Positions 1 through 64,000 of a stretch of DNA of 64,000 nt are shown one piece after another (the stretch's first letter is position 1; each line of letters opens with the position of its first letter). The stretch is from the NCBI GenBank assembly GCA_964019335.1, contig OZ025707.1, positions 186,001 to 250,000 of the forward strand, written 5' to 3'. This DNA comes from Diplonema japonicum (lineage: Eukaryota > Protista > Euglenozoa: Diplonemea). The notes beneath the pieces are model-generated. The model saw nothing but the letters and a program-made list of their open reading frames with translations, was not told where the DNA came from and made no database searches. Position numbers and translations under genes: made by a program.

Positions 1-420
1 AAGAGCTGCCCGTCGAAGTACACTTCGCATTCGATGAGGAGGAGTGCCGCTACAGCTGCTTGTGAAGGGGGCGCCGACATAGCCACGCTGATGAAATTTT
101 TTAGCTGGAACTCGGTTTCAGTAGCCCAGGGCTACATCGATAAAAGCAAAAAGCTGATTAGTACTGTGTCGCAGCAGCTGAACATTCCTTGCCTGCCCTC
201 ACAACAGCAGCCTGGAAATCCTGCCTTGGTTCCCAACACACAACAGCCTGGACTGCCACAGCCCGCCCCCAACAGTGTCCAACCGGGTCAAACTATCTAT
301 TTCTCAAATATTAGCGACTACGTCACAATCAATATCAACAATAACCAAATGCCTGTCCCCCCCCAAAAAAAAGCTGACCCGTGTGAGGAAAGCAGCGGTG
401 AAAGCAGTGAGAGTGAGTGA
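1..420 (+). CDS. Tyrosine recombinase (phage-integrase family) C-terminal part, 5'-truncated by the window edge
   Basis: Frame 1 from base 1 reads KSCPSKYTSHSMRRSAATAACEGGADIATLMKFFSWNSVSVAQGYIDK: HxxR box, W at the His/Trp position and the catalytic Tyr (GYI), then a Q/P/N-rich tail. Confidence 0.8.
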   Translation, partial: KSCPSKYTSHSMRRSAATAACEGGADIATLMKFFSWNSVSVAQGYIDKSKKLISTVSQQLNIPCLPSQQQPGNPALVPNTQQPGLPQPAPNSVQPGQTIYFSNISDYVTININNNQMPVPPQKKADPCEESSGESSESE

Positions 421-464
421 GTGAGAGTGACTCAAATGACGAAGAGTGAAATAAAACGACTTAC

Positions 465-585
465 TTGCCGCCAAATGAGCCATAATTTAACTCTCGTTAC
501 CGTTTTTTTGCACTCGGGCCCGGCGGGCCCTCGTGCAAAAAATTCGGGACCTCGAGTTAAATTATGACTCATTATTTGTTGGCAA
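465..585. repeat. Long imperfect inverted repeat / hairpin
   Basis: TTGCCGCCAA-ATGAGCCATAATTTAACTC...TTTTTTGCAC..GGGCCC-GGC-GGGCCC..GTGCAAAAAA...GAGTTAAATTATGACTCAT..TTGTTGGCAA; arms are reverse complements with few mismatches. Confidence 0.85.
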
Positions 586-1759
586 TAAATAGTTATTTCT
601 TTTTTTTTTTCTCTTTATTTATACTCGGTTGTTTTGTACACCAGGTACCCTTAACGTCATGAAAGACCCGAAGAGGGCGGGGTTCCTCAAGGACAGTGAA
701 GAGACCACCTTTTTATTAGCAAGCCATTCAAGGCAGCAGGAAGAAAACAAATGAAGTGTATCAAATAGAAGAACAGAAATTGTGATAAATTTCGGTGTGC
801 GGGTGGGTGCTCACCGTTGTAGAAAAGAAAAAAAAAACGAAAAAGAAAGAAGTAGTAAACCCCCACAGGTGCATCTTCAGGAGTTTCAGTCTTGAAGAAG
901 AGAAAAGAAAAGAAAAGAAAAAAAGAAGAAAAGAAAAGGGGAAAAAAAAAAAAGAAGAGAAGTGATTTCCTTTTGATCTTTCTTTTGTTGTTGTGTTTGA
1001 TGTTTTTTTTTTTTTCTGATTAGAGTGGGTCTTTTTGTTTTTTCCCTCGCTCTCATCTTCTCTTGGAAAGAGAAAAATAAATAGAAAAGGGAGGGCCTCC
1101 GATGTTCAAAACCTAAATAGATTTTTTTTTTTTTTTTAACCAGGGGCAGAAGTTCGCCAAGAGTGTACAGTCCTGTTTCTCGCGGAAACAGAGAACCTAC
1201 CCCCCACCCCCACAGCAGCCGACCAATCAGACACAGCAGTGTGAAAAAAAAAAAAAAAAAAAAAATGCCCTTATTTAGAACAAAAGGAGAAAGGGAATAA
1301 AAAAAAAAGCAATTGTTTATCTTTCTTCTACTGCCTCCTTCTTTTGGGTACCAAAAAAGCTTTTCAGAAGGTCCAATACCGGCCAGGGGTGAGAGTGAGA
1401 GGACAACATGGAAGTCCGGTTCCCCGTGGTTTCATCCCCCATCCTCATTCTCGCTTTCCTCCCACCTCTTCATAGTTTACTGTTTCACGAGCGCTCCTTT
1501 TGTCGTTGTTGGACTTCAGGGTGAGCTGCTTATATTCCTTTCCTCCCGAGTTTCAGCCTTGTGAGCTGACCATCAATATTCAATAGATTTTTTTTTTTTA
1601 AACCGGGGGCGGAGGCTCACATTCAGTTTACTTTTTTCATTTTTATTTTTATTAGGTTTGTCCTCCACTTTGAGTTTTTATTTTTTATTATTTTTTTTTT
1701 CTTATTTTATTTTTTATTTCTATTCTTACTTTCATTTTTCATTTAATTTTACGTTTCAT

Positions 1760-2003
1760 CCCGCTACCAGTCGTGGTCGCCAACAGCTCGCTCACACCCT
1801 TCTCCAGGATCTCCCTCCAGCATCTTGTCCGCGCAGCTGTCCGCGGCGGCGTCGTAGGCAGCGGCCTTTGCTTCCAACTTCGGTCGCATTTCGGCTTCCG
1901 GTGTGGCTTGTGCCACTCGCTGTAGTCAGTCTCGGGGTACTCGGGATAGAGGCCAGTCCCCACGTCTCACACCCTTCTCGTAGGCAGCGGCCTTTGCTTC
2001 CAA
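1760..2003 (-). mobile_element. Rearranged antisense patchwork of the retrotransposon 3' coding region (also ~10892-11135 and ~20023-20266)
   Basis: Reverse complement matches retro pieces ~8068-8102, ~8110-8159 and ~8298-8318 in shuffled order; includes a 26-bp direct repeat at 1852-1877 and 1978-2003. Confidence 0.8.
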
Positions 2004-2010
2004 AAACACA

Positions 2011-2044
<34 letters not shown>

Positions 2045-2081
2045 ACAGTTTCCTTTCTCCTTACTTTACTTTTAACTTAAC

Positions 2082-3266
2082 ATGATGAGGTGTGGTCTCC
2101 TCCTGGCTGCGGCCTGTGCGGTGAGCGGTCTGTCCCTGTCGCCCGCGACGGACAAGGTTGTGAAGGATGAGTTCATCTTGTTGCTGCACTCGAACATCAC
2201 GGTGGCGGACCACGATGCGCTGAACGAGAGGGTGAAGGGGAGGAAGTTCTCTATCGGGAAGGGGTTTCGGGCGGTCCACGCGACTTTGAACGAGGAGTCC
2301 CTTGAGTGGGTGCTTGCTCAGGAGCACCTTGTGAAGAAGGTGGAGCACAACCAGGTGGTGCGCCTCGTGCAGGAGACCTGCAACGCGCAGCAGAGGGACG
2401 CGTCGTGGGGTCAGGCGAGGACCACGAACGCTGGGCCGCAGAACGTTGTGAACACCTTCGCGCACAACCCTGACTGGGGCAAGGACATCGACATCTACAT
2501 TGTTGACACCGGTATCAGGTGCACCCACGTTGACTTCAAGGACACCGAGGGGGAGAGCAGGTGCTTGTGGGGGGCGAACACCGCTGGCGGCAGCAACACC
2601 GATGTGAACGGACACGGGACCCACTGCGCCTCGACATCGGGCGGGATCCGCTACGGTATCGCAAAGGCCTCGACGCTGATCGCCGTGAAGGTGCTCGGGG
2701 ACAACGGTTCCGGGACAACGGCTGGTGTGATCGCCGGTGTGCAGTTCGTGGCGGACAACGCCGCCACAAGGAAGAAGAAGTCTGTTGCGAACATGTCGCT
2801 GGGAGGTGGCTTCAGCACGGCGTCGAACAACGCTGTCGACGCTGCTGTTGGCACCGGTGTTTCCTTCGCTGTGGCAGCCGGGAACGACAACGCTGACGCG
2901 AGGAACTACAGCCCCGCCAGTGCCAAGGACTGCGTCACCGTCGGCTCCACCGAGCTCGCCAACTCGGGCGGCACCCAGGTGGACGCACGCTCCAGCTTCT
3001 CCAACTACGGCAGCACCCTCGACATCTTCGCACCCGGCTCCAACATTGTGGCCGCGTACTCCACCTCCGACACCGCCTACGCCACCCTCTCCGGTACCTC
3101 CATGGCCTCCCCTCACGTTGCTGGTGCCATGGCTCTCTACGCCCAGACAAACAGCCCCGCTGAGGTCAAGAAGCTCCTCAACGACAACGCCGAGACTGGT
3201 ATCCTTCAGATCGGGACTGGGTCCCCGAACAAGATGCTTCACGTTCCTTGCATTAGCACCCGTTAA
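2082..3266 (+). CDS. Secreted subtilisin-like serine protease (S8A, proteinase K type) with I9 propeptide, copy 1
   Basis: Signal peptide; catalytic motifs IVDTG, GHGTHCA, GTSMASPHVAG; oxyanion AAGN; NMSLGG. Confidence 0.96.
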   Translation: MMRCGLLLAAACAVSGLSLSPATDKVVKDEFILLLHSNITVADHDALNERVKGRKFSIGKGFRAVHATLNEESLEWVLAQEHLVKKVEHNQVVRLVQETCNAQQRDASWGQARTTNAGPQNVVNTFAHNPDWGKDIDIYIVDTGIRCTHVDFKDTEGESRCLWGANTAGGSNTDVNGHGTHCASTSGGIRYGIAKASTLIAVKVLGDNGSGTTAGVIAGVQFVADNAATRKKKSVANMSLGGGFSTASNNAVDAAVGTGVSFAVAAGNDNADARNYSPASAKDCVTVGSTELANSGGTQVDARSSFSNYGSTLDIFAPGSNIVAAYSTSDTAYATLSGTSMASPHVAGAMALYAQTNSPAEVKKLLNDNAETGILQIGTGSPNKMLHVPCISTR

Positions 3267-3485
3267 AAAACCTCGGGTTGGGGATTCGATTCGCTGATTT
3301 ATATTCGATTCCCCCTCTCCCCTCCCCTCCCCTCCCCTGAATGATTAAACCAAATTCGTTTTTGATCTTTTCAATCCCCCTCCCCTCCCCTCCCCCTGAA
3401 TGTGTAAACTAAAAAGAAAACGTGTGGCGTTACCTTACTTGTGTTTTTTTTTTTAGACACTTTTTTTTATTGCTGAAGGAAAGAG

Positions 3486-3527
<42 letters not shown>

Positions 3528-4351
3528 GAACTTGAAGACCAAACAAAAACGTCTCCGGTTTTGTTGAATCTTTGGACGCAACAACAGAAGAGGGCATCCA
3601 AGTGTGTTTGTTCTTGTTGTGGGTGTGTTTGTGTATTTGTCAGTACGAATTTAACCAGACTTCCCAATCCTTCGTTCGAACATCTCTTTCCTATTCCTTC
3701 TTCTCTTTTCCCTCTTTCTTTCTCTGCAGTTTTACACGACTCGTATCTTATTTTTTCGAGTTCACATCCAATTAATCCCCAACACAGTCCCCTCTACCTG
3801 CACAACAACAACAACAACAACAACAACAAAGTATGGATCCGTCAGCTGCTGCGAACAACACCACCCTCACAAAAGAGGAGGGGAGGGTTGCCTTGGTGAG
3901 AGCTGTTTCAAAAGGGGACCTTGAGGAGATGAGGGAACTTGTTCTGGAGCGGGGTGTTGACCCTGGTGCAACGGGCAGCGATGGTTTCACAGCCCTGCAC
4001 TATGCAGCTCGCGAAAACAACTGTGTCGAGGCTGTGGCTGCTCTCGTCTCTTCTTACCACCAGGACCCTGGTGTGAAAAGCAGCGATGGTTGGACACCGG
4101 TTCATCTAGCAGCACAGGAAGGCCAGCTGGAAACAGTTAAATATCTTATTGAAACTTGCGGTAGCGACGTAGGTGTCAAAAACAACGACAGTAGGACACC
4201 GGTTCACGAAGCAGCAGTTAACGGCCATCTTGAGACGGTTAAATATCTTGTTGAAACTCTTGGTCAAGACGCTGGTGTCAAATGCAACTTAGGTTTTACA
4301 CCGCTTCATGATGCAGCATCAAACGGCCACCTGGAGACAGTTAAATATCTT

Positions 4352-4390
4352 AAAAAGTCTCGTTCCCGAAAAAAAAAGAGGAATGGAAAA
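4352..4390 (+). other. 39-bp A-rich in-frame insertion in an ankyrin repeat (also 13483-13521)
   Basis: KYL-KKSRSRKKKRNGK-LVKT interrupts the repeat consensus; ends A-run|CTTGTT like the two retro insertions; CTT is duplicated. Confidence 0.6.
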
Positions 4391-4602
4391 CTTGTTAAAA
4401 CTCGCGGTGGCAACAAAGGTGTGAGAAGCAACGACGGTTGGACACCGGTTCATCTAGCAGCAGAGTACGGCCACCTGGAGACTGTTAAATATCTTGTTAA
4501 AACTCTCGGTCAAGACGCTGGTGCGAAAAGCGAAGACGGTAGGACACCGATACATGAAGCAGCATTAGGAGGCCAGCTGGAGACTGTTAAATATCTTGTT
4601 GA

Positions 4603-7600
4603 CGGCGCAGCGAGGAGAAACAGGACGGAACGCGGATCGACAAGATCCTGCTCAATCAGGTGGCGGCAACAGGCCTGAGATCGTCGAGCACCGTGGAGAC
4701 CAGCTTCCCTCAACACTGTACGGTAACGGCGGAGCTGGGGACGGAGGCGTTCAGTCAGGCGTGCCTCGCATACAGGCTTCCGAAAGCCATCGACGTGGAC
4801 AGCTGGCCGACGTGGTCCAACGAGGAAGAGGACGAACTGGCGGAGGAGTGCGCACGGGGGTGTGAGGCGCCTTCCCCGGGGGTGGCAGGGGAGTGGGCTA
4901 ACGTGACGGCCGCCATGGAGGAATACCTGCTCCGAAGAGACAGCGAAGTGACCCACACGCGAGGGCATCGGGGAAGGGGTGCTCTCCGGGAACCGATTGT
5001 CTCGAAGGTGGCTGTCGAGACCCGGTGCAAAGGGAGCGGGGAAGCGACGCTGCGCCAGGTCCACGTCATGAAGGCGTTGAACAAGACGGGGGCCGTCCTG
5101 AGGATGATGAGGACAGCGGAGACGACGGGGATCGCACTCGCTGCGTTGCGGGAGCCGCGGAACGAGGCAAGTAGGTGTTGGGCCAATGCGAGAAGGCAGA
5201 GGACGCTCGCAGGCCCACACTTGCCGGACGACACACATGGCCAGTAGTACTTCCCTCTCGAGAACACATGGAAGGACTGGTACGTCTTGTGGGCGAGGTG
5301 GGAAGGAACCTCGCGGCCTCGGCAGCATCCGAGAAGATGAGGTCGTGGAGGGGGAGACTGGAGCGTGAGTTCCAGCGGGGAGGAACGCAGCTGGCGAGGA
5401 TGGTAAGGGGGGATGAACCGAGATGCGGCCTTACCATGCTGCGGCGAGACGACGGCTCGACGACAGCGGATGTGTCGGAGATAGACGATGCGTGCATCGA
5501 GGCGTGGGGTCCGGTCATGAGGATGTATGACCGCGACAACCCCGAGCCAGCATGGGCCCCTTTCGCGGAGCGTTTCGGGCGGTACGTGCCCCACCGAGAA
5601 CAAGAGCTGGACGACATCACCGCGGACGAGATTAGCGCGGTGCTGAAGACGAGGACGCGCGGGGCCTGTGGGGTGGACGGATGGCGGCTGAAGGAGCTGA
5701 AGAAGATACCAACACCGTTGCTCCAGAGGCTCGCACATTTCTATAACAGGGTGGAGGAGGAAGGGGCTTGGCCCCCAGCACTCATGACTGCGCTTGTGTC
5801 GCTCATTCCGAAGGGGGAAGGAAAACGACCGCTGCAACAACGTCCCATCACCGTGACGTCGCTGATCTACAGGACATGGGCCACGGTGCGCATGCGGAAG
5901 GTGCTACGATGGCAGGAGGAATGGATTCACCCCACGCAGAGTGGCTTCCGGAAGGGAAAGTCAACGTACAACACGGTGATGCAGATCTCGCTGCAGATCG
6001 AGGAGTCCCTCCTCACAGGGAAGCCGCTTCACGGCCTGGCCCTGGACTACGCCAAGTGCTTTGACAGGGTGCCGAGGGAGGTCACACTGAAGCTCCTGGA
6101 GACGATGGGAATGTCGGAACGAGTGCTGCGGCCTTTGAGAGCTGTCTACGGCGGGCTCCGGCGGAGGTTCAAGTACGCCCTGGGTGTGGGCCGTGCCTTT
6201 GAGACCACGAATGGTGTGCTACAGGGATGCCCCCTCTCCGTGGTGCTCATCAACGCGCTGATCAGTGTGTGGGCGCGAGCGATTGAGGGGGAGCATCCAG
6301 GCGTGCTCACACCTTCGTATGCGGATGACGGCTACCTGGTTTCTCTGGAAGGACATGCGAAGGTACAGGCGGCAGCCGACCTTACCAACGAGTTCTGCGT
6401 GCTCACTGGCATGGCACTGAACGAGGGGAAGACATTCGCCTTCAGCACGGCCAAGAAAGCGAAGAAGGTACGGAACAGCAGGACTGGAGGCCACTTCCCT
6501 GCGACAGAGAGGGTCGCGTGTTTGGGGTGCACGCTGGTGACCACGAATAGCGCGAGACAAGTCGATGAGCGAGTACGGGCGGCGACAAGGAGGGTCGCGA
6601 ACCTGGGAGGTGTCCCGCTTCCGTTCGACGTAAAGACGATGCTCCATGGATCGATCTGCACGAGCTCCGTCCTGTACAGCGCACCCTTCAACAGATGCAG
6701 TGCGGCCGCCAGGGTCGCGTACGTGGACGAGTCGGTGTTGAGCCTGTGGGGGCACGACACGGGGAGATCGAGGAGGTGCAACAAGGCGGTGCTGGTGGTT
6801 GCGGGGTACTCTCACCGCAACTACATGAACGTAGCGGAGCGGTACCGGAGGGTGCAGTTCGCTGCGGTGCAGTGCAGGAGAGATGCTGGTCTGGTGACGA
6901 GGCTGAACGAGGTGAAAGCCCTCTACGACAAGAGAGGCGTGTCACCTTCCGTTGCAGGGAACTATGCTGACGAACGGGGTCCGGTCGGCCTTCTGGTCGC
7001 CGACCTGAAGTCAGTGGGACTGATGTGGGAACACGACCTCCGGGCTCTGAGGACCGAGAACGGAGACGTGGTTGACCCCTTGGCCATGGAGCCACGCGAG
7101 TGGGAACACTATGTGCGCGTCCTGCTGAAGAAGCAGGCGTTTGCGGAGGTGGTGAAACTGAGGCCAGAATATGCCGGCATCGAAGGGGGCGTGGATTTTG
7201 TGGCGACGAACTCGCTCCGCAGGAAGACTGGCTCGTACGCTGTGCAGAGAAGCCTGCTGAAGATCGTGACGGCCGGGGTCGTGACGAACGACTACCTGTC
7301 ACACGCGAGCAGGGGGAACATCGGGGAGGAATGTGAGCTGTGCGAGAGTGGGGAAAGAGAGACCCGGGAACACCTGTGGTGGCACTGTGACGCCTACGCC
7401 GACATCCGTGCCGAATATGGACTCAACGCTGAGACTGCGGCGGGTTGGCCGAGCTGTCTGCGGACCCTGGGGGTGATGCCAAAGGACTTCAACACCGGAG
7501 ATCGCACCCTTCTCGCGGAGAAGGTGCAGGCGATGATGTGCGCGATCAACAGCAAGAGACTTTCCTTTGTGGACAACAAAAGAACCCTCCGCCTGCGGAC

Positions 7601-8765
7601 ACCGCCGTGGGATGCAGTGGCTGGGGTGCCGGGCACCAGGCACGAGTCCCCTTTTAGGGGCAAGTTGCCGGCGGGCGGGCTGTGGGTCTGGGACGCCAGT
7701 CATTTCTTGGCGCTGAACGACTGGCTGTCCATGCTCGAGTGGACGGACGAGGGGCAAATATCAAGTGTCGAGCTTGCCATCGACTACGAGGCGTTCTCGG
7801 GTCTTCGGATCGAGAAGACGGTAGGCTTCCGCCGCCGGACCGTAGGGACGACAGGGCCGCTGACCTTGAAAGAGAGAAGCGGTGAGCTTTACTTCATGCT
7901 GGAACGCATGAGAATGATGAGAGAGAGGTTTGGGAACGAGACCCCGCTGATACCGGCCGAGATGGGTCAAGTGACGTGCCTGGCGCGGGTGGGTGGCCCG
8001 CTGCAGCTCTACGGCTACAGGAGAAGGCCGCGGTTTGTGTCGATGGGCACGACCGCCGTCGTCGAGAAGATCCTGCAGAAGGGTGTGAGCGAGCTGTTGG
8101 CGGGTACGACGTGGGGGACTGGCCTCTACCCCGAGTACCCCGAGACCGACCACAGCGAGCAGCACTGGGCAGACCTTGTTGAGAGGCTGGAGGGGAGAGA
8201 GGACGAGGGAGCGGTGCAGGACCCTGTGTACTGCCCCCCGGGGGTGCTCACCTTTACAGGGACGCACTGGACCGGGAGCACCACGTGCAGGCGACATCGG
8301 AAGCCGAAATGCGACCGATGTGGGAACGCGCCGAAGAAGGCCGCGATTACCCTGGATGCGTGCTGCCGCGCGCACCACCACGAAGCGGATGGGCTGCCCG
8401 TGAGGGTATGCGAGGCCCACTCCATGACAGTTTGCGGGAAGTGTTCGTCGCTTGTGCGATGCTGCAAGAAGCACCATGTGTGCAAAAGGCATGCGGAGAG
8501 GACTTGCTCTATATGCAAGGAAGGGACGGAACTGGTGGACCGGTTACCGTCTGCTTGCTGTGCGAAGGGCCATCATGGCTAGCGGACCGCCAGGCCGCCC
8601 GAGCAGTGACTGCCTGAACAAGGCCGCGTCGCCGACGCAACGTCACCCTACACCCTGCACCCTGCACCCTACGTCCCTTTTCCTACACCCTCCCCTACAC
8701 CAGGAGAGGTGCGGCATCACGCACTCTTTCCGTCTCATACACAAAAAAAAAAAAAAAAAAAAAAA
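4603..8765 (+). mobile_element. 5'-truncated non-LTR retrotransposon (APE remnant-RT-zinc finger-C-terminal Cys/His fingers) with poly(A) tail and 8-bp TSD, copy 1
   Basis: TSD CTTGTTGA at 4595-4602 and 8766-8773; A23 tail 8743-8765; the first codons read TRIDKILLN...PQHCTVTAEL (resembles the end of an APE endonuclease); frameshift near the ACACAC run at ~5231. Confidence 0.93.
5175..8582 (+). CDS. Retrotransposon reverse transcriptase polyprotein (partial)
   Basis: LIPK, RPITV, QSGFRKG, LDYAKCFDRV, GVLQGCPLS, YADD; CELC..ETREHLWWHC zinc finger; three C-terminal Cys/His repeats. Confidence 0.93.
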   Translation: MLGQCEKAEDARRPTLAGRHTWPVVLPSREHMEGLVRLVGEVGRNLAASAASEKMRSWRGRLEREFQRGGTQLARMVRGDEPRCGLTMLRRDDGSTTADVSEIDDACIEAWGPVMRMYDRDNPEPAWAPFAERFGRYVPHREQELDDITADEISAVLKTRTRGACGVDGWRLKELKKIPTPLLQRLAHFYNRVEEEGAWPPALMTALVSLIPKGEGKRPLQQRPITVTSLIYRTWATVRMRKVLRWQEEWIHPTQSGFRKGKSTYNTVMQISLQIEESLLTGKPLHGLALDYAKCFDRVPREVTLKLLETMGMSERVLRPLRAVYGGLRRRFKYALGVGRAFETTNGVLQGCPLSVVLINALISVWARAIEGEHPGVLTPSYADDGYLVSLEGHAKVQAAADLTNEFCVLTGMALNEGKTFAFSTAKKAKKVRNSRTGGHFPATERVACLGCTLVTTNSARQVDERVRAATRRVANLGGVPLPFDVKTMLHGSICTSSVLYSAPFNRCSAAARVAYVDESVLSLWGHDTGRSRRCNKAVLVVAGYSHRNYMNVAERYRRVQFAAVQCRRDAGLVTRLNEVKALYDKRGVSPSVAGNYADERGPVGLLVADLKSVGLMWEHDLRALRTENGDVVDPLAMEPREWEHYVRVLLKKQAFAEVVKLRPEYAGIEGGVDFVATNSLRRKTGSYAVQRSLLKIVTAGVVTNDYLSHASRGNIGEECELCESGERETREHLWWHCDAYADIRAEYGLNAETAAGWPSCLRTLGVMPKDFNTGDRTLLAEKVQAMMCAINSKRLSFVDNKRTLRLRTPPWDAVAGVPGTRHESPFRGKLPAGGLWVWDASHFLALNDWLSMLEWTDEGQISSVELAIDYEAFSGLRIEKTVGFRRRTVGTTGPLTLKERSGELYFMLERMRMMRERFGNETPLIPAEMGQVTCLARVGGPLQLYGYRRRPRFVSMGTTAVVEKILQKGVSELLAGTTWGTGLYPEYPETDHSEQHWADLVERLEGREDEGAVQDPVYCPPGVLTFTGTHWTGSTTCRRHRKPKCDRCGNAPKKAAITLDACCRAHHHEADGLPVRVCEAHSMTVCGKCSSLVRCCKKHHVCKRHAERTCSICKEGTELVDRLPSACCAKGHHG

Positions 8766-9081
8766 CTTGTTGAAACTCTCGGTCAAGACGCAGGTGTCAA
8801 AACCAAAGACGGTTTTACACCGCTTCATGAAGCAGCATTAAAGGGCCAGCTGGAGACAGTTAAATATTTTGTTGAAACTCTCGGTCAAGACGCAGGTGTC
8901 AAAACCAACGAGGGTTGGGCACCGTTTCAACTAGCAGCATCAAGTGGCCAGCTGGAGACAGTAAAATATTTTGTTGAAACTCTCGGTCAAGACACAGGTG
9001 TCAAAAGCAACTACGGTTGCACACCGCTTCATGAAGCAGCATCAAGGGGCCACCTGGAGACAGTAAAATATCTTGTTGAAA

Positions 9082-9134
9082 GCAGGAGAGGTGCGGCATC
9101 ACGCACTCTTTCCGTTTCATGCAAAAAAAGAAAA
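9082..9134 (+). mobile_element. 53-bp extreme 5'-truncated copy of the same retrotransposon 3' end, 10-bp TSD, in frame (also 18213-18265)
   Basis: CAGGAGAGGTGCGGCATCACGCACTCTTTCCGT matches 8701-8733; decayed A tail; TSD CTTGTTGAAA at 9072-9081 and 9135-9144; 63 bp total = 21 codons. Confidence 0.9.
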
Positions 9135-10364
9135 CTTGTTGAAACTCGCGGTCAAGTCGCAGGTGTCAAGTGCAACTTAGGTTGGACACCGCTTCATGAA
9201 GCAGCATTCAAGGGCCATCTTGAGACGGTTAAATATCTTGTTGAAACTTGCGGTCAAGACGCAGGTGTCAAAAACAACGACGGTAGCACACCGGTTCATC
9301 TAGCGGCACAGGAAAGCCATCTCGAAACAATAAAATATCTTGTTGAAGAAAGAATAAAAGAAAAAGACTGGCGACAAGAAGGATAGAAAATAAAGTGTTC
9401 ACCAGTGTGATGTTCGAGAGGCACAATTTTCGTACTCTCCTATTTTTTTTTTTAATTTTTTTTTTATTTATTATTATTATTTTTTTTTTTTTTTGCATGA
9501 AGAAAAACAATCTATTGATACTGAATTGTTATTGCTAAAAAGAGTAGTGGTGGCATTGTAGGGCTTATCCTTCTACAGGTTAACCCCGGCTGTGCACAAA
9601 CGGCAATCAACCGACTCTTTTTTTTTGGAAGAAGTAAAAGAGAAGAAAAAAAAACTATAACTATCTTGTTTCAAATCGTACCTGTTTCTTTGTTGTAAAT
9701 GTGTCTCTCTCTCTTTTTTTTTTTTTTCTTTTTTTTTTTCTCTTTATTTATACTCGGTTGTTTTGTACACCAGGTACCCTTAACGTCATGAAAGACCCGA
9801 AGAGGGCGGGGTTCCTCAAGGACAGTGAAGAGACCACCTTTTTATTAGCAAGCCATTCAAGGCAGCAGGAAGAAAACAAATGAAGTGTAATCAAATAGAA
9901 GAACAGAAATTTTGATAAATTTCGGTGTGCGGGTGGGTGCTCACCGTTGTAGAAAAGAAAAATGAAAAAAGAAAGAAGTAGTAAACCCCCACAGGTGCAT
10001 CTTCAGGAGTTTCAGTCTTGAAGAAGAGAAAAGAAAAGAAAAAAAGAAGAAAAGAAAAGGGGGGAAAAAAAAAAGAAGAGAAGTGATTTCCTTTTGATCT
10101 TTCTTTTGTTGTTGTGTTTGATGTTTTTTTTTTTTTCTGATTAGAGTGGGTCTTTTTGTTTTTTCCCTCGCTCTCATCTTCTCTTGGAAAGAGAAAAATA
10201 AATAGAAAAGGGAGGGCCTCCGATGTTCAAAACCTAAATAGATTTTTTTTTTTTTTTTAACCAGGGGCAGAAGTTCGCCAAGAGTGTACAGTCCTGTTTC
10301 TCGCGGAAACAGAGAACCTACCCCCCACCCCCACAGCAGCCGACCAATCAGACACAGCAGTGTG

Positions 10365-10399
<35 letters not shown>

Positions 10400-11142
10400 C
10401 CCTTATTTAGAACAAAAGGAGAAAGGGAATAAAAAAAAAAGCAATTGTTTATCTTTCTTCTACTGCCTCCTTCTTTTGGGTACCAAAAAAGCTTTTCAGA
10501 AGGTCCAATACCGGCCAGGGGTGAGAGTGAGAGGACAACATGGAAGTCCGGTTCCCCGTGGTTTCATCCCCCATCCTCATTCTCGCTTTCCTCCCACCTC
10601 TTCATAGTTTACTGTTTCACGAGCGCTCCTTTTGTCGTTGTTGGACTTCAGGGTGAGCTGCTTATATTCCTTTCCTCCCGAGTTTCAGCCTTGTGAGCTG
10701 ACCATCAATATTCAATAGATTTTTTTTTTTTAAACCGGGGGCGGAGGCTCACATTCAGTTTACTTTTTTCATTTTTATTTTTATTAGGTTTGTCCTCCAC
10801 TTTGAGTTTTTATTTTTTATTATTTTTTTTTTCTTATTTTATTTTTTATTTCTATTCTTACTTTCATTTTTCATTTAATTTTACGTTTCATCCCGCTACC
10901 AGTCGTGGTCGCCAACAGCTCGCTCACACCCTTCTCCAGGATCTCCCTCCAGCATCTTGTCCGCGCAGCTGTCCGCGGCGGCGTCGTAGGCAGCGGCCTT
11001 TGCTTCCAACTTCGGTCGCATTTCGGCTTCCGGTGTGGCTTGTGCCACTCGCTGTAGTCAGTCTCGGGGTACTCGGGATAGAGGCCAGTCCCCACGTCTC
11101 ACACCCTTCTCGTAGGCAGCGGCCTTTGCTTCCAAAAACACA

Positions 11143-11176
<34 letters not shown>

Positions 11177-11213
11177 ACAGTTTCCTTTCTCCTTACTTTA
11201 CTTTTAACTTAAC

Positions 11214-12398
11214 ATGATGAGGTGTGGTCTCCTCCTGGCTGCGGCCTGTGCGGTGAGCGGTCTGTCCCTGTCGCCCGCGACGGACAAGGTTGTGAAGGAT
11301 GAGTTCATCTTGTTGCTGCACTCGAACATCACGGTGGCGGACCACGATGCGCTGAACGAGAGGGTGAAGGGGAGGAAGTTCTCTATCGGGAAGGGGTTTC
11401 GGGCGGTCCACGCGACTTTGAACGAGGAGTCCCTTGAGTGGGTGCTTGCTCAGGAGCACCTTGTGAAGAAGGTGGAGCACAACCAGGTGGTGCGCCTCGT
11501 GCAGGAGACCTGCAACGCGCAGCAGAGGGACGCGTCGTGGGGTCAGGCGAGGACCACGAACGCTGGGCCGCAGAACGTTGTGAACACCTTCGCGCACAAC
11601 CCTGACTGGGGCAAGGACATCGACATCTACATTGTTGACACCGGTATCAGGTGCACCCACGTTGACTTCAAGGACACCGAGGGGGAGAGCAGGTGCTTGT
11701 GGGGGGCGAACACCGCTGGCGGCAGCAACACCGATGTGAACGGACACGGGACCCACTGCGCCTCGACATCGGGCGGGATCCGCTACGGTATCGCAAAGGC
11801 CTCGACGCTGATCGCCGTGAAGGTGCTCGGGGACAACGGTTCCGGGACAACGGCTGGTGTGATCGCCGGTGTGCAGTTCGTGGCGGACAACGCCGCCACA
11901 AGGAAGAAGAAGTCTGTTGCGAACATGTCGCTGGGAGGTGGCTTCAGCACGGCGTCGAACAACGCTGTCGACGCTGCTGTTGGCACCGGTGTTTCCTTCG
12001 CTGTGGCAGCCGGGAACGACAACGCTGACGCGAGGAACTACAGCCCCGCCAGTGCCAAGGACTGCGTCACCGTCGGCTCCACCGAGCTCGCCAACTCGGG
12101 CGGCACCCAGGTGGACGCACGCTCCAGCTTCTCCAACTACGGCAGCACCCTCGACATCTTCGCACCCGGCTCCAACATTGTGGCCGCGTACTCCACCTCC
12201 GACACCGCCTACGCCACCCTCTCCGGTACCTCCATGGCCTCCCCTCACGTTGCTGGTGCCATGGCTCTCTACGCCCAGACAAACAGCCCCGCTGAGGTCA
12301 AGAAGCTCCTCAACGACAACGCCGAGACTGGTATCCTTCAGATCGGGACTGGGTCCCCGAACAAGATGCTTCACGTTCCTTGCATTAGCACCCGTTAA
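11214..12398 (+). CDS. Subtilisin-like serine protease, copy 2
   Basis: Translation identical to 2082..3266. Confidence 0.96.
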   Translation: MMRCGLLLAAACAVSGLSLSPATDKVVKDEFILLLHSNITVADHDALNERVKGRKFSIGKGFRAVHATLNEESLEWVLAQEHLVKKVEHNQVVRLVQETCNAQQRDASWGQARTTNAGPQNVVNTFAHNPDWGKDIDIYIVDTGIRCTHVDFKDTEGESRCLWGANTAGGSNTDVNGHGTHCASTSGGIRYGIAKASTLIAVKVLGDNGSGTTAGVIAGVQFVADNAATRKKKSVANMSLGGGFSTASNNAVDAAVGTGVSFAVAAGNDNADARNYSPASAKDCVTVGSTELANSGGTQVDARSSFSNYGSTLDIFAPGSNIVAAYSTSDTAYATLSGTSMASPHVAGAMALYAQTNSPAEVKKLLNDNAETGILQIGTGSPNKMLHVPCISTR

Positions 12399-12617
12399 AA
12401 AACCTCGGGTTGGGGATTCGATTCGCTGATTTATATTCGATTCCCCCTCTCCCCTCCCCTCCCCTCCCCTGAATGATTAAACCAAATTCGTTTTTGATCT
12501 TTTCAATCCCCCTCCCCTCCCCTCCCCCTGAATGTGTAAACTAAAAAGAAAACGTGTGGCGTTACCTTACTTGTGTTTTTTTTTTTAGACACTTTTTTTT
12601 ATTGCTGAAGGAAAGAG

Positions 12618-12658
<41 letters not shown>

Positions 12659-13733
12659 GAACTTGAAGACCAAACAAAAACGTCTCCGGTTTTGTTGAAT
12701 CTTTGGACGCAACAACAGAAGAGGGCATCCAAGTGTGTTTGTTCTTGTTGTGGGTGTGTTTGTGTATTTGTCAGTACGAATTTAACCAGACTTCCCAATC
12801 CTTCGTTCGAACATCTCTTTCCTATTCCTTCTTCTCTTTTCCCTCTTTCTTTCTCTGCAGTTTTACACGACTCGTATCTTATTTTTTCGAGTTCACATCC
12901 AATTAATCCCCAACACAGTCCCCTCTACCTGCACAACAACAACAACAACAACAACAACAAAGTATGGATCCGTCAGCTGCTGCGAACAACACCACCCTCA
13001 CAAAAGAGGAGGGGAGGGTTGCCTTGGTGAGAGCTGTTTCAAAAGGGGACCTTGAGGAGATGAGGGAACTTGTTCTGGAGCGGGGTGTTGACCCTGGTGC
13101 AACGGGCAGCGATGGTTTCACAGCCCTGCACTATGCAGCTCGCGAAAACAACTGTGTCGAGGCTGTGGCTGCTCTCGTCTCTTCTTACCACCAGGACCCT
13201 GGTGTGAAAAGCAGCGATGGTTGGACACCGGTTCATCTAGCAGCACAGGAAGGCCAGCTGGAAACAGTTAAATATCTTATTGAAACTTGCGGTAGCGACG
13301 TAGGTGTCAAAAACAACGACAGTAGGACACCGGTTCACGAAGCAGCAGTTAACGGCCATCTTGAGACGGTTAAATATCTTGTTGAAACTCTTGGTCAAGA
13401 CGCTGGTGTCAAATGCAACTTAGGTTTTACACCGCTTCATGATGCAGCATCAAACGGCCACCTGGAGACAGTTAAATATCTTAAAAAGTCTCGTTCCCGA
13501 AAAAAAAAGAGGAATGGAAAACTTGTTAAAACTCGCGGTGGCAACAAAGGTGTGAGAAGCAACGACGGTTGGACACCGGTTCATCTAGCAGCAGAGTACG
13601 GCCACCTGGAGACTGTTAAATATCTTGTTAAAACTCTCGGTCAAGACGCTGGTGCGAAAAGCGAAGACGGTAGGACACCGATACATGAAGCAGCATTAGG
13701 AGGCCAGCTGGAGACTGTTAAATATCTTGTTGA

Positions 13734-16700
13734 CGGCGCAGCGAGGAGAAACAGGACGGAACGCGGATCGACAAGATCCTGCTCAATCAGGTGGCGGCAA
13801 CAGGCCTGAGATCGTCGAGCACCGTGGAGACCAGCTTCCCTCAACACTGTACGGTAACGGCGGAGCTGGGGACGGAGGCGTTCAGTCAGGCGTGCCTCGC
13901 ATACAGGCTTCCGAAAGCCATCGACGTGGACAGCTGGCCGACGTGGTCCAACGAGGAAGAGGACGAACTGGCGGAGGAGTGCGCACGGGGGTGTGAGGCG
14001 CCTTCCCCGGGGGTGGCAGGGGAGTGGGCTAACGTGACGGCCGCCATGGAGGAATACCTGCTCCGAAGAGACAGCGAAGTGACCCACACGCGAGGGCATC
14101 GGGGAAGGGGTGCTCTCCGGGAACCGATTGTCTCGAAGGTGGCTGTCGAGACCCGGTGCAAAGGGAGCGGGGAAGCGACGCTGCGCCAGGTCCACGTCAT
14201 GAAGGCGTTGAACAAGACGGGGGCCGTCCTGAGGATGATGAGGACAGCGGAGACGACGGGGATCGCACTCGCTGCGTTGCGGGAGCCGCGGAACGAGGCA
14301 AGTAGGTGTTGGGCCAATGCGAGAAGGCAGAGGACGCTCGCAGGCCCACACTTGCCGGACGACACACATGGCCAGTAGTACTTCCCTCTCGAGAACACAT
14401 GGAAGGACTGGTACGTCTTGTGGGCGAGGTGGGAAGGAACCTCGCGGCCTCGGCAGCATCCGAGAAGATGAGGTCGTGGAGGGGGAGACTGGAGCGTGAG
14501 TTCCAGCGGGGAGGAACGCAGCTGGCGAGGATGGTAAGGGGGGATGAACCGAGATGCGGCCTTACCATGCTGCGGCGAGACGACGGCTCGACGACAGCGG
14601 ATGTGTCGGAGATAGACGATGCGTGCATCGAGGCGTGGGGTCCGGTCATGAGGATGTATGACCGCGACAACCCCGAGCCAGCATGGGCCCCTTTCGCGGA
14701 GCGTTTCGGGCGGTACGTGCCCCACCGAGAACAAGAGCTGGACGACATCACCGCGGACGAGATTAGCGCGGTGCTGAAGACGAGGACGCGCGGGGCCTGT
14801 GGGGTGGACGGATGGCGGCTGAAGGAGCTGAAGAAGATACCAACACCGTTGCTCCAGAGGCTCGCACATTTCTATAACAGGGTGGAGGAGGAAGGGGCTT
14901 GGCCCCCAGCACTCATGACTGCGCTTGTGTCGCTCATTCCGAAGGGGGAAGGAAAACGACCGCTGCAACAACGTCCCATCACCGTGACGTCGCTGATCTA
15001 CAGGACATGGGCCACGGTGCGCATGCGGAAGGTGCTACGATGGCAGGAGGAATGGATTCACCCCACGCAGAGTGGCTTCCGGAAGGGAAAGTCAACGTAC
15101 AACACGGTGATGCAGATCTCGCTGCAGATCGAGGAGTCCCTCCTCACAGGGAAGCCGCTTCACGGCCTGGCCCTGGACTACGCCAAGTGCTTTGACAGGG
15201 TGCCGAGGGAGGTCACACTGAAGCTCCTGGAGACGATGGGAATGTCGGAACGAGTGCTGCGGCCTTTGAGAGCTGTCTACGGCGGGCTCCGGCGGAGGTT
15301 CAAGTACGCCCTGGGTGTGGGCCGTGCCTTTGAGACCACGAATGGTGTGCTACAGGGATGCCCCCTCTCCGTGGTGCTCATCAACGCGCTGATCAGTGTG
15401 TGGGCGCGAGCGATTGAGGGGGAGCATCCAGGCGTGCTCACACCTTCGTATGCGGATGACGGCTACCTGGTTTCTCTGGAAGGACATGCGAAGGTACAGG
15501 CGGCAGCCGACCTTACCAACGAGTTCTGCGTGCTCACTGGCATGGCACTGAACGAGGGGAAGACATTCGCCTTCAGCACGGCCAAGAAAGCGAAGAAGGT
15601 ACGGAACAGCAGGACTGGAGGCCACTTCCCTGCGACAGAGAGGGTCGCGTGTTTGGGGTGCACGCTGGTGACCACGAATAGCGCGAGACAAGTCGATGAG
15701 CGAGTACGGGCGGCGACAAGGAGGGTCGCGAACCTGGGAGGTGTCCCGCTTCCGTTCGACGTAAAGACGATGCTCCATGGATCGATCTGCACGAGCTCCG
15801 TCCTGTACAGCGCACCCTTCAACAGATGCAGTGCGGCCGCCAGGGTCGCGTACGTGGACGAGTCGGTGTTGAGCCTGTGGGGGCACGACACGGGGAGATC
15901 GAGGAGGTGCAACAAGGCGGTGCTGGTGGTTGCGGGGTACTCTCACCGCAACTACATGAACGTAGCGGAGCGGTACCGGAGGGTGCAGTTCGCTGCGGTG
16001 CAGTGCAGGAGAGATGCTGGTCTGGTGACGAGGCTGAACGAGGTGAAAGCCCTCTACGACAAGAGAGGCGTGTCACCTTCCGTTGCAGGGAACTATGCTG
16101 ACGAACGGGGTCCGGTCGGCCTTCTGGTCGCCGACCTGAAGTCAGTGGGACTGATGTGGGAACACGACCTCCGGGCTCTGAGGACCGAGAACGGAGACGT
16201 GGTTGACCCCTTGGCCATGGAGCCACGCGAGTGGGAACACTATGTGCGCGTCCTGCTGAAGAAGCAGGCGTTTGCGGAGGTGGTGAAACTGAGGCCAGAA
16301 TATGCCGGCATCGAAGGGGGCGTGGATTTTGTGGCGACGAACTCGCTCCGCAGGAAGACTGGCTCGTACGCTGTGCAGAGAAGCCTGCTGAAGATCGTGA
16401 CGGCCGGGGTCGTGACGAACGACTACCTGTCACACGCGAGCAGGGGGAACATCGGGGAGGAATGTGAGCTGTGCGAGAGTGGGGAAAGAGAGACCCGGGA
16501 ACACCTGTGGTGGCACTGTGACGCCTACGCCGACATCCGTGCCGAATATGGACTCAACGCTGAGACTGCGGCGGGTTGGCCGAGCTGTCTGCGGACCCTG
16601 GGGGTGATGCCAAAGGACTTCAACACCGGAGATCGCACCCTTCTCGCGGAGAAGGTGCAGGCGATGATGTGCGCGATCAACAGCAAGAGACTTTCCTTTG

Positions 16701-17896
16701 TGGACAACAAAAGAACCCTCCGCCTGCGGACACCGCCGTGGGATGCAGTGGCTGGGGTGCCGGGCACCAGGCACGAGTCCCCTTTTAGGGGCAAGTTGCC
16801 GGCGGGCGGGCTGTGGGTCTGGGACGCCAGTCATTTCTTGGCGCTGAACGACTGGCTGTCCATGCTCGAGTGGACGGACGAGGGGCAAATATCAAGTGTC
16901 GAGCTTGCCATCGACTACGAGGCGTTCTCGGGTCTTCGGATCGAGAAGACGGTAGGCTTCCGCCGCCGGACCGTAGGGACGACAGGGCCGCTGACCTTGA
17001 AAGAGAGAAGCGGTGAGCTTTACTTCATGCTGGAACGCATGAGAATGATGAGAGAGAGGTTTGGGAACGAGACCCCGCTGATACCGGCCGAGATGGGTCA
17101 AGTGACGTGCCTGGCGCGGGTGGGTGGCCCGCTGCAGCTCTACGGCTACAGGAGAAGGCCGCGGTTTGTGTCGATGGGCACGACCGCCGTCGTCGAGAAG
17201 ATCCTGCAGAAGGGTGTGAGCGAGCTGTTGGCGGGTACGACGTGGGGGACTGGCCTCTACCCCGAGTACCCCGAGACCGACCACAGCGAGCAGCACTGGG
17301 CAGACCTTGTTGAGAGGCTGGAGGGGAGAGAGGACGAGGGAGCGGTGCAGGACCCTGTGTACTGCCCCCCGGGGGTGCTCACCTTTACAGGGACGCACTG
17401 GACCGGGAGCACCACGTGCAGGCGACATCGGAAGCCGAAATGCGACCGATGTGGGAACGCGCCGAAGAAGGCCGCGATTACCCTGGATGCGTGCTGCCGC
17501 GCGCACCACCACGAAGCGGATGGGCTGCCCGTGAGGGTATGCGAGGCCCACTCCATGACAGTTTGCGGGAAGTGTTCGTCGCTTGTGCGATGCTGCAAGA
17601 AGCACCATGTGTGCAAAAGGCATGCGGAGAGGACTTGCTCTATATGCAAGGAAGGGACGGAACTGGTGGACCGGTTACCGTCTGCTTGCTGTGCGAAGGG
17701 CCATCATGGCTAGCGGACCGCCAGGCCGCCCGAGCAGTGACTGCCTGAACAAGGCCGCGTCGCCGACGCAACGTCACCCTACACCCTGCACCCTGCACCC
17801 TACGTCCCTTTTCCTACACCCTCCCCTACACCAGGAGAGGTGCGGCATCACGCACTCTTTCCGTCTCATACACAAAAAAAAAAAAAAAAAAAAAAA
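13734..17896 (+). mobile_element. 5'-truncated non-LTR retrotransposon, copy 2 (duplicated with the tandem unit)
   Basis: Same 5' junction, frameshift, tail and TSD as 4603-8765. Confidence 0.93.
14306..17713 (+). CDS. Retrotransposon reverse transcriptase polyprotein (partial), copy 2
   Basis: Translation identical to 5175..8582. Confidence 0.93.
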   Translation: MLGQCEKAEDARRPTLAGRHTWPVVLPSREHMEGLVRLVGEVGRNLAASAASEKMRSWRGRLEREFQRGGTQLARMVRGDEPRCGLTMLRRDDGSTTADVSEIDDACIEAWGPVMRMYDRDNPEPAWAPFAERFGRYVPHREQELDDITADEISAVLKTRTRGACGVDGWRLKELKKIPTPLLQRLAHFYNRVEEEGAWPPALMTALVSLIPKGEGKRPLQQRPITVTSLIYRTWATVRMRKVLRWQEEWIHPTQSGFRKGKSTYNTVMQISLQIEESLLTGKPLHGLALDYAKCFDRVPREVTLKLLETMGMSERVLRPLRAVYGGLRRRFKYALGVGRAFETTNGVLQGCPLSVVLINALISVWARAIEGEHPGVLTPSYADDGYLVSLEGHAKVQAAADLTNEFCVLTGMALNEGKTFAFSTAKKAKKVRNSRTGGHFPATERVACLGCTLVTTNSARQVDERVRAATRRVANLGGVPLPFDVKTMLHGSICTSSVLYSAPFNRCSAAARVAYVDESVLSLWGHDTGRSRRCNKAVLVVAGYSHRNYMNVAERYRRVQFAAVQCRRDAGLVTRLNEVKALYDKRGVSPSVAGNYADERGPVGLLVADLKSVGLMWEHDLRALRTENGDVVDPLAMEPREWEHYVRVLLKKQAFAEVVKLRPEYAGIEGGVDFVATNSLRRKTGSYAVQRSLLKIVTAGVVTNDYLSHASRGNIGEECELCESGERETREHLWWHCDAYADIRAEYGLNAETAAGWPSCLRTLGVMPKDFNTGDRTLLAEKVQAMMCAINSKRLSFVDNKRTLRLRTPPWDAVAGVPGTRHESPFRGKLPAGGLWVWDASHFLALNDWLSMLEWTDEGQISSVELAIDYEAFSGLRIEKTVGFRRRTVGTTGPLTLKERSGELYFMLERMRMMRERFGNETPLIPAEMGQVTCLARVGGPLQLYGYRRRPRFVSMGTTAVVEKILQKGVSELLAGTTWGTGLYPEYPETDHSEQHWADLVERLEGREDEGAVQDPVYCPPGVLTFTGTHWTGSTTCRRHRKPKCDRCGNAPKKAAITLDACCRAHHHEADGLPVRVCEAHSMTVCGKCSSLVRCCKKHHVCKRHAERTCSICKEGTELVDRLPSACCAKGHHG

Positions 17897-19495
17897 CTTG
17901 TTGAAACTCTCGGTCAAGACGCAGGTGTCAAAACCAAAGACGGTTTTACACCGCTTCATGAAGCAGCATTAAAGGGCCAGCTGGAGACAGTTAAATATTT
18001 TGTTGAAACTCTCGGTCAAGACGCAGGTGTCAAAACCAACGAGGGTTGGGCACCGTTTCAACTAGCAGCATCAAGTGGCCAGCTGGAGACAGTAAAATAT
18101 TTTGTTGAAACTCTCGGTCAAGACACAGGTGTCAAAAGCAACTACGGTTGCACACCGCTTCATGAAGCAGCATCAAGGGGCCACCTGGAGACAGTAAAAT
18201 ATCTTGTTGAAAGCAGGAGAGGTGCGGCATCACGCACTCTTTCCGTTTCATGCAAAAAAAGAAAACTTGTTGAAACTCGCGGTCAAGTCGCAGGTGTCAA
18301 GTGCAACTTAGGTTGGACACCGCTTCATGAAGCAGCATTCAAGGGCCATCTTGAGACGGTTAAATATCTTGTTGAAACTTGCGGTCAAGACGCAGGTGTC
18401 AAAAACAACGACGGTAGCACACCGGTTCATCTAGCGGCACAGGAAAGCCATCTCGAAACAATAAAATATCTTGTTGAAGAAAGAATAAAAGAAAAAGACT
18501 GGCGACAAGAAGGATAGAAAATAAAGTGTTCACCAGTGTGATGTTCGAGAGGCACAATTTTCGTACTCTCCTATTTTTTTTTTTAATTTTTTTTTTATTT
18601 ATTATTATTATTTTTTTTTTTTTTTGCATGAAGAAAAACAATCTATTGATACTGAATTGTTATTGCTAAAAAGAGTAGTGGTGGCATTGTAGGGCTTATC
18701 CTTCTACAGGTTAACCCCGGCTGTGCACAAACGGCAATCAACCGACTCTTTTTTTTTGGAAGAAGTAAAAGAGAAGAAAAAAAAACTATAACTATCTTGT
18801 TTCAAATCGTACCTGTTTCTTTGTTGTAAATGTGTCTCTCTCTCTTTTTTTTTTTTTTCTTTTTTTTTTTCTCTTTATTTATACTCGGTTGTTTTGTACA
18901 CCAGGTACCCTTAACGTCATGAAAGACCCGAAGAGGGCGGGGTTCCTCAAGGACAGTGAAGAGACCACCTTTTTATTAGCAAGCCATTCAAGGCAGCAGG
19001 AAGAAAACAAATGAAGTGTAATCAAATAGAAGAACAGAAATTTTGATAAATTTCGGTGTGCGGGTGGGTGCTCACCGTTGTAGAAAAGAAAAATGAAAAA
19101 AGAAAGAAGTAGTAAACCCCCACAGGTGCATCTTCAGGAGTTTCAGTCTTGAAGAAGAGAAAAGAAAAGAAAAAAAGAAGAAAAGAAAAGGGGGGAAAAA
19201 AAAAAGAAGAGAAGTGATTTCCTTTTGATCTTTCTTTTGTTGTTGTGTTTGATGTTTTTTTTTTTTTCTGATTAGAGTGGGTCTTTTTGTTTTTTCCCTC
19301 GCTCTCATCTTCTCTTGGAAAGAGAAAAATAAATAGAAAAGGGAGGGCCTCCGATGTTCAAAACCTAAATAGATTTTTTTTTTTTTTTTAACCAGGGGCA
19401 GAAGTTCGCCAAGAGTGTACAGTCCTGTTTCTCGCGGAAACAGAGAACCTACCCCCCACCCCCACAGCAGCCGACCAATCAGACACAGCAGTGTG

Positions 19496-19530
<35 letters not shown>

Positions 19531-20273
19531 CCCTTATTTAGAACAAAAGGAGAAAGGGAATAAAAAAAAAAGCAATTGTTTATCTTTCTTCTACTGCCTC
19601 CTTCTTTTGGGTACCAAAAAAGCTTTTCAGAAGGTCCAATACCGGCCAGGGGTGAGAGTGAGAGGACAACATGGAAGTCCGGTTCCCCGTGGTTTCATCC
19701 CCCATCCTCATTCTCGCTTTCCTCCCACCTCTTCATAGTTTACTGTTTCACGAGCGCTCCTTTTGTCGTTGTTGGACTTCAGGGTGAGCTGCTTATATTC
19801 CTTTCCTCCCGAGTTTCAGCCTTGTGAGCTGACCATCAATATTCAATAGATTTTTTTTTTTTAAACCGGGGGCGGAGGCTCACATTCAGTTTACTTTTTT
19901 CATTTTTATTTTTATTAGGTTTGTCCTCCACTTTGAGTTTTTATTTTTTATTATTTTTTTTTTCTTATTTTATTTTTTATTTCTATTCTTACTTTCATTT
20001 TTCATTTAATTTTACGTTTCATCCCGCTACCAGTCGTGGTCGCCAACAGCTCGCTCACACCCTTCTCCAGGATCTCCCTCCAGCATCTTGTCCGCGCAGC
20101 TGTCCGCGGCGGCGTCGTAGGCAGCGGCCTTTGCTTCCAACTTCGGTCGCATTTCGGCTTCCGGTGTGGCTTGTGCCACTCGCTGTAGTCAGTCTCGGGG
20201 TACTCGGGATAGAGGCCAGTCCCCACGTCTCACACCCTTCTCGTAGGCAGCGGCCTTTGCTTCCAAAAACACA

Positions 20274-20307
<34 letters not shown>

Positions 20308-20344
20308 ACAGTTTCCTTTCTCCTTACTTTACTTTTAACTTAAC

Positions 20345-21529
20345 ATGATGAGGTGTGGTCTCCTCCTGGCTGCGGCCTGTGCGGTGAGCGGTCTGTCCCT
20401 GTCGCCCGCGACGGACAAGGTTGTGAAGGATGAGTTCATCTTGTTGCTGCACTCGAACATCACGGTGGCGGACCACGATGCGCTGAACGAGAGGGTGAAG
20501 GGGAGGAAGTTCTCTATCGGGAAGGGGTTTCGGGCGGTCCACGCGACTTTGAACGAGGAGTCCCTTGAGTGGGTGCTTGCTCAGGAGCACCTTGTGAAGA
20601 AGGTGGAGCACAACCAGGTGGTGCGCCTCGTGCAGGAGACCTGCAACGCGCAGCAGAGGGACGCGTCGTGGGGTCAGGCGAGGACCACGAACGCTGGGCC
20701 GCAGAACGTTGTGAACACCTTCGCGCACAACCCTGACTGGGGCAAGGACATCGACATCTACATTGTTGACACCGGTATCAGGTGCACCCACGTTGACTTC
20801 AAGGACACCGAGGGGGAGAGCAGGTGCTTGTGGGGGGCGAACACCGCTGGCGGCAGCAACACCGATGTGAACGGACACGGGACCCACTGCGCCTCGACAT
20901 CGGGCGGGATCCGCTACGGTATCGCAAAGGCCTCGACGCTGATCGCCGTGAAGGTGCTCGGGGACAACGGTTCCGGGACAACGGCTGGTGTGATCGCCGG
21001 TGTGCAGTTCGTGGCGGACAACGCCGCCACAAGGAAGAAGAAGTCTGTTGCGAACATGTCGCTGGGAGGTGGCTTCAGCACGGCGTCGAACAACGCTGTC
21101 GACGCTGCTGTTGGCACCGGTGTTTCCTTCGCTGTGGCAGCCGGGAACGACAACGCTGACGCGAGGAACTACAGCCCCGCCAGTGCCAAGGACTGCGTCA
21201 CCGTCGGCTCCACCGAGCTCGCCAACTCGGGCGGCACCCAGGTGGACGCACGCTCCAGCTTCTCCAACTACGGCAGCACCCTCGACATCTTCGCACCCGG
21301 CTCCAACATTGTGGCCGCGTACTCCACCTCCGACACCGCCTACGCCACCCTCTCCGGTACCTCCATGGCCTCCCCTCACGTTGCTGGTGCCATGGCTCTC
21401 TACGCCCAGACAAACAGCCCCGCTGAGGTCAAGAAGCTCCTCAACGACAACGCCGAGACTGGTATCCTTCAGATCGGGACTGGGTCCCCGAACAAGATGC
21501 TTCACGTTCCTTGCATTAGCACCCGTTAA
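20345..21529 (+). CDS. Subtilisin-like serine protease, copy 3
   Basis: Translation identical to copies 1-2; 3' flank diverges just after the stop. Confidence 0.96.
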   Translation: MMRCGLLLAAACAVSGLSLSPATDKVVKDEFILLLHSNITVADHDALNERVKGRKFSIGKGFRAVHATLNEESLEWVLAQEHLVKKVEHNQVVRLVQETCNAQQRDASWGQARTTNAGPQNVVNTFAHNPDWGKDIDIYIVDTGIRCTHVDFKDTEGESRCLWGANTAGGSNTDVNGHGTHCASTSGGIRYGIAKASTLIAVKVLGDNGSGTTAGVIAGVQFVADNAATRKKKSVANMSLGGGFSTASNNAVDAAVGTGVSFAVAAGNDNADARNYSPASAKDCVTVGSTELANSGGTQVDARSSFSNYGSTLDIFAPGSNIVAAYSTSDTAYATLSGTSMASPHVAGAMALYAQTNSPAEVKKLLNDNAETGILQIGTGSPNKMLHVPCISTR

Positions 21530-21632
21530 ACTCGGGATTCGCTGATCTTTGCATACTCTCTTCCCCTCCCCCTGAATGTGTAAACTAAAAAGAAAACGTG
21601 TGGCGTTCCCTTACTTGTGTTTATTTATTTAT

Positions 21633-22248
21633 GAGAAAACTGCTAACTTGACCCCTAAGTTTGAGAAATGTCAAAAAGCCACCCCCTTAGTTTGAGAAAT
21701 GTTCAAGGTCTATCTTTAAAGAGGAAAATGTTTCTGATCCAGTCCCCAGTCTAGGTCTTCAGGGAGGCAGGCATTGGACTTTCCTCTGCTAGGAGGGCTA
21801 GGGAGACTCTTTTCGGATCAGCATCCAGTGCCTATGTGAAGCTCTCCCCATACTTCGATGACCTGAAGGCAATCAACCCTGGCACCTTTTTTGACATCGA
21901 GAGGGACTCAGGGTCGCGCTTCAAGTGCTGTTTTTTTTTGCCTTCGCCCCCTCAGTCAACGGTTTCACTTATGTGAAGCCCATAATTTCGATGGAACACA
22001 CCTGGGTGACTTTGGGGGGGGGTTCTGCTTCAAAAGGTGTAGGGAGGAATAAGAAGAGGATCCCCAGCAAGAGCGAAAGGAAGAATGCCTGCAGTCGTTG
22101 TGGCATTCTTGGCCACAAAAGACTTCGATGTGCACCAACCCTCTTGAGCGTTTTGAAGACTTAGGGGGTGGACTTTGAGCATTTTGGAAACTTAGGGGTC
22201 GGAATTTAAGCATTTCGAAAACTTAGGGGTCAAGTTAGGACTCTACCC
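21633..22248 (+). mobile_element. Non-autonomous, internally deleted Mutator-like (MULE) DNA transposon
   Basis: Imperfect TIRs sharing CTAACTTGACCCCTAAGTTT / AAACTTAGGGGTCAAGTTAG with subterminal repeats; flanked by TTTATTTAT on both sides; frameshifted relics YFDDLKAINPG...FAFAPSVNGF...KPIIS-DGTHL and GRNKKRI...CSRCGILGHKRLRC; interrupts sequence homologous to 3420-3605. Confidence 0.85.
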
Positions 22249-22391
22249 TTTTATTTATTTGAAGGAAAGAACAAAAAACGAACTTGAACTCCTGGTTTTT
22301 TGTTGAATCTTTGCACACAACAACAGAAGAGGGCATCCAAGTGTGAACGTGATACTTTTTTTTTCCCCGTTATTAGAAGAAAAAAAACGCC

Positions 22392-22438
<47 letters not shown>

Positions 22439-22488
22439 TCAAATAATTTTCTTTCTTTCTTCTTTTTGCCACAGTATTTTTCTCTCTC

Positions 22489-22522
<34 letters not shown>

Positions 22523-22571
22523 CTGTTATTCTTCTAAACTAACTTAACACCCACTCACTCACCTTCAGGTT

Positions 22572-22964
22572 ATGGGGACGAGCCAAAGCGCGGAAAGGGT
22601 GCACTGGGTGAATGACAAAGATAGACACAACTGCGCGAACTGCAATGCAAGATTTTCGCTTTCGAGGAGAAGGCACCACTGTAGAATGTGTGGAGATGTG
22701 TATTGTTCTGAGTGTTGTTTAACTTGCCAAGAGGGGGCCACGCGACACTGTGAGGGGTGCATGCGCAAGGTAAAGGCACAGCTTCGAAACCGGATTTCAC
22801 CTCTTGTCCTGCCCCACCCGACACCGAAGACCCCTGCTCCCAAATTCTCGTTAGATGCACCATGCTCCTCTCCATCCCCCCTTAGTGACGCGTATCAAGC
22901 CTCATCGAATCCTTCATTTATGAATCTATCACCAGACTGGCTACTGGAGAGCGACACAGAATGA
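22572..22964 (+). CDS. Small FYVE zinc-finger protein
   Basis: WVND...CANC...FSLSRRRHHCRMCGDVYCSEC...CEGC, the FYVE PI3P-binding signature. Confidence 0.85.
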   Translation: MGTSQSAERVHWVNDKDRHNCANCNARFSLSRRRHHCRMCGDVYCSECCLTCQEGATRHCEGCMRKVKAQLRNRISPLVLPHPTPKTPAPKFSLDAPCSSPSPLSDAYQASSNPSFMNLSPDWLLESDTE

Positions 22965-23771
22965 TTTTTTGCTGAAATTTTTTAGATTTTTTTTAAACGT
23001 TGCAAGTGTGTTTTGTTTTAATTTCCCCCCCCCACCGTTATGTCTCTCTCAAGTATTCCGCCTTTTTTTTTTTTTTTTTCTTTTTCCCCGCAGGGAAAGA
23101 AGGAAAAAAAAAAAAAAAAGAAAAAGATTAAGTTCTGACCGGACACTTATTTATTTTCTCTCTCTTTTAGAGACATGTAATTAAACGAACGAAAAAAAAA
23201 AAAAAAAAAAAGAAAAAATAAGAAAAAAATGAGTAAAATTATACATCTCTAATGAAGGGTAGAGAGAGCAATGATATAAGGTAATAAAAAGTATCCCAAA
23301 ATTGCATTCCTCTTTTTTTTTTTTTTAATTATTTTTTTTTTTCTCATTTTGCTCCACGTGTTGCTGAAGGGAAAAAAAAAAAATAATTCTTTATTCTTCT
23401 TCTCCTACCTGTCTGAGCACACTGCTCCAGACAATTCAAAGCAGAATAGGTGCAGCCTTATGTTCATTCCCTTTTGCCCTCCCTCTCCCCCCCCCCCTTT
23501 TTTTTCTTTTCTCTTCGAACTTCCTGTGTGCAGTGGTTTATATTTTTAAAAAAAAAACCCCCTTCTCTCTCTCACCCATAGCCGTACATATTTAAAAACC
23601 TTTTTTTTTTTTTTTTTGCTCTCCTCTCCTGGACTCACTCGTTGCCAGGTAGTTACGAGGAGGAAGAGGAATCGACGTTCCTGGCAGCGTTGCGTAGGGC
23701 TCAAGAAGACCCTTTCAAGTCAATTATGAAAAAAAGAAATTAATAAGTAGCATTCCTTTTTTTTTTTGGAT

Positions 23772-23823
23772 AGGTGCAGGTAGAGCATGAGAACAAGGGG
23801 GCGTCTCACAAGACTTCCTTTAA

Positions 23824-23830
<7 letters not shown>
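23772..23830. repeat. ~55-bp dispersed repeat (second copy ~24935-24995)
   Basis: TGCAGGTAGAG(C/G)ATGAGAACAAGGGGGC(G/A)TCTCAC...CTTCCTTTAA in both places. Confidence 0.7.
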
Positions 23831-23887
<57 letters not shown>

Positions 23888-24077
23888 GTGGAGACTATTC
23901 GTCAGCAGCGCAGTTGCAAGCCGCGGCAAACAAAGAAAAAAGAAGAAAGAAAAAAAAAAAATAATAATAATAATCAAAGAGCCCGCATTAGTGCTAACGA
24001 CACAAGCGCCTGAATAGTTTTTTTTTTTTTTTTTTTTTTTTTATTTTCTAACGCTCCGCCTTTTGTTCTTTTTTATA

Positions 24078-24360
24078 GGTGGGGATAACATGGAAATAGA
24101 AGTACATCAGATGTGTTGTTCGCTGTTGACCTCCTCGTCGGTCATCACCGGTAGCGCCCGAGTGGAAGAACGTAACGCAGATGCTCAGGGTGACGAACAG
24201 GCAGCAAACTGCACGAGCGCAGAATCGCGCAGAATCTTGGTTACCCGGGACGCCCCGGCTAGGGTTGAGCACACCGCACGCATTAAGGACACGACGCGGA
24301 ACGCAGAAGAAGCTACTGCTCGGCCGAGAGGAGCGCCCCCTGTAATCAAGTAGGTAGTTC
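24078..24360 (-). mobile_element. ~280-bp SINE-like / LINE-3'-end interspersed repeat, copy A
   Basis: Highly similar to 31942-32220; both have a T-tract at their left end, i.e. a poly(A) tail on the minus strand. Confidence 0.65.
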
Positions 24361-26009
24361 GTGCTTCATTGCACGCTTAACGCCACCTAGTGTTGCAATC
24401 AAAGCCCCATTTTTTTTTTTCTTCTTTGACTCTTATTATCACATTTTTTCTCTTTTTTTTTGGGGGTGTGTGTGTTACGAACGAAAAAAAAAAAAAAGAA
24501 AAACACTCCCTCCCCTTCTCCCCTTCTGGAAGAGGAAAAAAAAAGATTTTTTTTCATCTTTTTTTTTTCTTCGTCGCAGAGGCGTGGAGATGGAAAGTTG
24601 GGAATGGATGCTAGACTATTTGTAAGAATCGCAATTAGCCGTTATATATACAGGGAAGGGGGGGGTGGTTAACAAGCTCCGTGGCAACTTTAAAACCCCG
24701 CTTATGTGGGAAGAACAAAAACAAGGGGGGGGACCCCCAAAAACTTAACTCTCCACTAGCCGGACCAACGGTCTGGCCTTGTTGAGAACACAGTTGCTTC
24801 TTCTTCTTTTTTTTTTTTTAATGCAGGACAACAGGTCCATTTGTGTGCTTTTTTTTTTCTTCTTCTGGTTTTTTTTTTTTTTTTAGCATAGCTGTTTTTT
24901 TTCTTTGGAAGGAGAAACCGCTGCTGAAAGGGGATAGATGCAGGTAGAGGATGAGAACAAGGGGGCATCTCACGAAGGCTTCCTTTAATTTAAATATTTT
25001 TTGTCCCCACCCACCCCCCCCCAATAATTTGATTTTTATAAACGAATGAATTTTAAAGAAAAACGCTACTTTGTTTGTTGTAATTTAATTTTTTTTTCAA
25101 AAAAAAAAACTTTTAAAACAAGGAATGTTGTGGCTATTTCTTTAAGATCCCCCATAGAATTTTCTACACCGTTGTCCCTGTTGATATCCATCCTATCAGG
25201 AAACTTTTTTTTCAAGAAATGGAAATAGAATGGGGAGAGGAGATACTGAAAGAGAGAAAGACGGGCTCTCCCCACCCCTACTTCCTCCTGAAGCGATCTG
25301 AACAAAAAAACAAAAAAAAAAAAAAAAAAAAAAACAAACAAACTAAATTTCCTTTTTCCTACTTCACATGTAGGCAAGGGTTTTTTTTTTTTTTTTTTTT
25401 TTCTTTTTTTTTTTTTTTGCTTTAACTATTGTCTTTGCTTTAAAAAAAAAAAAAAAAAAAAAAAAGAGTAGTGACAACCGGCGACTCTCTTTTTTTTTAT
25501 TTTTTTTTTATTTCCTTCTTATGCATGTGCACGTTTCTTTGTTTGAATTAAAGATAAAAAGGGTGTGGCGGGGCGGGGGAGAACTATTCCAGGGGCGGCT
25601 TTGTTGGGCCTGCCTGTACAATAGTTTGCCTCGTTTTTTTTTTTTCTCCCCTTTTTTTTCTTCTATCAACGAACTATATGGGGTCGGCCATCTCTCACTC
25701 CCCCCATCCTTTTTTTTTGCCACCTATACTAACCAAGGTCGGGAAGTATGGTGAAAAACATGGTCGCAAAAAGTAGTTTAAAAAAAAAACCCCCCCTTTT
25801 TTACGCAACGTATGTAAACACTTTATGTGTGTTAAAAAAAAAAGAAGAAGAAGAGGCACTAACTTTTGCCAGCTCCCAGCATATAAAGAGGTAAGGAAAG
25901 AAGTACCGTGGGTAGTACCGGTAAAGTAAAGAAAAAGGGGGGAAGGGAAAGCCCCTCTCCTCCTTTTTCTTTTTCTCCTTTTTTACACAATTCATATGGT
26001 CAGAAAATT

Positions 26010-26077
<68 letters not shown>

Positions 26078-26319
26078 CTTCTTGCAAGGCAATTCAAGTC
26101 AGTTGCTTGTACGCCAGGCGGTTTATAAGCAACCAAAGTCATTCTTCCTTTTTTTTTTTTTTTTTTTTTTTTTTTGCAAGAAACGGGTCTTCGGCTTCGT
26201 CAAACAAAAAGGGGAACGTTGGCAACGTGTTTCGGGGGGTTTTTTTTACAAACTTCTTTAGGTTTTTTACCCGGGCACGTACAAACAACAGTCAGTTCCA
26301 CTTTTTTTTTTTTGCTCCT

Positions 26320-27634
26320 CCAGCGCCCTGCTGGGAATTACCCATAAGGGACACACCCTGGACCCGTACTCTACTGCGATCTACAAGGCCATCTCTACTC
26401 TGGGACGACTTTGCACACGACATTCGAACAAGTCCCTTTTCATATCATGCTGGGAAGCGTACAGGAGAGCAAGGGATCAAGGCTCTCCATCATTTCCGAT
26501 GGGACCATTGCCAATGCAGACCTATGGCTCCGAGAAATAGGGTCAAGGTGGAAGGACTTCCAGCGAAGATACTACCGCAAGGCAAACAGCTCCTGAAACA
26601 CGAGATCAGGACGCTGCTGAAAGCCAAACTACGTGAGGATCTGGCCGAAGAGCGAGACACCTACCAGGGGGTCGAAACAGGCATTGACGAGGAGAAAACG
26701 AACTTCCTCCACAACGAGGTGACGACCACCAACCCACAGAAAGCAAGGAGGATACTTTGTGCCATTGCGGGCGCGATGCTTCCCCTACACCCCAGAGCTT
26801 ACGGCGACATGAACGGCTCACATACGAAATGCCTGGGGTGTGGCACACCATATAACATTGGGAACGGGACCAGCTCCCTACTACAACATACGATCTGGCA
26901 ATGCCCAGCGCACGCCGACTGCAGAACGACCAACACTGACCGCATTCGGCTGGTGCAAGACCACGTCAGCTGGCCAAGCTGCGCCCGACTACACGGCATT
27001 ATTACCTCTGATATGGACATAAGCCTGACAAGTGTCAAGGAACTACACCTGATGTTTGCGGAAATTGCGGGGAAACTCGAGAGCCTGCACCGAGAAGCAG
27101 GTCAGATACGACAATCTGCACTTCTGGAAAAGACCATTCCAACCGGGAAACCTATTAGAACCGAAACCCCTCATTTGGTATCACAAGCACGGGCTGGGGA
27201 AGAAGTACTTCCCGGGGCTGATCCCGTTTGTCCTCAAATGGCTGAGTGCCCTGAAATGGGGCAAGGATGGAGGGCAAGTGTCCAAGGCGGAGCTTGCTGT
27301 CGACTTCATAGCAACGGAGAGAATCCACATGGGTGGTGAAGACCTGGCATGCTGGGCTAGGAAAATCGGAAGAATCCTCAACGTCCTGGACAGGGCACAC
27401 AGAACAGGAACGGGGAATCACCTGATTCCAGCAGAAACTAAGAAGTCAGTACACTCACTGCGTACCCTGGGGCTCCACAGCCATTCCATCATTGGATACT
27501 CCACTCGTCCGGTCTTCGCGTCCCCGAAGAACCCACCCGATCCTAGAGGAGCAACTGCGAACGCATTGCATCCTCAACAACTCGCTAGTCGGTTTCACGC
27601 CCAAGCTGCTGATGAGATACTACGACGGGCCTAA
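26320..27634 (+). mobile_element. Degenerate 3' fragment of a second, related non-LTR retrotransposon family
   Basis: Two frameshifted ORF parts align by eye with the post-RT half of the 5175 ORF: TYQGVETGID vs EYAGIEGGVD; CLGC..HTIWQC; WPSCARLHGI vs WPSCLRTLGV; WLSALKW..QVSKAELAVDF vs WLSMLEW..QISSVELAIDY; GYSTRPVF vs GYRRRPRF. Confidence 0.8.
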
Positions 27635-27996
27635 GGCACTACCACGACAGAAGGGATCAAACACTAGATGAGTTGATTGTCGTTAGGCGATCCTGTCACA
27701 TACTGCAGGTTCCCTTCAAAGACATCTTTTTTTTGCCAAATTTTCAACCTCCCCCCCCCCCCCCCCCCCCCCGTACATTTCTTTTTTATAAAAAAAATCA
27801 CTTTCTTTTTTGACCATTCTTTTATTATTATTATTATTATTCCAAGCAAAAAAAAAAAAAAAAAATCAGGTATTTTTATGTCCCCCCTCTCCCCGTTCTT
27901 CTATTTTTTTTTATTGTTGTTCCTTCTATTATTTTTTTTTTTTATATTGCGTCTTCCCACCAAAAAAAAAAAAAAACTCAAAAAAAAAAAAAAAGA

Positions 27997-30900
27997 ATGA
28001 GCTTACACATAAACAACGGTGATCAGCAAGATGAAGAAGTCAGGTATTCCGAATCAGATCCAAGCGATGACACGCTGTCCGAGGGAACAGCCAGCAAGCT
28101 CTCACGGTACCCCACAGATGGTGCGGGTGGAACGAAAAGCCCGCTTCCAGAAGATGACATTCGAACTCTAGAAGACCCAACGCTGGGATCTCTTCATGAA
28201 ACAGTTTACACCGCTCGGCCTAGATACGCAAGAAGTGCTATTTCACAATCTGAAGCTGACTTCGCTGACGTTGTGTACGACAAGACCCGCAGGGAAAAGG
28301 TAAACGACATAATGCAGAGCAAACCGGTAGCGCTTTTTTTCATGGGGCTAATTATCGCGTCGACCCTGGCATTTCTCCTGGAAACGGTACCTGAGCTGTC
28401 TTCGGACCCGGACTACGGCAATCCGGACATGGAATGTTTCTGGTTCTGCTTGGAAACGACATTCATCGTTTTCTTCACACTGGAATACGCTGTACGATGG
28501 GCCAGTGCAAATTACCCGTTATCGTTCCCGTTCGAGGTTTTTAACATTGTGGATTTGGTGGCGATTCTTCCTTATTACGTTGAAATTCTTGCAAAAGACA
28601 GTATCGATCCGTGTGGGGCCAGCACTGTGAAAACAGCTGACAATGAAGGGAATGTTGTTGATTTGAGATTCATCAGAGTAATCCGCCTCGCGAGAGTGTT
28701 CCGCGTGTTGAAGCTATCCCGTCGAACCTCCGCCACCACCGTTTTGGTCCAGACGTTTCAAAACTCCATCGATGCGTTAATGGTCCCGTTTTTCTTCCTA
28801 CTTCTCGGGATGGTCGTTTTCGCCTCATTAATATACCTCGCGGAACAAGGGGATTACGACCCCGATGACAGAATGTACTATGTCACAGATTCTCAAGGAC
28901 ACCGTGTCACGACTTTTTTTGTTTCAATTCCGGATGCGTTGTGGTGGGCATTAGTGACAATGTCTACTGTTGGATACGGTGATATGTATCCTCGTACCGC
29001 AGCCGGAAAAGCGATAAATAGTTTCGCAATGATATTTGGAATTCTTTTCTTCGCAATGCCTATTGCAATTGTTGGGAACGAGTTCACCAAAGCCTGGGAG
29101 GAGAAAAAAAAACGCGACATCGAAGCTGGCAACAGACAGCAAGCTATTATTTCCGACGCTGAAAAATCAAAGCTTGAAGCGAACACTGCCGCGTGGGGTG
29201 AGAAAGAACTGAAACACTTCAGAATATACTTTGACGAGAGCAATATAACCCTTGAAGATTTCATGGGTGTTCCGAAGAATGAACGGCATATTGAGGGAAC
29301 GCGTGTTAGAAAGAAGATCCGACCTTCGAAAGACCTGATCCCCGAGCATTTCAACTGGGGTCTGTTCGGAAAGGAACCCAACGCCAAGAAAATTGCGTTG
29401 CAGCTCGGCACCTCCGATTTTTTTTTAAACGCACCGGAATCGCCGAAATTCACCGGAGAGTACCGACGGTTGAGCAAGACGAAGGCTATCTGGGAGAAAA
29501 AAGAACAAAACGCTTGTTTTTTACTAGAATCGAAAGAAGGGCATTGGGTCGTCCATGAACATCCGAACACCGGTACATACCTGCAAAGCGAGAAGCGTCA
29601 CGGCGGCTCGCTACCAAGTTTGAAAACCCAATGGATGCTTGTCGACACCAGAGCGAAACGGAAATCCAACGCAAAACTCGCAGGCGAACGACGAGACCTC
29701 GTTATAAAAAAACAAAAGGACACCCACATCGACAACATAGAATTTCGCGACACCGACGACGGTGTCATCCTCGTCGCCGCCGACACCGACCTCGCAAAGG
29801 GCTTCATAGGCCGAAAAGTTCTAAGCTACAACACAGTAACAGATCTACTAGAAGGAACTTACACACTCACCTTCGCAGTCTTACTATTTGCTCCAAGATT
29901 CGTCGCCGATACCAGCTTGCTGGACCTTGCGAATAAGGTGTTTCACATCTTCAGAACGCAACGGCAACAAGGCGCTGTCTCAGAGAAGAACACGCAAATG
30001 TACAGCAAAGATTTCGTCGTTCAATTGTACCACCACCTCGGGTACGCCAGGCTCCCCACCGGGTTTCGAAGCAAAGCGGGGCTTAAAATAGTCTGCGGGA
30101 GCGAGACCCAAGGCGGGGCGGATTTTATATTTTCATCCGATTCTGATCTAGGTGTGTTTGGGTTAGGTCCGGGATCTGTGGTGCCGGTGTACTGCATGGC
30201 GAACCAGGCGAAGAACATGAACGATCCGGAAAGAAAAGGATCCATCGGAGGGGAACTCCTTGCTTTGGCGCAGAACTTTTATCTAAACGCGGATCGGAGC
30301 AGATCACAGCGAGTCTTTCTGGCTACATATCGCGGGACAGATGTCCGGTTTTATTCCGCGTTTTTTCCAGCAGAATATTTAGATGCTATGACACAAGGCC
30401 AACACAAAGATCAGCTCGATCCTATCGCTGTTCTAACATATCCCAACAGAGGCGACGGCGGTGGTGTACCTGGGTACCCCGACACTATAAGAACCCGTAA
30501 CGATTCAAACGAAACCACATTGAGATTCGCCGCGGGGACACATCTCGAACTCGACGCGATGGATAATCCTTTAAGATTGTTAAGCATTGATCCGATCACG
30601 CAGAGCGGAACTGGTTTGAAACCAGGTATGCGAATTCATGAACTGAACGGAGTTCCAGTCCATACTGTAAGTATGCTTGGTGTTGAACTTGCCAAGGCAG
30701 CAGAGAACAATGTGGATATTAAGTTGAAGGTGAGCGTGGAGCACGATGCGTTGGATTTTCTGAACCCGTCAGAGAGGGTGGCCATCACCACCGTACTTCA
30801 AAGGATACGGTTGAACATCATAAAATATCTGCAGGAGGATCTTGATGAAAATCTCGCATTTGCACCAATATCCTCACCTAGAATCCGGGACATGGTGTCG

Positions 30901-31254
30901 ATGGCTTCTTGCAGTATGACGTCCCGTCATCTCTCAGCGTTGTTTGAACGGCAGGAGTCCTCTCGGATGTCTGAGCAAGGTCCTTCTTCAGCGAGAAGCG
31001 GTGCTGTTAAACGAAGTGCGTTTCAGAGCAAACTGCGGCCGATGGAGCCGGGTATTGAGATGAAGACAGTTGTGCGGCCGCAAACACCGTTGGTCAGACC
31101 TGCAACACCGTTGGCCGCCCCCGCCACACCCGGGCCTGCGGTGCATTATGACCCTTCGTTGGTGTCACTGTCGTCCTTTCCGAGGTCGCCTTCTTCGATT
31201 CAAAGCGAGTACCGGGAAGATAAGGAGGAGGACGGAGGCTTGTCGTTTCAATGA
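27997..31254 (+). CDS. Voltage-gated potassium channel (Kv/Shaker-like 6TM core, no T1 domain) with long C-terminal extension
   Basis: FNIVDLVAILPYY (S3), RFIRVIRLARVFRVLKLSR (S4), SIPDALWWALVTMSTVGYGDMYP (pore), AMPIAIVGNEF (S6); PDZ-like GLKPGMRIHELNGVPV late in the tail. Confidence 0.93.
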   Translation: MSLHINNGDQQDEEVRYSESDPSDDTLSEGTASKLSRYPTDGAGGTKSPLPEDDIRTLEDPTLGSLHETVYTARPRYARSAISQSEADFADVVYDKTRREKVNDIMQSKPVALFFMGLIIASTLAFLLETVPELSSDPDYGNPDMECFWFCLETTFIVFFTLEYAVRWASANYPLSFPFEVFNIVDLVAILPYYVEILAKDSIDPCGASTVKTADNEGNVVDLRFIRVIRLARVFRVLKLSRRTSATTVLVQTFQNSIDALMVPFFFLLLGMVVFASLIYLAEQGDYDPDDRMYYVTDSQGHRVTTFFVSIPDALWWALVTMSTVGYGDMYPRTAAGKAINSFAMIFGILFFAMPIAIVGNEFTKAWEEKKKRDIEAGNRQQAIISDAEKSKLEANTAAWGEKELKHFRIYFDESNITLEDFMGVPKNERHIEGTRVRKKIRPSKDLIPEHFNWGLFGKEPNAKKIALQLGTSDFFLNAPESPKFTGEYRRLSKTKAIWEKKEQNACFLLESKEGHWVVHEHPNTGTYLQSEKRHGGSLPSLKTQWMLVDTRAKRKSNAKLAGERRDLVIKKQKDTHIDNIEFRDTDDGVILVAADTDLAKGFIGRKVLSYNTVTDLLEGTYTLTFAVLLFAPRFVADTSLLDLANKVFHIFRTQRQQGAVSEKNTQMYSKDFVVQLYHHLGYARLPTGFRSKAGLKIVCGSETQGGADFIFSSDSDLGVFGLGPGSVVPVYCMANQAKNMNDPERKGSIGGELLALAQNFYLNADRSRSQRVFLATYRGTDVRFYSAFFPAEYLDAMTQGQHKDQLDPIAVLTYPNRGDGGGVPGYPDTIRTRNDSNETTLRFAAGTHLELDAMDNPLRLLSIDPITQSGTGLKPGMRIHELNGVPVHTVSMLGVELAKAAENNVDIKLKVSVEHDALDFLNPSERVAITTVLQRIRLNIIKYLQEDLDENLAFAPISSPRIRDMVSMASCSMTSRHLSALFERQESSRMSEQGPSSARSGAVKRSAFQSKLRPMEPGIEMKTVVRPQTPLVRPATPLAAPATPGPAVHYDPSLVSLSSFPRSPSSIQSEYREDKEEDGGLSFQ

Positions 31255-31734
31255 TTTTTTTTTTTTTTTTTTTTTTTTATAGGGGAAAAAAAAAGGGGGG
31301 GGTGTATTTTTTTTTTTTCTCCCATCGTTATGAAAATATGAATTTTTTTTTTCCCCTTGCTGTGTTGATTTTTGTTGTTATGAAATAATTAAAGGGTGGG
31401 GGGATGATGATGATGGTGATGAAAGAAACCAAGAGAAAAAAAAAAGAAGAAAAAAAAGAAAGAAAAACCTAGCTGCCTCATTTTTTTTTTTTAAATTTTT
31501 CTTTCTTATCGCACCTTACGACTTCAAAAAAAACAGAGGAGGGGATATGTTATATGACTCTTTATCATCAACAACAACAACAAAGAAAAAAAAAAGAAGA
31601 AGAAGAAAGACGAAAGGAGAGGGCGGAAGAAGGAGGGGGAGGGGAAAAAAAAAAGAAAGCTCGGGGAAAAAAAAAGAGTTCTCCCTGAATTCTCCTTTTT
31701 TTTGACGATTTTTTTCTTTTGCCCTTTTTTTTTT

Positions 31735-31900
31735 GGGCTCACAGAGAACGTATTCAGAAGTGCACAGCAAAGAGTGGGAAGAATGGTTTCCCTGCCAACG
31801 CAAGGACAAGGGTACACACCCTTCGACATCTTGGGGACCCGACGACACGGCCACCATGAATTTCTCCTGAACGGTGAGCACCTACCGGGCACACCGAAAT
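31735..31900 (+). mobile_element. Possible short retrotransposon relic
   Basis: VFRSAQQRVGRMVSLP weakly resembles RVRAATRRVANLGGVP of the RT ORF; GC-richer island among homopolymers. Confidence 0.3.
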
Positions 31901-31941
31901 TTATCCTTTTCTTTTTTTTTTTTTTTTTTTTTTTTTAAGGT

Positions 31942-32220
31942 GGTGGGGATAACATGGAAATATAAGAAGTACATCAGATGTGTTGTTCGCTGTTGACCTC
32001 CTCGTCGGTCATCACCGGTAGCGCCCGAGTGGAAGAACATAATGCAGATGCTCAGGGTGACGAACAGGCAGCAAACTGCACGAGCGCAGAATCTTGGTTA
32101 CCCGGGACGCACCGGCTGGGGTTGAGCTGTACACCGCACGCATTAAGGACACGACGCGGAACGCAGAAGAAGCTACAACTCGGCCGCGGCGCCCCCTGTA
32201 ATCAAGTAGACAGTTCTTGT
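31942..32220 (-). mobile_element. SINE-like interspersed repeat, copy B
   Basis: Matches 24078-24360; long T-tract immediately to its left. Confidence 0.65.
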
Positions 32221-32528
32221 GCAGGGCGCCGCCAACACCGGCCTCCTTTAACTCATATATTTTTTTTTACTCTCTCCCAGGCTCTCTTTTTTTTTTTTTT
32301 TAAATGTGGAACACACCCTTGCCCCCCCCCCCCCCCCTTTGCAAAAATATGTCTTATTCCATATCCTTATAGAGTACCTCCAGATAATCCTCTTTTTTTT
32401 TTTGCCTCTCAACAAAGCAAGCAAGCTCAAAACTAGTTTCTTCACTCCGAGAGGGGGGGGGGGGGGGGGGGGGTCTTTTATTATTTTTTTTCTTGGACTT
32501 TCTCAGACCACTGGTCAGGAGAGGGCAG

Positions 32529-32559
<31 letters not shown>

Positions 32560-32825
32560 GAGGTTCTGTTATACATTTTGATGTTTTTTTTTTTTTTCTC
32601 CTTAAGCTGGACGGTCCGACGTCAGAGGTGGCAAAGCAAGCTGTATGGGTACGATCACAGGAAGAATATCCGTGAGGCGGAAATGCCCTGCATGGAATCG
32701 TTCCGAAGGGAGCTGATGAGGATGCTAAGGAACGGGCGAGGATGACCCAGGGCGTATCTCAAGAGGAGTGCGAGGCTACACGGAGAGCCCGATTAGTGTG
32801 AATTGATGCACACTTAAACTTTATC

Positions 32826-32859
<34 letters not shown>

Positions 32860-32983
32860 CCTGATATGTTTGTTCTTCGTTATTATTATTTTTTTTTTTT
32901 TTTTTTCTCTTCAGATTTAAGGACGTTAAGACTGTTATTGAAAAAAACATCCCGAGGAGCGGAGGTGGGGGGGGAAAAAAAAA

Positions 32984-33413
32984 ATGAAGGGTGAAGAAAG
33001 ATCTATTGACCAGGAGCTTGCGGTGGTGACGGGGTGCATCGAGAAAGTAATCACGCCATCGCTGCAGTACCAACATAACAAGGTGGGTGAGTGGATAAAA
33101 ACTATCGTGGAAAATTGCATGCAAGAGCTTATGCAGCATAAAATGCAGAGAAAGTACATAGGTATTTATTTCCAGGAGAGGGAAAAAAGAAAAAAGAAAA
33201 AAAAAAAAAAAAAAAAGTTCATTGTACCATTCTTCAGAAGAGTGGCGCCGGGCTTCATACGAATACTTGTTGTTACTGGGACAACACGAGTGATGGTATG
33301 CAGAAAAAAAAAAAGAGAGAAAAAAAACCCCCCCTACAAAAGGATATTTCACGCACAAAACGGAAAATAAAAATATGATCTGCGTGACGACTGTTTACGG
33401 CCTAGCGCTTTGA
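32984..33413 (+). CDS. DYNLT1: Dynein light chain Tctex-type, 108 aa, three exons (32984-33161, 33218-33295, 33343-33413)
   Basis: Splicing GT-AG introns 33162-33217 and 33296-33342 gives ...YQHNKVGEW...RKYIVHCTILQKSGAGLHTNTCCYWDNTSDGYFTHKTENKNMICVTTVYGLAL*, matching the Tctex-1 family. Confidence 0.92.
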
Positions 33414-33564
33414 TCCTTTTCTTTTTTTTTTTTAAATTTCTTTTTTTGAAAAAAAAAAAGGAAGAAATGCGGGAGCAGTGTATCTTTTTTTTTTTTTTTT
33501 TTAGTTCTCCCCACACGTTATCCCGTTTTCCTCCTCTCCTTCCCCCTTCCCCTTTCTCCACTTT

Positions 33565-33607
<43 letters not shown>

Positions 33608-33705
33608 TTTAAATTGTTGCATGATAAAGTCCTGATCTAAATAAGCACAAAAAAAAAAAAGTGATGGGGTATTTTTCGGTCTGAAAAAAAAAAAAAAAAA
33701 AAAAA

Positions 33706-33822
33706 ATGGGAGTGAAAAATCTAATGCTGATGGTGCTCAGCTTCATCGTGGGCTCGGCGCTCACCATGCTATTCTCAGGATTCTTCATCTTGAACAAAAC
33801 AGGCACGGCCATGGGGGCCATC

Positions 33823-33894
<72 letters not shown>

Positions 33895-35214
33895 CTTGTT
33901 GTCTTGCCGACCTCCCGACATCATCAGCTACAGCAACAACCACCTATGTCTAAGAACCCCGAAACTCAATCACCTGGAAAACACATGTCCTTCTCTCGCT
34001 TATTGAACAAAGGTGGTCTCCACATGGACCCGGAGGAGTTTCTCCCGTGGACCGCGAACACCGACCCGAACCCAAAACAAAGCACCGCAAAATGCATGAA
34101 AGTTGGAATGCAACAAAAATGCCACTTCAGAAATATCATGGTGGTCAACAACACGTTTCACCTCCACGGGAGCAAATCTGATATAGGTCAGTACCCAGAC
34201 ACTATATACCCGGCAGATGGGCTGGTTGAAAAGCTTAAGCAATATCATCACTACGAGGGGCACAGGATAAAAAGGGTGACATCTGCGGGGAATTTTTGCG
34301 AACGAATCGTGTCGCGGCCGACAATTTTCGTTTTCAGGATGTCGGGACATAGTACTTATCATTTGTGGGAGAACAATTTGGGGCCTTTTTATCAAACGCT
34401 GCAGCAGTTCACCGCGTTAAAGTCGGACCTCAACGACCCGAAAAAACTGATGGTCGCATTCGTCGATTTAAAACCGGTTACAGGGCCGAAAGCTCCGTAT
34501 CTGTTGGACACGTTATTGCAGTCGTTTACGGATTTACCATTGATAAATGCGAGCAGGATTTTCAGGCGAACTTGCTTTTCCAACGGTATTGTTGGTGTAG
34601 CCAGCTCATCGTTCGAGCATTTCAAACTTCTAAACAGTATGCGGTTACACGTTGCGGGGCATTTACCGAAACCCTTGCCCAAAACCCCGCATGTTCTATT
34701 CATCTCGCGCAACCATGCATCTGTCATCCGCGGTCGAAAAATTTCAAACGAATTAGAGGTCATTGCCGCTGTAAACGAAACCGTTTTAACAATGACGGGG
34801 CAGCCTGTAGAATACATCCACATGCAGGACCTGAAAACATATCAAGACCAGGTTAAGAAGACGATGGGTAGTCAGATTATAATAGGGCCTCACGGTGGCG
34901 GGATCGCGAATTGCATCTGGATGCAGAAAGGGTGTGTTGTCATGGAAATGGCAGCCCCCGCCGGAAAAACCCTCTTCGAGCTCTACCATTCTATGTGTAA
35001 AAAATCTGCTATTTCGCACTTGTCTTTTGTGGCCGAGCCTGATCCTGGGGATGTTGGGGTGTGTGTAAATACTTTTTTTTTTTTTTTTATATAATTGCAC
35101 GCGCAGCTCTCCGCATCGGCTTTCAACAACAACAAGAGGCTGTACTCGAACCTGATGATTCCTGTTGAGAAAATGAAGGAGCAAACCAAGAGAGCGGTCG
35201 ACACGTATTTTAAG
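33706..35214 (+). CDS. Glycosyltransferase family 61-like type II membrane protein; intron 35059-35106, probable second intron from 35215, 3' end unresolved
   Basis: N-terminal TM helix, poly-Asn stem, LFISR..RKISNELEV, IIIGPHGGGIANCIWM..G..VMEM; 48-nt GTGTGT..GCAG intron removes an in-frame stop. Confidence 0.8.
33823..33893 (+). repeat. (AAC)n microsatellite encoding poly-Asn
   Basis: About 24 Asn codons in frame. Confidence 0.95.
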
Positions 35215-35710
35215 GTGTGTAGGGGAAGAAGAAGAAAAAAAAAAGAAAAAAAACAGAACTACGAGAAAAGCCAGAAATGAAGAGAGGGTGTGGGGGAAGA
35301 GGCTATTATTAGTTGAAAACATCTTCCCCGTTAATTTTTTCTTTTTTTTTTTGTTTTCTCCCTTCAAAAAAAAAAAAAAAAAAAAAAAAAAAACGCGCAC
35401 ATACACCAACAACTACAGGCGGAGGGCGGTGGGGGCGGGAAGGGACAAAAAAAAGTCCGGCAAAAAAAAAAGAAGAAAAAGAAAAGGGGCTTGCCCCTCG
35501 CGAAAAAGATAAAAAAAAAAGAAAAAGAAGAAGGAAACAAAAAAGAAAAACCTTTTAAATACACAACACACACACACACACACACACACAACCTGCTACA
35601 TAAGCATCTTCGATAAATTTTGATAACTCCTTCGGGAGAGCAGAGGTGTTCGCGAGCAAATAAAACAAGAAGAAAAAAAAAAAAAAAAAAGAAGAAGAAA
35701 AGAAAAAGAA

Positions 35711-38700
35711 ATGTCAGTACTACACACCCCTCAAAGTATGTTCTTGCTAGCATGCCTGCTGTTGATGACAGAGGTACAAACTGCAAGCGGAGGATGCAGC
35801 CAGCAAGGCCTGCGCCGTGCAACGGGCGCGATACCCCACAACGATGTTAAACATCTTGCGAAGGAGGCGTTTGGGAAAAAACCGAGCGAGCTGCAAGAAA
35901 GAGGAATCCCCTGCGAAGGATGCAGCCAATCCACCGGCGACTCGAAAATTTTCAAACCGCTAAAAGTACATATCATAAGCTTACTAGACAACCCGCTCCA
36001 CGCGTGCCAATCACAAGGCTCCACAATACCACTCTCTCACGACCCCCAACAAGGTGCTACAACCCCCCGGGGACTCGAGACAACAGACAACGGTGTTTCC
36101 TACACCTGCCCGGAAGCATGGGTAATGAACAAAGCAAAGAAAGACGCATTACTGAGAGCGGTCTCGACGGCGGTGACACGCATCCGTAGCACAATAACAC
36201 CCGTGAGGTGGAGTGAAGAAGAAGCAGTGGTCGAACTTCCTACAGCATCGGCAAACTGCAGTGCGACAGGACATCACGCAGCCCTGTCGGACCTTCCCTT
36301 CCCCGCTGATGGTGTTGAAGCCGATCTCGTTCTTTACGTTGCGGCGATGCCGGTTCTCTGGGCCGACGGGAACCAGAAGCAGATTGACATCAATGCTGCA
36401 GGGTGGGCCTGCCATTATTCGCTCCCAACCTACCGTCCGAACGTGGGGTTTCTCACCTTCCACCCTTCGCAGGTGTTTGTTGAAACTTCCGAGTCGCATT
36501 ACATGTCAAGCGTTGCTCTTCACGAGCTTGTTCAAATCCTCGGTTGGTCGCACGACCTTGCCGAACAATCCAAGTACATCCAATGGAGCACCGACCGGAC
36601 GTCGTTCACATCCCTCCCCCGCATGACCGTCACACGGGACCGGTCTAACAAGAAGAGTTATGATACCGATGTTGTTCGTGAAAGGCTCTCCTTCTTAAGT
36701 GATGTATCGTTCCATAACTACCCAGGGGTCGAACCGGGTATTGAGGGGTTTCAAGGTTGGCAGACCACATCGCCTGTTGGTACGCCTGACAAGATCACAT
36801 TGGTCACGACGCCCACTGTCGTGCAGAAGGCGAGGGAGCACTTTGGATGTGAGGATCTTCAGGGTCTTGAGATTGAGGACTACACCTTCAACGCCATGGA
36901 GAAGAAGGCAAACTTCAACAACTTCCCCGCTGCTTTCACTATGTTCTGGGAAAAGCGTGTCCTAAACGGCGAGGTCATGAACATGAAGGTGGAGGCGAAC
37001 GCTGCCCTTTCCGTTCTCACCATAGCCTTTCTTCAGGACACCGGGTACTACCGCGCGGACTTCTCCGCTGCCGAACCTCTTTCCTACGGAAAGGGTGCTG
37101 GCTGCTGGTTGCCAAACGAGCACTGTTCGAAGTGGCCGTCCACCTACCAATGCTACATCCACAACAGCTATGCTAACCCCACCACGGGATCTACCCAGTG
37201 CCTCCTTGATAGGACAGCGGTGGCGATGTGCAACGGGGTGCTTCCTACATCATTCCTTAACCCTCCCCGTGTACCCAGGGAGTACATCCACGCTGACACA
37301 TGGCTCAGCAAAAAGGGTGACCCGCAGCCCATCTACGCCACGAGCAGTCTCGACGAATACTTCTGGGAACAGATGGCGCGTGCTGCCGGAGGCTGTGATG
37401 CGATGATGGACTACTGCCCTGTGTGGCAGCAGACGTCTGTGGCTCAGGGTTGCCTTGACTCGCGCAACATGAACGGCAACAACGAGGACTGCAGCAAAGG
37501 CAGCTGTTCGCTGTACAGCGAGGCAGGTGACTCTTCAAGGTGCTTCGTCGGCGACGTTACCACAAGCACGCTGAGCGCACCGCGAGGTAGGTGCCTGCGC
37601 ACCGCCTGTGTCGCAAGCGGCTCCGGATCGCACATCCTTGAAGTGTCGGTTGGCAACAACATCGTGGAGTGCACGGCTGCGGGGAAGGTCAACCTGGGGA
37701 AATCTGCCGCGCCCTTCACAGGGTCCATCATGTGCCCCGATCCAAACGAGTTTTGCGGGAACTCAATGAACTCGGAGGGCGGTGTGATGCTGACAGACGT
37801 GGGCCCTGTGCAAGAACCGCACATCACAAAGGTCGGTGAAGCGCGTGACTTTTGGATCCGAGCGCAGAAGGCAGGCGAAGCGTACGAGGGAAAGGACGAG
37901 ATTGTCATGTGCGTGGTGGCAGGAGAAGCTGCAAAGATAGACGTGACCACAAAAGGCGCAACATGTCAACAACTGGTGGACTACGACCTGACCAGCAGGG
38001 AATGCCCGGGACTCTCGGTTGATGACCAACCTAAGACCGCAAGTGAATGCTACGCCGCATGCTGTGCAGACTCGAAATGCGCTGCATGGCAATGGAAGAT
38101 TACTGGTGTCTGCGTCCGTGGCGAGTCCAGCTCCAGCTGTGTTGCAGGGGGCGCCGACGTTTCCGCAGGTGCGCGGATATCCCACACCGTGACCGCCGAG
38201 CCACCCAAAGGGGCACTGCTTCCTGGCGAGAGCTGCAAGGCGAAGTACGTCACACGTCTGGGCTTCGACATCGACCCTTCACATGAGGGCTTTGCAAAGT
38301 TCACTGCAACGTTCACCTCGTTGAGCGCTAAACTAGTGTTCTACGGAAACGGGAAGGGCTTTGCGAACGTTGTGACGAAGGACATTGCTGTGATGCCCGG
38401 CGCTCCTGCGAGGGCTTCCATCAGCGCGCCATCGGCGGGCAGTGCGGTGCGCAACGGGGAGCCGTTCACCGTTGTAGTCGATATCACAGACATGTTGGGG
38501 AACCCTACGAACGGGAAGCTACGAGGTGCTAGGTGCCCGTGGGGTGCACCTGCCGATGTGCTGGACTCCAACATCGACAAAGACGCGACGCTATCTGTCG
38601 ATGGGGACTGCTTCAAGTACTACAGCACGCCGATGACAAGAGAGGGCGCTGCGGCAAAGTGTAACGCTGAGGGCGGCACCTTAGCAGGTATCGGTAGCGA

Positions 38701-41700
38701 CGGGGTCGAGAACCTTCTTAGCTTCCACGGAGGTGACGAGTGGTGGACGGGCTTGAAAGCATTAGGACGCGGGCTGCCTCTCATGGTCGAGTGGGACTCC
38801 GGGACCAGCACAGAGTGGTTCGATACGAGGTACGGAGACCCTTTCTCATCGTCGTACAAACCAGGCTCGTTCGCCAAAGGATGCTGCTTCGGGTTGTGGA
38901 AGTCCACCCACTTCGGACACCACAAGACACACTACTACGAGGAAAGCCCTGACATCGATAAGTGCATTTCGTACGACGCCAGCGGTGACCATCCCTTCAT
39001 GGCAGACTGCTACCGTGAGCTGCCGTTCTTCTGCCAGTTCAAGCCGTCGGTGAAGGTGATGCTCTCCAGCGAAGATTCCAACATCGTCACGGCGGAGCCC
39101 GTCTCCATCACAGGGACGAAGGCCATCTTCAGGAACGTTCGTGTCTCACGCAACGCGCCTTTCTCGTCAAACCAGCACGCGGAGACTTTCAAGCTTAGTG
39201 TTTCGACCAATGCACCGCAGGCCATCACAAGTGAGAAGAAGGACTTCGTCTTCTCGGCAGGTGAGGTTTCTGTTCTACGTACGTCTATCCAGACAGCATC
39301 CGGACCCGTAACACGCGAGACAGTGCAAGCAGGGGGCAGTTTCGTCGTCGTTGTGAACACACAGGACAGGGCCGGAAGCTTTGTTCCCTGGTCTGAGCCC
39401 ATCAGAGTCACCGTGAAGTACGCCAACGGCGAGGACGCCACCACTGCAAGCACAACATGTACCAGCCAGCGTGAGGGTCAGTGCGTGTGGGAGGTGTCGG
39501 GCTTCAAGAAAACAGGAATCTTGGACATCAAAACAACATCGGGTGAGCTGACCCCTAAACCCAGTTCAGTGCGTGTCGAGATTATCGCGGGACCGCCCTG
39601 CAAGCTGGAGCCCATCTCATGCCCGAGCACAGGAAAGTTCGGCGTGGCGTTGGGCACCGCAAGCTTCCAGATCGTCGACTGCCACGGAAACAAAGTGTGC
39701 AACAGCTCTGCCGCTCAGGAAGTGTCCCTCTCTGGCAGTGCCAAGGAACCGCTGAAGACCACCTTCGACACAAACTGCAACGGTGTCACGACACCATCCG
39801 CATGCTGCACAGGACTCACCGGCCAAGGACAGCCAACCTGCGAAGGTGCGGGTTGTGTGTGGGGGTCCGCCTACAACGACCAGAAACAGTGCCCTACAAA
39901 CACCTGCTGCTACTCAAGGAACGGTGCCGACCTGTTGCCTCTAAGAGGGGGTATCAAAGAAGAGGCCGCCAAACTATGCTTCCCGAACAAGTACGGTGTT
40001 CTTTACGAAAGCAAAGCACAGCCTAGGACGGAGCTGGGTAACTGCGCTGACTCAGAGCCGTCTGACTTCGAGGACTGGTTTACGTTCACCCCCACACGGG
40101 AGGGGAAGCTGGTGCTCACGCTTGAAGGGAAGTCTGTGGCGATCACCGACGCAAACGCATACACGAACATCGGCGAGGTGTGCGCCCCCGTGGCGCCCCT
40201 TACAGGATCCACCGCGCAATACGACTCATACGTGTGGAACAACGCGCAGTACTGCGATAGGGGCGTCACCCACTTGTTCGACGCTGCCAAATGCACCGAC
40301 ACCAGTATGACGTCAGACTTATGTGAGCAGAGGTGCACCGATGCAGGGAGTAACGGTGCTAGTCCGTGCATCGGGTTCCAGTACTCGACCTTGCTGGAGG
40401 AGAACAAAGTTGGCATGAGCGTGGATGTCTTATCCGCCGCCGTGCAGCGCACTGGTTGTCCTAATGTTAATCGTGCTTGGAACCCCTCCGCACTGGGATG
40501 GGGGGATGCCAGCGAGGGTGAAATTCTGATAGACATGTACCAGGCTTGCACTAACGTGTTGACCAACGCCGCCAGCGACAGGGAGAACGAGATATGCTGC
40601 GGGAGGGACTCTGCAGGGAGCCTTTTGACGTGCGCTGTTACGCAATGTACGTTCTTGCAGACGATGAGGAAAACGTCCTGCCCGGCTGCCTATCCGTATG
40701 CTTACGTTATCAGCAACGTTGAGCGGTGCTGCTCGGACGACCTGATGAACACCGCGATCACCGCACGCACCTGTACTGTGGGGAACTCCGTGAAGTGCAG
40801 CGCTGTCAGCGACACAAAAGGCAGTTGGACAATCACTGTTACAACGAACATCGCAGCTGAACCGATCCTGACCGCGTCCTTCTGGGGGACAAAGGCGAAC
40901 ACCCCGAGTGCATCTTGGATTACCGAAGTCAACGATGCATCATGCACGGCGACAGGAAAGGCGTGGCACATCGTCTCAGGCAGCTCGAGCCTTGCACGCC
41001 TCATGTGCAAGCAGACCGCCTCTGACAGCTTGACAATCGCAACAACACAATTCGGGTCACAGTCCAAATACCCCAAGCGTGACTTCCTTGGGTGCTACGA
41101 TGCGACGGACGCGAGCATCACGTGGACCGCGCTTCTTCTTCATGAGAAGGTGTCCGATTGCTCCGCTGTGTGCCGTGGATACAACCTGTGGTCCATGGGT
41201 TGCCCGAGGGCAGACGGGACGTTTGAATGCCGCTGCGGTACTGGCACACTCCCCACACCCCCTCACGAGCCGTACAAGTGCTGGGGGTCGGAGACAACTG
41301 ACCAATGCGACGGTGGTGTCGAGCAGGGCAGCGACGGTGTCATCTATGGTGCAGGCGGTGACTCCAATGTGATCGCTGTCTACGGTGCAAACATTGACGA
41401 CAGCATCAGAGGCAGTGTGCCGTGCGTTGACTTCTACGCCTTTGACGAGCACAGGTGTGAGCTGTTCATGGAAGGCCATGACGTTGCTGACTCACTGCTC
41501 ACGACTGCTGCGTACACTGATTTCGAACGTGGCAACCGACAGAATGAGAACTCGCTCGTCAACGTGCTCAAGACTGCCACCCCTGCACCTGACTCCCTCG
41601 GGACCTCCACATGTTGGAAAAAGGGCTTCGCGTACCAACAGAAGAAAGCAACGTACAGCATGAACGTCTTCGGCCCTGCACAGAAGGATGCCGACATGTC

Positions 41701-44700
41701 ATTAAGCGCGCTGTGGACATGCGCCTCACCAAACGGCGAGGGGCTGAAATGGGAAGGCAATGTCGAGGTGGGGCAGTGGTACACAATGAAGGTAAACGCC
41801 CTTGAAATAGCGACAAGCTGGGCGGGGCGGCCGCAATTTATCGTCCAACAGGAGTACTCAGGGTCCAGCGGCATTAGCTCCGACGATGCTCTTATCGGTT
41901 GCAGCTCCTCGACTCAAGACAATGGTGAAGACACCGGCAAGGAGTGCACACCGGGTTCCCCATGCGTTCCTTCGTGCGGCATTGTCGAGTTCAAAGGCGC
42001 TGTGCTAGAAAGCCAGGCAACGTGCTCCGAGATGACCCTCCAGCTGTCGGCCTCATCACCTAATCTACAGGAACCGGGCAGCTGCAACATTGCAATGGGG
42101 TGCGTTGAATTCAGCTTGGCCACTCCGCGAGAGATCACAGCAGGGCAGCCTGTTGCCGCGTCTGATATATCTTTCAGTGTTATTTCCTCTGGAATTCCGG
42201 TGGGCAGCACGGACCCTTTGCAGCTGATGGTGACCAACAATGCCAGGGTGGGGTGGAACCTACGAGTCGTCGACTGCAACAGTAATGTGATTAAGACGTG
42301 GAGCAGTTCTTCCGACACACTCGCGTCGCCGACATGGCAGTCAAGCTCACTGGCGACACCACCTCAGTGGGGGCCCTCTGGGTACACGGGCACCTGCGAC
42401 GAGCTTGTGTTCGTATTGTCTTCACCCACGCATCCTGTGAACGAGGCTCGAAACACAGTAAGCGTCGTCACTTCACCTCCTAAAGAGGTTGTGGCCGTGA
42501 AGGGGCTACCCTCGTGCTACGAGGCATGCGACCCCACAGTTCTGTTTGGCTGCGATGAGCTGAAGTGGTCTGTTGAGTTGCGTTCAGAAGAAGGTGCGCG
42601 TGTGACGACAGACGCCGGCAAGAACGTACCGTGCACAGCTACTATTCAGCACAAGAACCCCAGCACCGGACTGTGGGAGGCGTCAAACTTCGTGACAGGA
42701 GCAGCAACCGCCGTGACGAGCAACGGTGTTGCTTCCTTCAGTGCTTCGTACACCAAGGTAGGGAGCATCAAGGTCACCACCACCTGCCTCTGCTACGACT
42801 GTGGTGCAGGAGCTACCTTGGAAGAGGTCACAGACGTTGTTGCTGCGGAGCCTGTTGCTTTGAAGTGCGCAAAGTCGCCTGAAAAGGCGGTGCTGGCAAT
42901 GGACCCCTTCGTTGTGCAGGCTCAGGTGCTCGACGCCTACGGCAATGCCATCGGTGCAAAGGCACAGGGCATGGAGCTTGAGCTCACAGCAGAGGTCTCT
43001 TCAGGGGCGTTAACAGGTGAGCGCATTGCCAATCTGGGCACGACGGGCGAGGTGGTCTGGTCCAACCTGAAACTGAACAAGGTTGCTTCTATAAGGCTGC
43101 AGATTGCTGTGCGGTTACCTGCTGACGTCCCAAAGGCCTTCTCCTTCGAGGGGTGCTACAACGACTTTGCCGCGCACCCGCTGGTCAACGAGAAGAACTG
43201 CGATCGCAAAGTGACGCTCACTTCCATGACACCCGAGATGTGTTCCGAAGAATGCCAACGATACCCTACATTTGCTCTAACAAGCTCGAGCCCCGGCACT
43301 CCAGCCTCGGTGTGCATGTGCTTCACTGATGATGTGGTTACTGCTAAGTACGGCCGCGCTGAAGAGTCCAATTGCATATCTGGTTGTGAGGGCGATCTGC
43401 AGGCTGTGTGTGGCTCGATGCCCAACACCGATGCCAGGTACCTCGCCGTGTACAGGAGGGACAAAGCGTACCCTCTGCCGCTCCTTGCAGCGCAGTGTCC
43501 GGTGTTTAAGGTGTACCCGAACAGCCCATCGGCCCTCCGTCTGGTGAAGGAACCCTGTACTGATGATGGCATGGCTACTTACCTTGGAAGGTGCAACCAA
43601 GACACACATGCCGGAGTATGCCCAGAAGCTGCTGTCGGTCAGAGTCTCACTTATGCGGTGGACGTGGTCGATGCTGGGGGGAACCTCGCAGACATCAGCG
43701 GGGAGTACACCCACTTTGGCGTTAAGAGCGAACTCATCAGCGACTGCAAATCGAAGATAAGTGCAACGGAAGGTAAGGATGGGAAGGTGACCGCAAATCT
43801 ACAAAGTTGCAACCTTGAAGCTCCCAAGAACCCTTTGGTCAGCCTTGCGCTGGTGTCCACAGGCGATGTAACGAGCTTCATGGGTGGGGGTTCTAAGTCT
43901 TACGCGGAAAACGCAAAGGTGACGTTCAGCGTTGTGCACACCAAGACAGAATGCATATCCGTGAAGGCTGTTGCTGACGGGCTGCTCGACTCGAAGGTGT
44001 CGAACGAGGTCTGCTTCCATGCAGGCCCCATCGCTTCTATTGAGATCAAGGGAGCGCCTGTCAGCGTTGCAGCCCACAGCCCTTTCCCACCCACTGTGGC
44101 GACCGCACGGGATACCTATGGAAACCTCGTAAAGTGGAGCAGTGCTAGGCTGCACATCGAACCATATGACGAGGGTGCTGAGGAAGGTGCTGACTCGGAG
44201 TGCATGTACAACGGACGTGCTAGATCCACGAACAGCTTGAGCCACGTAGGGAAGCAAGCCCCCGACGGAAGCTACGACAGCGAGGCCTACAGCCCTGTTG
44301 CTTTCCTCTCCGAGGGTGAGGCGGTCTTTGGTGGGTTCACCTACGCTGCGCTTGAACCTGGGTTCAGCACAACCTGCTTGAGGCTGCTTGTCCGCTTGAA
44401 ACGCGAAGCGGCAGTTCCACAAGTCTACAGCTGCAGCGCTGCTGTCTCTTCGGAGCTGATCACGAAGCTTTCCATCCCAGAGGAAGCGTACACTACTGTG
44501 GAGGCTAAGTCGGACAGGATAGTTATCACGGGCAACAAGCTGACATTCACGTCCCAGACAAGTATCATCAAGGTTCGTGCTGGCGAGCTGTTCAATGTTG
44601 AAGTGTCGCCGACCCTTGCGTCTGGCGTGAATTGCTGGATGCAACCTGCAAGCTGCGACTTCAGCTTCAAAGTTCTAATGGAACAGCAAAGTGGACCGGG

Positions 44701-47700
44701 GAAGTCCTGTCAGAAGTGCGGGAGCGACACCATCGCTGGCGCCTCGAAAATCGTGTCCTTCAACGCCATTGACAAGAAGGATGCAGGGACCTATGTGTTT
44801 GCTTTCTGGGGCATGAGTGACACCACGGTGCTTGCGCCTGCGTATCTTACAGTTGTGGTTGTTCCTGATAACCCGTCACGCCTTGCGTTCACGTCGTGTG
44901 AGGGCAACTTGCAAGCTGAGGCGCACATCGCAGGGAAGCAATTCAGGCACGCAGTGCAGGTGGAGGACAAGTACGGTAACCCCGTCTCGGGTTGGGTAAA
45001 CCCCATCACCTTGTCGGCTGTGTTTGCAGGTGGATCCCGCGAGCTGCTCTCCTGGAAGGACAGTCCCCCGACCGCCATTGCTTCTCCTTCGGCAACGTTT
45101 CAGGTAAGCATTGATGACGCGCTTCTCAATGACACCTACACCCTCATAGCGAGGTCAAGCGGATCATACACCCCTACTGCACTGCTGGACACTGCCTCAC
45201 TCCAGCAGGCGGCAACAAGCGGCAGCATTGCTAGCAACATTGCTTCACTAAATCTGGACTTGTCCACGGCAAGATGCTCTTCTGTTGCTGTGAGACCCGA
45301 CACTGCCGTGAAGTGCAGGGCTAAGCTTGACGGGACCGGGTCGATGATCAAAGCGGGCTCCGATTTTACTGTTAAAGTGGAGTTCTATGATAAATACGAC
45401 AATGCCATCACGCAACAGTTGTCTCAAGAGGGCAAGACGGCACAAGTTAGCTTGCTCGCACCAGCTAAGGGGATCCTGAACGGCATGACCAAGCGAAAGA
45501 TATCTGGTGCCCAAGTGGTGTTCACAGGGCTCTCATACGAAGTAAGCCCCGACACCATCACGGTGGCTGTGACACTCTCGGGCATAGACGGGGTCAGTTC
45601 ATGTGCGACAGAGGCTCTGAAGGTGATCCCTGATGACCCGAGTTCGTTGAAGGTTACTAGCATTGCAAAGGTATCTAATCCGAGTTCTTGGAAGGCACCG
45701 CGAACAGCGATCGCAGGCCCTACAGGATCCGAGGAAGGTTCACCGCTTGTTGCTGGTGAAAAGTTCTGCGTGAAGGTGTCCGTTGTTGACAGGTTTGGGA
45801 ACGTAGTCGACGAGACGGACCCCGACATCAGGGCAAGGTACGGGAGGGTACCAGCCGGTGCTGGTGAGTTGCCCCCGCGCAACGACAAGTTCATGGGCAA
45901 CGCTGAAGTTCCTGTTCTCGGGTACATCACATCAGCAGTCGACCGCTTCCTCAACCTCATGGGTGGCGGCCCCGCTCCGTCGCTGGGAAACACCGACCGC
46001 GTGTCGGGGAGACGACCTCCCGTGCTGGACGGTGGTTCAAGCCCTTCCACACAACAGCAACAATCAACAGCACCTTTCGCTCGAACGGTGCAGCTGTCCC
46101 GATACGACTGCGCCTACGGTGGCTGTGCATCCGACGATACATTGCAGGGCAAAGTGACACAACAGGGAACGGGCGGCGAGTACACCTTCTGTGATGTGTG
46201 GTACGAGCGTTCCGAGTGCATCACAATCGAAGCGGCTTCTGAAGGGCTGCAATCAGACGTGACGGAGAAGGTCTGTGTTGACCATTCGGTTTGGAGCAAG
46301 TTAAGGTGCGACTCTGATGTCAGAAGAGCGTCTCAGTACCGCCCAATGGGCACCTTCGTCGGTACCTTACTCGACAAGTACGGCAACGAGGCGAAGAACT
46401 GCGGCAGGGATTTTGCTAACGGGTGCACGGTGAGAATCAGGGAGCTGTCCGAAGGCAGTGGCTACACACCTGGCGGCAAGCTTACTGACAGCACTCTGTC
46501 ACCAGGCACTGTTCGCGAGAGCACCAACCCGAAGGGGAACCTTGTTGCCGTTTCGTCGCAGAATTCTGGAATCGTGAGTTTCGAGAACGTATACTACACA
46601 CGAGAGCGGCCTCAAGCTGACCCCTTGAGGCTTGAGCTGGTAGGTCCCGGCTCCATCAGGGCAACATGCAGCAATTCAGAGGCGTATCCGATTGTGGTAG
46701 TGGCGTCACAAGTGGCATGCGTAGACTCCCCTTCAGAGGTCACAGCGGGTGACACCTTTGATGTGACAGGAGAGTTCCGTATCTACGATAGCATGACAGG
46801 CATTTACGAGGAGGTGGTTTGCCCTGGAGATGCAAAATGTGACACCGAGGTGTTCCTCGCAGCAAGCGGCGGCAGCAGCGGGAAGGAACTGGAAAGATTC
46901 TTCTTGAGTGAAGGCGCCAGGGGGGATGCGGGTGTAGTCCCCGACTGCGGCAGCAACGCGAACGAAGCGTCTTGCACGGGGGCCAGCCCGTTGTGCAGTT
47001 GGACGCTCCGCGAGGGGGAGCCGTTTGCGACTGGTGTCACGGAGCAGTGTCACACAAACAACTTCACGGGGGTCGCTGCTATTGGTAGTCTTGTTAAGTT
47101 CATGAACCTGAAGTTCCACAAGGCGGGCATCATTAATCCCGTGATAACCCCCACTCTGGGCTTCGCAGGCGTGGCGGAAATGGCGGACAGCGAGGTGGTC
47201 CCGCCTGGCGAATGTTCGCCCTTGAAAGTCGTTGCTGCGAAGCCGTACGAGCTGTGCATGGGGCCCGACGTTGAAAGGGCACCAGACGCTGCGTCATTGA
47301 ACGTCCTCACCGACATGCAGTTCCCCGACGCTGACACATACGCCAATCTTCCCAATTTGATCAACACCGTGCAATGCGCACAGGCTTGCAATGCACGTGT
47401 CCAATGCTACCGATGGACCTTCACATCTGCAACAGGATTGTGCGAGTTCAAATCTCGCGGTGGGTCTGCTGAACCGCAGACAGGTGCTGTCAGCGGCTGC
47501 AGCGGTAATTACGAAGACGCAATTTGTGACGATGCAAAGCCTACAGGCAGGTGCGAGAAATGCACGGCAGAAGTTGCAGGCACTTGCGGTACCTGTCCTG
47601 CCAAGACTGTTCTTGCAGGCCAACCCCTTAACTTCGTGGCTCGTGCACATGACATTTGGGGCAACATAGCCGACGACAAGAACACCAATAACGTTGCCGT

Positions 47701-50700
47701 AACGTGCAAGGTCACAAAGGGACCGTCGGGAAATGCTAAGCACCAGCCCAGGTTGTACCCGTGGGCAGCGATGCGTATGACGAGCGAGTCTTTCAGCGGC
47801 CTTGTGGGTGTTGCGTCCATGGCGACACCCACCTTAAAGGTAGCAGGGAAGTACACTGTTTCTTGCTGGGCTGATGTCCGCACAAAGGACGGTGCCTTCC
47901 AGTCGGGTCTTCCAACAGCCACCGACCCCGATACGGCAGGTGGTGTGGTCTGGACACCGGTGCTGAAAACAGACTCGCACGAGATCTCCGCAGATCAGTT
48001 CCTCAAAATGCTAGACGCCTCGCCCAATCGGGTGATCAAGCGTACTTGCCCAGCATGCCCCAACGTCAGCCACCGTGAGATATACGTCAGGATCCTCACC
48101 AGAACCACCGTCGCCCTGTTCGAGCGCCTCAAGTCGTCTTGGACGGCTGCAGGCAACGTGGAGGGCATCGACTACACATTACACTCTACTTACAAAGACG
48201 CCATTCAGGGCACCAACCCGTGGAGGTACTGCAGTGCAGATGAGACTGAGACGTGCAACGCCAAGTCAGGAAGCAGCAGTACCTGCAACGGCGACAAGTG
48301 GTGCCTCTTCGACTCCACCCGTGCCTCTGGTACCGAGTGCTACGCCAAAGATGTGGGGTTCCCTGGATGGTGCGCACCAACATCCGCGACCACAGCAGGG
48401 AACTGGAACACCTGGGATCCAGAGTTCAGCTTCTTCACAAAAGCAACATCTGTGGAATTCTTCGTAGAGACAGCACCCGGGTGCTCAGAGAGGGACGGCC
48501 AGCCTGTGGGCACCACGCGTGAACTACTTGGCAGGACGGAGTCATTGACGGCATGCGTGGCCATCGTGAAGGAGAGGTACCATGGCTTGGACAGCTTGCT
48601 TGAGGCAGACGGAGCTTCGTGGTTCGAGGGGAAGTGCTATGCAGAGTTCTCGAATACGGAAGAGGCCGAGGACCGCAAGGCCGAGTGGATGTTCAACAAC
48701 GCTGAGCCAAACTGGCGGTCTTGCCAGTACCCTCAGGTCAACTTGTATGTGAAGTCGCTGCGTGGCTGTATCTGTGACGGCGTGCGCTGCCCTTGCTCTG
48801 CACCCCCGACAAGCGACCCGAAACTTCGCAAGGACTGCAACATTGAAGTATTGCCCGCTGCACCCGCTAGCCTCGCATGTCTCTCCCGCGCGCCTGATCT
48901 TTTTGTTGGAAGTGGTCTTGACATTAAGGTCTCAATCCAGGATGAGTACGCCAACAGGAAGACAGGTATTTTCGGTCCAGCGGTGCGCATGTACACGGAG
49001 GGCGGGACTGCTGTAAACGGCGGCCTTGTGCCCAGTGTTCCCGCAGCATCTCTTGAGGCTGGTGTCGCTGATTTGCAGTTTATGTACAACACAGCAGAGG
49101 ACGTGACCTTGGAGGTAGAGACAGACGTGGTTGGGATGGAAGGGAAACGTTTCAAGTGTCCCGCAGCTGTGAATGACGGGGACACGGCCACATGCTGCTC
49201 GAATAAGAAAAACTGTCCAGGGGCAAGCAAGCTTGCTGTATGCCCGGGTGACTTGAGCGGCCTTGTGTTCCTTGATGGTCCTGAGCACGACGTGCCGTGT
49301 GACAAGCCGTCTGTGACAGCAAACCGCAAGTTCCCCACCATCCGTGTCGGGGTGTTCGACAGCCGCGGGAATTTAAAAAGCTTCACTGGATTGAACGTCA
49401 CATTGTCGGTGGCTAGCGATGGGCCCGACGGTGCGGTCCCCATGGGTGTCCTCGGCGGTACACTGTCACAGCTCACAGCGGACGGCGTGGCAACTTTCGA
49501 CGATGTCTCATACAGCAAGGCCGAGAGGATCATCCTGCGTGCTGGTGCTATGGAAGTTAGCGCTGTATCTGGGAAATCCATCAGGACTATCTACCGATCG
49601 AACCGTGTCGCACGCGTGTGCCCTGGTGACATCTGTCGTTTGACGGTGAAGCAATCTCCAAGCACATGCTCGTTCGACGAAGAGAACCCCGACGCTGTTG
49701 TCATCGGTGTCGAAGACAGCACGGGGAACCCTCTCGTGTCTCACCAAGCAGATGACTGCAAGGTCGTGCTCTCCGTTGCAACCTCCGACACCATCACGAA
49801 CGCCTCTTGGCTTGACGACCGCAGCCTTGCACCCAGTGACGCCCCTATGGAGTGGCACAGGCTCAGTGATGCCACACCAGTGGCCACCACAGAAGCCGAC
49901 TTCAGAGGAGAGTACCTCGAGAGGTCACTTTACATGCACACGGTGACCAGAGAGGCTGACGAATCCAGTTCCGGGACGAGCGAAAGCTTCGTAGTCTACG
50001 GTGGGGCCACCGTGTTGCCCGGCCTGGGTAGTTCGGTGTACAGCGAGGTACTTGCAGCCCGCTCCACGTACCTGCCTTCAGGTGCGCCTACCCTGAGGAA
50101 CAATGTGTGGAGGTACAACATGAGAACTAACGTGTGGTCCAAATTGTGGTCGCCGCCCGCTGGCGGGACATTCCCTGCTGCGAGGTACGGTCACATGGCT
50201 GTTGTGGTGGAAGCGAAGGTAGGGACGAAGGAGGCATATCTGTTTGTTTTCGGTGGGAGGACCGGATCGGCAGAATGCTGCGACAACAAGTTGTGGAGGT
50301 TTGGCCCTCTTTACGACGAGAACGGTCCCGCCCTCGGGTCGTCGATGAGCTGGACGGAGCTTGAGATGTCAGACAACTCGGTGTCCGTGCAGTTAGCCCA
50401 CTCTACTGCGGTTTCTTTCGGCCAGAGGATGTATGTGTTCAGCGGCATTGGCGGCGACAGCACCGTCGATATGGTGAACGCTCCTGTGGACGGCAGCGTT
50501 GGAAGCAAGCAGCTCTTCGTCGTCGATCTTCGGGACGCTCTCACTACAACAGTCACGGCAAAGCTCTCATGGAAGAAAGTGAAGCTGGCAACCGGCACAC
50601 CCTTGCCGCGCGGCAGAGTGCAGGCCTCGTCTGTCCTCTCCGGCTCCAAGTGGTTCGTTGTGGGCGGCGCCTTGTGGCCAAGCGCGGCGTCGATCCCGAC

Positions 50701-53700
50701 ACCGAGCAACGAGATCTGGTCACTCGATCTGCGCGAACTGGAAACAGCAGAGTCTGCAATGTGGAAACTTGAAAGTGCTTCAGGCCCAGACCTCGCAGGT
50801 AGCTCCGTTGCGCTTGACAGTGTGCATAACTACCTGCTTGTTCTTGGCGGGTCTCCTTCGATCACAGGGCAGTTCGGAAACAATGTTGCGACAAGGGCCT
50901 CGAACACCATCCGTAGGTACTCCATCGAGAGGCGGCAGTGGCTTATTGAGGCCGCAGAGGATGTGGCGGTTGGCACTGCAGGCTGTACTACCCGCCTGGA
51001 GCTTGAATGGTCAGGGGGCTCTGCGACCGGCGCTGTGGGCACTGATCCAGAATTCTTAACGCGCTGCAGTACTAAAACTCAGTCCGACTGTGAGGCAGGA
51101 ATGGGCGTCTGCAGCACTTTGACAACCCGTGCGGCTTGTTTGGGTGACAGTACCGACTCTGCCAGTGACGGGTGGAGGTGCGGGTGGGACAGTGTGTCTA
51201 ACACGTGCAAGGAGGGCTGTCTGTGGAGAGATGGCAGCAGCAACAACGGCGTGAGCCCTGGTAGGAGAACCTATGCTGCCTCCGCAAACGGGCAGGTGTA
51301 CAAGGACCCTACTAGCAGCCAGACAAGAGTCTTCTTCTTCGGTGGTGCCACAACACCGTCGCCGGAGTCGGCGTACCTCTGCAGCGGCTACACAGTTCCC
51401 AACACCATCTTCGGGACGGATGTCACGATTGCGTGTTCTGGTGACCCCGACGTTTGGTGGGTGGGTCCTGTCACTTCCGACAGCGCAGAAGCACAGAGGA
51501 AGCATGCTTGGGATATGTCTGAGAGGTGCGTCGATCCTGACAGTAGCGCGACCTTCTCCAACTGTGCCACACTGTGGCGCAGCAAAACTGATTGCCTGGC
51601 CGCTACGTCAAACGTCTCCTCGACAGGCGCCTCTTGCTTGTGGCAGGCTGTCGACGAGCAGTGCAGCCAAACCGACAACAGCGGCTGCATCACAATCACG
51701 GGAAGCACCGCTGCTGTCACCAACTCGGAAGCCACATTCCACCATGTTGTGATTGGTTCCTTGCGCAACCTGCCACCAGAGCTCTATTACTGTCAAGCTA
51801 AAGCCGCAACTGACCAGGCCACTTGTGACGCACACACAGATATAACTTCCTGCAACGGTAACTCTCTGTGCTTATGGCAACGCCAACGTCCGACTAAACA
51901 AATGACATTGCAGCTCAAGGCAAGCATAACCTGTGCTACCGCACGTCCCAGCACTTCGTGCCCCACCATTGAGCCAATCGACATCCCCGTTATGTCGTGC
52001 TCGCGTTGCAAGCTGGCTGTGCTTCCAGGCAGTTCTCCTCGAAGTGGCGCACGCTCTACATTGGCGGGGAAGCAGCTTGTGGGTGGTACAAGCGAAACGG
52101 GGTCGCCGTTCCAGGCACACAAGTTCGGGGACATTACTGTGGGTGTTGTGGGGCCCAACGGAGCGGTGTTGGCAACCAACATTGCTGAAGAGGTGGCAAC
52201 AGGTGCAATCCAGTTGAAGGTAGCACGGACGACCCCAGGCGCTTCTGTCGACTCTGTGACACCGCTGAAAGATGTGACTGCAGGTGCTGCGACGTACGAA
52301 GGGAGTTCCATCCCAGGGGCCGTGTTCTCAAGTGTGGAATGGACTGCTGGCAACGCACCTGCAACGATGTGGGTACGCGCTGAGCACGTCAACGGTGTGT
52401 GCCAGGACAGCGAGCTGTGGCCTGTGAACGTCGTCCCCGACGAGGCTTGCGACTGGCTCATCACGCAGCAACAGACAGTGAGGGCAGGCGACCCGTTCTC
52501 AGTTGAAGTGCTTCTCAAAGATGAGCTTGGGAACATCGCGTACTGCGGTGTTCAGGAAGATGCATGGAGAACAGGGAACAAGGTGATCAAGTCCGCACTC
52601 CTGTCCAGCTGGGTGGAGTGCAAGAACCTGTGCGACGGGACCTCCAAGTGCATGATGTGGAACTACGCAACGAGCGAGGTAACACACAATGACGAGGTTG
52701 TCCTTGCCAGGACGTGCCTACTGTACGACGAGGCAGGAAAGATAGCACAAAACGGAATGGTGAAGATACAAGGAGGCATAAGCGGGATGTCCGGCGTGGT
52801 GCCGTGCCCGGAGGGCGCGTACCTGAAAATGGAGGCCGTGTCGATGCCCGCAGACAAGATGCCTGTGAAACCGCTCGGCACTCTCTTCTCAGAGAAACAT
52901 GGGTTTGGAGCCTCAATATGCTACCTGTCAGAGACTCTCGACATGCTTGAGCACACAAACCGTCAAGCATGCCTGTCGTGCTGCAAAGAAAGCAGCTCTG
53001 CATTCGTGGTTGAACACTGGGACCCGCTCAGCGAGGAGTACCGCTGTGGGTGTTCCGCGATCAGCAACCACAAGGAGTGGGTCAGCTCAAGCAAGTGCAA
53101 CGGTGTTGCTGCAAACAGGCTTGGGTACTACGTTACGGTCACTGAGCTTGTGAACGAGTTCCGACGGGAGATCACAGGACACGCTCTGACATTCGACTCG
53201 CTGTGGCACAACAAGGCAGAAAAGCTCGTGTTGATGTTCGAGCACTCCATCCGAACGGATTGCCCCGTCAGGTACTCGAAGGAAATCACGGTGACACCGA
53301 GTGCTCCACACCACCTCAATGTCTTGGAGGTGCCAAAGGAGGCCTACGCCAGCCTCTGCGGACCAGACGAGGGGTTTGATGCAGTATTCGAGATCGTGGA
53401 CTTCTGGAACAACCGGGTCGACGCCACTCACAGGGTGATGCTGCAGCTGCATGAAGGAAGGGGCCGTATCGACAACACCGCTGTGGCTGCGGAAGCCGGT
53501 GTCGTGAGGTTCCGTGTTGCATATGATGTCGCTGAGAGGATACAGCTCCTTGCCATCGACCTTGACATCGCCGGGGACTGGACCCCCGACGAGCACCCTG
53601 CCTCCGCACAACAGTGCACCGCACCTTGCTACAATAACAACTGCAAGAACCCCACACCTGCTCAATGTTGCAAGCTGACTCGCCCTATTGACATCTGGAG

Positions 53701-56700
53701 CGGTCCGGCGGCTAAGCTCGTCACCATCGAGCAACCGCCGTCCACCCCGAGGAGCTTCGCCTCAGGTAGATGCTCGCCGTTCTCGTACACCGTAGAGCTG
53801 CAAGACAAGTGCGGCAACCCGATCACCGAGGCGTGGAGCAAACAGTACTACAACGCATACAAAGATGTTCCCTTGATGATTGAAGTGAGCAGTCGTAATG
53901 CCAACTTATACAAAAACGGTGATATGCCTGGTAACTACCACGGGGTGGTGAGCGACCTCATGCTGCGCAACGGGAAGGCTGTCATAGAGGCAACGTACTC
54001 GAAGGCAGACTGCGGTGTTGGGTTCGCGGTGAAGGTGGCGACGCCCGGTGGAGGCGTCATTGAAGCGGCAACACCCAACGAATTGTGCGTGATGCACTGT
54101 GAGCCCGATCATTTGAAGATAGTCGAACCCGCCTCGTGTCATGATGTTACGATCCCCACATTGCCCACCATAGGTGCGTCCAGCAAGCTCACGCCTGTTA
54201 AGGTAGCTGTACTAGACGCGGACGGGAACGTCTGCGACACAGCCAACCCACTGCACAGCAGGCGATTGGGTTGCTTCAAAGACGAAGCCGGCACTGCAAT
54301 GCCCCACAAAATCCCAATCGACACGGCAAGCCTATCCATCGACAGCTGCATGGCGGCGTGCTACGAGGCAGGGTTCAACCGCTTCGGCTTACAGCAAGGC
54401 AGCATGTGCTTCTGCGGCGATGGTGACGGATACTCCAAGTACGGCAGGAATGAAGAGATCGAGTGCACTACAGGCTGTGCCGAAGGAACAGACCCCAACT
54501 GCGGTGGGTCCGACTCGAACGCTGTCTTTGAGATTATCTCAACCTACGCGGCAGTGCAGCTCACTACCAGGAACTACACGTTGTACGATGCCAATGCACT
54601 TGACCCTCGGTTGTCCATCAAGGCCGTTGCAGGGAATGGTGGTCAACTGGTGGGTGGCGTGACCATGCCTGCATTAGAAGGCTACGCTGTGCTGCAAGCC
54701 GTGTGGCTGCCAGACAGAGACATCCGCGATATATGCCGAGCAACCCCTACCACCACCGGCTGTATCGGGCAGGTCACCATACAAGCCATCGACACTACTA
54801 TGTCCGTGAAACCCGACTTCTGCAACATGCAAGTCAAGCGTGACCAGGTCATGTGCAGCAGTGAGGCCATCAAGACACGAGCCAATGAGAGGTTCGATAT
54901 CTGGTCATGGGTCAACGCTCTGTCGGGTGCGCTCCCTTCGACTGTCTCGTCGGTCAAAATCACCGTCTTTGACGAATACGGGGACCTCCGCCTCGACCCC
55001 TCGTCGGACATCACACAGAGCGGCACCCAATACAGCCTCACGTTCGCCACTGCAGATGTCCCGAACACCAAGGCAAATGCCGTGTACTTCAAAAACCTTT
55101 ACTACACCAGTAAGATTGATGGAACAGGGTCTGCACGCCGCAGGATCACGATTCAGTCCGACTATGCACAGGAGTGTACGATCGAAGTAGAGGTGCTTCC
55201 TGCACGTGCTACGGAGTGTGTTGTAAGCCCACCCAAGGGTTCGTGCCTCCTAGCTGGTGAGCTTTTCAACGTTGGTGTGGAGATGAAGGACAGTTTGGGC
55301 AATCGTGTTGCCACAGAAGGTGCTCGCTGTTTGACACGGCACTCTGGCCTCGTGTGCCCGAACAGCAAGAAGCTTGCCAATGCTGTGCCGCAGAGCCTTG
55401 CTGAAATTCGTGCGCTGCAGGGTCTCTTCAACCCCAACCGCCCTGCCGAGCAGATCAACCTTAACATCGGCACGAGGCGCAGAAACGGTGCACTTGAGCT
55501 GTTCGCAGAAGATACACTGCAATACATCAGCGACCTCCATGTGATGGGGCAGATCCCGTGGCACACGGTTCCCACCGACTTGAACGCGCTTGCAGACGAG
55601 GTCTCGAAGGGCACTAAATGTATTGCGCTGGACAAAGCTGTCACATATGCGAACGACCCGTCTACCGCGGCCACCTACAGTTTCACTTGGAAGGTGGTGG
55701 AATGCGGTGAGCTGTGGGAGACCGTGTGTGTTGACACTGTCAAGGGGGCCAGCTGTCCCACAGGTGTAGTATCGCCTATGTCAACTGCTTCCATCTCACT
55801 GGTAGGCGCTCAGCAAGGTGCAGGCGGCAAGGATGTTCTCGAAGTTCGCCCTGCCACCACCATGGGCGGCATGGCAGAGTTCGTCGGCCTGCGATACACA
55901 CGCGCGGCAGTGGAAAGGGTCTTCTCTGTGAGTGCAACAGACCAGTTGGGCTTGCCCATGAACGGCTGCAGTGACAAGCGCTTCTCTCTATCATTCGCCC
56001 CGAACGTCCCCAAGACCCTTGACTCGGAAATTTGGGCGGACGAAGAGGTGTCCGAGGGTGTTGTCTGTCTCAGCTGTGCACCGCACGATCAGTTCAACAT
56101 CTTGGTCAGTGCATTGGACGAGTACGGCAACCACGTGAGTTGGGAGTGCTCTGGCAACCGTCAGACCCATGCCTCCGAAACGGTGGGCCTTATCAACATC
56201 CAAGTGGTGCAGGGGACGGGTAAGCTGATCAAATCAACGGGCACAGGAAGACCTGAAGCAGCGTGGCCCGGTAAGAAGCTCGACAAGGGGAGCGTCGTCT
56301 TCAAAGGACTACGATACGACAGGGCGGACATGCCTGTCTTCCACGTGAACCCTAGGCAGTGGTCGTCCTCACTGGGTGATGCCCCTGCAGGGCCTACAGA
56401 AACACTTCGTTTCCATGCGTGTTTCCCGTGGTCGCTGGAGATCACTAGCCTCCCCGAAGAGGCTGTGGCTGGCAAGCCTTTCCGCGTGGATGTCGCCATC
56501 AAGGACAAGTACGGGAACATGCTCACCCTCGACCCATACAAACTGGTTTCTAGCCGCTCACCTCCTGTTGAGTTCCAGTTCTTGCTCCCCCAGCACAACG
56601 AAGCACCGCACAGCGTACTGCAAATCGACAGCAATGACATCCCTGGGAGGCTCTCCTTTGTGGTGACACAGACACGCATTTTGTGGCAGGTGCAGAAGAT

Positions 56701-59700
56701 GTTCCTTGATGACATCGGCGAAACAGTGCAGGTCCTGGTGCGTGTGGACCCGAAGATTATCGCTGTGCACAAGTTGCAGAACAGCGTTGTCCAAGCAAGT
56801 GGACTGTCATGCAGGGTGTCCCCACCTGGCTTCCTGCAGGACATCAGGGAAGTTGGGCTGTACCACAATGAGCCCGTGAAGCTGGCGTCCTCGGAGCACG
56901 ATCTCGCTGTCTTGTTTGATGAACCTTTTGCCTTTGGAGTCAGCGCAAAGCAGCAGGACAGGTACGGCAACGTAGCATGGGACGCCGGTGAGCGCTACGG
57001 CGTGGTTGGGTGCAAGCTGGAGCGCAACTACGTAAAGAGCGGTGCCATCGAGGACACCCTCTACGGTGCCCCTACAACCGACCAAGCCGCTCGGGTAGAA
57101 CTGCGCGTCAGCGGCACCATCAGCACCTTTAATTCTGCTGCTTATGCCGCAGACTTTGCAACGATCGCCGGTGTGGACCCTAGTACCGTCACAATCATCA
57201 GCATCACTGAGGTCACAGGTGACCCGTCCGTTGCTTCTGCAAGCCAGGGCAGGAATCTGCTGCAGGTGGTGACGTACCTCGTCGTCGTCATCGAATTGAA
57301 AGTGCCGGATGCCACGAAGGTCTTGAGTGAGTACGTCACATTCGTGGCGGACGTCGTCAGCAGATGTGACCCGGTTACAGGAACGCCAGAGCAATGTTGT
57401 GTGCGTGGTGCGCAGAATAAGTTAACCTGCTTAGGTGGTTCGCAGTGCACCAGTAACTGTGTGCTGGCTGTACCTGTACAGAAAATCGTTCCCGGCACAC
57501 CACCAGTCTCTATTCCGCAAGCAACACCGGTGGCAACGCCTGTGGCTACACCTAAAGACCCGAAAGTTACACCAGTTGCCACACCGGAAGCAACACCCGT
57601 TGCCACCCCTGTGGTCACACCTGTGACAACGCCTGTGGCTACACCGCAAACGACACCAGTTGTTACACCCGTTGCTACACCTGTGGTCACACCTGTGACA
57701 ACTCCTGTGGCTACACCGCAAGCGACACCAGTTATTACACCTGTGGCCACGCCGCAAGCAACACCTGTTGTTACACCTGTTGATACACCTGCTGTGGTGC
57801 CTGACGGCAACGCCCCTGAAGCATCGCCATTTCTGAATGACACGTCACCCGACTCAGCACCAGACGACTCGCCTCTCATGAATGACACGACGCCGTCCGA
57901 CGTGCCCGATGACAACTCCACAACACCGAACGCCTCCGAATCAATGGCAGGGGGGAGGAACTTGCTGCAGTTCCAATCGCCAGCTGATGCTTACTTCGCG
58001 CAGCATGAGCTCGAACGGGGCCTTACCAACGCGTTGCTCACGCCGCATCCTGTCTCTGGTGAGTACCCTAAGAAGGAGTTCTACGTCCCGCAGCTGCTGA
58101 TGGGGATGAAGACAGACTTGACCACCGCCCTTGGGTCCTCGTCATACTTCAAGGGACAGTTGTGGTTCAGACAGTCATTCACAAGGATGATGCAGGGGAC
58201 TTTCACGCTGATGACGACATGCGAGAGGTTGTCACCCGGGCAGCTGCGCATCGACGACCCGCAGGCACCCGCGAGCTACAGAGTGGAGACGGGCAAGGTG
58301 GATGTTGTGCCTAACATGATCTCGATTGTGAAGGCACCCGGCGCAGATCAATGCCGTAGAGCAGGCGATGCATTCTCCTTTACAGCTAGGCTGCTGCTTG
58401 CATCAGGGGAGACCCCCTCTGTAGCACCTGCAAACGTAAATCTAGTAGTGTCCATTGGTGGCGAATCAAAGAAAACAGGCCCGTTCAGCTGCAACGACAT
58501 TGTTCGGGACGCCAGAGGGGAGTACGAGACAGTGTGCACCATGAACACGAACAGTGCACCTCTCAATCAACGGATCCCTGGGTTGGCATCTTCTTACGCC
58601 CCGGAAGGGGGAGGGACTGGTCTGGACAGGAACGACAGGTGGACCTCAACGGACCCGATCACGGAGGTTATAATGCAGGAGGACGCGGACTCGGAGTCCA
58701 GGACGTACTCGTCGGCGATGCTCGGCACTGCAATCACTTTCATCCCTGCATGTGCTAGCAAGATGACTATCTTCGATGAGCCGCCACACGAGGTTGTCGT
58801 GCACAAACCTTTCACAGTCGGTCTTCAGCTTGAGGACACCTACGGAAACGTGGGTGGGTCTTACGTTGTTCGCATGGTGGCATACTCAGCAGACCCAACA
58901 GCTGGTGGTCAGTGGCCCAATGCCGTCAACCCTGCAGCAACTGCTGTGGATATTCAGTCTTCGCTGCTTGATGGCGGCTCTGCGTACAACGACGCACCGA
59001 CCGTCCTTGGAAAGCTGCAGTACCACGACCTGTTCCTTGAGTCTTCGTTCTTGAAGAAATTAGGCAGCAGCTCTCAAGGCTATGTGTGGCTTGTTGCGTA
59101 CGTTCTTCCGTCGTCGGGGACAGGCTGCGACGGTGATTGCGACCCTTATGCCCAGACAGGCCATGCTTGCTCTGCTGCAGGCAACACCCGAACAGCATCC
59201 TTTGGCTGTCTGTACCATGTCTTCGCACCAGTGCTTGTGACGCCCGATGTGCCGGCGAGATGCGAATTTTTGCAGTACCCCAGCTACTTCACAAGCGGCA
59301 TGACCGCGGGACACGAGTATGGGGAAACTTTCAAAGCGAGGGTTCTTGACAAATACGGGCTCCCCATTCACGAGTTAAGCCCCTCGATGTCGGGCGACTT
59401 GCTGCTCCTCCAAGGCACCTCGTCCCTGCACAAGGGGTACGAGTTTGAAAGCTACGACAGCGCTGCGATACTCACTTCGTTTTACGCGGAGAGCTCGCTG
59501 AGGCTCACACACACCACTGCGGTGGACACCAGTGGGGGTGATGTCTTGTTGCGTGTGTGGGTCCGCTTCCCAACCATCTCAAGAGGCATCGCGCAGAGCA
59601 TCCTCAGCATCAGGAACCCCACGACAAGCCTGGCCGCAACTGTTGACTGGGAGCCCATTGCATCCCCCAACCCGGGGAGGGAGAAACTCCAACAGGTGAT

Positions 59701-62700
59701 TAAGATCACAGTGCAGCAAGTGGATGGAACTGGCTCAGTATCGGCAATGTACAACGTGCGTACCGGTGACATCTCCGAAGGGTGGGGAGTGTGGGAGTTC
59801 AAAGTGAAGGAGGTAACGTCAAGCAGCACTTCTGTCGACATTGATGTGTCAGTGGACGCAAGGAGCCTAGCATCCTTGTCGATGCCATGTGGGGACATTG
59901 GGTGTGTTAACGAGAGCGATCCCAACGTGCCGAAGACGCTCAGCGAAATGTCTATCGGTGCAGGGATGCGTCTCTTCCAAGCTGTGGTCAAGTCCGGCAC
60001 CACGCCCGTCCTAATTGCCCAGTCTCAAAAGCTGTTCGAAGGGACCACTGGGGGTGTGGAAACGACACCCACTGGGTGGTACACCGGGTCCAACGTCGAG
60101 CTGCAGTTCGACAATCCGATCGACTCCAACGCCAGATTCATCCAGAAATATCCCATTGTGGAAGAGTGTGAACCGTCGGCGGAGGCATCACCGCCTACCA
60201 CCAACCCTCCCAACTGCCTCAGAACAAGCCAAGGCCTCAACCTCATGTGGGACAATGTGTGGTATGGCACGGCAGAAGAAATCGTCGTTGGTGTCAGCAT
60301 CCCAGGACTCCCTGTGTGCAGCACCCCGCCTATTGCAGTTTCAGCCGGCCCTCCGTATAAACTTGCGTGTGGCACCCCGCATGCCAAACTCACCCCCGGT
60401 ACCCCCAGAGCGTCATCCGTCTTCATACAAGACATCATGGGCAACAGGGCTGCGTGCTTCGGTGTCTTCACGAAGAACGGTAACGAACATGTTGTAGACT
60501 GTACAACGGGGACGGCGAGCGTCGGTGTTGCTGGGTTGGAGACGAAGCCGCTTCTGCAGCCGTCCTCGAAGACCACGGAGCCCTTCCGTGAGTCTGCAGA
60601 GGCGAACTTCGTCGTGTCGTACGTGCAGCCTGAGTCTCCTTCCCTACCTATGGGCGGCGCTGAGGAACTACCCTCCGACAAGTTACAAGACTACGGGATC
60701 ACAGCTGACAATGGTGACTCTGAAGGTTGGGACGTAGCAGACTACAAGGGCTCATGGAGTCGTGGGTCCGACGCTTCTGGTGACAAGTTCTTCCAAGCCA
60801 CAGATGTCGGCACAGGCAACCCACTGTACACGCAGTACCTCACTAACGGTAGAAAGAACGCTGGGGCGCAATGTGCTGGCGTCAAGGAATGTAGTGCCAA
60901 CGAAGACCCCACCATTAACAACTGTTGTCGCTTGAACAACCCTGGAAGGGTAGTTGGCTCTGCTGTCTATTCGCTGCAGTTCCGTGTCATGGCAAATCTT
61001 GCGGCAGACAAGTCCCCCACGTCAGACACTGCTAGAGTGGAGGTCACATACTGGAAGGGCGGCGAGACACCTGTGGAGCTTCTCACAATGAAGCACACCA
61101 TAAAGGGAGTCCAGTTGCCTGTTACCACATGGCAGGAGGTGTCTGTCCCCCATGTAACGCCCACTGGCGCTGTCTACGCCACAATAAGAGTCATGTGCTG
61201 GAAGCTTGACCCCAAGGTTGACAATGCTTGCCGGGTTCTCTTCAATGATCTGGACCTTGTGCGTCAGGAGGGCGGTTCTGTGTTTTTGCAGTATTCGTCG
61301 ACACTGGATCGCATCGGTGGCGGGGCGATAAAGCCCGTTACTTGTGGGCCTGCTGAAATTGTCCCAGAGATGAGCCAGCCAGCGGCAGCAGCAGCGTTGT
61401 GCACACCTGCTACTTGCAACTACAACGGGATCTGTTCAGGCACGTGGAAGTGCCCCAAGGCCTTGTCAGATGCCTTCCCGTTGTACTGTTGCTCTCGGGC
61501 TCTGTCGTTTTGCTGCAGTGGGTTGCTCCGCAGCACGGCTGATGCAGAGTTCCGTGAAAAGTGTGGTGTGAACTTCTGCAGCGGGATGGGCGGCAAGGTC
61601 ACCATGCCCAGCGCGTGCTCTGTTTGCTACGATGACGACGACAGAGGCCACTGGGCAGGGTCTAACTGTGAGAAGTGTAAGGAAGGCTTCTACGGAACAC
61701 GCTGTACTGAAAGGCTGTGCGAGGTCAACCCCGAAAACGGTCGTGAGTGCTCCGGACATGGTGTGTGCAGGAGCGACGGACAGTGCAAATGCTTCGGCGA
61801 AGAGACTGCCAAACCCAAGGTTGTATTGGCGCTGAGCATTACCGACGACTTCATGACCGTAACCAGCACGCAGGCCTCAACAGCAACCGCCGTCACACCG
61901 GCATCCTTCTCTTCTTGCAATGCAGTCCTCGCATACTACGCCGACAGTACACGTGCTTGGGGCCTTCCCGACTCTGGTGTCTTCTCTATCAGCGGCACAC
62001 CATCGGCATCTTCATACTACTGCAGATTCTTCCAGGACAAGAACTTCCGTCACCACGGAGCTGCTCTTGTGGGTGGTGTTTGGAAGGGCAAGGGCAAGCT
62101 GGCAAGCAACGTGGCAACTGCGATGGGCACCACGACAAACCAGTACCTTCCCCTGCAGCTTCTTGGAACGAACCAACCAGGCTCGCGCATGTTCGAGTTC
62201 CCCGCCACCGATGCCATTGTCGGGCGCAAGTGGCTCCATTCCACGCTGCAGGACGGTGGCAAGACAGGTGGCGCCTTTGCGAGATACCCCCCTGCGGACA
62301 TGCCGTACATCATTCTGTCCACAAACCCTGTCTACACACCTTCTGCTGAGTGGGTTATGCTAAAACTGTCCGATCTTAAGGCCGCTCTGAGCACTGTGAT
62401 TGGCAAGAAATCGGAGTCTGCATCGGTGGTGATTAAAACTGTGGTGGGTAACGGAGAGGAAACCAACACACAGAGTGTGTGCGTCTATGCCAGTACGCCG
62501 TGTGCAACATGCGAACCGAAGTTTGTAGGAATCTTCTCGAAGTGTGAAAAGGGCGATGTGAAAAACTGGAGATTGTGGTTCGGCGAAGGGACCACCGACG
62601 AGGGGCAGAGGCTCGTGGCACAGTCCGTCCGTGTGTTCGTCAGCGAAGCGGCAGACGGGATGGAGTTCCCGACATCACAGCAGGACTGGTCGATGGCAAC

Positions 62701-64000
62701 GGTGGGGAACATCCCGATTCAGATCAGCACAAGAGCACCCTCTGGCTTCGTAACGGCAACCGCCGGAAGCCTCATTTCCAAGAAGCTTTTGTGGCAGGAC
62801 TGGAATGGGATCCCTGTGACTGTAGCAGACATGTCTACTACTGGGCCTGGGCTGGTTGACGTGACGTTCAACACCGAGAGCACATTTGAGGCACTCCCGT
62901 CATCTCTTGTCGAACTGCGTTGGGTGCGTGTTGTGTTCTACACCCTGAACGCCGGCAACACAGATGTTACTTACGAAGTCACCCTCACCACGAAGAGCGG
63001 CCGTACGATCATGGCAACTGCCGACCAGCGCGGAACCCTCTCAGGGTCTTCATCGTCTGTCGAGAGCACCGCGCAGTGGAGCATCGAGACCACCAACATC
63101 GACGTGATGGATCTTATTGGCCTCACGGCAAGGATGCACTTCAGCAACACCGCCTTTTCAGGTGATTTCCAGTTTAACGGTGCTTTGTTGCAGGTGGGCT
63201 ACGAGCGCATCTCACCTCTTGATGACTTCGGCTTCTCAGCTTTCTTGAAGATCAGCAGAGTCGATGAAGCCATGCCGATGACGCTATTCCGTGCGACGCA
63301 CTCCACCGGTGGCACCGTTCAGGTCGATCTCAACACCGCGGCCAACGGCAACGTTTTGCCCGGCTCCGCCAGGGTGATGGTCGTCGACTCCACTGGCAAC
63401 CAGCTGGTGGGGGTCGCCAAGGGTTTATTCAACCTGTTCTCCAACAACTGGGTGCGCCTGTCCGTGAATGCCAGCCTCACAGAGAGCACCGTCCAAGTGT
63501 TCCTCGGTAAATCCAAACTCGAGAACAGCAAGCCAGCCCTCCTCGAACAGTCAGTGAACATGGCAGCGACTGACAGTGTCATGCTAAGGTCCTTCTCCTG
63601 GATGGACCAGCCCATGTCCTTTGGGTACGACAAGTCACGTTTTACTGGCTTCATTCGTGACATTAAGGTGACCCTCGGATCTGGTGAGGAGATGGTGGAC
63701 GTTCTGTCTCTGCCGTTGGTGAACGGGGTGTGGGGTTCGCAACTGAGCCGCACCGCAGGGAAATGGCTGAATAGCACCTTGCCTGCGAGCGGCACGAGCT
63801 ACGATGGTGTTACTGATGTGGATGTCCCCTTGAACCTTGGATTCTGGGCGGGTAAGCTATGCGGTTCATGCAGGTCAGGGTACCATGGCGGGTCATGCAT
63901 GGACAAGGACTGTACAAGCGACGCCCAGTGCGGACAGGGCTACTGCTCTATCACTAACACATCCCTTTTCTTTGGCCAGTGTGTCTGCAACGAGTACTAC
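35711..64000 (+). CDS. Giant secreted/surface multidomain protein, at least 9,430 aa, 3' end beyond the window
   Basis: ATG 35711 (or 35738: MFLLACLLLMTEVQTASG signal peptide) after in-frame stops at 35621-35626; every stretch I translated in this frame is coding-like up to the last base (GQCVCNEYY), and the ORF track lists no closed ORF in this frame, as expected if there is no stop. Confidence 0.9.
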   Translation, partial: MSVLHTPQSMFLLACLLLMTEVQTASGGCSQQGLRRATGAIPHNDVKHLAKEAFGKKPSELQERGIPCEGCSQSTGDSKIFKPLKVHIISLLDNPLHACQSQGSTIPLSHDPQQGATTPRGLETTDNGVSYTCPEAWVMNKAKKDALLRAVSTAVTRIRSTITPVRWSEEEAVVELPTASANCSATGHHAALSDLPFPADGVEADLVLYVAAMPVLWADGNQKQIDINAAGWACHYSLPTYRPNVGFLTFHPSQVFVETSESHYMSSVALHELVQILGWSHDLAEQSKYIQWSTDRTSFTSLPRMTVTRDRSNKKSYDTDVVRERLSFLSDVSFHNYPGVEPGIEGFQGWQTTSPVGTPDKITLVTTPTVVQKAREHFGCEDLQGLEIEDYTFNAMEKKANFNNFPAAFTMFWEKRVLNGEVMNMKVEANAALSVLTIAFLQDTGYYRADFSAAEPLSYGKGAGCWLPNEHCSKWPSTYQCYIHNSYANPTTGSTQCLLDRTAVAMCNGVLPTSFLNPPRVPREYIHADTWLSKKGDPQPIYATSSLDEYFWEQMARAAGGCDAMMDYCPVWQQTSVAQGCLDSRNMNGNNEDCSKGSCSLYSEAGDSSRCFVGDVTTSTLSAPRGRCLRTACVASGSGSHILEVSVGNNIVECTAAGKVNLGKSAAPFTGSIMCPDPNEFCGNSMNSEGGVMLTDVGPVQEPHITKVGEARDFWIRAQKAGEAYEGKDEIVMCVVAGEAAKIDVTTKGATCQQLVDYDLTSRECPGLSVDDQPKTASECYAACCADSKCAAWQWKITGVCVRGESSSSCVAGGADVSAGARISHTVTAEPPKGALLPGESCKAKYVTRLGFDIDPSHEGFAKFTATFTSLSAKLVFYGNGKGFANVVTKDIAVMPGAPARASISAPSAGSAVRNGEPFTVVVDITDMLGNPTNGKLRGARCPWGAPADVLDSNIDKDATLSVDGDCFKYYSTPMTREGAAAKCNAEGGTLAGIGSDGVENLLSFHGGDEWWTGLKALGRGLPLMVEWDSGTSTEWFDTRYGDPFSSSYKPGSFAKGCCFGLWKSTHFGHHKTHYYEESPDIDKCISYDASGDHPFMADCYRELPFFCQFKPSVKVMLSSEDSNIVTAEPVSITGTKAIFRNVRVSRNAPFSSNQHAETFKLSVSTNAPQAITSEKKDFVFSAGEVSVLRTSIQTASGPVTRETVQAGGSFVVVVNTQDRAGSFVPWSEPIRVTVKYANGEDATTASTTCTSQREGQCVWEVSGFKKTGILDIKTTSGELTPKPSSVRVEIIAGPPCKLEPISCPSTGKFGVALGTASFQIVDCHGNKVCNSSAAQEVSLSGSAKEPLKTTFDTNCNGVTTPSACCTGLTGQGQPTCEGAGCVWGSAYNDQKQCPTNTCCYSRNGADLLPLRGGIKEEAAKLCFPNKYGVLYESKAQPRTELGNCADSEPSDFEDWFTFTPTREGKLVLTLEGKSVAITDANAYTNIGEVCAPVAPLTGSTAQYDSYVWNNAQYCDRGVTHLFDAAKCTDTSMTSDLCEQRCTDAGSNGASPCIGFQYSTLLEENKVGMSVDVLSAAVQRTGCPNVNRAWNPSALGWGDASEGEILIDMYQACTNVLTNAASDRENEICCGRDSAGSLLTCAVTQCTFLQTMRKTSCPAAYPYAYVISNVERCCSDDLMNTAITARTCTVGNSVKCSAVSDTKGSWTITVTTNIAAEPILTASFWGTKANTPSASWITEVNDASCTATGKAWHIVSGSSSLARLMCKQTASDSLTIATTQFGSQSKYPKRDFLGCYDATDASITWTALLLHEKVSDCSAVCRGYNLWSMGCPRADGTFECRCGTGTLPTPPHEPYKCWGSETTDQCDGGVEQGSDGVIYGAGGDSNVIAVYGANIDDSIRGSVPCVDFYAFDEHRCELFMEGHDVADSLLTTAAYTDFERGNRQNENSLVNVLKTATPAPDSLGTSTCWKKGFAYQQKKATYSMNVFGPAQKDADMSLSALWTCASPNGEGLKWEGNVEVGQWYTMKVNALEIATSWAGRPQFIVQQEYSGSSGISSDDALIGCSSSTQDNGEDTGKECTPGSPCVPSCGIVEFKGAVLESQATCSEMTLQLSASSPNLQEPGSCNIAMGCVEFSLATPREITAGQPVAASDISFSVISSGIPVGSTDPLQLMVTNNARVGWNLRVVDCNSNVIKTWSSSSDTLASPTWQSSSLATPPQWGPSGYTGTCDELVFVLSSPTHPVNEARNTVSVVTSPPKEVVAVKGLPSCYEACDPTVLFGCDELKWSVELRSEEGARVTTDAGKNVPCTATIQHKNPSTGLWEASNFVTGAATAVTSNGVASFSASYTKVGSIKVTTTCLCYDCGAGATLEEVTDVVAAEPVALKCAKSPEKAVLAMDPFVVQAQVLDAYGNAIGAKAQGMELELTAEVSSGALTGERIANLGTTGEVVWSNLKLNKVASIRLQIAVRLPADVPKAFSFEGCYNDFAAHPLVNEKNCDRKVTLTSMTPEMCSEECQRYPTFALTSSSPGTPASVCMCFTDDVVTAKYGRAEESNCISGCEGDLQAVCGSMPNTDARYLAVYRRDKAYPLPLLAAQCPVFKVYPNSPSALRLVKEPCTDDGMATYLGRCNQDTHAGVCPEAAVGQSLTYAVDVVDAGGNLADISGEYTHFGVKSELISDCKSKISATEGKDGKVTANLQSCNLEAPKNPLVSLALVSTGDVTSFMGGGSKSYAENAKVTFSVVHTKTECISVKAVADGLLDSKVSNEVCFHAGPIASIEIKGAPVSVAAHSPFPPTVATARDTYGNLVKWSSARLHIEPYDEGAEEGADSECMYNGRARSTNSLSHVGKQAPDGSYDSEAYSPVAFLSEGEAVFGGFTYAALEPGFSTTCLRLLVRLKREAAVPQVYSCSAAVSSELITKLSIPEEAYTTVEAKSDRIVITGNKLTFTSQTSIIKVRAGELFNVEVSPTLASGVNCWMQPASCDFSFKVLMEQQSGPGKSCQKCGSDTIAGASKIVSFNAIDKKDAGTYVFAFWGMSDTTVLAPAYLTVVVVPDNPSRLAFTSCEGNLQAEAHIAGKQFRHAVQVEDKYGNPVSGWVNPITLSAVFAGGSRELLSWKDSPPTAIASPSATFQVSIDDALLNDTYTLIARSSGSYTPTALLDTASLQQAATSGSIASNIASLNLDLSTARCSSVAVRPDTAVKCRAKLDGTGSMIKAGSDFTVKVEFYDKYDNAITQQLSQEGKTAQVSLLAPAKGILNGMTKRKISGAQVVFTGLSYEVSPDTITVAVTLSGIDGVSSCATEALKVIPDDPSSLKVTSIAKVSNPSSWKAPRTAIAGPTGSEEGSPLVAGEKFCVKVSVVDRFGNVVDETDPDIRARYGRVPAGAGELPPRNDKFMGNAEVPVLGYITSAVDRFLNLMGGGPAPSLGNTDRVSGRRPPVLDGGSSPSTQQQQSTAPFARTVQLSRYDCAYGGCASDDTLQGKVTQQGTGGEYTFCDVWYERSECITIEAASEGLQSDVTEKVCVDHSVWSKLRCDSDVRRASQYRPMGTFVGTLLDKYGNEAKNCGRDFANGCTVRIRELSEGSGYTPGGKLTDSTLSPGTVRESTNPKGNLVAVSSQNSGIVSFENVYYTRERPQADPLRLELVGPGSIRATCSNSEAYPIVVVASQVACVDSPSEVTAGDTFDVTGEFRIYDSMTGIYEEVVCPGDAKCDTEVFLAASGGSSGKELERFFLSEGARGDAGVVPDCGSNANEASCTGASPLCSWTLREGEPFATGVTEQCHTNNFTGVAAIGSLVKFMNLKFHKAGIINPVITPTLGFAGVAEMADSEVVPPGECSPLKVVAAKPYELCMGPDVERAPDAASLNVLTDMQFPDADTYANLPNLINTVQCAQACNARVQCYRWTFTSATGLCEFKSRGGSAEPQTGAVSGCSGNYEDAICDDAKPTGRCEKCTAEVAGTCGTCPAKTVLAGQPLNFVARAHDIWGNIADDKNTNNVAVTCKVTKGPSGNAKHQPRLYPWAAMRMTSESFSGLVGVASMATPTLKVAGKYTVSCWADVRTKDGAFQSGLPTATDPDTAGGVVWTPVLKTDSHEISADQFLKMLDASPNRVIKRTCPACPNVSHREIYVRILTRTTVALFERLKSSWTAAGNVEGIDYTLHSTYKDAIQGTNPWRYCSADETETCNAKSGSSSTCNGDKWCLFDSTRASGTECYAKDVGFPGWCAPTSATTAGNWNTWDPEFSFFTKATSVEFFVETAPGCSERDGQPVGTTRELLGRTESLTACVAIVKERYHGLDSLLEADGASWFEGKCYAEFSNTEEAEDRKAEWMFNNAEPNWRSCQYPQVNLYVKSLRGCICDGVRCPCSAPPTSDPKLRKDCNIEVLPAAPASLACLSRAPDLFVGSGLDIKVSIQDEYANRKTGIFGPAVRMYTEGGTAVNGGLVPSVPAASLEAGVADLQFMYNTAEDVTLEVETDVVGMEGKRFKCPAAVNDGDTATCCSNKKNCPGASKLAVCPGDLSGLVFLDGPEHDVPCDKPSVTANRKFPTIRVGVFDSRGNLKSFTGLNVTLSVASDGPDGAVPMGVLGGTLSQLTADGVATFDDVSYSKAERIILRAGAMEVSAVSGKSIRTIYRSNRVARVCPGDICRLTVKQSPSTCSFDEENPDAVVIGVEDSTGNPLVSHQADDCKVVLSVATSDTITNASWLDDRSLAPSDAPMEWHRLSDATPVATTEADFRGEYLERSLYMHTVTREADESSSGTSESFVVYGGATVLPGLGSSVYSEVLAARSTYLPSGAPTLRNNVWRYNMRTNVWSKLWSPPAGGTFPAARYGHMAVVVEAKVGTKEAYLFVFGGRTGSAECCDNKLWRFGPLYDENGPALGSSMSWTELEMSDNSVSVQLAHSTAVSFGQRMYVFSGIGGDSTVDMVNAPVDGSVGSKQLFVVDLRDALTTTVTAKLSWKKVKLATGTPLPRGRVQASSVLSGSKWFVVGGALWPSAASIPTPSNEIWSLDLRELETAESAMWKLESASGPDLAGSSVALDSVHNYLLVLGGSPSITGQFGNNVATRASNTIRRYSIERRQWLIEAAEDVAVGTAGCTTRLELEWSGGSATGAVGTDPEFLTRCSTKTQSDCEAGMGVCSTLTTRAACLGDSTDSASDGWRCGWDSVSNTCKEGCLWRDGSSNNGVSPGRRTYAASANGQVYKDPTSSQTRVFFFGGATTPSPESAYLCSGYTVPNTIFGTDVTIACSGDPDVWWVGPVTSDSAEAQRKHAWDMSERCVDPDSSATFSNCATLWRSKTDCLAATSNVSSTGASCLWQAVDEQCSQTDNSGCITITGSTAAVTNSEATFHHVVIGSLRNLPPELYYCQAKAATDQATCDAHTDITSCNGNSLCLWQRQRPTKQMTLQLKASITCATARPSTSCPTIEPIDIPVMSCSRCKLAVLPGSSPRSGARSTLAGKQLVGGTSETGSPFQAHKFGDITVGVVGPNGAVLATNIAEEVATGAIQLKVARTTPGASVDSVTPLKDVTAGAATYEGSSIPGAVFSSVEWTAGNAPATMWVRAEHVNGVCQDSELWPVNVVPDEACDWLITQQQTVRAGDPFSVEVLLKDELGNIAYCGVQEDAWRTGNKVIKSALLSSWVECKNLCDGTSKCMMWNYATSEVTHNDEVVLARTCLLYDEAGKIAQNGMVKIQGGISGMSGVVPCPEGAYLKMEAVSMPADKMPVKPLGTLFSEKHGFGASICYLSETLDMLEHTNRQACLSCCKESSSAFVVEHWDPLSEEYRCGCSAISNHKEWVSSSKCNGVAANRLGYYVTVTELVNEFRREITGHALTFDSLWHNKAEKLVLMFEHSIRTDCPVRYSKEITVTPSAPHHLNVLEVPKEAYASLCGPDEGFDAVFEIVDFWNNRVDATHRVMLQLHEGRGRIDNTAVAAEAGVVRFRVAYDVAERIQLLAIDLDIAGDWTPDEHPASAQQCTAPCYNNNCKNPTPAQCCKLTRPIDIWSGPAAKLVTIEQPPSTPRSFASGRCSPFSYTVELQDKCGNPITEAWSKQYYNAYKDVPLMIEVSSRNANLYKNGDMPGNYHGVVSDLMLRNGKAVIEATYSKADCGVGFAVKVATPGGGVIEAATPNELCVMHCEPDHLKIVEPASCHDVTIPTLPTIGASSKLTPVKVAVLDADGNVCDTANPLHSRRLGCFKDEAGTAMPHKIPIDTASLSIDSCMAACYEAGFNRFGLQQGSMCFCGDGDGYSKYGRNEEIECTTGCAEGTDPNCGGSDSNAVFEIISTYAAVQLTTRNYTLYDANALDPRLSIKAVAGNGGQLVGGVTMPALEGYAVLQAVWLPDRDIRDICRATPTTTGCIGQVTIQAIDTTMSVKPDFCNMQVKRDQVMCSSEAIKTRANERFDIWSWVNALSGALPSTVSSVKITVFDEYGDLRLDPSSDITQSGTQYSLTFATADVPNTKANAVYFKNLYYTSKIDGTGSARRRITIQSDYAQECTIEVEVLPARATECVVSPPKGSCLLAGELFNVGVEMKDSLGNRVATEGARCLTRHSGLVCPNSKKLANAVPQSLAEIRALQGLFNPNRPAEQINLNIGTRRRNGALELFAEDTLQYISDLHVMGQIPWHTVPTDLNALADEVSKGTKCIALDKAVTYANDPSTAATYSFTWKVVECGELWETVCVDTVKGASCPTGVVSPMSTASISLVGAQQGAGGKDVLEVRPATTMGGMAEFVGLRYTRAAVERVFSVSATDQLGLPMNGCSDKRFSLSFAPNVPKTLDSEIWADEEVSEGVVCLSCAPHDQFNILVSALDEYGNHVSWECSGNRQTHASETVGLINIQVVQGTGKLIKSTGTGRPEAAWPGKKLDKGSVVFKGLRYDRADMPVFHVNPRQWSSSLGDAPAGPTETLRFHACFPWSLEITSLPEEAVAGKPFRVDVAIKDKYGNMLTLDPYKLVSSRSPPVEFQFLLPQHNEAPHSVLQIDSNDIPGRLSFVVTQTRILWQVQKMFLDDIGETVQVLVRVDPKIIAVHKLQNSVVQASGLSCRVSPPGFLQDIREVGLYHNEPVKLASSEHDLAVLFDEPFAFGVSAKQQDRYGNVAWDAGERYGVVGCKLERNYVKSGAIEDTLYGAPTTDQAARVELRVSGTISTFNSAAYAADFATIAGVDPSTVTIISITEVTGDPSVASASQGRNLLQVVTYLVVVIELKVPDATKVLSEYVTFVADVVSRCDPVTGTPEQCCVRGAQNKLTCLGGSQCTSNCVLAVPVQKIVPGTPPVSIPQATPVATPVATPKDPKVTPVATPEATPVATPVVTPVTTPVATPQTTPVVTPVATPVVTPVTTPVATPQATPVITPVATPQATPVVTPVDTPAVVPDGNAPEASPFLNDTSPDSAPDDSPLMNDTTPSDVPDDNSTTPNASESMAGGRNLLQFQSPADAYFAQHELERGLTNALLTPHPVSGEYPKKEFYVPQLLMGMKTDLTTALGSSSYFKGQLWFRQSFTRMMQGTFTLMTTCERLSPGQLRIDDPQAPASYRVETGKVDVVPNMISIVKAPGADQCRRAGDAFSFTARLLLASGETPSVAPANVNLVVSIGGESKKTGPFSCNDIVRDARGEYETVCTMNTNSAPLNQRIPGLASSYAPEGGGTGLDRNDRWTSTDPITEVIMQEDADSESRTYSSAMLGTAITFIPACASKMTIFDEPPHEVVVHKPFTVGLQLEDTYGNVGGSYVVRMVAYSADPTAGGQWPNAVNPAATAVDIQSSLLDGGSAYNDAPTVLGKLQYHDLFLESSFLKKLGSSSQGYVWLVAYVLPSSGTGCDGDCDPYAQTGHACSAAGNTRTASFGCLYHVFAPVLVTPDVPARCEFLQYPSYFTSGMTAGHEYGETFKARVLDKYGLPIHELSPSMSGDLLLLQGTSSLHKGYEFESYDSAAILTSFYAESSLRLTHTTAVDTSGGDVLLRVWVRFPTISRGIAQSILSIRNPTTSLAATVDWEPIASPNPGREKLQQVIKITVQQVDGTGSVSAMYNVRTGDISEGWGVWEFKVKEVTSSSTSVDIDVSVDARSLASLSMPCGDIGCVNESDPNVPKTLSEMSIGAGMRLFQAVVKSGTTPVLIAQSQKLFEGTTGGVETTPTGWYTGSNVELQFDNPIDSNARFIQKYPIVEECEPSAEASPPTTNPPNCLRTSQGLNLMWDNVWYGTAEEIVVGVSIPGLPVCSTPPIAVSAGPPYKLACGTPHAKLTPGTPRASSVFIQDIMGNRAACFGVFTKNGNEHVVDCTTGTASVGVAGLETKPLLQPSSKTTEPFRESAEANFVVSYVQPESPSLPMGGAEELPSDKLQDYGITADNGDSEGWDVADYKGSWSRGSDASGDKFFQATDVGTGNPLYTQYLTNGRKNAGAQCAGVKECSANEDPTINNCCRLNNPGRVVGSAVYSLQFRVMANLAADKSPTSDTARVEVTYWKGGETPVELLTMKHTIKGVQLPVTTWQEVSVPHVTPTGAVYATIRVMCWKLDPKVDNACRVLFNDLDLVRQEGGSVFLQYSSTLDRIGGGAIKPVTCGPAEIVPEMSQPAAAAALCTPATCNYNGICSGTWKCPKALSDAFPLYCCSRALSFCCSGLLRSTADAEFREKCGVNFCSGMGGKVTMPSACSVCYDDDDRGHWAGSNCEKCKEGFYGTRCTERLCEVNPENGRECSGHGVCRSDGQCKCFGEETAKPKVVLALSITDDFMTVTSTQASTATAVTPASFSSCNAVLAYYADSTRAWGLPDSGVFSISGTPSASSYYCRFFQDKNFRHHGAALVGGVWKGKGKLASNVATAMGTTTNQYLPLQLLGTNQPGSRMFEFPATDAIVGRKWLHSTLQDGGKTGGAFARYPPADMPYIILSTNPVYTPSAEWVMLKLSDLKAALSTVIGKKSESASVVIKTVVGNGEETNTQSVCVYASTPCATCEPKFVGIFSKCEKGDVKNWRLWFGEGTTDEGQRLVAQSVRVFVSEAADGMEFPTSQQDWSMATVGNIPIQISTRAPSGFVTATAGSLISKKLLWQDWNGIPVTVADMSTTGPGLVDVTFNTESTFEALPSSLVELRWVRVVFYTLNAGNTDVTYEVTLTTKSGRTIMATADQRGTLSGSSSSVESTAQWSIETTNIDVMDLIGLTARMHFSNTAFSGDFQFNGALLQVGYERISPLDDFGFSAFLKISRVDEAMPMTLFRATHSTGGTVQVDLNTAANGNVLPGSARVMVVDSTGNQLVGVAKGLFNLFSNNWVRLSVNASLTESTVQVFLGKSKLENSKPALLEQSVNMAATDSVMLRSFSWMDQPMSFGYDKSRFTGFIRDIKVTLGSGEEMVDVLSLPLVNGVWGSQLSRTAGKWLNSTLPASGTSYDGVTDVDVPLNLGFWAGKLCGSCRSGYHGGSCMDKDCTSDAQCGQGYCSITNTSLFFGQCVCNEYY
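35950..37760 (+). other. Leishmanolysin/GP63 (peptidase M8)-like domain with degenerate zinc site
   Basis: ADLVLYV, YRPNVG, HELVQILGW (36521), TPTVVQKAREHFGCEDLQGLEIED, MFWEKRVLNGEVM (36941), LTIAFLQDTGYY..AEPLSYGKGAGC, MMDYCP. Confidence 0.85.
38600..39045 (+). other. C-type lectin-like domain within the giant ORF
   Basis: DCFKYYSTPMTREGAAAKCNAEGGTLAGI...WWTGL...C..ELPFFCQF. Confidence 0.7.
49900..51400 (+). other. Kelch beta-propeller within the giant ORF
   Basis: FVVYGG..NNVWRYNMRTNVW, PAARYGHMAV..LFVFGG, MYVFSG, WFVVGG..NEIWSLD, LLVLGG, VFFFGG. Confidence 0.75.
54262..54535 (+). other. WSC domain (others near 41080-41390 and 43142-43460)
   Basis: LGCFKD...LSIDSCMAACYEAGFNRFGLQQGSMCFCGD...CTTGC...CGG...AVF. 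Confidence 0.8.
57521..57790 (+). repeat. Mucin-like 12-bp (xxTP)n coding repeat
   Basis: ATPVATPVATP...VVTPVTTPVATPQ, about 20 tetrapeptide units. Confidence 0.85.

Follow-up and report, generated by a model that had tools for sequence, protein, structure and literature searches.

Does a retrotransposon direct its insertions to one nucleotide of a protein-coding repeat? The question is raised by an ankyrin-repeat ORF (3833..9386; this and all other features given here are on the + strand) in the window, that is, the whole stretch of 64,000 nucleotides of Diplonema japonicum DNA that was analysed. The ORF is split at 4602/4603 by a poly(A) element of 4,163 bp. Its 5' part is built of 102-bp units (3833..4602; ORF list; Pfam Ank_2 3e-83) and runs through the target-site duplication (TSD) CTTGTTGA at 4595..4602. 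The 3' copy of this TSD is read in the sequence at 8766..8773, where the ORF list and Pfam place the restart of the ankyrin frame, which continues as the 3' part (8766..9386; Pfam Ank_2 9e-44). A repeat search finds the whole interrupted gene again at 12964..18517 with 0 mismatches in 5,554 nt. Since this is the second unit of a 9,131-bp tandem duplication spanning the interrupted locus, it is not an independent insertion.

Two small inserts lie in the same gene. A 5'-truncated copy of 53 bp (9082..9134) has one extra G and 40 nt of hairpin and 3' end; it corresponds to the terminal ~42 nt of the 3' UTR in the long element, followed by a decayed A tail (AAAAAAAGAAAA). It is flanked in the sequence by the TSD CTTGTTGAAA at 9072..9081 and 9135..9144, and together with the TSD adds 63 nt in frame (...VESRRGAASRTLSVSCKKRKLVET...). 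The other is an old in-frame A-rich insert of 39 bp (4352..4390; CTT / insert / CTTGTTAAAAC in the sequence) at the canonical site, probably a very short retrocopy. The 3' end point of all three inserts is AAATAT^CTTGTT, at the boundary between the K-Y and L-V-E codons of the 102-bp ankyrin unit, and this shared junction, described in the earlier note, can be read directly from the sequence. The 53-bp event is common to about 7 paralogous ankyrin genes on contig C60, to which the window belongs, and the 39-bp insert is the same at 10 paralogous sites on that contig and is found nowhere else; each is one old event, multiplied by gene duplication. The decayed tail and two substitutions indicate that the 53-bp copy is older than the long one. 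An origin of the 53-bp copy by gene conversion from the long one is rejected, because it is older and is present in paralogues lacking the long insertion. Its independence, which had been proposed from the window, is thereby upheld.

The genome (62.5 Mb) was searched with the element's 3' UTR, giving 21 places that reduce to 14 distinct events on six contigs after removal of duplicates. Thirteen of these lie at TAAATAT^YTNRTYGAAAC in ankyrin repeats, at the same nucleotide and in one orientation, and the one-nucleotide target that the earlier note put forward from a single gene thus extends to the genome. The same note had set in advance a test by 3' UTR search, in which unrelated 3' flanks would count against the idea; the outcome was favourable, as almost all copies have poly(A) followed by CTNGTNGAAAC in an ankyrin repeat. 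The poly(A) lengths are specific to each event (16 to about 70 A), and the TSD variants (CTTGTTGAAAC, CTTATTGAAA, CTCGTCGAAAC, CTCGTTGAAA and others) follow the local repeat. The 5' ends range from full length (about 7.4 kb, on contig C31) through 4.36 kb, 4.16 kb and 183 bp to about 42 nt in eight events, plus a 5' fragment on C60, and the extra nucleotides at the 5' junction differ among events. The single off-target event has its own TSD, AGTTAAAG. Since the 100-nt 3' flanks are only 46-89% alike across events, these sit in different repeats. Across the 62.5 Mb the target pattern is matched at only 221 places (5 in the control), and A10 plus target at 21 (1 in the control), so that chance is excluded genome-wide. 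All A10 plus target matches in an ankyrin context are retrocopies; the others are due to chance. No empty-site allele was seen in the contigs of public runs.

Other RNAs have reached the same nucleotide. Three copies of a retroposon of about 560 bp (family B), two of full length and one truncated, occupy the ankyrin site and have TSDs; a fourth copy lies elsewhere. The tail of an abundant dispersed repeat (repeat C), with poly(A), is found at the site once; of 19 further copies of this repeat, none is in ankyrin. Neither family B nor the repeat-C tail carries ankyrin sequence. Unrelated poly(A) RNAs at one nucleotide suggest that the specificity is probably set by the protein of the element, and not by homology between RNA and target.

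These passengers bear on an RNA-guided reading, in which ankyrin sequence in read-through transcripts anneals to other repeats, by homology-assisted target-primed reverse transcription or cDNA recombination. The elements are sense inside transcribed repeats, making chimeric transcripts likely, and R1, R2 and elements like them are helped to position the reaction by downstream target sequence that their RNA contains. Yet a poly(A) of 16-70 nt, free of ankyrin sequence, always lies between element and target, the TSDs of fixed position point to two staggered nicks, and the passengers arrive without any ankyrin sequence. We therefore consider RNA guidance very unlikely.

Could there instead have been a few original insertions with no target specificity, the remaining copies arising by gene conversion, unequal crossing-over and segmental duplication? 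Duplication is real here: the 4.16-kb copy occurs twice in an identical 9.1-kb tandem unit, and the 53-bp and 39-bp inserts are common to 7-10 paralogous genes on C60. But 13 events are left after such copies are collapsed, which differ in 5' end, in tail length and in the extra nucleotides of the 5' junction; the TSDs track the local repeat variant, and they are spread over six contigs with flanks 46-89% alike. Moreover, two unrelated poly(A) sequences occupy the same nucleotide, and the one off-target copy has a normal TSD. Duplication alone is already largely refuted, and we give it hardly any credence. It is next to inconceivable that insertion is random or AT-preferring with survival only in dispensable ankyrin repeats: gene-dense, co-transcribed genomes do purge most insertions, and the short in-frame copies look filtered by selection, but a 102-bp repeat offers 102 positions in two orientations, among which selection cannot bring 13 of 14 events to a single nucleotide, and this genome retains related LINE families at many places that have nothing in common. 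Those sister families (26 copies, 33-37% amino acid identity) have diverse flanks and are not site-specific.

The targeting element has the 3' poly(A), variable 5' truncation and TSDs of a LINE. By sequence alignment the window copy (4603..8765) is 5'-truncated, beginning within the APE domain, and is 99.4-99.6% identical over its entire length to two longer copies on C31. These extend upstream of its start to include the APE domain, ORF1 and a 5' head. A C-terminal remnant of the APE domain with a linker (4660..5247; ORF list) is in a different frame from the RT ORF, and is collinear with the Exo_endo_phos-positive ORF of the full-length copy. There follows an open frame of 1,135 amino acids (5175..8582; Pfam RVT_1 3.6e-20) with RT, CCHC and Cys/His-rich tail, which is matched at 100% identity by the transcript ORF P0001 of a public transcriptome set, a sign of transcription. 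The RT domain (about nt 5817-6527, Pfam RVT_1) has its YADD motif at 6318. Motif positions also locate a CCHC knuckle (7332-7388), a conserved W..W..ELAxD region (7683-7790) and a tail of three CxxC...CCxxHH units (8286-8576). The closest solved relative of the RT is human L1 ORF2p (4.5e-19), R2 being weaker (3e-9), and the predicted fold of the CCHC/linker resembles both R2 and L1 ORF2p (Z 7-9). Within the Diplonema japonicum genome the Cys/His-rich C-terminal domain is confined to the ankyrin-targeting family; it is also found in many LINEs of Diplonema papillatum, which are the closest relatives found.

The 3' UTR (8583..8742) is followed in the sequence by a pure A23 tail (8743..8765), and the genome-wide 3' UTR search shows its final 42 nt to be the unit present in every short copy. 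RNA folding predicts a 3'-terminal hairpin (8703..8731) with an 11-bp stem and 6-nt loop, at -17.8 kcal/mol (z -5.0; 0 of 200 shuffles equally stable). Eight independent short copies have their 5' ends within a few nt of the 5' base of this hairpin.

The recovery of a full-length copy, which the earlier note had called for, defines the class of the element. The copy on C31 is about 7.4 kb long and has ORF1 and ORF2, the latter with 2A-like, APE endonuclease, RT, CCHC and Cys/His-rich parts. The APE domain is N-terminal to the RT (Exo_endo_phos 27.9 bits at L055:2951-4117, cut-off 24.5 bits), and upstream of it the L055 ORF 2951-4120 has the 2A-like sequence DVERNPGP (...LLLLAGDVERNPGP...). A LINE of the RLE type (R2, CRE/SLACS, NeSL, Utopia) was considered and rejected, given the APE domain; after the RT, the sole signal for a restriction-like endonuclease is an insignificant Mrr_cat match (E 0.19, below cut-off). 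RNase H gave no Pfam match at E<=1 in the proteins of the element, and none among the fold matches of the 446 amino acids after the RT, for which the model is moderately confident (pLDDT 75). The element is thus very probably a sequence-specific APE-type non-LTR retrotransposon of a diplonemid, with a putative nicking specificity. Indels of 1 nt (at 4878, 5160 and 5237) distinguish the three long copies in the stretch from APE to RT, ORF1 is disrupted in the full-length copy, and ORF2 is intact in no copy of this assembly, so that activity at the present day is unproven.

How might such an element insert? Its machinery would nick one subfamily of ankyrin repeats on the antisense strand, at 5'-GTTTCRAYNAR^ATATTTA-3', equivalent to TAAATAT^YTNRTYGAAAC in the sense strand and lying between the K-Y and L-V/I-E codons. 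The 3'-OH at the nick would prime reverse transcription on the poly(A) tail without base pairing; the earlier note was correct that the priming end, ...CAACAAG-3', is unable to pair with poly(A). The TSDs suggest a second nick in the sense strand 8-11 nt downstream, giving the CTNGTNGAAA(C) duplication. The passenger RNAs would place the seat of specificity in the APE endonuclease or the family-specific Cys/His-rich C-terminal domain, although a choice between these as the DNA-reading domain is a guess. The RT appears to recognise or pause at the 3'-terminal hairpin, since most copies are mini-copies of hairpin and tail of about 42 nt. All insertions read in the same direction as their host gene, which belongs to a co-transcribed array, and by sequence resemblance the full-length copies begin with the 3' part of the spliced leader; for these reasons expression is probably by host read-through transcription, trans-splicing and polyadenylation. 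About 220 similar repeat sites may provide a multicopy target, individually dispensable and of low cost to the host, and we infer that the coding tandem repeat serves as a safe harbour.

We raise one further possibility tentatively, and regard it as rather unlikely. The protein might be an integrase-like machine of roughly 16-18 bp specificity, pasting any polyadenylated RNA at a codon boundary, while ankyrin genes would retain, duplicate and express its in-frame mini-insertions, made of hairpin and A-tail and translated as Lys/Arg-rich linkers, along with other short retrocopies. If so, the LINE would continually supply a host protein family with structural variation, and would rely on host read-through and spliced-leader trans-splicing with no promoter of its own.

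Diplonemids rank with the most abundant eukaryotes of the sea, and to our knowledge hardly any of their mobile elements have been described. Sequence-specific LINEs serve as models of the way in which selfish DNA reaches 'safe' multicopy targets, and are under development as programmable insertion tools. To RNA genes, telomeres and microsatellites, the known targets of site-specific retrotransposons, the present family adds a tandem repeat that codes for protein, a protein-domain repeat unit being a new class of multicopy target for an APE-type sequence-specific LINE. Its nucleotide precision is associated with an APE-type and not a restriction-like endonuclease, and unrelated poly(A) RNAs are delivered to the site too. 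With unspecific sister families in the same genome, it is a new natural example for the evolution of APE-LINE specificity. Retrocopies have also become fixed in frame inside host proteins here.

How does this compare with known systems? R2, CRE/SLACS/CZAR, NeSL and Utopia are similar in that they insert with strict site specificity into multicopy genes and are transcribed together with the host target; SLACS and CZAR reside in the spliced-leader genes of related protists (PMC5814959). Those elements carry a PD-(D/E)xK endonuclease behind the RT and lack an APE domain, whereas here the APE precedes an RT that is nearer to L1 ORF2p than to R2. TcTREZO of T. cruzi is likewise a site-specific repeated element, inserted mostly in (pseudo)genes of the MASP multigene family (PMC5814959), but it is composite, non-autonomous and made of genomic pieces, and it encodes no APE/RT machinery that is known to guide its insertion.

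The R1-clade/Tx1-group (R1, TRAS, SART, Tx1L, Keno, Mutsu, Dewa and others) resembles the present family in its APE-type endonuclease and nucleotide-precise multicopy target. Some of its members have poly(A) tails and prime without pairing between tail and target. Their targets differ, however: those surveyed for sequence-specific LINEs are rDNA, telomeric repeats, snRNA, 5S and tRNA genes, microsatellites and other transposons, and none is a protein-coding repeat (PMC5035012). To that extent the earlier statement that such a target was not described stands, but coding-region hot spots in kinetoplastids, which neighbour the diplonemids, precede it.

The closest precedent is the hot spot of ingi/L1Tc in trypanosome RHS genes, a coding-region site in a multigene family used by ingi/RIME and L1Tc (PMC7563717, PMC5814959). 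As euglenozoan LINEs with an APE-type endonuclease and a poly(A) tail, ingi/RIME of Trypanosoma brucei and L1Tc/NARTc of T. cruzi resemble the present element, and they share with it a 2A-like peptide at the N-terminus (DxExNPGP; PMC3708506), although this also occurs in other LINE clades and is not diagnostic for theirs. The RNase H downstream of the RT that is a trait of their clade was not detected here. Both systems use one position in the coding region of a multigene family, pseudogenes being the result (PMC7563717), and in both non-autonomous partners share the insertion site. The ingi/L1Tc specificity is 'relative', with a degenerate upstream pattern and many copies outside RHS (PMC5814959), in contrast to the 13 of 14 events at one nucleotide here; and RHS has a single site per gene, whereas here the target is an intragenic tandem repeat, the ankyrin unit. 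The link to RHS suggests a more widespread tendency of Euglenozoa towards hot spots in coding regions.

An intronless ankyrin-repeat reading frame of 102-bp units occupies 3833-9386 on the + strand (Pfam Ank_2, 3e-83 and 9e-44 for its two halves). Read directly, it is broken by three inserts, all on the + strand and all in one register. The longest is a copy of the non-LTR retrotransposon that we term the ankyrin LINE (4603-8765; 4,163 bp), ending in A23 and flanked at 4595-4602 and 8766-8773 by CTTGTTGA. The second (9082-9134; 53 bp, flanks CTTGTTGAAA) is a short copy in which an additional G precedes the terminal 40 nt of the LINE 3' UTR, with 2 substitutions, and a decayed tail. The third is A-rich (4352-4390; 39 bp), lying between CTT and CTTGTTAAAAC. 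The earlier note had placed their 3' junctions at a single nucleotide of the repeat, and this is the case: all three lie between AAATAT and CTTGTT, i.e. between the codons for K-Y and L-V-E.

The long insertion truncates the ankyrin frame, which enters the LINE and reaches a stop at 4678. The two short inserts preserve the frame, 53 nt plus a 10-nt target-site duplication (TSD) adding 21 codons (...VESRRGAASRTLSVSCKKRKLVET...) and the 39-nt insert adding 13 (...KYLKKSRSRKKKRNGKLVKT...). Both have passed through several gene duplications, and are compatible with tolerated, possibly expressed, variants of the ankyrin protein. A tandem duplication of 9,131 bp contains the locus, and its second copy of the interrupted gene (12964-18517) shows 0 mismatches in 5,554 nt. 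The insertions in the two genes are one event that has been copied, or possibly a duplication in the assembly. The tandem unit comprises a subtilisin-like protease gene (2083-3266) and the ankyrin gene with its LINE; there are two full units and further partial ones within 1-20500, with 0 mismatches in the ankyrin and LINE parts, reflecting either very recent duplication or assembly duplication. Many further subtilisin/ankyrin paralogues lie upstream on contig C60. Directly upstream of each subtilisin gene is a rearranged, inverted fragment (1770-1961 on the - strand, and again at 10902-11093 and 20033-20224) whose identity to LINE positions 8068-8175, immediately ahead of the Cys/His tail, is 85-91%. 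This fragment is probably an ancient remnant left by a related element, away from any ankyrin context. Elsewhere, a short palindromic MITE-like element (478-575; ends CATAATTTAACTC...GAGTTAAATTATG) is also found in the genomic flanks L045 and L075, and recurs at several loci beside the motif AATAGYTATTTATTGCCAACAA. A 12-nt periodic repeat (57499-57810) encodes (T/A)P(V/Q)x tetrapeptide runs within a very long GC-rich coding region at about 36-64 kb.

We searched the genome (62.5 Mb, 132 contigs) with the LINE 3' UTR (8583-8742). The hits fall at 21 places, distributed over contigs C60, C31, C105, C68, C72 and C112, and correspond to 14 events once the junctions were read and duplicates collapsed. 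Thirteen of the 14 are inserted at TAAATAT^YTNRTYGAAAC within ankyrin repeats, so the preference suggested in the earlier note extends to the 3' flanks genome-wide. The 13 comprise copies of 7.4 kb, 4.36 kb, 4.16 kb and 183 bp, eight of ~42 nt, and one 5' fragment that a rearrangement with a subtilisin gene has left without its 3' part. That fragment (C60:26492-27780, genomic pieces L094 and L099) has an internal deletion of ~1 kb, and its ORF1 runs directly into mid-gene subtilisin sequence (...GTGTGCAG joined to TTCGTGGCGGAC...), apparently through a deletion or recombination that joined the element to its neighbour.

The element is always on the sense strand of the ankyrin frame. Poly(A) tails are between 16 and about 70 A long, and the TSDs are 8-11 bp and match the local repeat variant (CTTGTTGAAAC, CTTATTGAAA, CTCGTCGAAAC, CTCGTTGAAA and ATTGTTGAAA, for example). 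The 5' junctions vary by extra nucleotides, with ~50 nt of filler in one case. The 100-nt 3' flanks are 46-89% alike between events, which therefore occupy different repeats. The fourteenth event, on C112, is off target with its own TSD (AGTTAAAG), as expected of real retrotransposition with rare mis-targeting. The target pattern AAATAYYTNRTYGAAA occurs 221 times in the 62.5-Mb genome compared with 5 for a reversed control, and A10 followed by the target 21 times compared with 1. A random insertion would fall on a target site with a probability of ~2e-6 (about 220 oriented sites in 1.25e8 strand positions), and thus 13 of 14 cannot be chance. Using a looser junction pattern (A5 + YTNRTYGAAAY), all six newly fetched candidates were non-ankyrin chance matches; for pure tails, the stricter list probably misses few cases. 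The evidence is drawn from one assembly and contig-level public runs.

In the long copy of the window, a 1,135-aa open frame encodes a reverse transcriptase (RT) domain (RVT_1, 3.6e-20), a CCHC knuckle and a Cys/His-rich tail of three CxxC...CCxxHH units. Two copies on C31 share 99.4-99.6% identity with it over all 4,163 bp, and both extend further upstream. One is 5'-truncated 200 bp beyond the window copy (TSD CTTATTGAAA). The other is the full-length copy that the earlier note had hoped to recover (C31:298169-305582, ~7.4 kb, TSD CTTGTTGAAAC), with coding regions for both an APE endonuclease and the RT. Its order is a leader-like head, a broken ORF1 and then ORF2, which starts with a 2A-like peptide (...AGDVERNPGP) followed by the APE domain (Exo_endo_phos, 27.9 bits against a cut-off of 24.5). 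Compared with solved proteins the RT is closer to human L1 ORF2p (4.5e-19) than to R2 (3e-9), and the element is therefore an APE-type LINE. No RNase H is detectable in this diplonemid LINE lineage. Among public protein sets, LINEs of Diplonema papillatum come closest, with 32-38% identity. In a fold comparison of the 446 aa following the RT, similarity to LINE proteins is confined to the CCHC/linker part (Z 7-9). A stretch at residues ~148-268 weakly resembles winged-helix DNA-binding domains (Z 3.4-3.9), which is not evidence for one, and the model of the Cys/His tail is of low confidence.

An ORF of 100% identity (P0001) is present in a transcriptome assembly, and the family is therefore transcribed. 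Single-nucleotide indels at window positions 4878, 5160 and 5237, and one of 9 nt at 5892-5900, distinguish the long copies; the ankyrin LINE and the +G variant at 5237 are both present in contigs of independent public runs. No empty-site joint was found in those contigs, in which RNA and DNA are not distinguishable. None of the long copies seen has an intact ORF2, and ORF1 of the full-length copy is broken. Since every long copy seen is frame-broken, present activity is unproven.

The full-length copy begins with partial repeats of ...CTGTACTTTATTG (genomic piece L055:570-640), which from its resemblance to kinetoplastid leaders would be the 3' part of the spliced leader. This head, of variable length and sometimes in stuttered partial repeats, also opens other LINE families; further instances, from this family and others, are at L094:100-140 and L095-L098. 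It is followed by a conserved 5' UTR motif, GYYGCTCCCCGTGGCYRATAARG...AACGGGG, about 82% alike between LINE families. Given the sense orientation and the leader-derived head, it is plausible that the ankyrin LINE would be expressed by host read-through and spliced-leader addition.

Five related LINE families in the same genome (33-37% aa identity) provide a control, and the flanks of their 26 copies are unrelated. These families (ORFs of 1,370-1,780 aa) have no poly(A) end (L026-L051, e.g. L040:4296-4380 and L027:4251-4320). In each, a 3' UTR of ~50 nt runs into an oligo(T) stretch that varies between about 5 and 30 T, beyond which the flanks are unrelated; this reflects either U-tails or integration at T-tracts. 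Among the families examined the ankyrin LINE alone combines a poly(A) end with site specificity, and it alone in this genome has the Cys/His-rich C-terminal domain. The correlation between domain and specificity (n = 1) is suggestive; LINEs of D. papillatum also commonly have the domain. A D. papillatum gene model of 835 aa (P0033) carries an RT of this lineage and C-terminal ankyrin repeats (Pfam), with a junction that is not at a 3' end. The model could be an artefact, or could point to a link between LINE and ankyrin in a second species.

A search for poly(A) followed by the target also picked up sequences unrelated to the LINE. One is a non-coding poly(A) retroposon of ~560 bp, family B, which has no Rfam match at E<=0.1 and is thereby ruled out as a known structured RNA. 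Two full-length copies with identical 5' ends (C72 and C116) and a 5'-truncated one (C68) occupy the site, all three with a CTTRTYGAAA(C) duplication; a fourth copy, on C11, lies away from the site and has a different 5' end. At C60:40264 the 3' end of an abundant dispersed repeat, C, with a poly(A) tail, occupies the site. None of 19 other copies of this repeat is in ankyrin and many have no poly(A), ruling it out as a second targeted family, and the case is best read as a passenger. The 39-bp insert at 4352-4390 is one old event common to 10 paralogous sites; its source was not found, and it fits the passenger picture. As a poly(A) tail is the sole feature that the passenger RNAs share with the LINE, the site would most probably be chosen by the protein machinery and not by RNA-target pairing.

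The features observed directly are the sense orientation, a precise 3' junction, the TSD length, poly(A) tails, 5' truncation, coding capacity for APE and RT, and transcription. We infer that the bottom strand would be nicked at 5'-...CAAG^ATAT...-3' and that the resulting 3' end (...CAACAAG) would prime on the A tail; the two are not complementary, in agreement with the earlier note. The top strand would be cut after GAAA(C). Eight independent short copies begin within a few nt of one another, at the 5' base of a predicted stable hairpin (8703-8731, + strand; -17.8 kcal/mol, z -5.0). The minimal mobilized unit is therefore the hairpin, 13 nt and the tail, and these start points suggest that the RT may either bind at the hairpin or switch template just after it. 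The short copies are not trans-spliced RNAs from the AG before the hairpin, since several keep the CAG upstream of this candidate acceptor; none has a spliced leader.

Full-text literature searches for ankyrin together with non-LTR or site-specific terms yielded no relevant paper, and the D. papillatum genome paper has about 2,500 retroelement gene models with no mention of targeting (PMC10161547). The claim that a protein-coding tandem repeat is a new kind of target holds in so far as these searches found no ankyrin case, but coding-region hot spots are known in kinetoplastids. The RHS genes contain one that ingi/RIME occupy, as do L1Tc/NARTc in T. cruzi (PMC7563717), and TcTREZO is mostly in MASP pseudogenes (PMC5814959). 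Elements of the ingi/L1Tc type carry a 2A peptide (PMC3708506), and their site specificity is described as 'relative' (PMC5814959). The ankyrin LINE is therefore not categorically new. Its nearest precedents are ingi/RIME and L1Tc/NARTc, which are likewise APE-type and 2A-bearing, the ankyrin LINE having a 2A-like peptide. Yet it is much stricter in its choice of site, it targets a protein-domain repeat unit that offers many sites in each gene, and it comes from a diplonemid LINE lineage without detectable RNase H.

Follow-up and report, generated by a model that had tools for sequence, protein, structure and literature searches.

Does an exceptionally long reading frame of Diplonema japonicum encode a single protein, and what could such a protein do? 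The frame lies on the forward (+) strand, like all the features described below, of a 64,000-nucleotide stretch of contig OZ025707.1 (positions 186,001 to 250,000), hereafter called the window; positions are those of the window, and those beyond 64,000 are window-equivalent. Between 35627 and the end of the window, frame +2 is free of stops over 9,458 codons, or 9,430 counted from the ATG at 35711, in agreement with the at least 9,430 aa of an earlier note on this DNA. That note was also right that the frame is missing from the ORF track: it is "hidden" because the ORF list leaves out frames that exceed the window. Past the window end, the same frame stays open to 67507 and meets a TGA at 67508, that is 10,599 codons from the ATG. 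A chance origin can be excluded, since the next-longest stop-free frame of the window has just 1,146 codons. The GC content is 56-58% along the entire giant frame against 38-48% in its flanks.

One could assume that adjoining genes of a polycistron happen to share one frame, given that the genes of euglenozoans are arranged in polycistrons on the same strand (PMC10161547), or that the assembly is collapsed. We regard such an artefact as effectively refuted. A run of 10,549 stop-free codons is impossible by chance, the frame is likewise open in three paralogues, and single Trinity ORFs of 6.8k aa from other species are collinear with the giant protein. Moreover, the sequence is present in independent runs from three studies with a word share of 0.99-1.00, including two DNA contigs of 32.2 kb (studies P1 and P3) that display no differences over the compared stretch and are long enough to span exon 1. 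Neither a DNA-level comparison nor BLASTP of the protein against itself revealed internal duplications of the frame; the latter is blind to the Ig repeats described below, which are too diverged and require an HMM. A 9.13-kb tandem duplication inside the giant ORF was rejected, as the repeat sits in an upstream array (593-21530), and two upstream frames of 469 codons are not paralogues.

The gene had been described as intronless, but downstream of its giant exon it contains five introns, each 37-57 nt long. Five GT..AG blocks of this size downstream of exon 1 are missing from contigs of the public runs X2 and X5 (17.7 and 13.9 kb, respectively), and every gap has one unique GT..AG solution; the X1 and X4 contigs keep all five blocks. 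The missing introns suggest that X2 and X5 are RNA runs, the kinds of the runs being unrecorded. The intron-free contigs take in the 3'-terminal ~16 kb of exon 1 together with the tail, and the X2 contig, if collinear, corresponds to window positions 51226 to 69126. The model thus comprises exon 1 (35711-67357, of which 35711..64000 lies in the window; 10,549 codons, 31.6 kb of open frame) and, beyond the window end, the in-phase exons given by these solutions, i.e. E2 (67407-67529), E3 (67567-67866), E4 (67922-68098), E5 (68156-68848) and E6 (68895-69041), the last followed by a TAA at 69042-69044. The six exons make up a CDS of 11,029 codons, all in phase, and the product would weigh ~1.18 MDa, which agrees with the 1 MDa or larger first proposed. 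In transcript ORFs of Namystynia and Artemidia, E2 runs without a gap into E3, then comes an interval of 59 aa that corresponds to E4, followed by E5 and E6, and these ORFs stop at the identical place with the same C-terminus; the same exons are present in the paralogues B and C. The intron sizes agree with those of diplonemids that have short canonical introns (PMC12621601), and the euglenozoan spliced-leader core was found 232 times, versus 0 in the control. We read this as one expressed gene with a 31.6-kb first exon and five small exons. A single coding exon of this length in a eukaryote with spliceosomal introns is a technical landmark, and such a gene is fragmented or missed by automatic annotation.

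The giant gene is not alone. The same genome holds three further giants of the family (C2, C10 and C50). Compared with the giant gene (A), the paralogues B and C, located on other contigs, are 53% identical and collinear across 10.5k aa, and one further paralogue is more distant. Between B and C, dN/dS is 0.07, with values of 0.04-0.10 across all windows of the comparison, which points to purifying selection along the whole length. Relatives were found in diplonemids only, in Diplonema ambulator (EP01059_P019169), Namystynia karyoxenos (EP01062_P037580) and Artemidia motanka (EP01065_P052486 and P021047) and among ENA gene models (P0002, P0003, P0006, P0007 and P0012). Family members are collinear for thousands of residues at 24-65% identity and have the tail exons and the C-terminus in common, although ~4,250 residues are missing from the middle of the Namystynia ORF. 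None of the relatives found is characterised, named or endowed with a described function. Likewise, no match was obtained with word-indexed searches of residues 1-5000 against long proteins and of the C-terminal 1,119 aa against mid-sized proteins, or with a PDB sequence search using P0005. By these comparisons, the giant protein belongs to an undescribed, diplonemid-only family. The architecture, which the earlier note did not recognise, accordingly has no characterised orthologue, but it is not unique, since the genome encodes three more giants.

The N-terminal part, aa ~80-690 (35948..37780), is a leishmanolysin (peptidase M8)-like domain, in keeping with the M8 head first proposed. Its homology is clear, with a match to Pfam PF01457 at 4.3e-36 (125 bits for a cut-off of 21) and to PDB 1LML at 9.3e-13, but its zinc ligands are degraded. 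The position of the HExxH zinc motif is occupied by HELVQ (aa 271-275, 36521..36535), which is kept in the paralogues B and C. In a residue-level alignment with 1LML, the third zinc-ligand His, that of 'SHIKMR', corresponds to the Phe of TMFWEKR (aa 410-416, 36938..36958), and likewise in B and C. The Met-turn is retained downstream, EVM being aligned to ELM of 1LML. As two of the three zinc-binding His are lost, the M8 head of the giant protein is probably not a protease. By contrast, the C50 member displays HELIH at the zinc motif, and C50 and P0012 have IHWEKR and VHWEKR at the third ligand; in the sister clade formed by C50, P0007 and P0012, the M8 zinc site is predicted to be intact. These paired clades, whose M8 heads look intact in one case and probably dead in the other, represent a natural experiment on the conversion of a protease into a pseudoprotease. 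The parallel with leishmanolysin/GP63 (MEROPS M8) concerns the homologous N-terminal ~600 residues, with the catalytic Glu and the Met-turn retained. GP63 itself has ~600 residues, to which the giant protein adds more than 10,000; it also differs from GP63 by the replacement of the second and third zinc His (HELVQ and Phe) and by the absence of a GPI anchor.

Downstream of the head, iteration of an internal HMM delineated ~24 diverged DxxGN Ig-like repeats spread over 38384..63568, where about 20 or more had been announced. They start at aa 892, 1289, 2374, 2621, 2767, 3048, 3192, 3303, 3521 and 3948 in the first part, at 4378, 4517, 4634, 5572, 5859, 5993, 6125 and 6493 in the middle, and at 6770, 6899, 7048, 7675, 8208, 8328 and 9195 in the last part. 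The HMM was iterated on the giant protein itself, so that its E-values are circular, and the Ig assignment comes from sub-threshold matches. A profile built from 12 repeats weakly matches bacterial Ig-like adhesin and S-layer domains (E 1.2e-3 to 0.05, with SbsB/C at 1.2e-3 and FdeC at 0.041), and paralogue C gives weak Pfam matches to Big_1 (0.012) and Invasin_D3 (0.027). Bacterial Ig-repeat adhesins and related proteins (the intimin/invasin Big_1 family, FdeC, RTX adhesins such as MpIBP, and the S-layer proteins SbsB/C) would share with the giant protein long strings of Ig-like beta-sandwiches with a D-x-x-G-N-type strand. Giant adhesins of bacteria also carry ligand-binding modules on a stalk, although the sequence affinity is weak. 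On the other hand, the giant gene comes from a eukaryote, contains spliceosomal introns and encodes a signal peptide. Its product lacks a beta-barrel anchor, RTX repeats and a T1SS signal, and its modules (WSC, Kelch, LamG, PAN and C-type lectin) are of the eukaryotic extracellular type, unlike those of bacterial adhesins.

Among these modules, WSC, Kelch and LamG are supported, as is a Pro/Thr mucin-like stretch. Three WSC copies had been reported, of which two stand. WSC module 2 (aa 6187-6268, 54269..54514), located directly after a DxxGN strand, matches Pfam PF01822 with 39.8 bits for a cut-off of 27.8 (48 bits in paralogue C) and the Kremen-1 WSC at 1.9e-7. WSC module 1 (aa 2481-2572, 43151..43426) is below the Pfam cut-off (E 0.001, 19.7 bits) and was retrieved by an internal profile seeded on WSC module 2; internal profiles run over the giant protein gave no significant third copy. 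The Kelch beta-propeller first proposed holds: it covers aa ~4791-5080 (50081..50950), possibly to ~5230, and scores 68.9 bits with PF24681 for a cut-off of 50 (87.9 bits in paralogue C), with LZTR1 as a PDB match. The mucin module can be read from the sequence as a Pro/Thr-rich stretch with TPVATP repeats (aa ~7263-7412, 57497..57946), and the Artemidia relative also has a PT repeat. Matches of this stretch to circumsporozoite protein reflect composition only and were rejected as homology. Finally, the LamG-like module is upheld by its fold. At aa ~9139-9345 (63125..63745), an AF2 model (pLDDT ~80) predicts a jelly roll of the laminin-G/LNS/pentraxin type, for which Foldseek retrieved laminin LG4-5, neurexin and agrin (E 1e-6 to 4e-4, best probability 1.0). 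Superimposition with solved LG domains (VIA) gave Z 13-15 and an rmsd of 2.5-3 A over 152-163 residues. No Pfam match was found in this region, and the model supports its assignment to the LamG fold.

The C-type lectin, PAN and EGF modules listed in the earlier note are better regarded as candidates, as they come from sub-threshold or low-confidence matches. The C-type-lectin-like module (aa 963-1113, 38597-39049) directly follows the DxxGN strand of an Ig-like repeat, the two together spanning 38384..39280, and its signatures WWTGL and FFCQ are kept in three paralogues. Only paralogue C, at the corresponding position, matches Lectin_C, and weakly so (15.4 bits for a cut-off of 22.6). The structure model has a low pLDDT of 55, and its top ~50 Foldseek matches are all CTLDs (E 0.009-0.1). 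Three PAN-like sites score 16-21.5 bits for Pfam cut-offs of 21.4-27. The first, PAN/apple-like and weak, lies at aa ~760-810 (37988..38140; PAN_4 E 0.0096, below cut-off). The second, also weak, is at aa ~3885-3920 (47363..47470; PAN_1 0.0051, PAN_4 0.022), and the matching 1000-aa piece of paralogue C gives PAN_1 at 0.0039, a correspondence at the level of the piece and not site to site. The third, at aa 5618-5690 (52562..52780), directly follows a DxxGN strand and matches PAN_4 at 2.5e-4, and at 3.5e-4 in paralogue C. Internal profiles gave no significant further copies of the C-type lectin or PAN modules. A Cys-rich stretch at aa ~8640-8700 (61628..61810) is weakly EGF-like from its Cys pattern, judged by eye; it has short matches with further large frames of this genome and no Pfam match. 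The adjacent block at aa 8730-9130 (61898..63100) belongs to no recognised family, with neither a Pfam nor an atlas match; its model reaches a pLDDT of 70-90, and LamG matches dominated the fold search. Atlas leads for exon 5 were all below 0.9, and Pfam returned nothing useful for the tail exons, the C-terminal 1,119 aa and the Artemidia relatives. Overall, about half of the giant protein has no recognisable family.

A similar vocabulary of modules is found in animal receptors. Polycystin-1 combines many Ig-like (PKD) repeats with WSC and C-type lectin modules, attractin combines a Kelch propeller with C-type lectin and EGF modules, and the Kremen-1 WSC matches that of the giant protein at 2e-7. 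Compared with polycystin-1/sea-urchin REJ, Kremen and attractin/MEGF8, the giant protein is nevertheless 2.5 to 8 times larger, and no TM segments (in exon 1) and no REJ, GPS, PLAT, CUB or PSI modules were detected in it. The likeness is one of convergent mosaic architecture and not of orthology.

The protein had been proposed to be a surface adhesin. Its N-terminus (aa 1-26, 35711..35788; MSVLHTPQSMFLLACLLLMTEVQTASG) reads as a signal peptide, and the equivalent regions of B and C are hydrophobic. The start at 35711 is supported by P0012 (7,319 aa), whose alignment begins at its residue 7, facing residue 13 of the giant protein. Regarding the membrane anchor looked for in the next stretch, exon 1 is devoid of hydrophobic 19-mers (Kyte-Doolittle mean above 1.8), inspection of the short tail exons by eye gave none either, and no GPI-like tail was found by eye in the terminal exon, which ends in ...SCVYPSQAGTDNPDTGIN. 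The claim of a signal peptide stands; surface location is not demonstrable and the adhesin role is unproven, since the protein has neither a TM segment nor a hydrophobic tail. It is predicted to be secreted without a membrane anchor.

Reading these features together, we propose, with a probability of about 0.6, that this one expressed diplonemid gene encodes a secreted multivalent glycan-binding filament or matrix component of ~1.18 MDa. The predicted signal peptide would take the protein into the secretory pathway, and the Ig-like repeats may form a long, semi-rigid stalk along which modules of carbohydrate-binding type (WSC, C-type lectin, PAN, LamG and Kelch) would be displayed. Several of these directly follow the conserved DxxGN strand, as if inserted, a nesting suggested by sequence order only. 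The targets of such a molecule outside the cell could be prey, the substrate or the cell's own coat, and the M8 head of the A/B/C clade would be a binding or capping module rather than a protease.

Giant secreted proteins are often processed, and the chain could be a polyprotein precursor, cut in the secretory pathway or after secretion into lectin-like or Ig-like proteins so that no mature megadalton molecule would exist; the intact N-terminal M8 protease of the sister clade could act on such a chain. We consider this quite unlikely. The 10,549 residues contain a single RxKR site, which the paralogues do not conserve, so that furin-type (dibasic) processing was rejected; the strict collinearity of the modules over 10.5k aa at 53% identity also fits one structural unit, even if cleavage would be compatible with it. 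Diplonemids possess extrusomes and live as predators or scavengers. On this basis, one would also wonder whether the protein is the cargo of a regulated secretory organelle (extrusome or feeding apparatus), discharged as an adhesive prey-capture thread instead of forming a constitutive coat or matrix. The absence of an anchor and the filament-like repeat architecture would suit such a thread, but no sequence feature links the giant protein to extrusomes and we hold this version to be unlikely.

Returning to the secreted glycan-binding filament, diplonemids are hyper-diverse marine protists that rank among the ocean's most abundant heterotrophic eukaryotes, and very little is known about how they feed or about their cell biology. 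Secreted proteins of ~1 MDa and of glycan-binding type, which strong selection has conserved from Diplonemidae to Hemistasiidae, offer a molecular handle on the contact of diplonemids with prey, particles, the substrate or their own coat. A bolder hypothesis, which is possible but doubtful, would be that diplonemids share ancient, lineage-specific megadalton secreted filaments, with lectin-type modules in the loops of Ig stalks and with clades of active or dead M8 heads, as their main extracellular tool for capturing prey or particles, for attachment or for coat formation. If true, such filaments would be a previously unseen player in the processing of marine organic matter by diplonemids. Paradiplonema papillatum, a model diplonemid amenable to genetic work (PMC12621601), could serve for functional studies if a family member is present there.

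Finally, the composition of the giant protein bears on the proposed reading. Its 470 Cys speak for secretion, and a threefold depletion of N-glycosylation sequons counts against the reading. The C-terminal region is Cys-rich, and the last ~280 residues are especially conserved.

Translation of the window in frame +2 gave a frame that is free of stops from 35627 to the window end (9,458 codons), the runner-up within the window reaching 1,146 codons. The giant hidden ORF claimed in the earlier note is thus real, and its absence from the ORF track is explained by the fact that the ORF listing leaves out frames running off the end of the source sequence. The GC content is 56-58% over the giant frame versus 38-48% in the flanking non-coding DNA. 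Once the downstream sequence from the same genome (62.5 Mb, 132 contigs; the window is C60:186001-250000) was appended, a TGA was found to close the frame at 67508 (positions beyond 64000 are window-equivalent); counted from the ATG at 35711, the frame holds 10,599 codons. The N-terminus encoded by this gene, hereafter gene A, reads as signal-peptide-like, and the database relative P0012 (7,319 aa) aligns from its residue 7 onward to gene A residue 13 onward, which supports ATG 35711 as the start. The final ~50 codons of the frame are A-rich low-complexity DNA, opening with CACCAG/GTACGG.

The gene had also been described as intronless, which did not hold: the giant frame makes up a first exon of 31,647 nt, after which come five introns. 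We aligned contigs of four public sequencing runs to the first 6,000 nt after the window end (L003:1-6000). The contigs of runs X1 and X4 (32.2 kb) follow the genomic sequence without interruption up to a homopolymer. Those of X2 (17,657 nt) and X5 (13,922 nt) are single unbroken contigs along which the reference skips at five places, and each of the five skips has one unique GT..AG solution of matching length: 67358-67406 (49 nt), 67530-67566 (37 nt), 67867-67921 (55 nt), 68099-68155 (57 nt) and 68849-68894, that is L003:4849-4894 (46 nt), all on the plus strand. From these five missing blocks we infer that the X2 and X5 contigs are spliced and RNA-derived. On the plus strand, the exons are then E1 at 35711-67357 (10,549 codons), E2 at 67407-67529 (41), E3 at 67567-67866 (100), E4 at 67922-68098 (59), E5 at 68156-68848 (231) and E6 at 68895-69041 (49). 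All are in phase up to a TAA stop at 69042 and they sum to 11,029 codons; they were translated and searched singly.

If collinear, the X2 contig covers 51226-69126, hence no less than 16 kb of exon 1 together with the spliced tail. In Namystynia karyoxenos and Artemidia motanka, ORFs derived from transcripts match E2 and E3 with no residue between the two matches, and a 59-residue gap, the length of E4, is then followed by E5 and E6; these ORFs end 4 residues past the E6 match. Cross-species transcripts span the equivalents of gene A residues 521-1664 and 2982-10549. The same tail exons, with introns of 33-37 nt, are found in the paralogues B and C on contigs C2 and C10. In both of them the counterparts of E5 and E6 are contiguous, so that intron 5 of gene A reflects an intron gain or loss within the family. 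Introns of 37-57 nt fit with diplonemids having short canonical introns, the medians being 41-42 nt in D. japonicum and S. specki (PMC12621601).

The frames of these two paralogues have 10,830 codons (C2) and 10,884 codons (C10). Collinearity of gene A with B and C extends across the full 10.5k residues, at 53% identity in every 500-column window; between B and C themselves the identity is 91%. The dN/dS of this last pair is 0.07 (Nei-Gojobori), with values of 0.04-0.10 in 11 of 11 windows, indicating that the entire length is constrained coding sequence. A fourth, more distant member lies on the minus strand of contig C50 (G000:C50:325333-347946), as a 7,538-codon frame with an M8 head; past one in-frame stop, this frame goes on for 420 further codons. 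The large frames found on C14, C44 and C51 are unrelated, having only EGF-like or M8 pieces in common.

A profile of residues 8690-9400 searched against 1.84 billion representative proteins gave 11 matches, 8 of them strong and nearly all very long. They are proteins from D. ambulator (6,823 aa), N. karyoxenos (6,827 aa) and A. motanka (4,744 and 4,486 aa), the others being gene models from large contigs of a single further ENA genome. P0012, whose precomputed Pfam matches are M8, Kelch and WSC, came in addition from a word-indexed search of 5.8 billion clusters. Every relative recovered is a diplonemid, and none carries a functional name. The closest named relative, from D. ambulator, shares 63-65% identity with B and C and 48.5% with gene A, so that D. 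ambulator is excluded as the source species. Literature searches returned no description of such giant proteins, and the words leishmanolysin, giant, adhesin and lectin are all absent from the D. papillatum genome paper. The databases and literature searched thus hold no characterised full-length orthologue, which the earlier note had named as a refutation of its reading.

Many of the modules read from the sequence by the earlier note were recovered. The N-terminal M8 head (Pfam 4e-36; leishmanolysin structure 1LML 9e-13) and the Kelch propeller (68.9 bits for a cut-off of 50) are firm, as is the predicted mucin, which takes the form of a Pro/Thr-rich stretch at aa ~7263-7412. The LamG assignment is equally firm: in an AF2 model built with 11 family sequences (mean pLDDT 70, pTM 0.69), aa ~9139-9345 form a LamG/LNS/pentraxin jelly roll by Foldseek (1e-6) and VIA (Z 13-15, rmsd 2.5-3 Å over ~155 residues). 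Two of the three proposed WSC domains stand, at aa 6187-6268 (39.8 bits for a cut-off of 27.8; Kremen-1 at 2e-7) and aa 2481-2572; the searches gave no support for a third. The "20 or more" DxxGN repeats number ~24. Their Ig-like nature is moderately supported, the E-values of the internal HMM being circular; a 12-repeat profile finds, at 1.2e-3 to 0.05, Ig-like domains of bacterial adhesins and S-layers, and paralogue C shows weak Big_1 and Invasin_D3 matches. Support is also moderate for a module resembling C-type lectins (aa 963-1113). Its WWTGL...FFCQ signature is kept in three paralogues, a weak Lectin_C match falls at the homologous site of paralogue C, and the top ~50 fold matches are all CTLDs, for a model pLDDT of only 55. 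PAN (three sites) and EGF-like modules are weak. About half of the protein has no family match, for example aa 1380-2370 (Pfam) and aa 8730-9130 (Pfam and atlas). In at least four repeats, those starting at aa 892, 5572, 6125 and 6493, a Cys-rich module directly follows the DxxGN strand; these modules are the C-type lectin-like one, a PAN-like one, a WSC and one unassigned. This order along the sequence suggests that modules could be nested inside the Ig repeats.

The zinc ligands of leishmanolysin are provided by HExxH plus a third His. Gene A displays HELVQ in place of HExxH, and the third His of 1LML (SHIKMR...ELM) aligns to a Phe (TMFWEKR...EVM); B and C share both changes. The zinc site of the C50 member is intact (HELIH, IHWEKR), and its orthologues elsewhere likewise retain HELIH or HELVH with I/VHWEKR. 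By these residues the family splits into a clade whose site is intact and a clade, that of gene A, whose site looks dead yet has been conserved. Judged from its residues, the gene A head is probably not a protease.

The product of gene A contains 470 Cys and has an unmodified mass of ~1.18 MDa, in line with the predicted ~1 MDa or larger. The TM or GPI anchor expected of a surface protein past the window end was not found: exon 1 has no hydrophobic 19-mer, and the C-terminus is polar, a feature conserved across diplonemids. The C-terminal ~280 residues (E5+E6; L003:4156-5041) are the best-conserved part, with 53% identity to hemistasiids versus ~32% overall. They have no family match; in the atlas, a reelin-like "subrepeat-EGF-subrepeat" arrangement comes up as a weak lead (score 0.76). 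N-x-S/T sequons are depleted about threefold in exon 1 (21 versus 68.8 ± 7.4 in 500 shuffles), and also in paralogues B (29 for 56 expected) and C (31 for 53 expected), which suggests selection against N-glycosylation.

We propose, with a probability of about 60%, that gene A encodes a filament or matrix adhesin that binds glycans multivalently and serves to attach the cell, to capture prey or particles, or to form a coat. The protein would be secreted and not membrane-anchored, its Ig-like repeats building an extended stalk along which the carbohydrate-binding-type modules would offer many weak binding sites. The Pro/Thr stretch would be a likely O-glycosylated spacer, and the strongly conserved C-terminal residues may mediate assembly or docking. 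Alternatively, the giant product could be processed into smaller proteins, but no furin-type sites are conserved, or it could be extrusome cargo. An artefactual origin of the giant frame is effectively excluded.

As regards the adhesin proposed here, a parallel can be drawn with bacterial giant Ig-repeat adhesins, which share its working principle and have a weak sequence affinity to it. Animal mosaic receptors (polycystin-1, Kremen, attractin) share its module vocabulary. Gene A is not orthologous to them, and its product lacks a transmembrane segment. The likeness to leishmanolysin is confined to the head, where two catalytic features are missing. Giant modular extracellular adhesion proteins are an already known kind; no description of this particular family, of its size, of its M8 heads, dead in one clade and live in the other, or of its confinement to diplonemids was found in the literature and databases searched.

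Directly upstream of gene A, on the same strand, lies a GT61-family glycosyltransferase ORF (33685-35091; PF04577, 3.6e-17). EGF-domain O-GlcNAc transferases belong to the GT61 family; any functional tie to the giant gene is pure speculation. Further upstream are a 1,146-codon plus-strand ORF with voltage-gated-type ion-transport domains (27814-31251; Ion_trans 1e-41) and a tandem array (593-21530) of ~2.3 copies of a 9.13-kb unit, 99-99.8% identical, each with a subtilase S8 ORF (396 aa), an ankyrin-repeat ORF (300 aa) and a reverse-transcriptase ORF (1,135 aa). Downstream, a separate plus-strand gene of ~1,450 codons (L003:6100-10470, window-equivalent ~70100-74470) encodes a helical-repeat protein, HEAT/ARM-like by eye, with a basic Ser-rich tail. 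The X5 contig extends past gene A into intergenic DNA, as expected under polycistronic transcription. The euglenozoan spliced-leader 3' core, which we take to be CAGTTTCTGTACTTTATTG and use as a lead only, has 232 copies in the genome versus 0 for the reversed control. The copies are spread over most contigs, often near ends or clustered (e.g. C24:7178-45964), and may be SL RNA genes, retroposed 5' ends or SL-associated elements.
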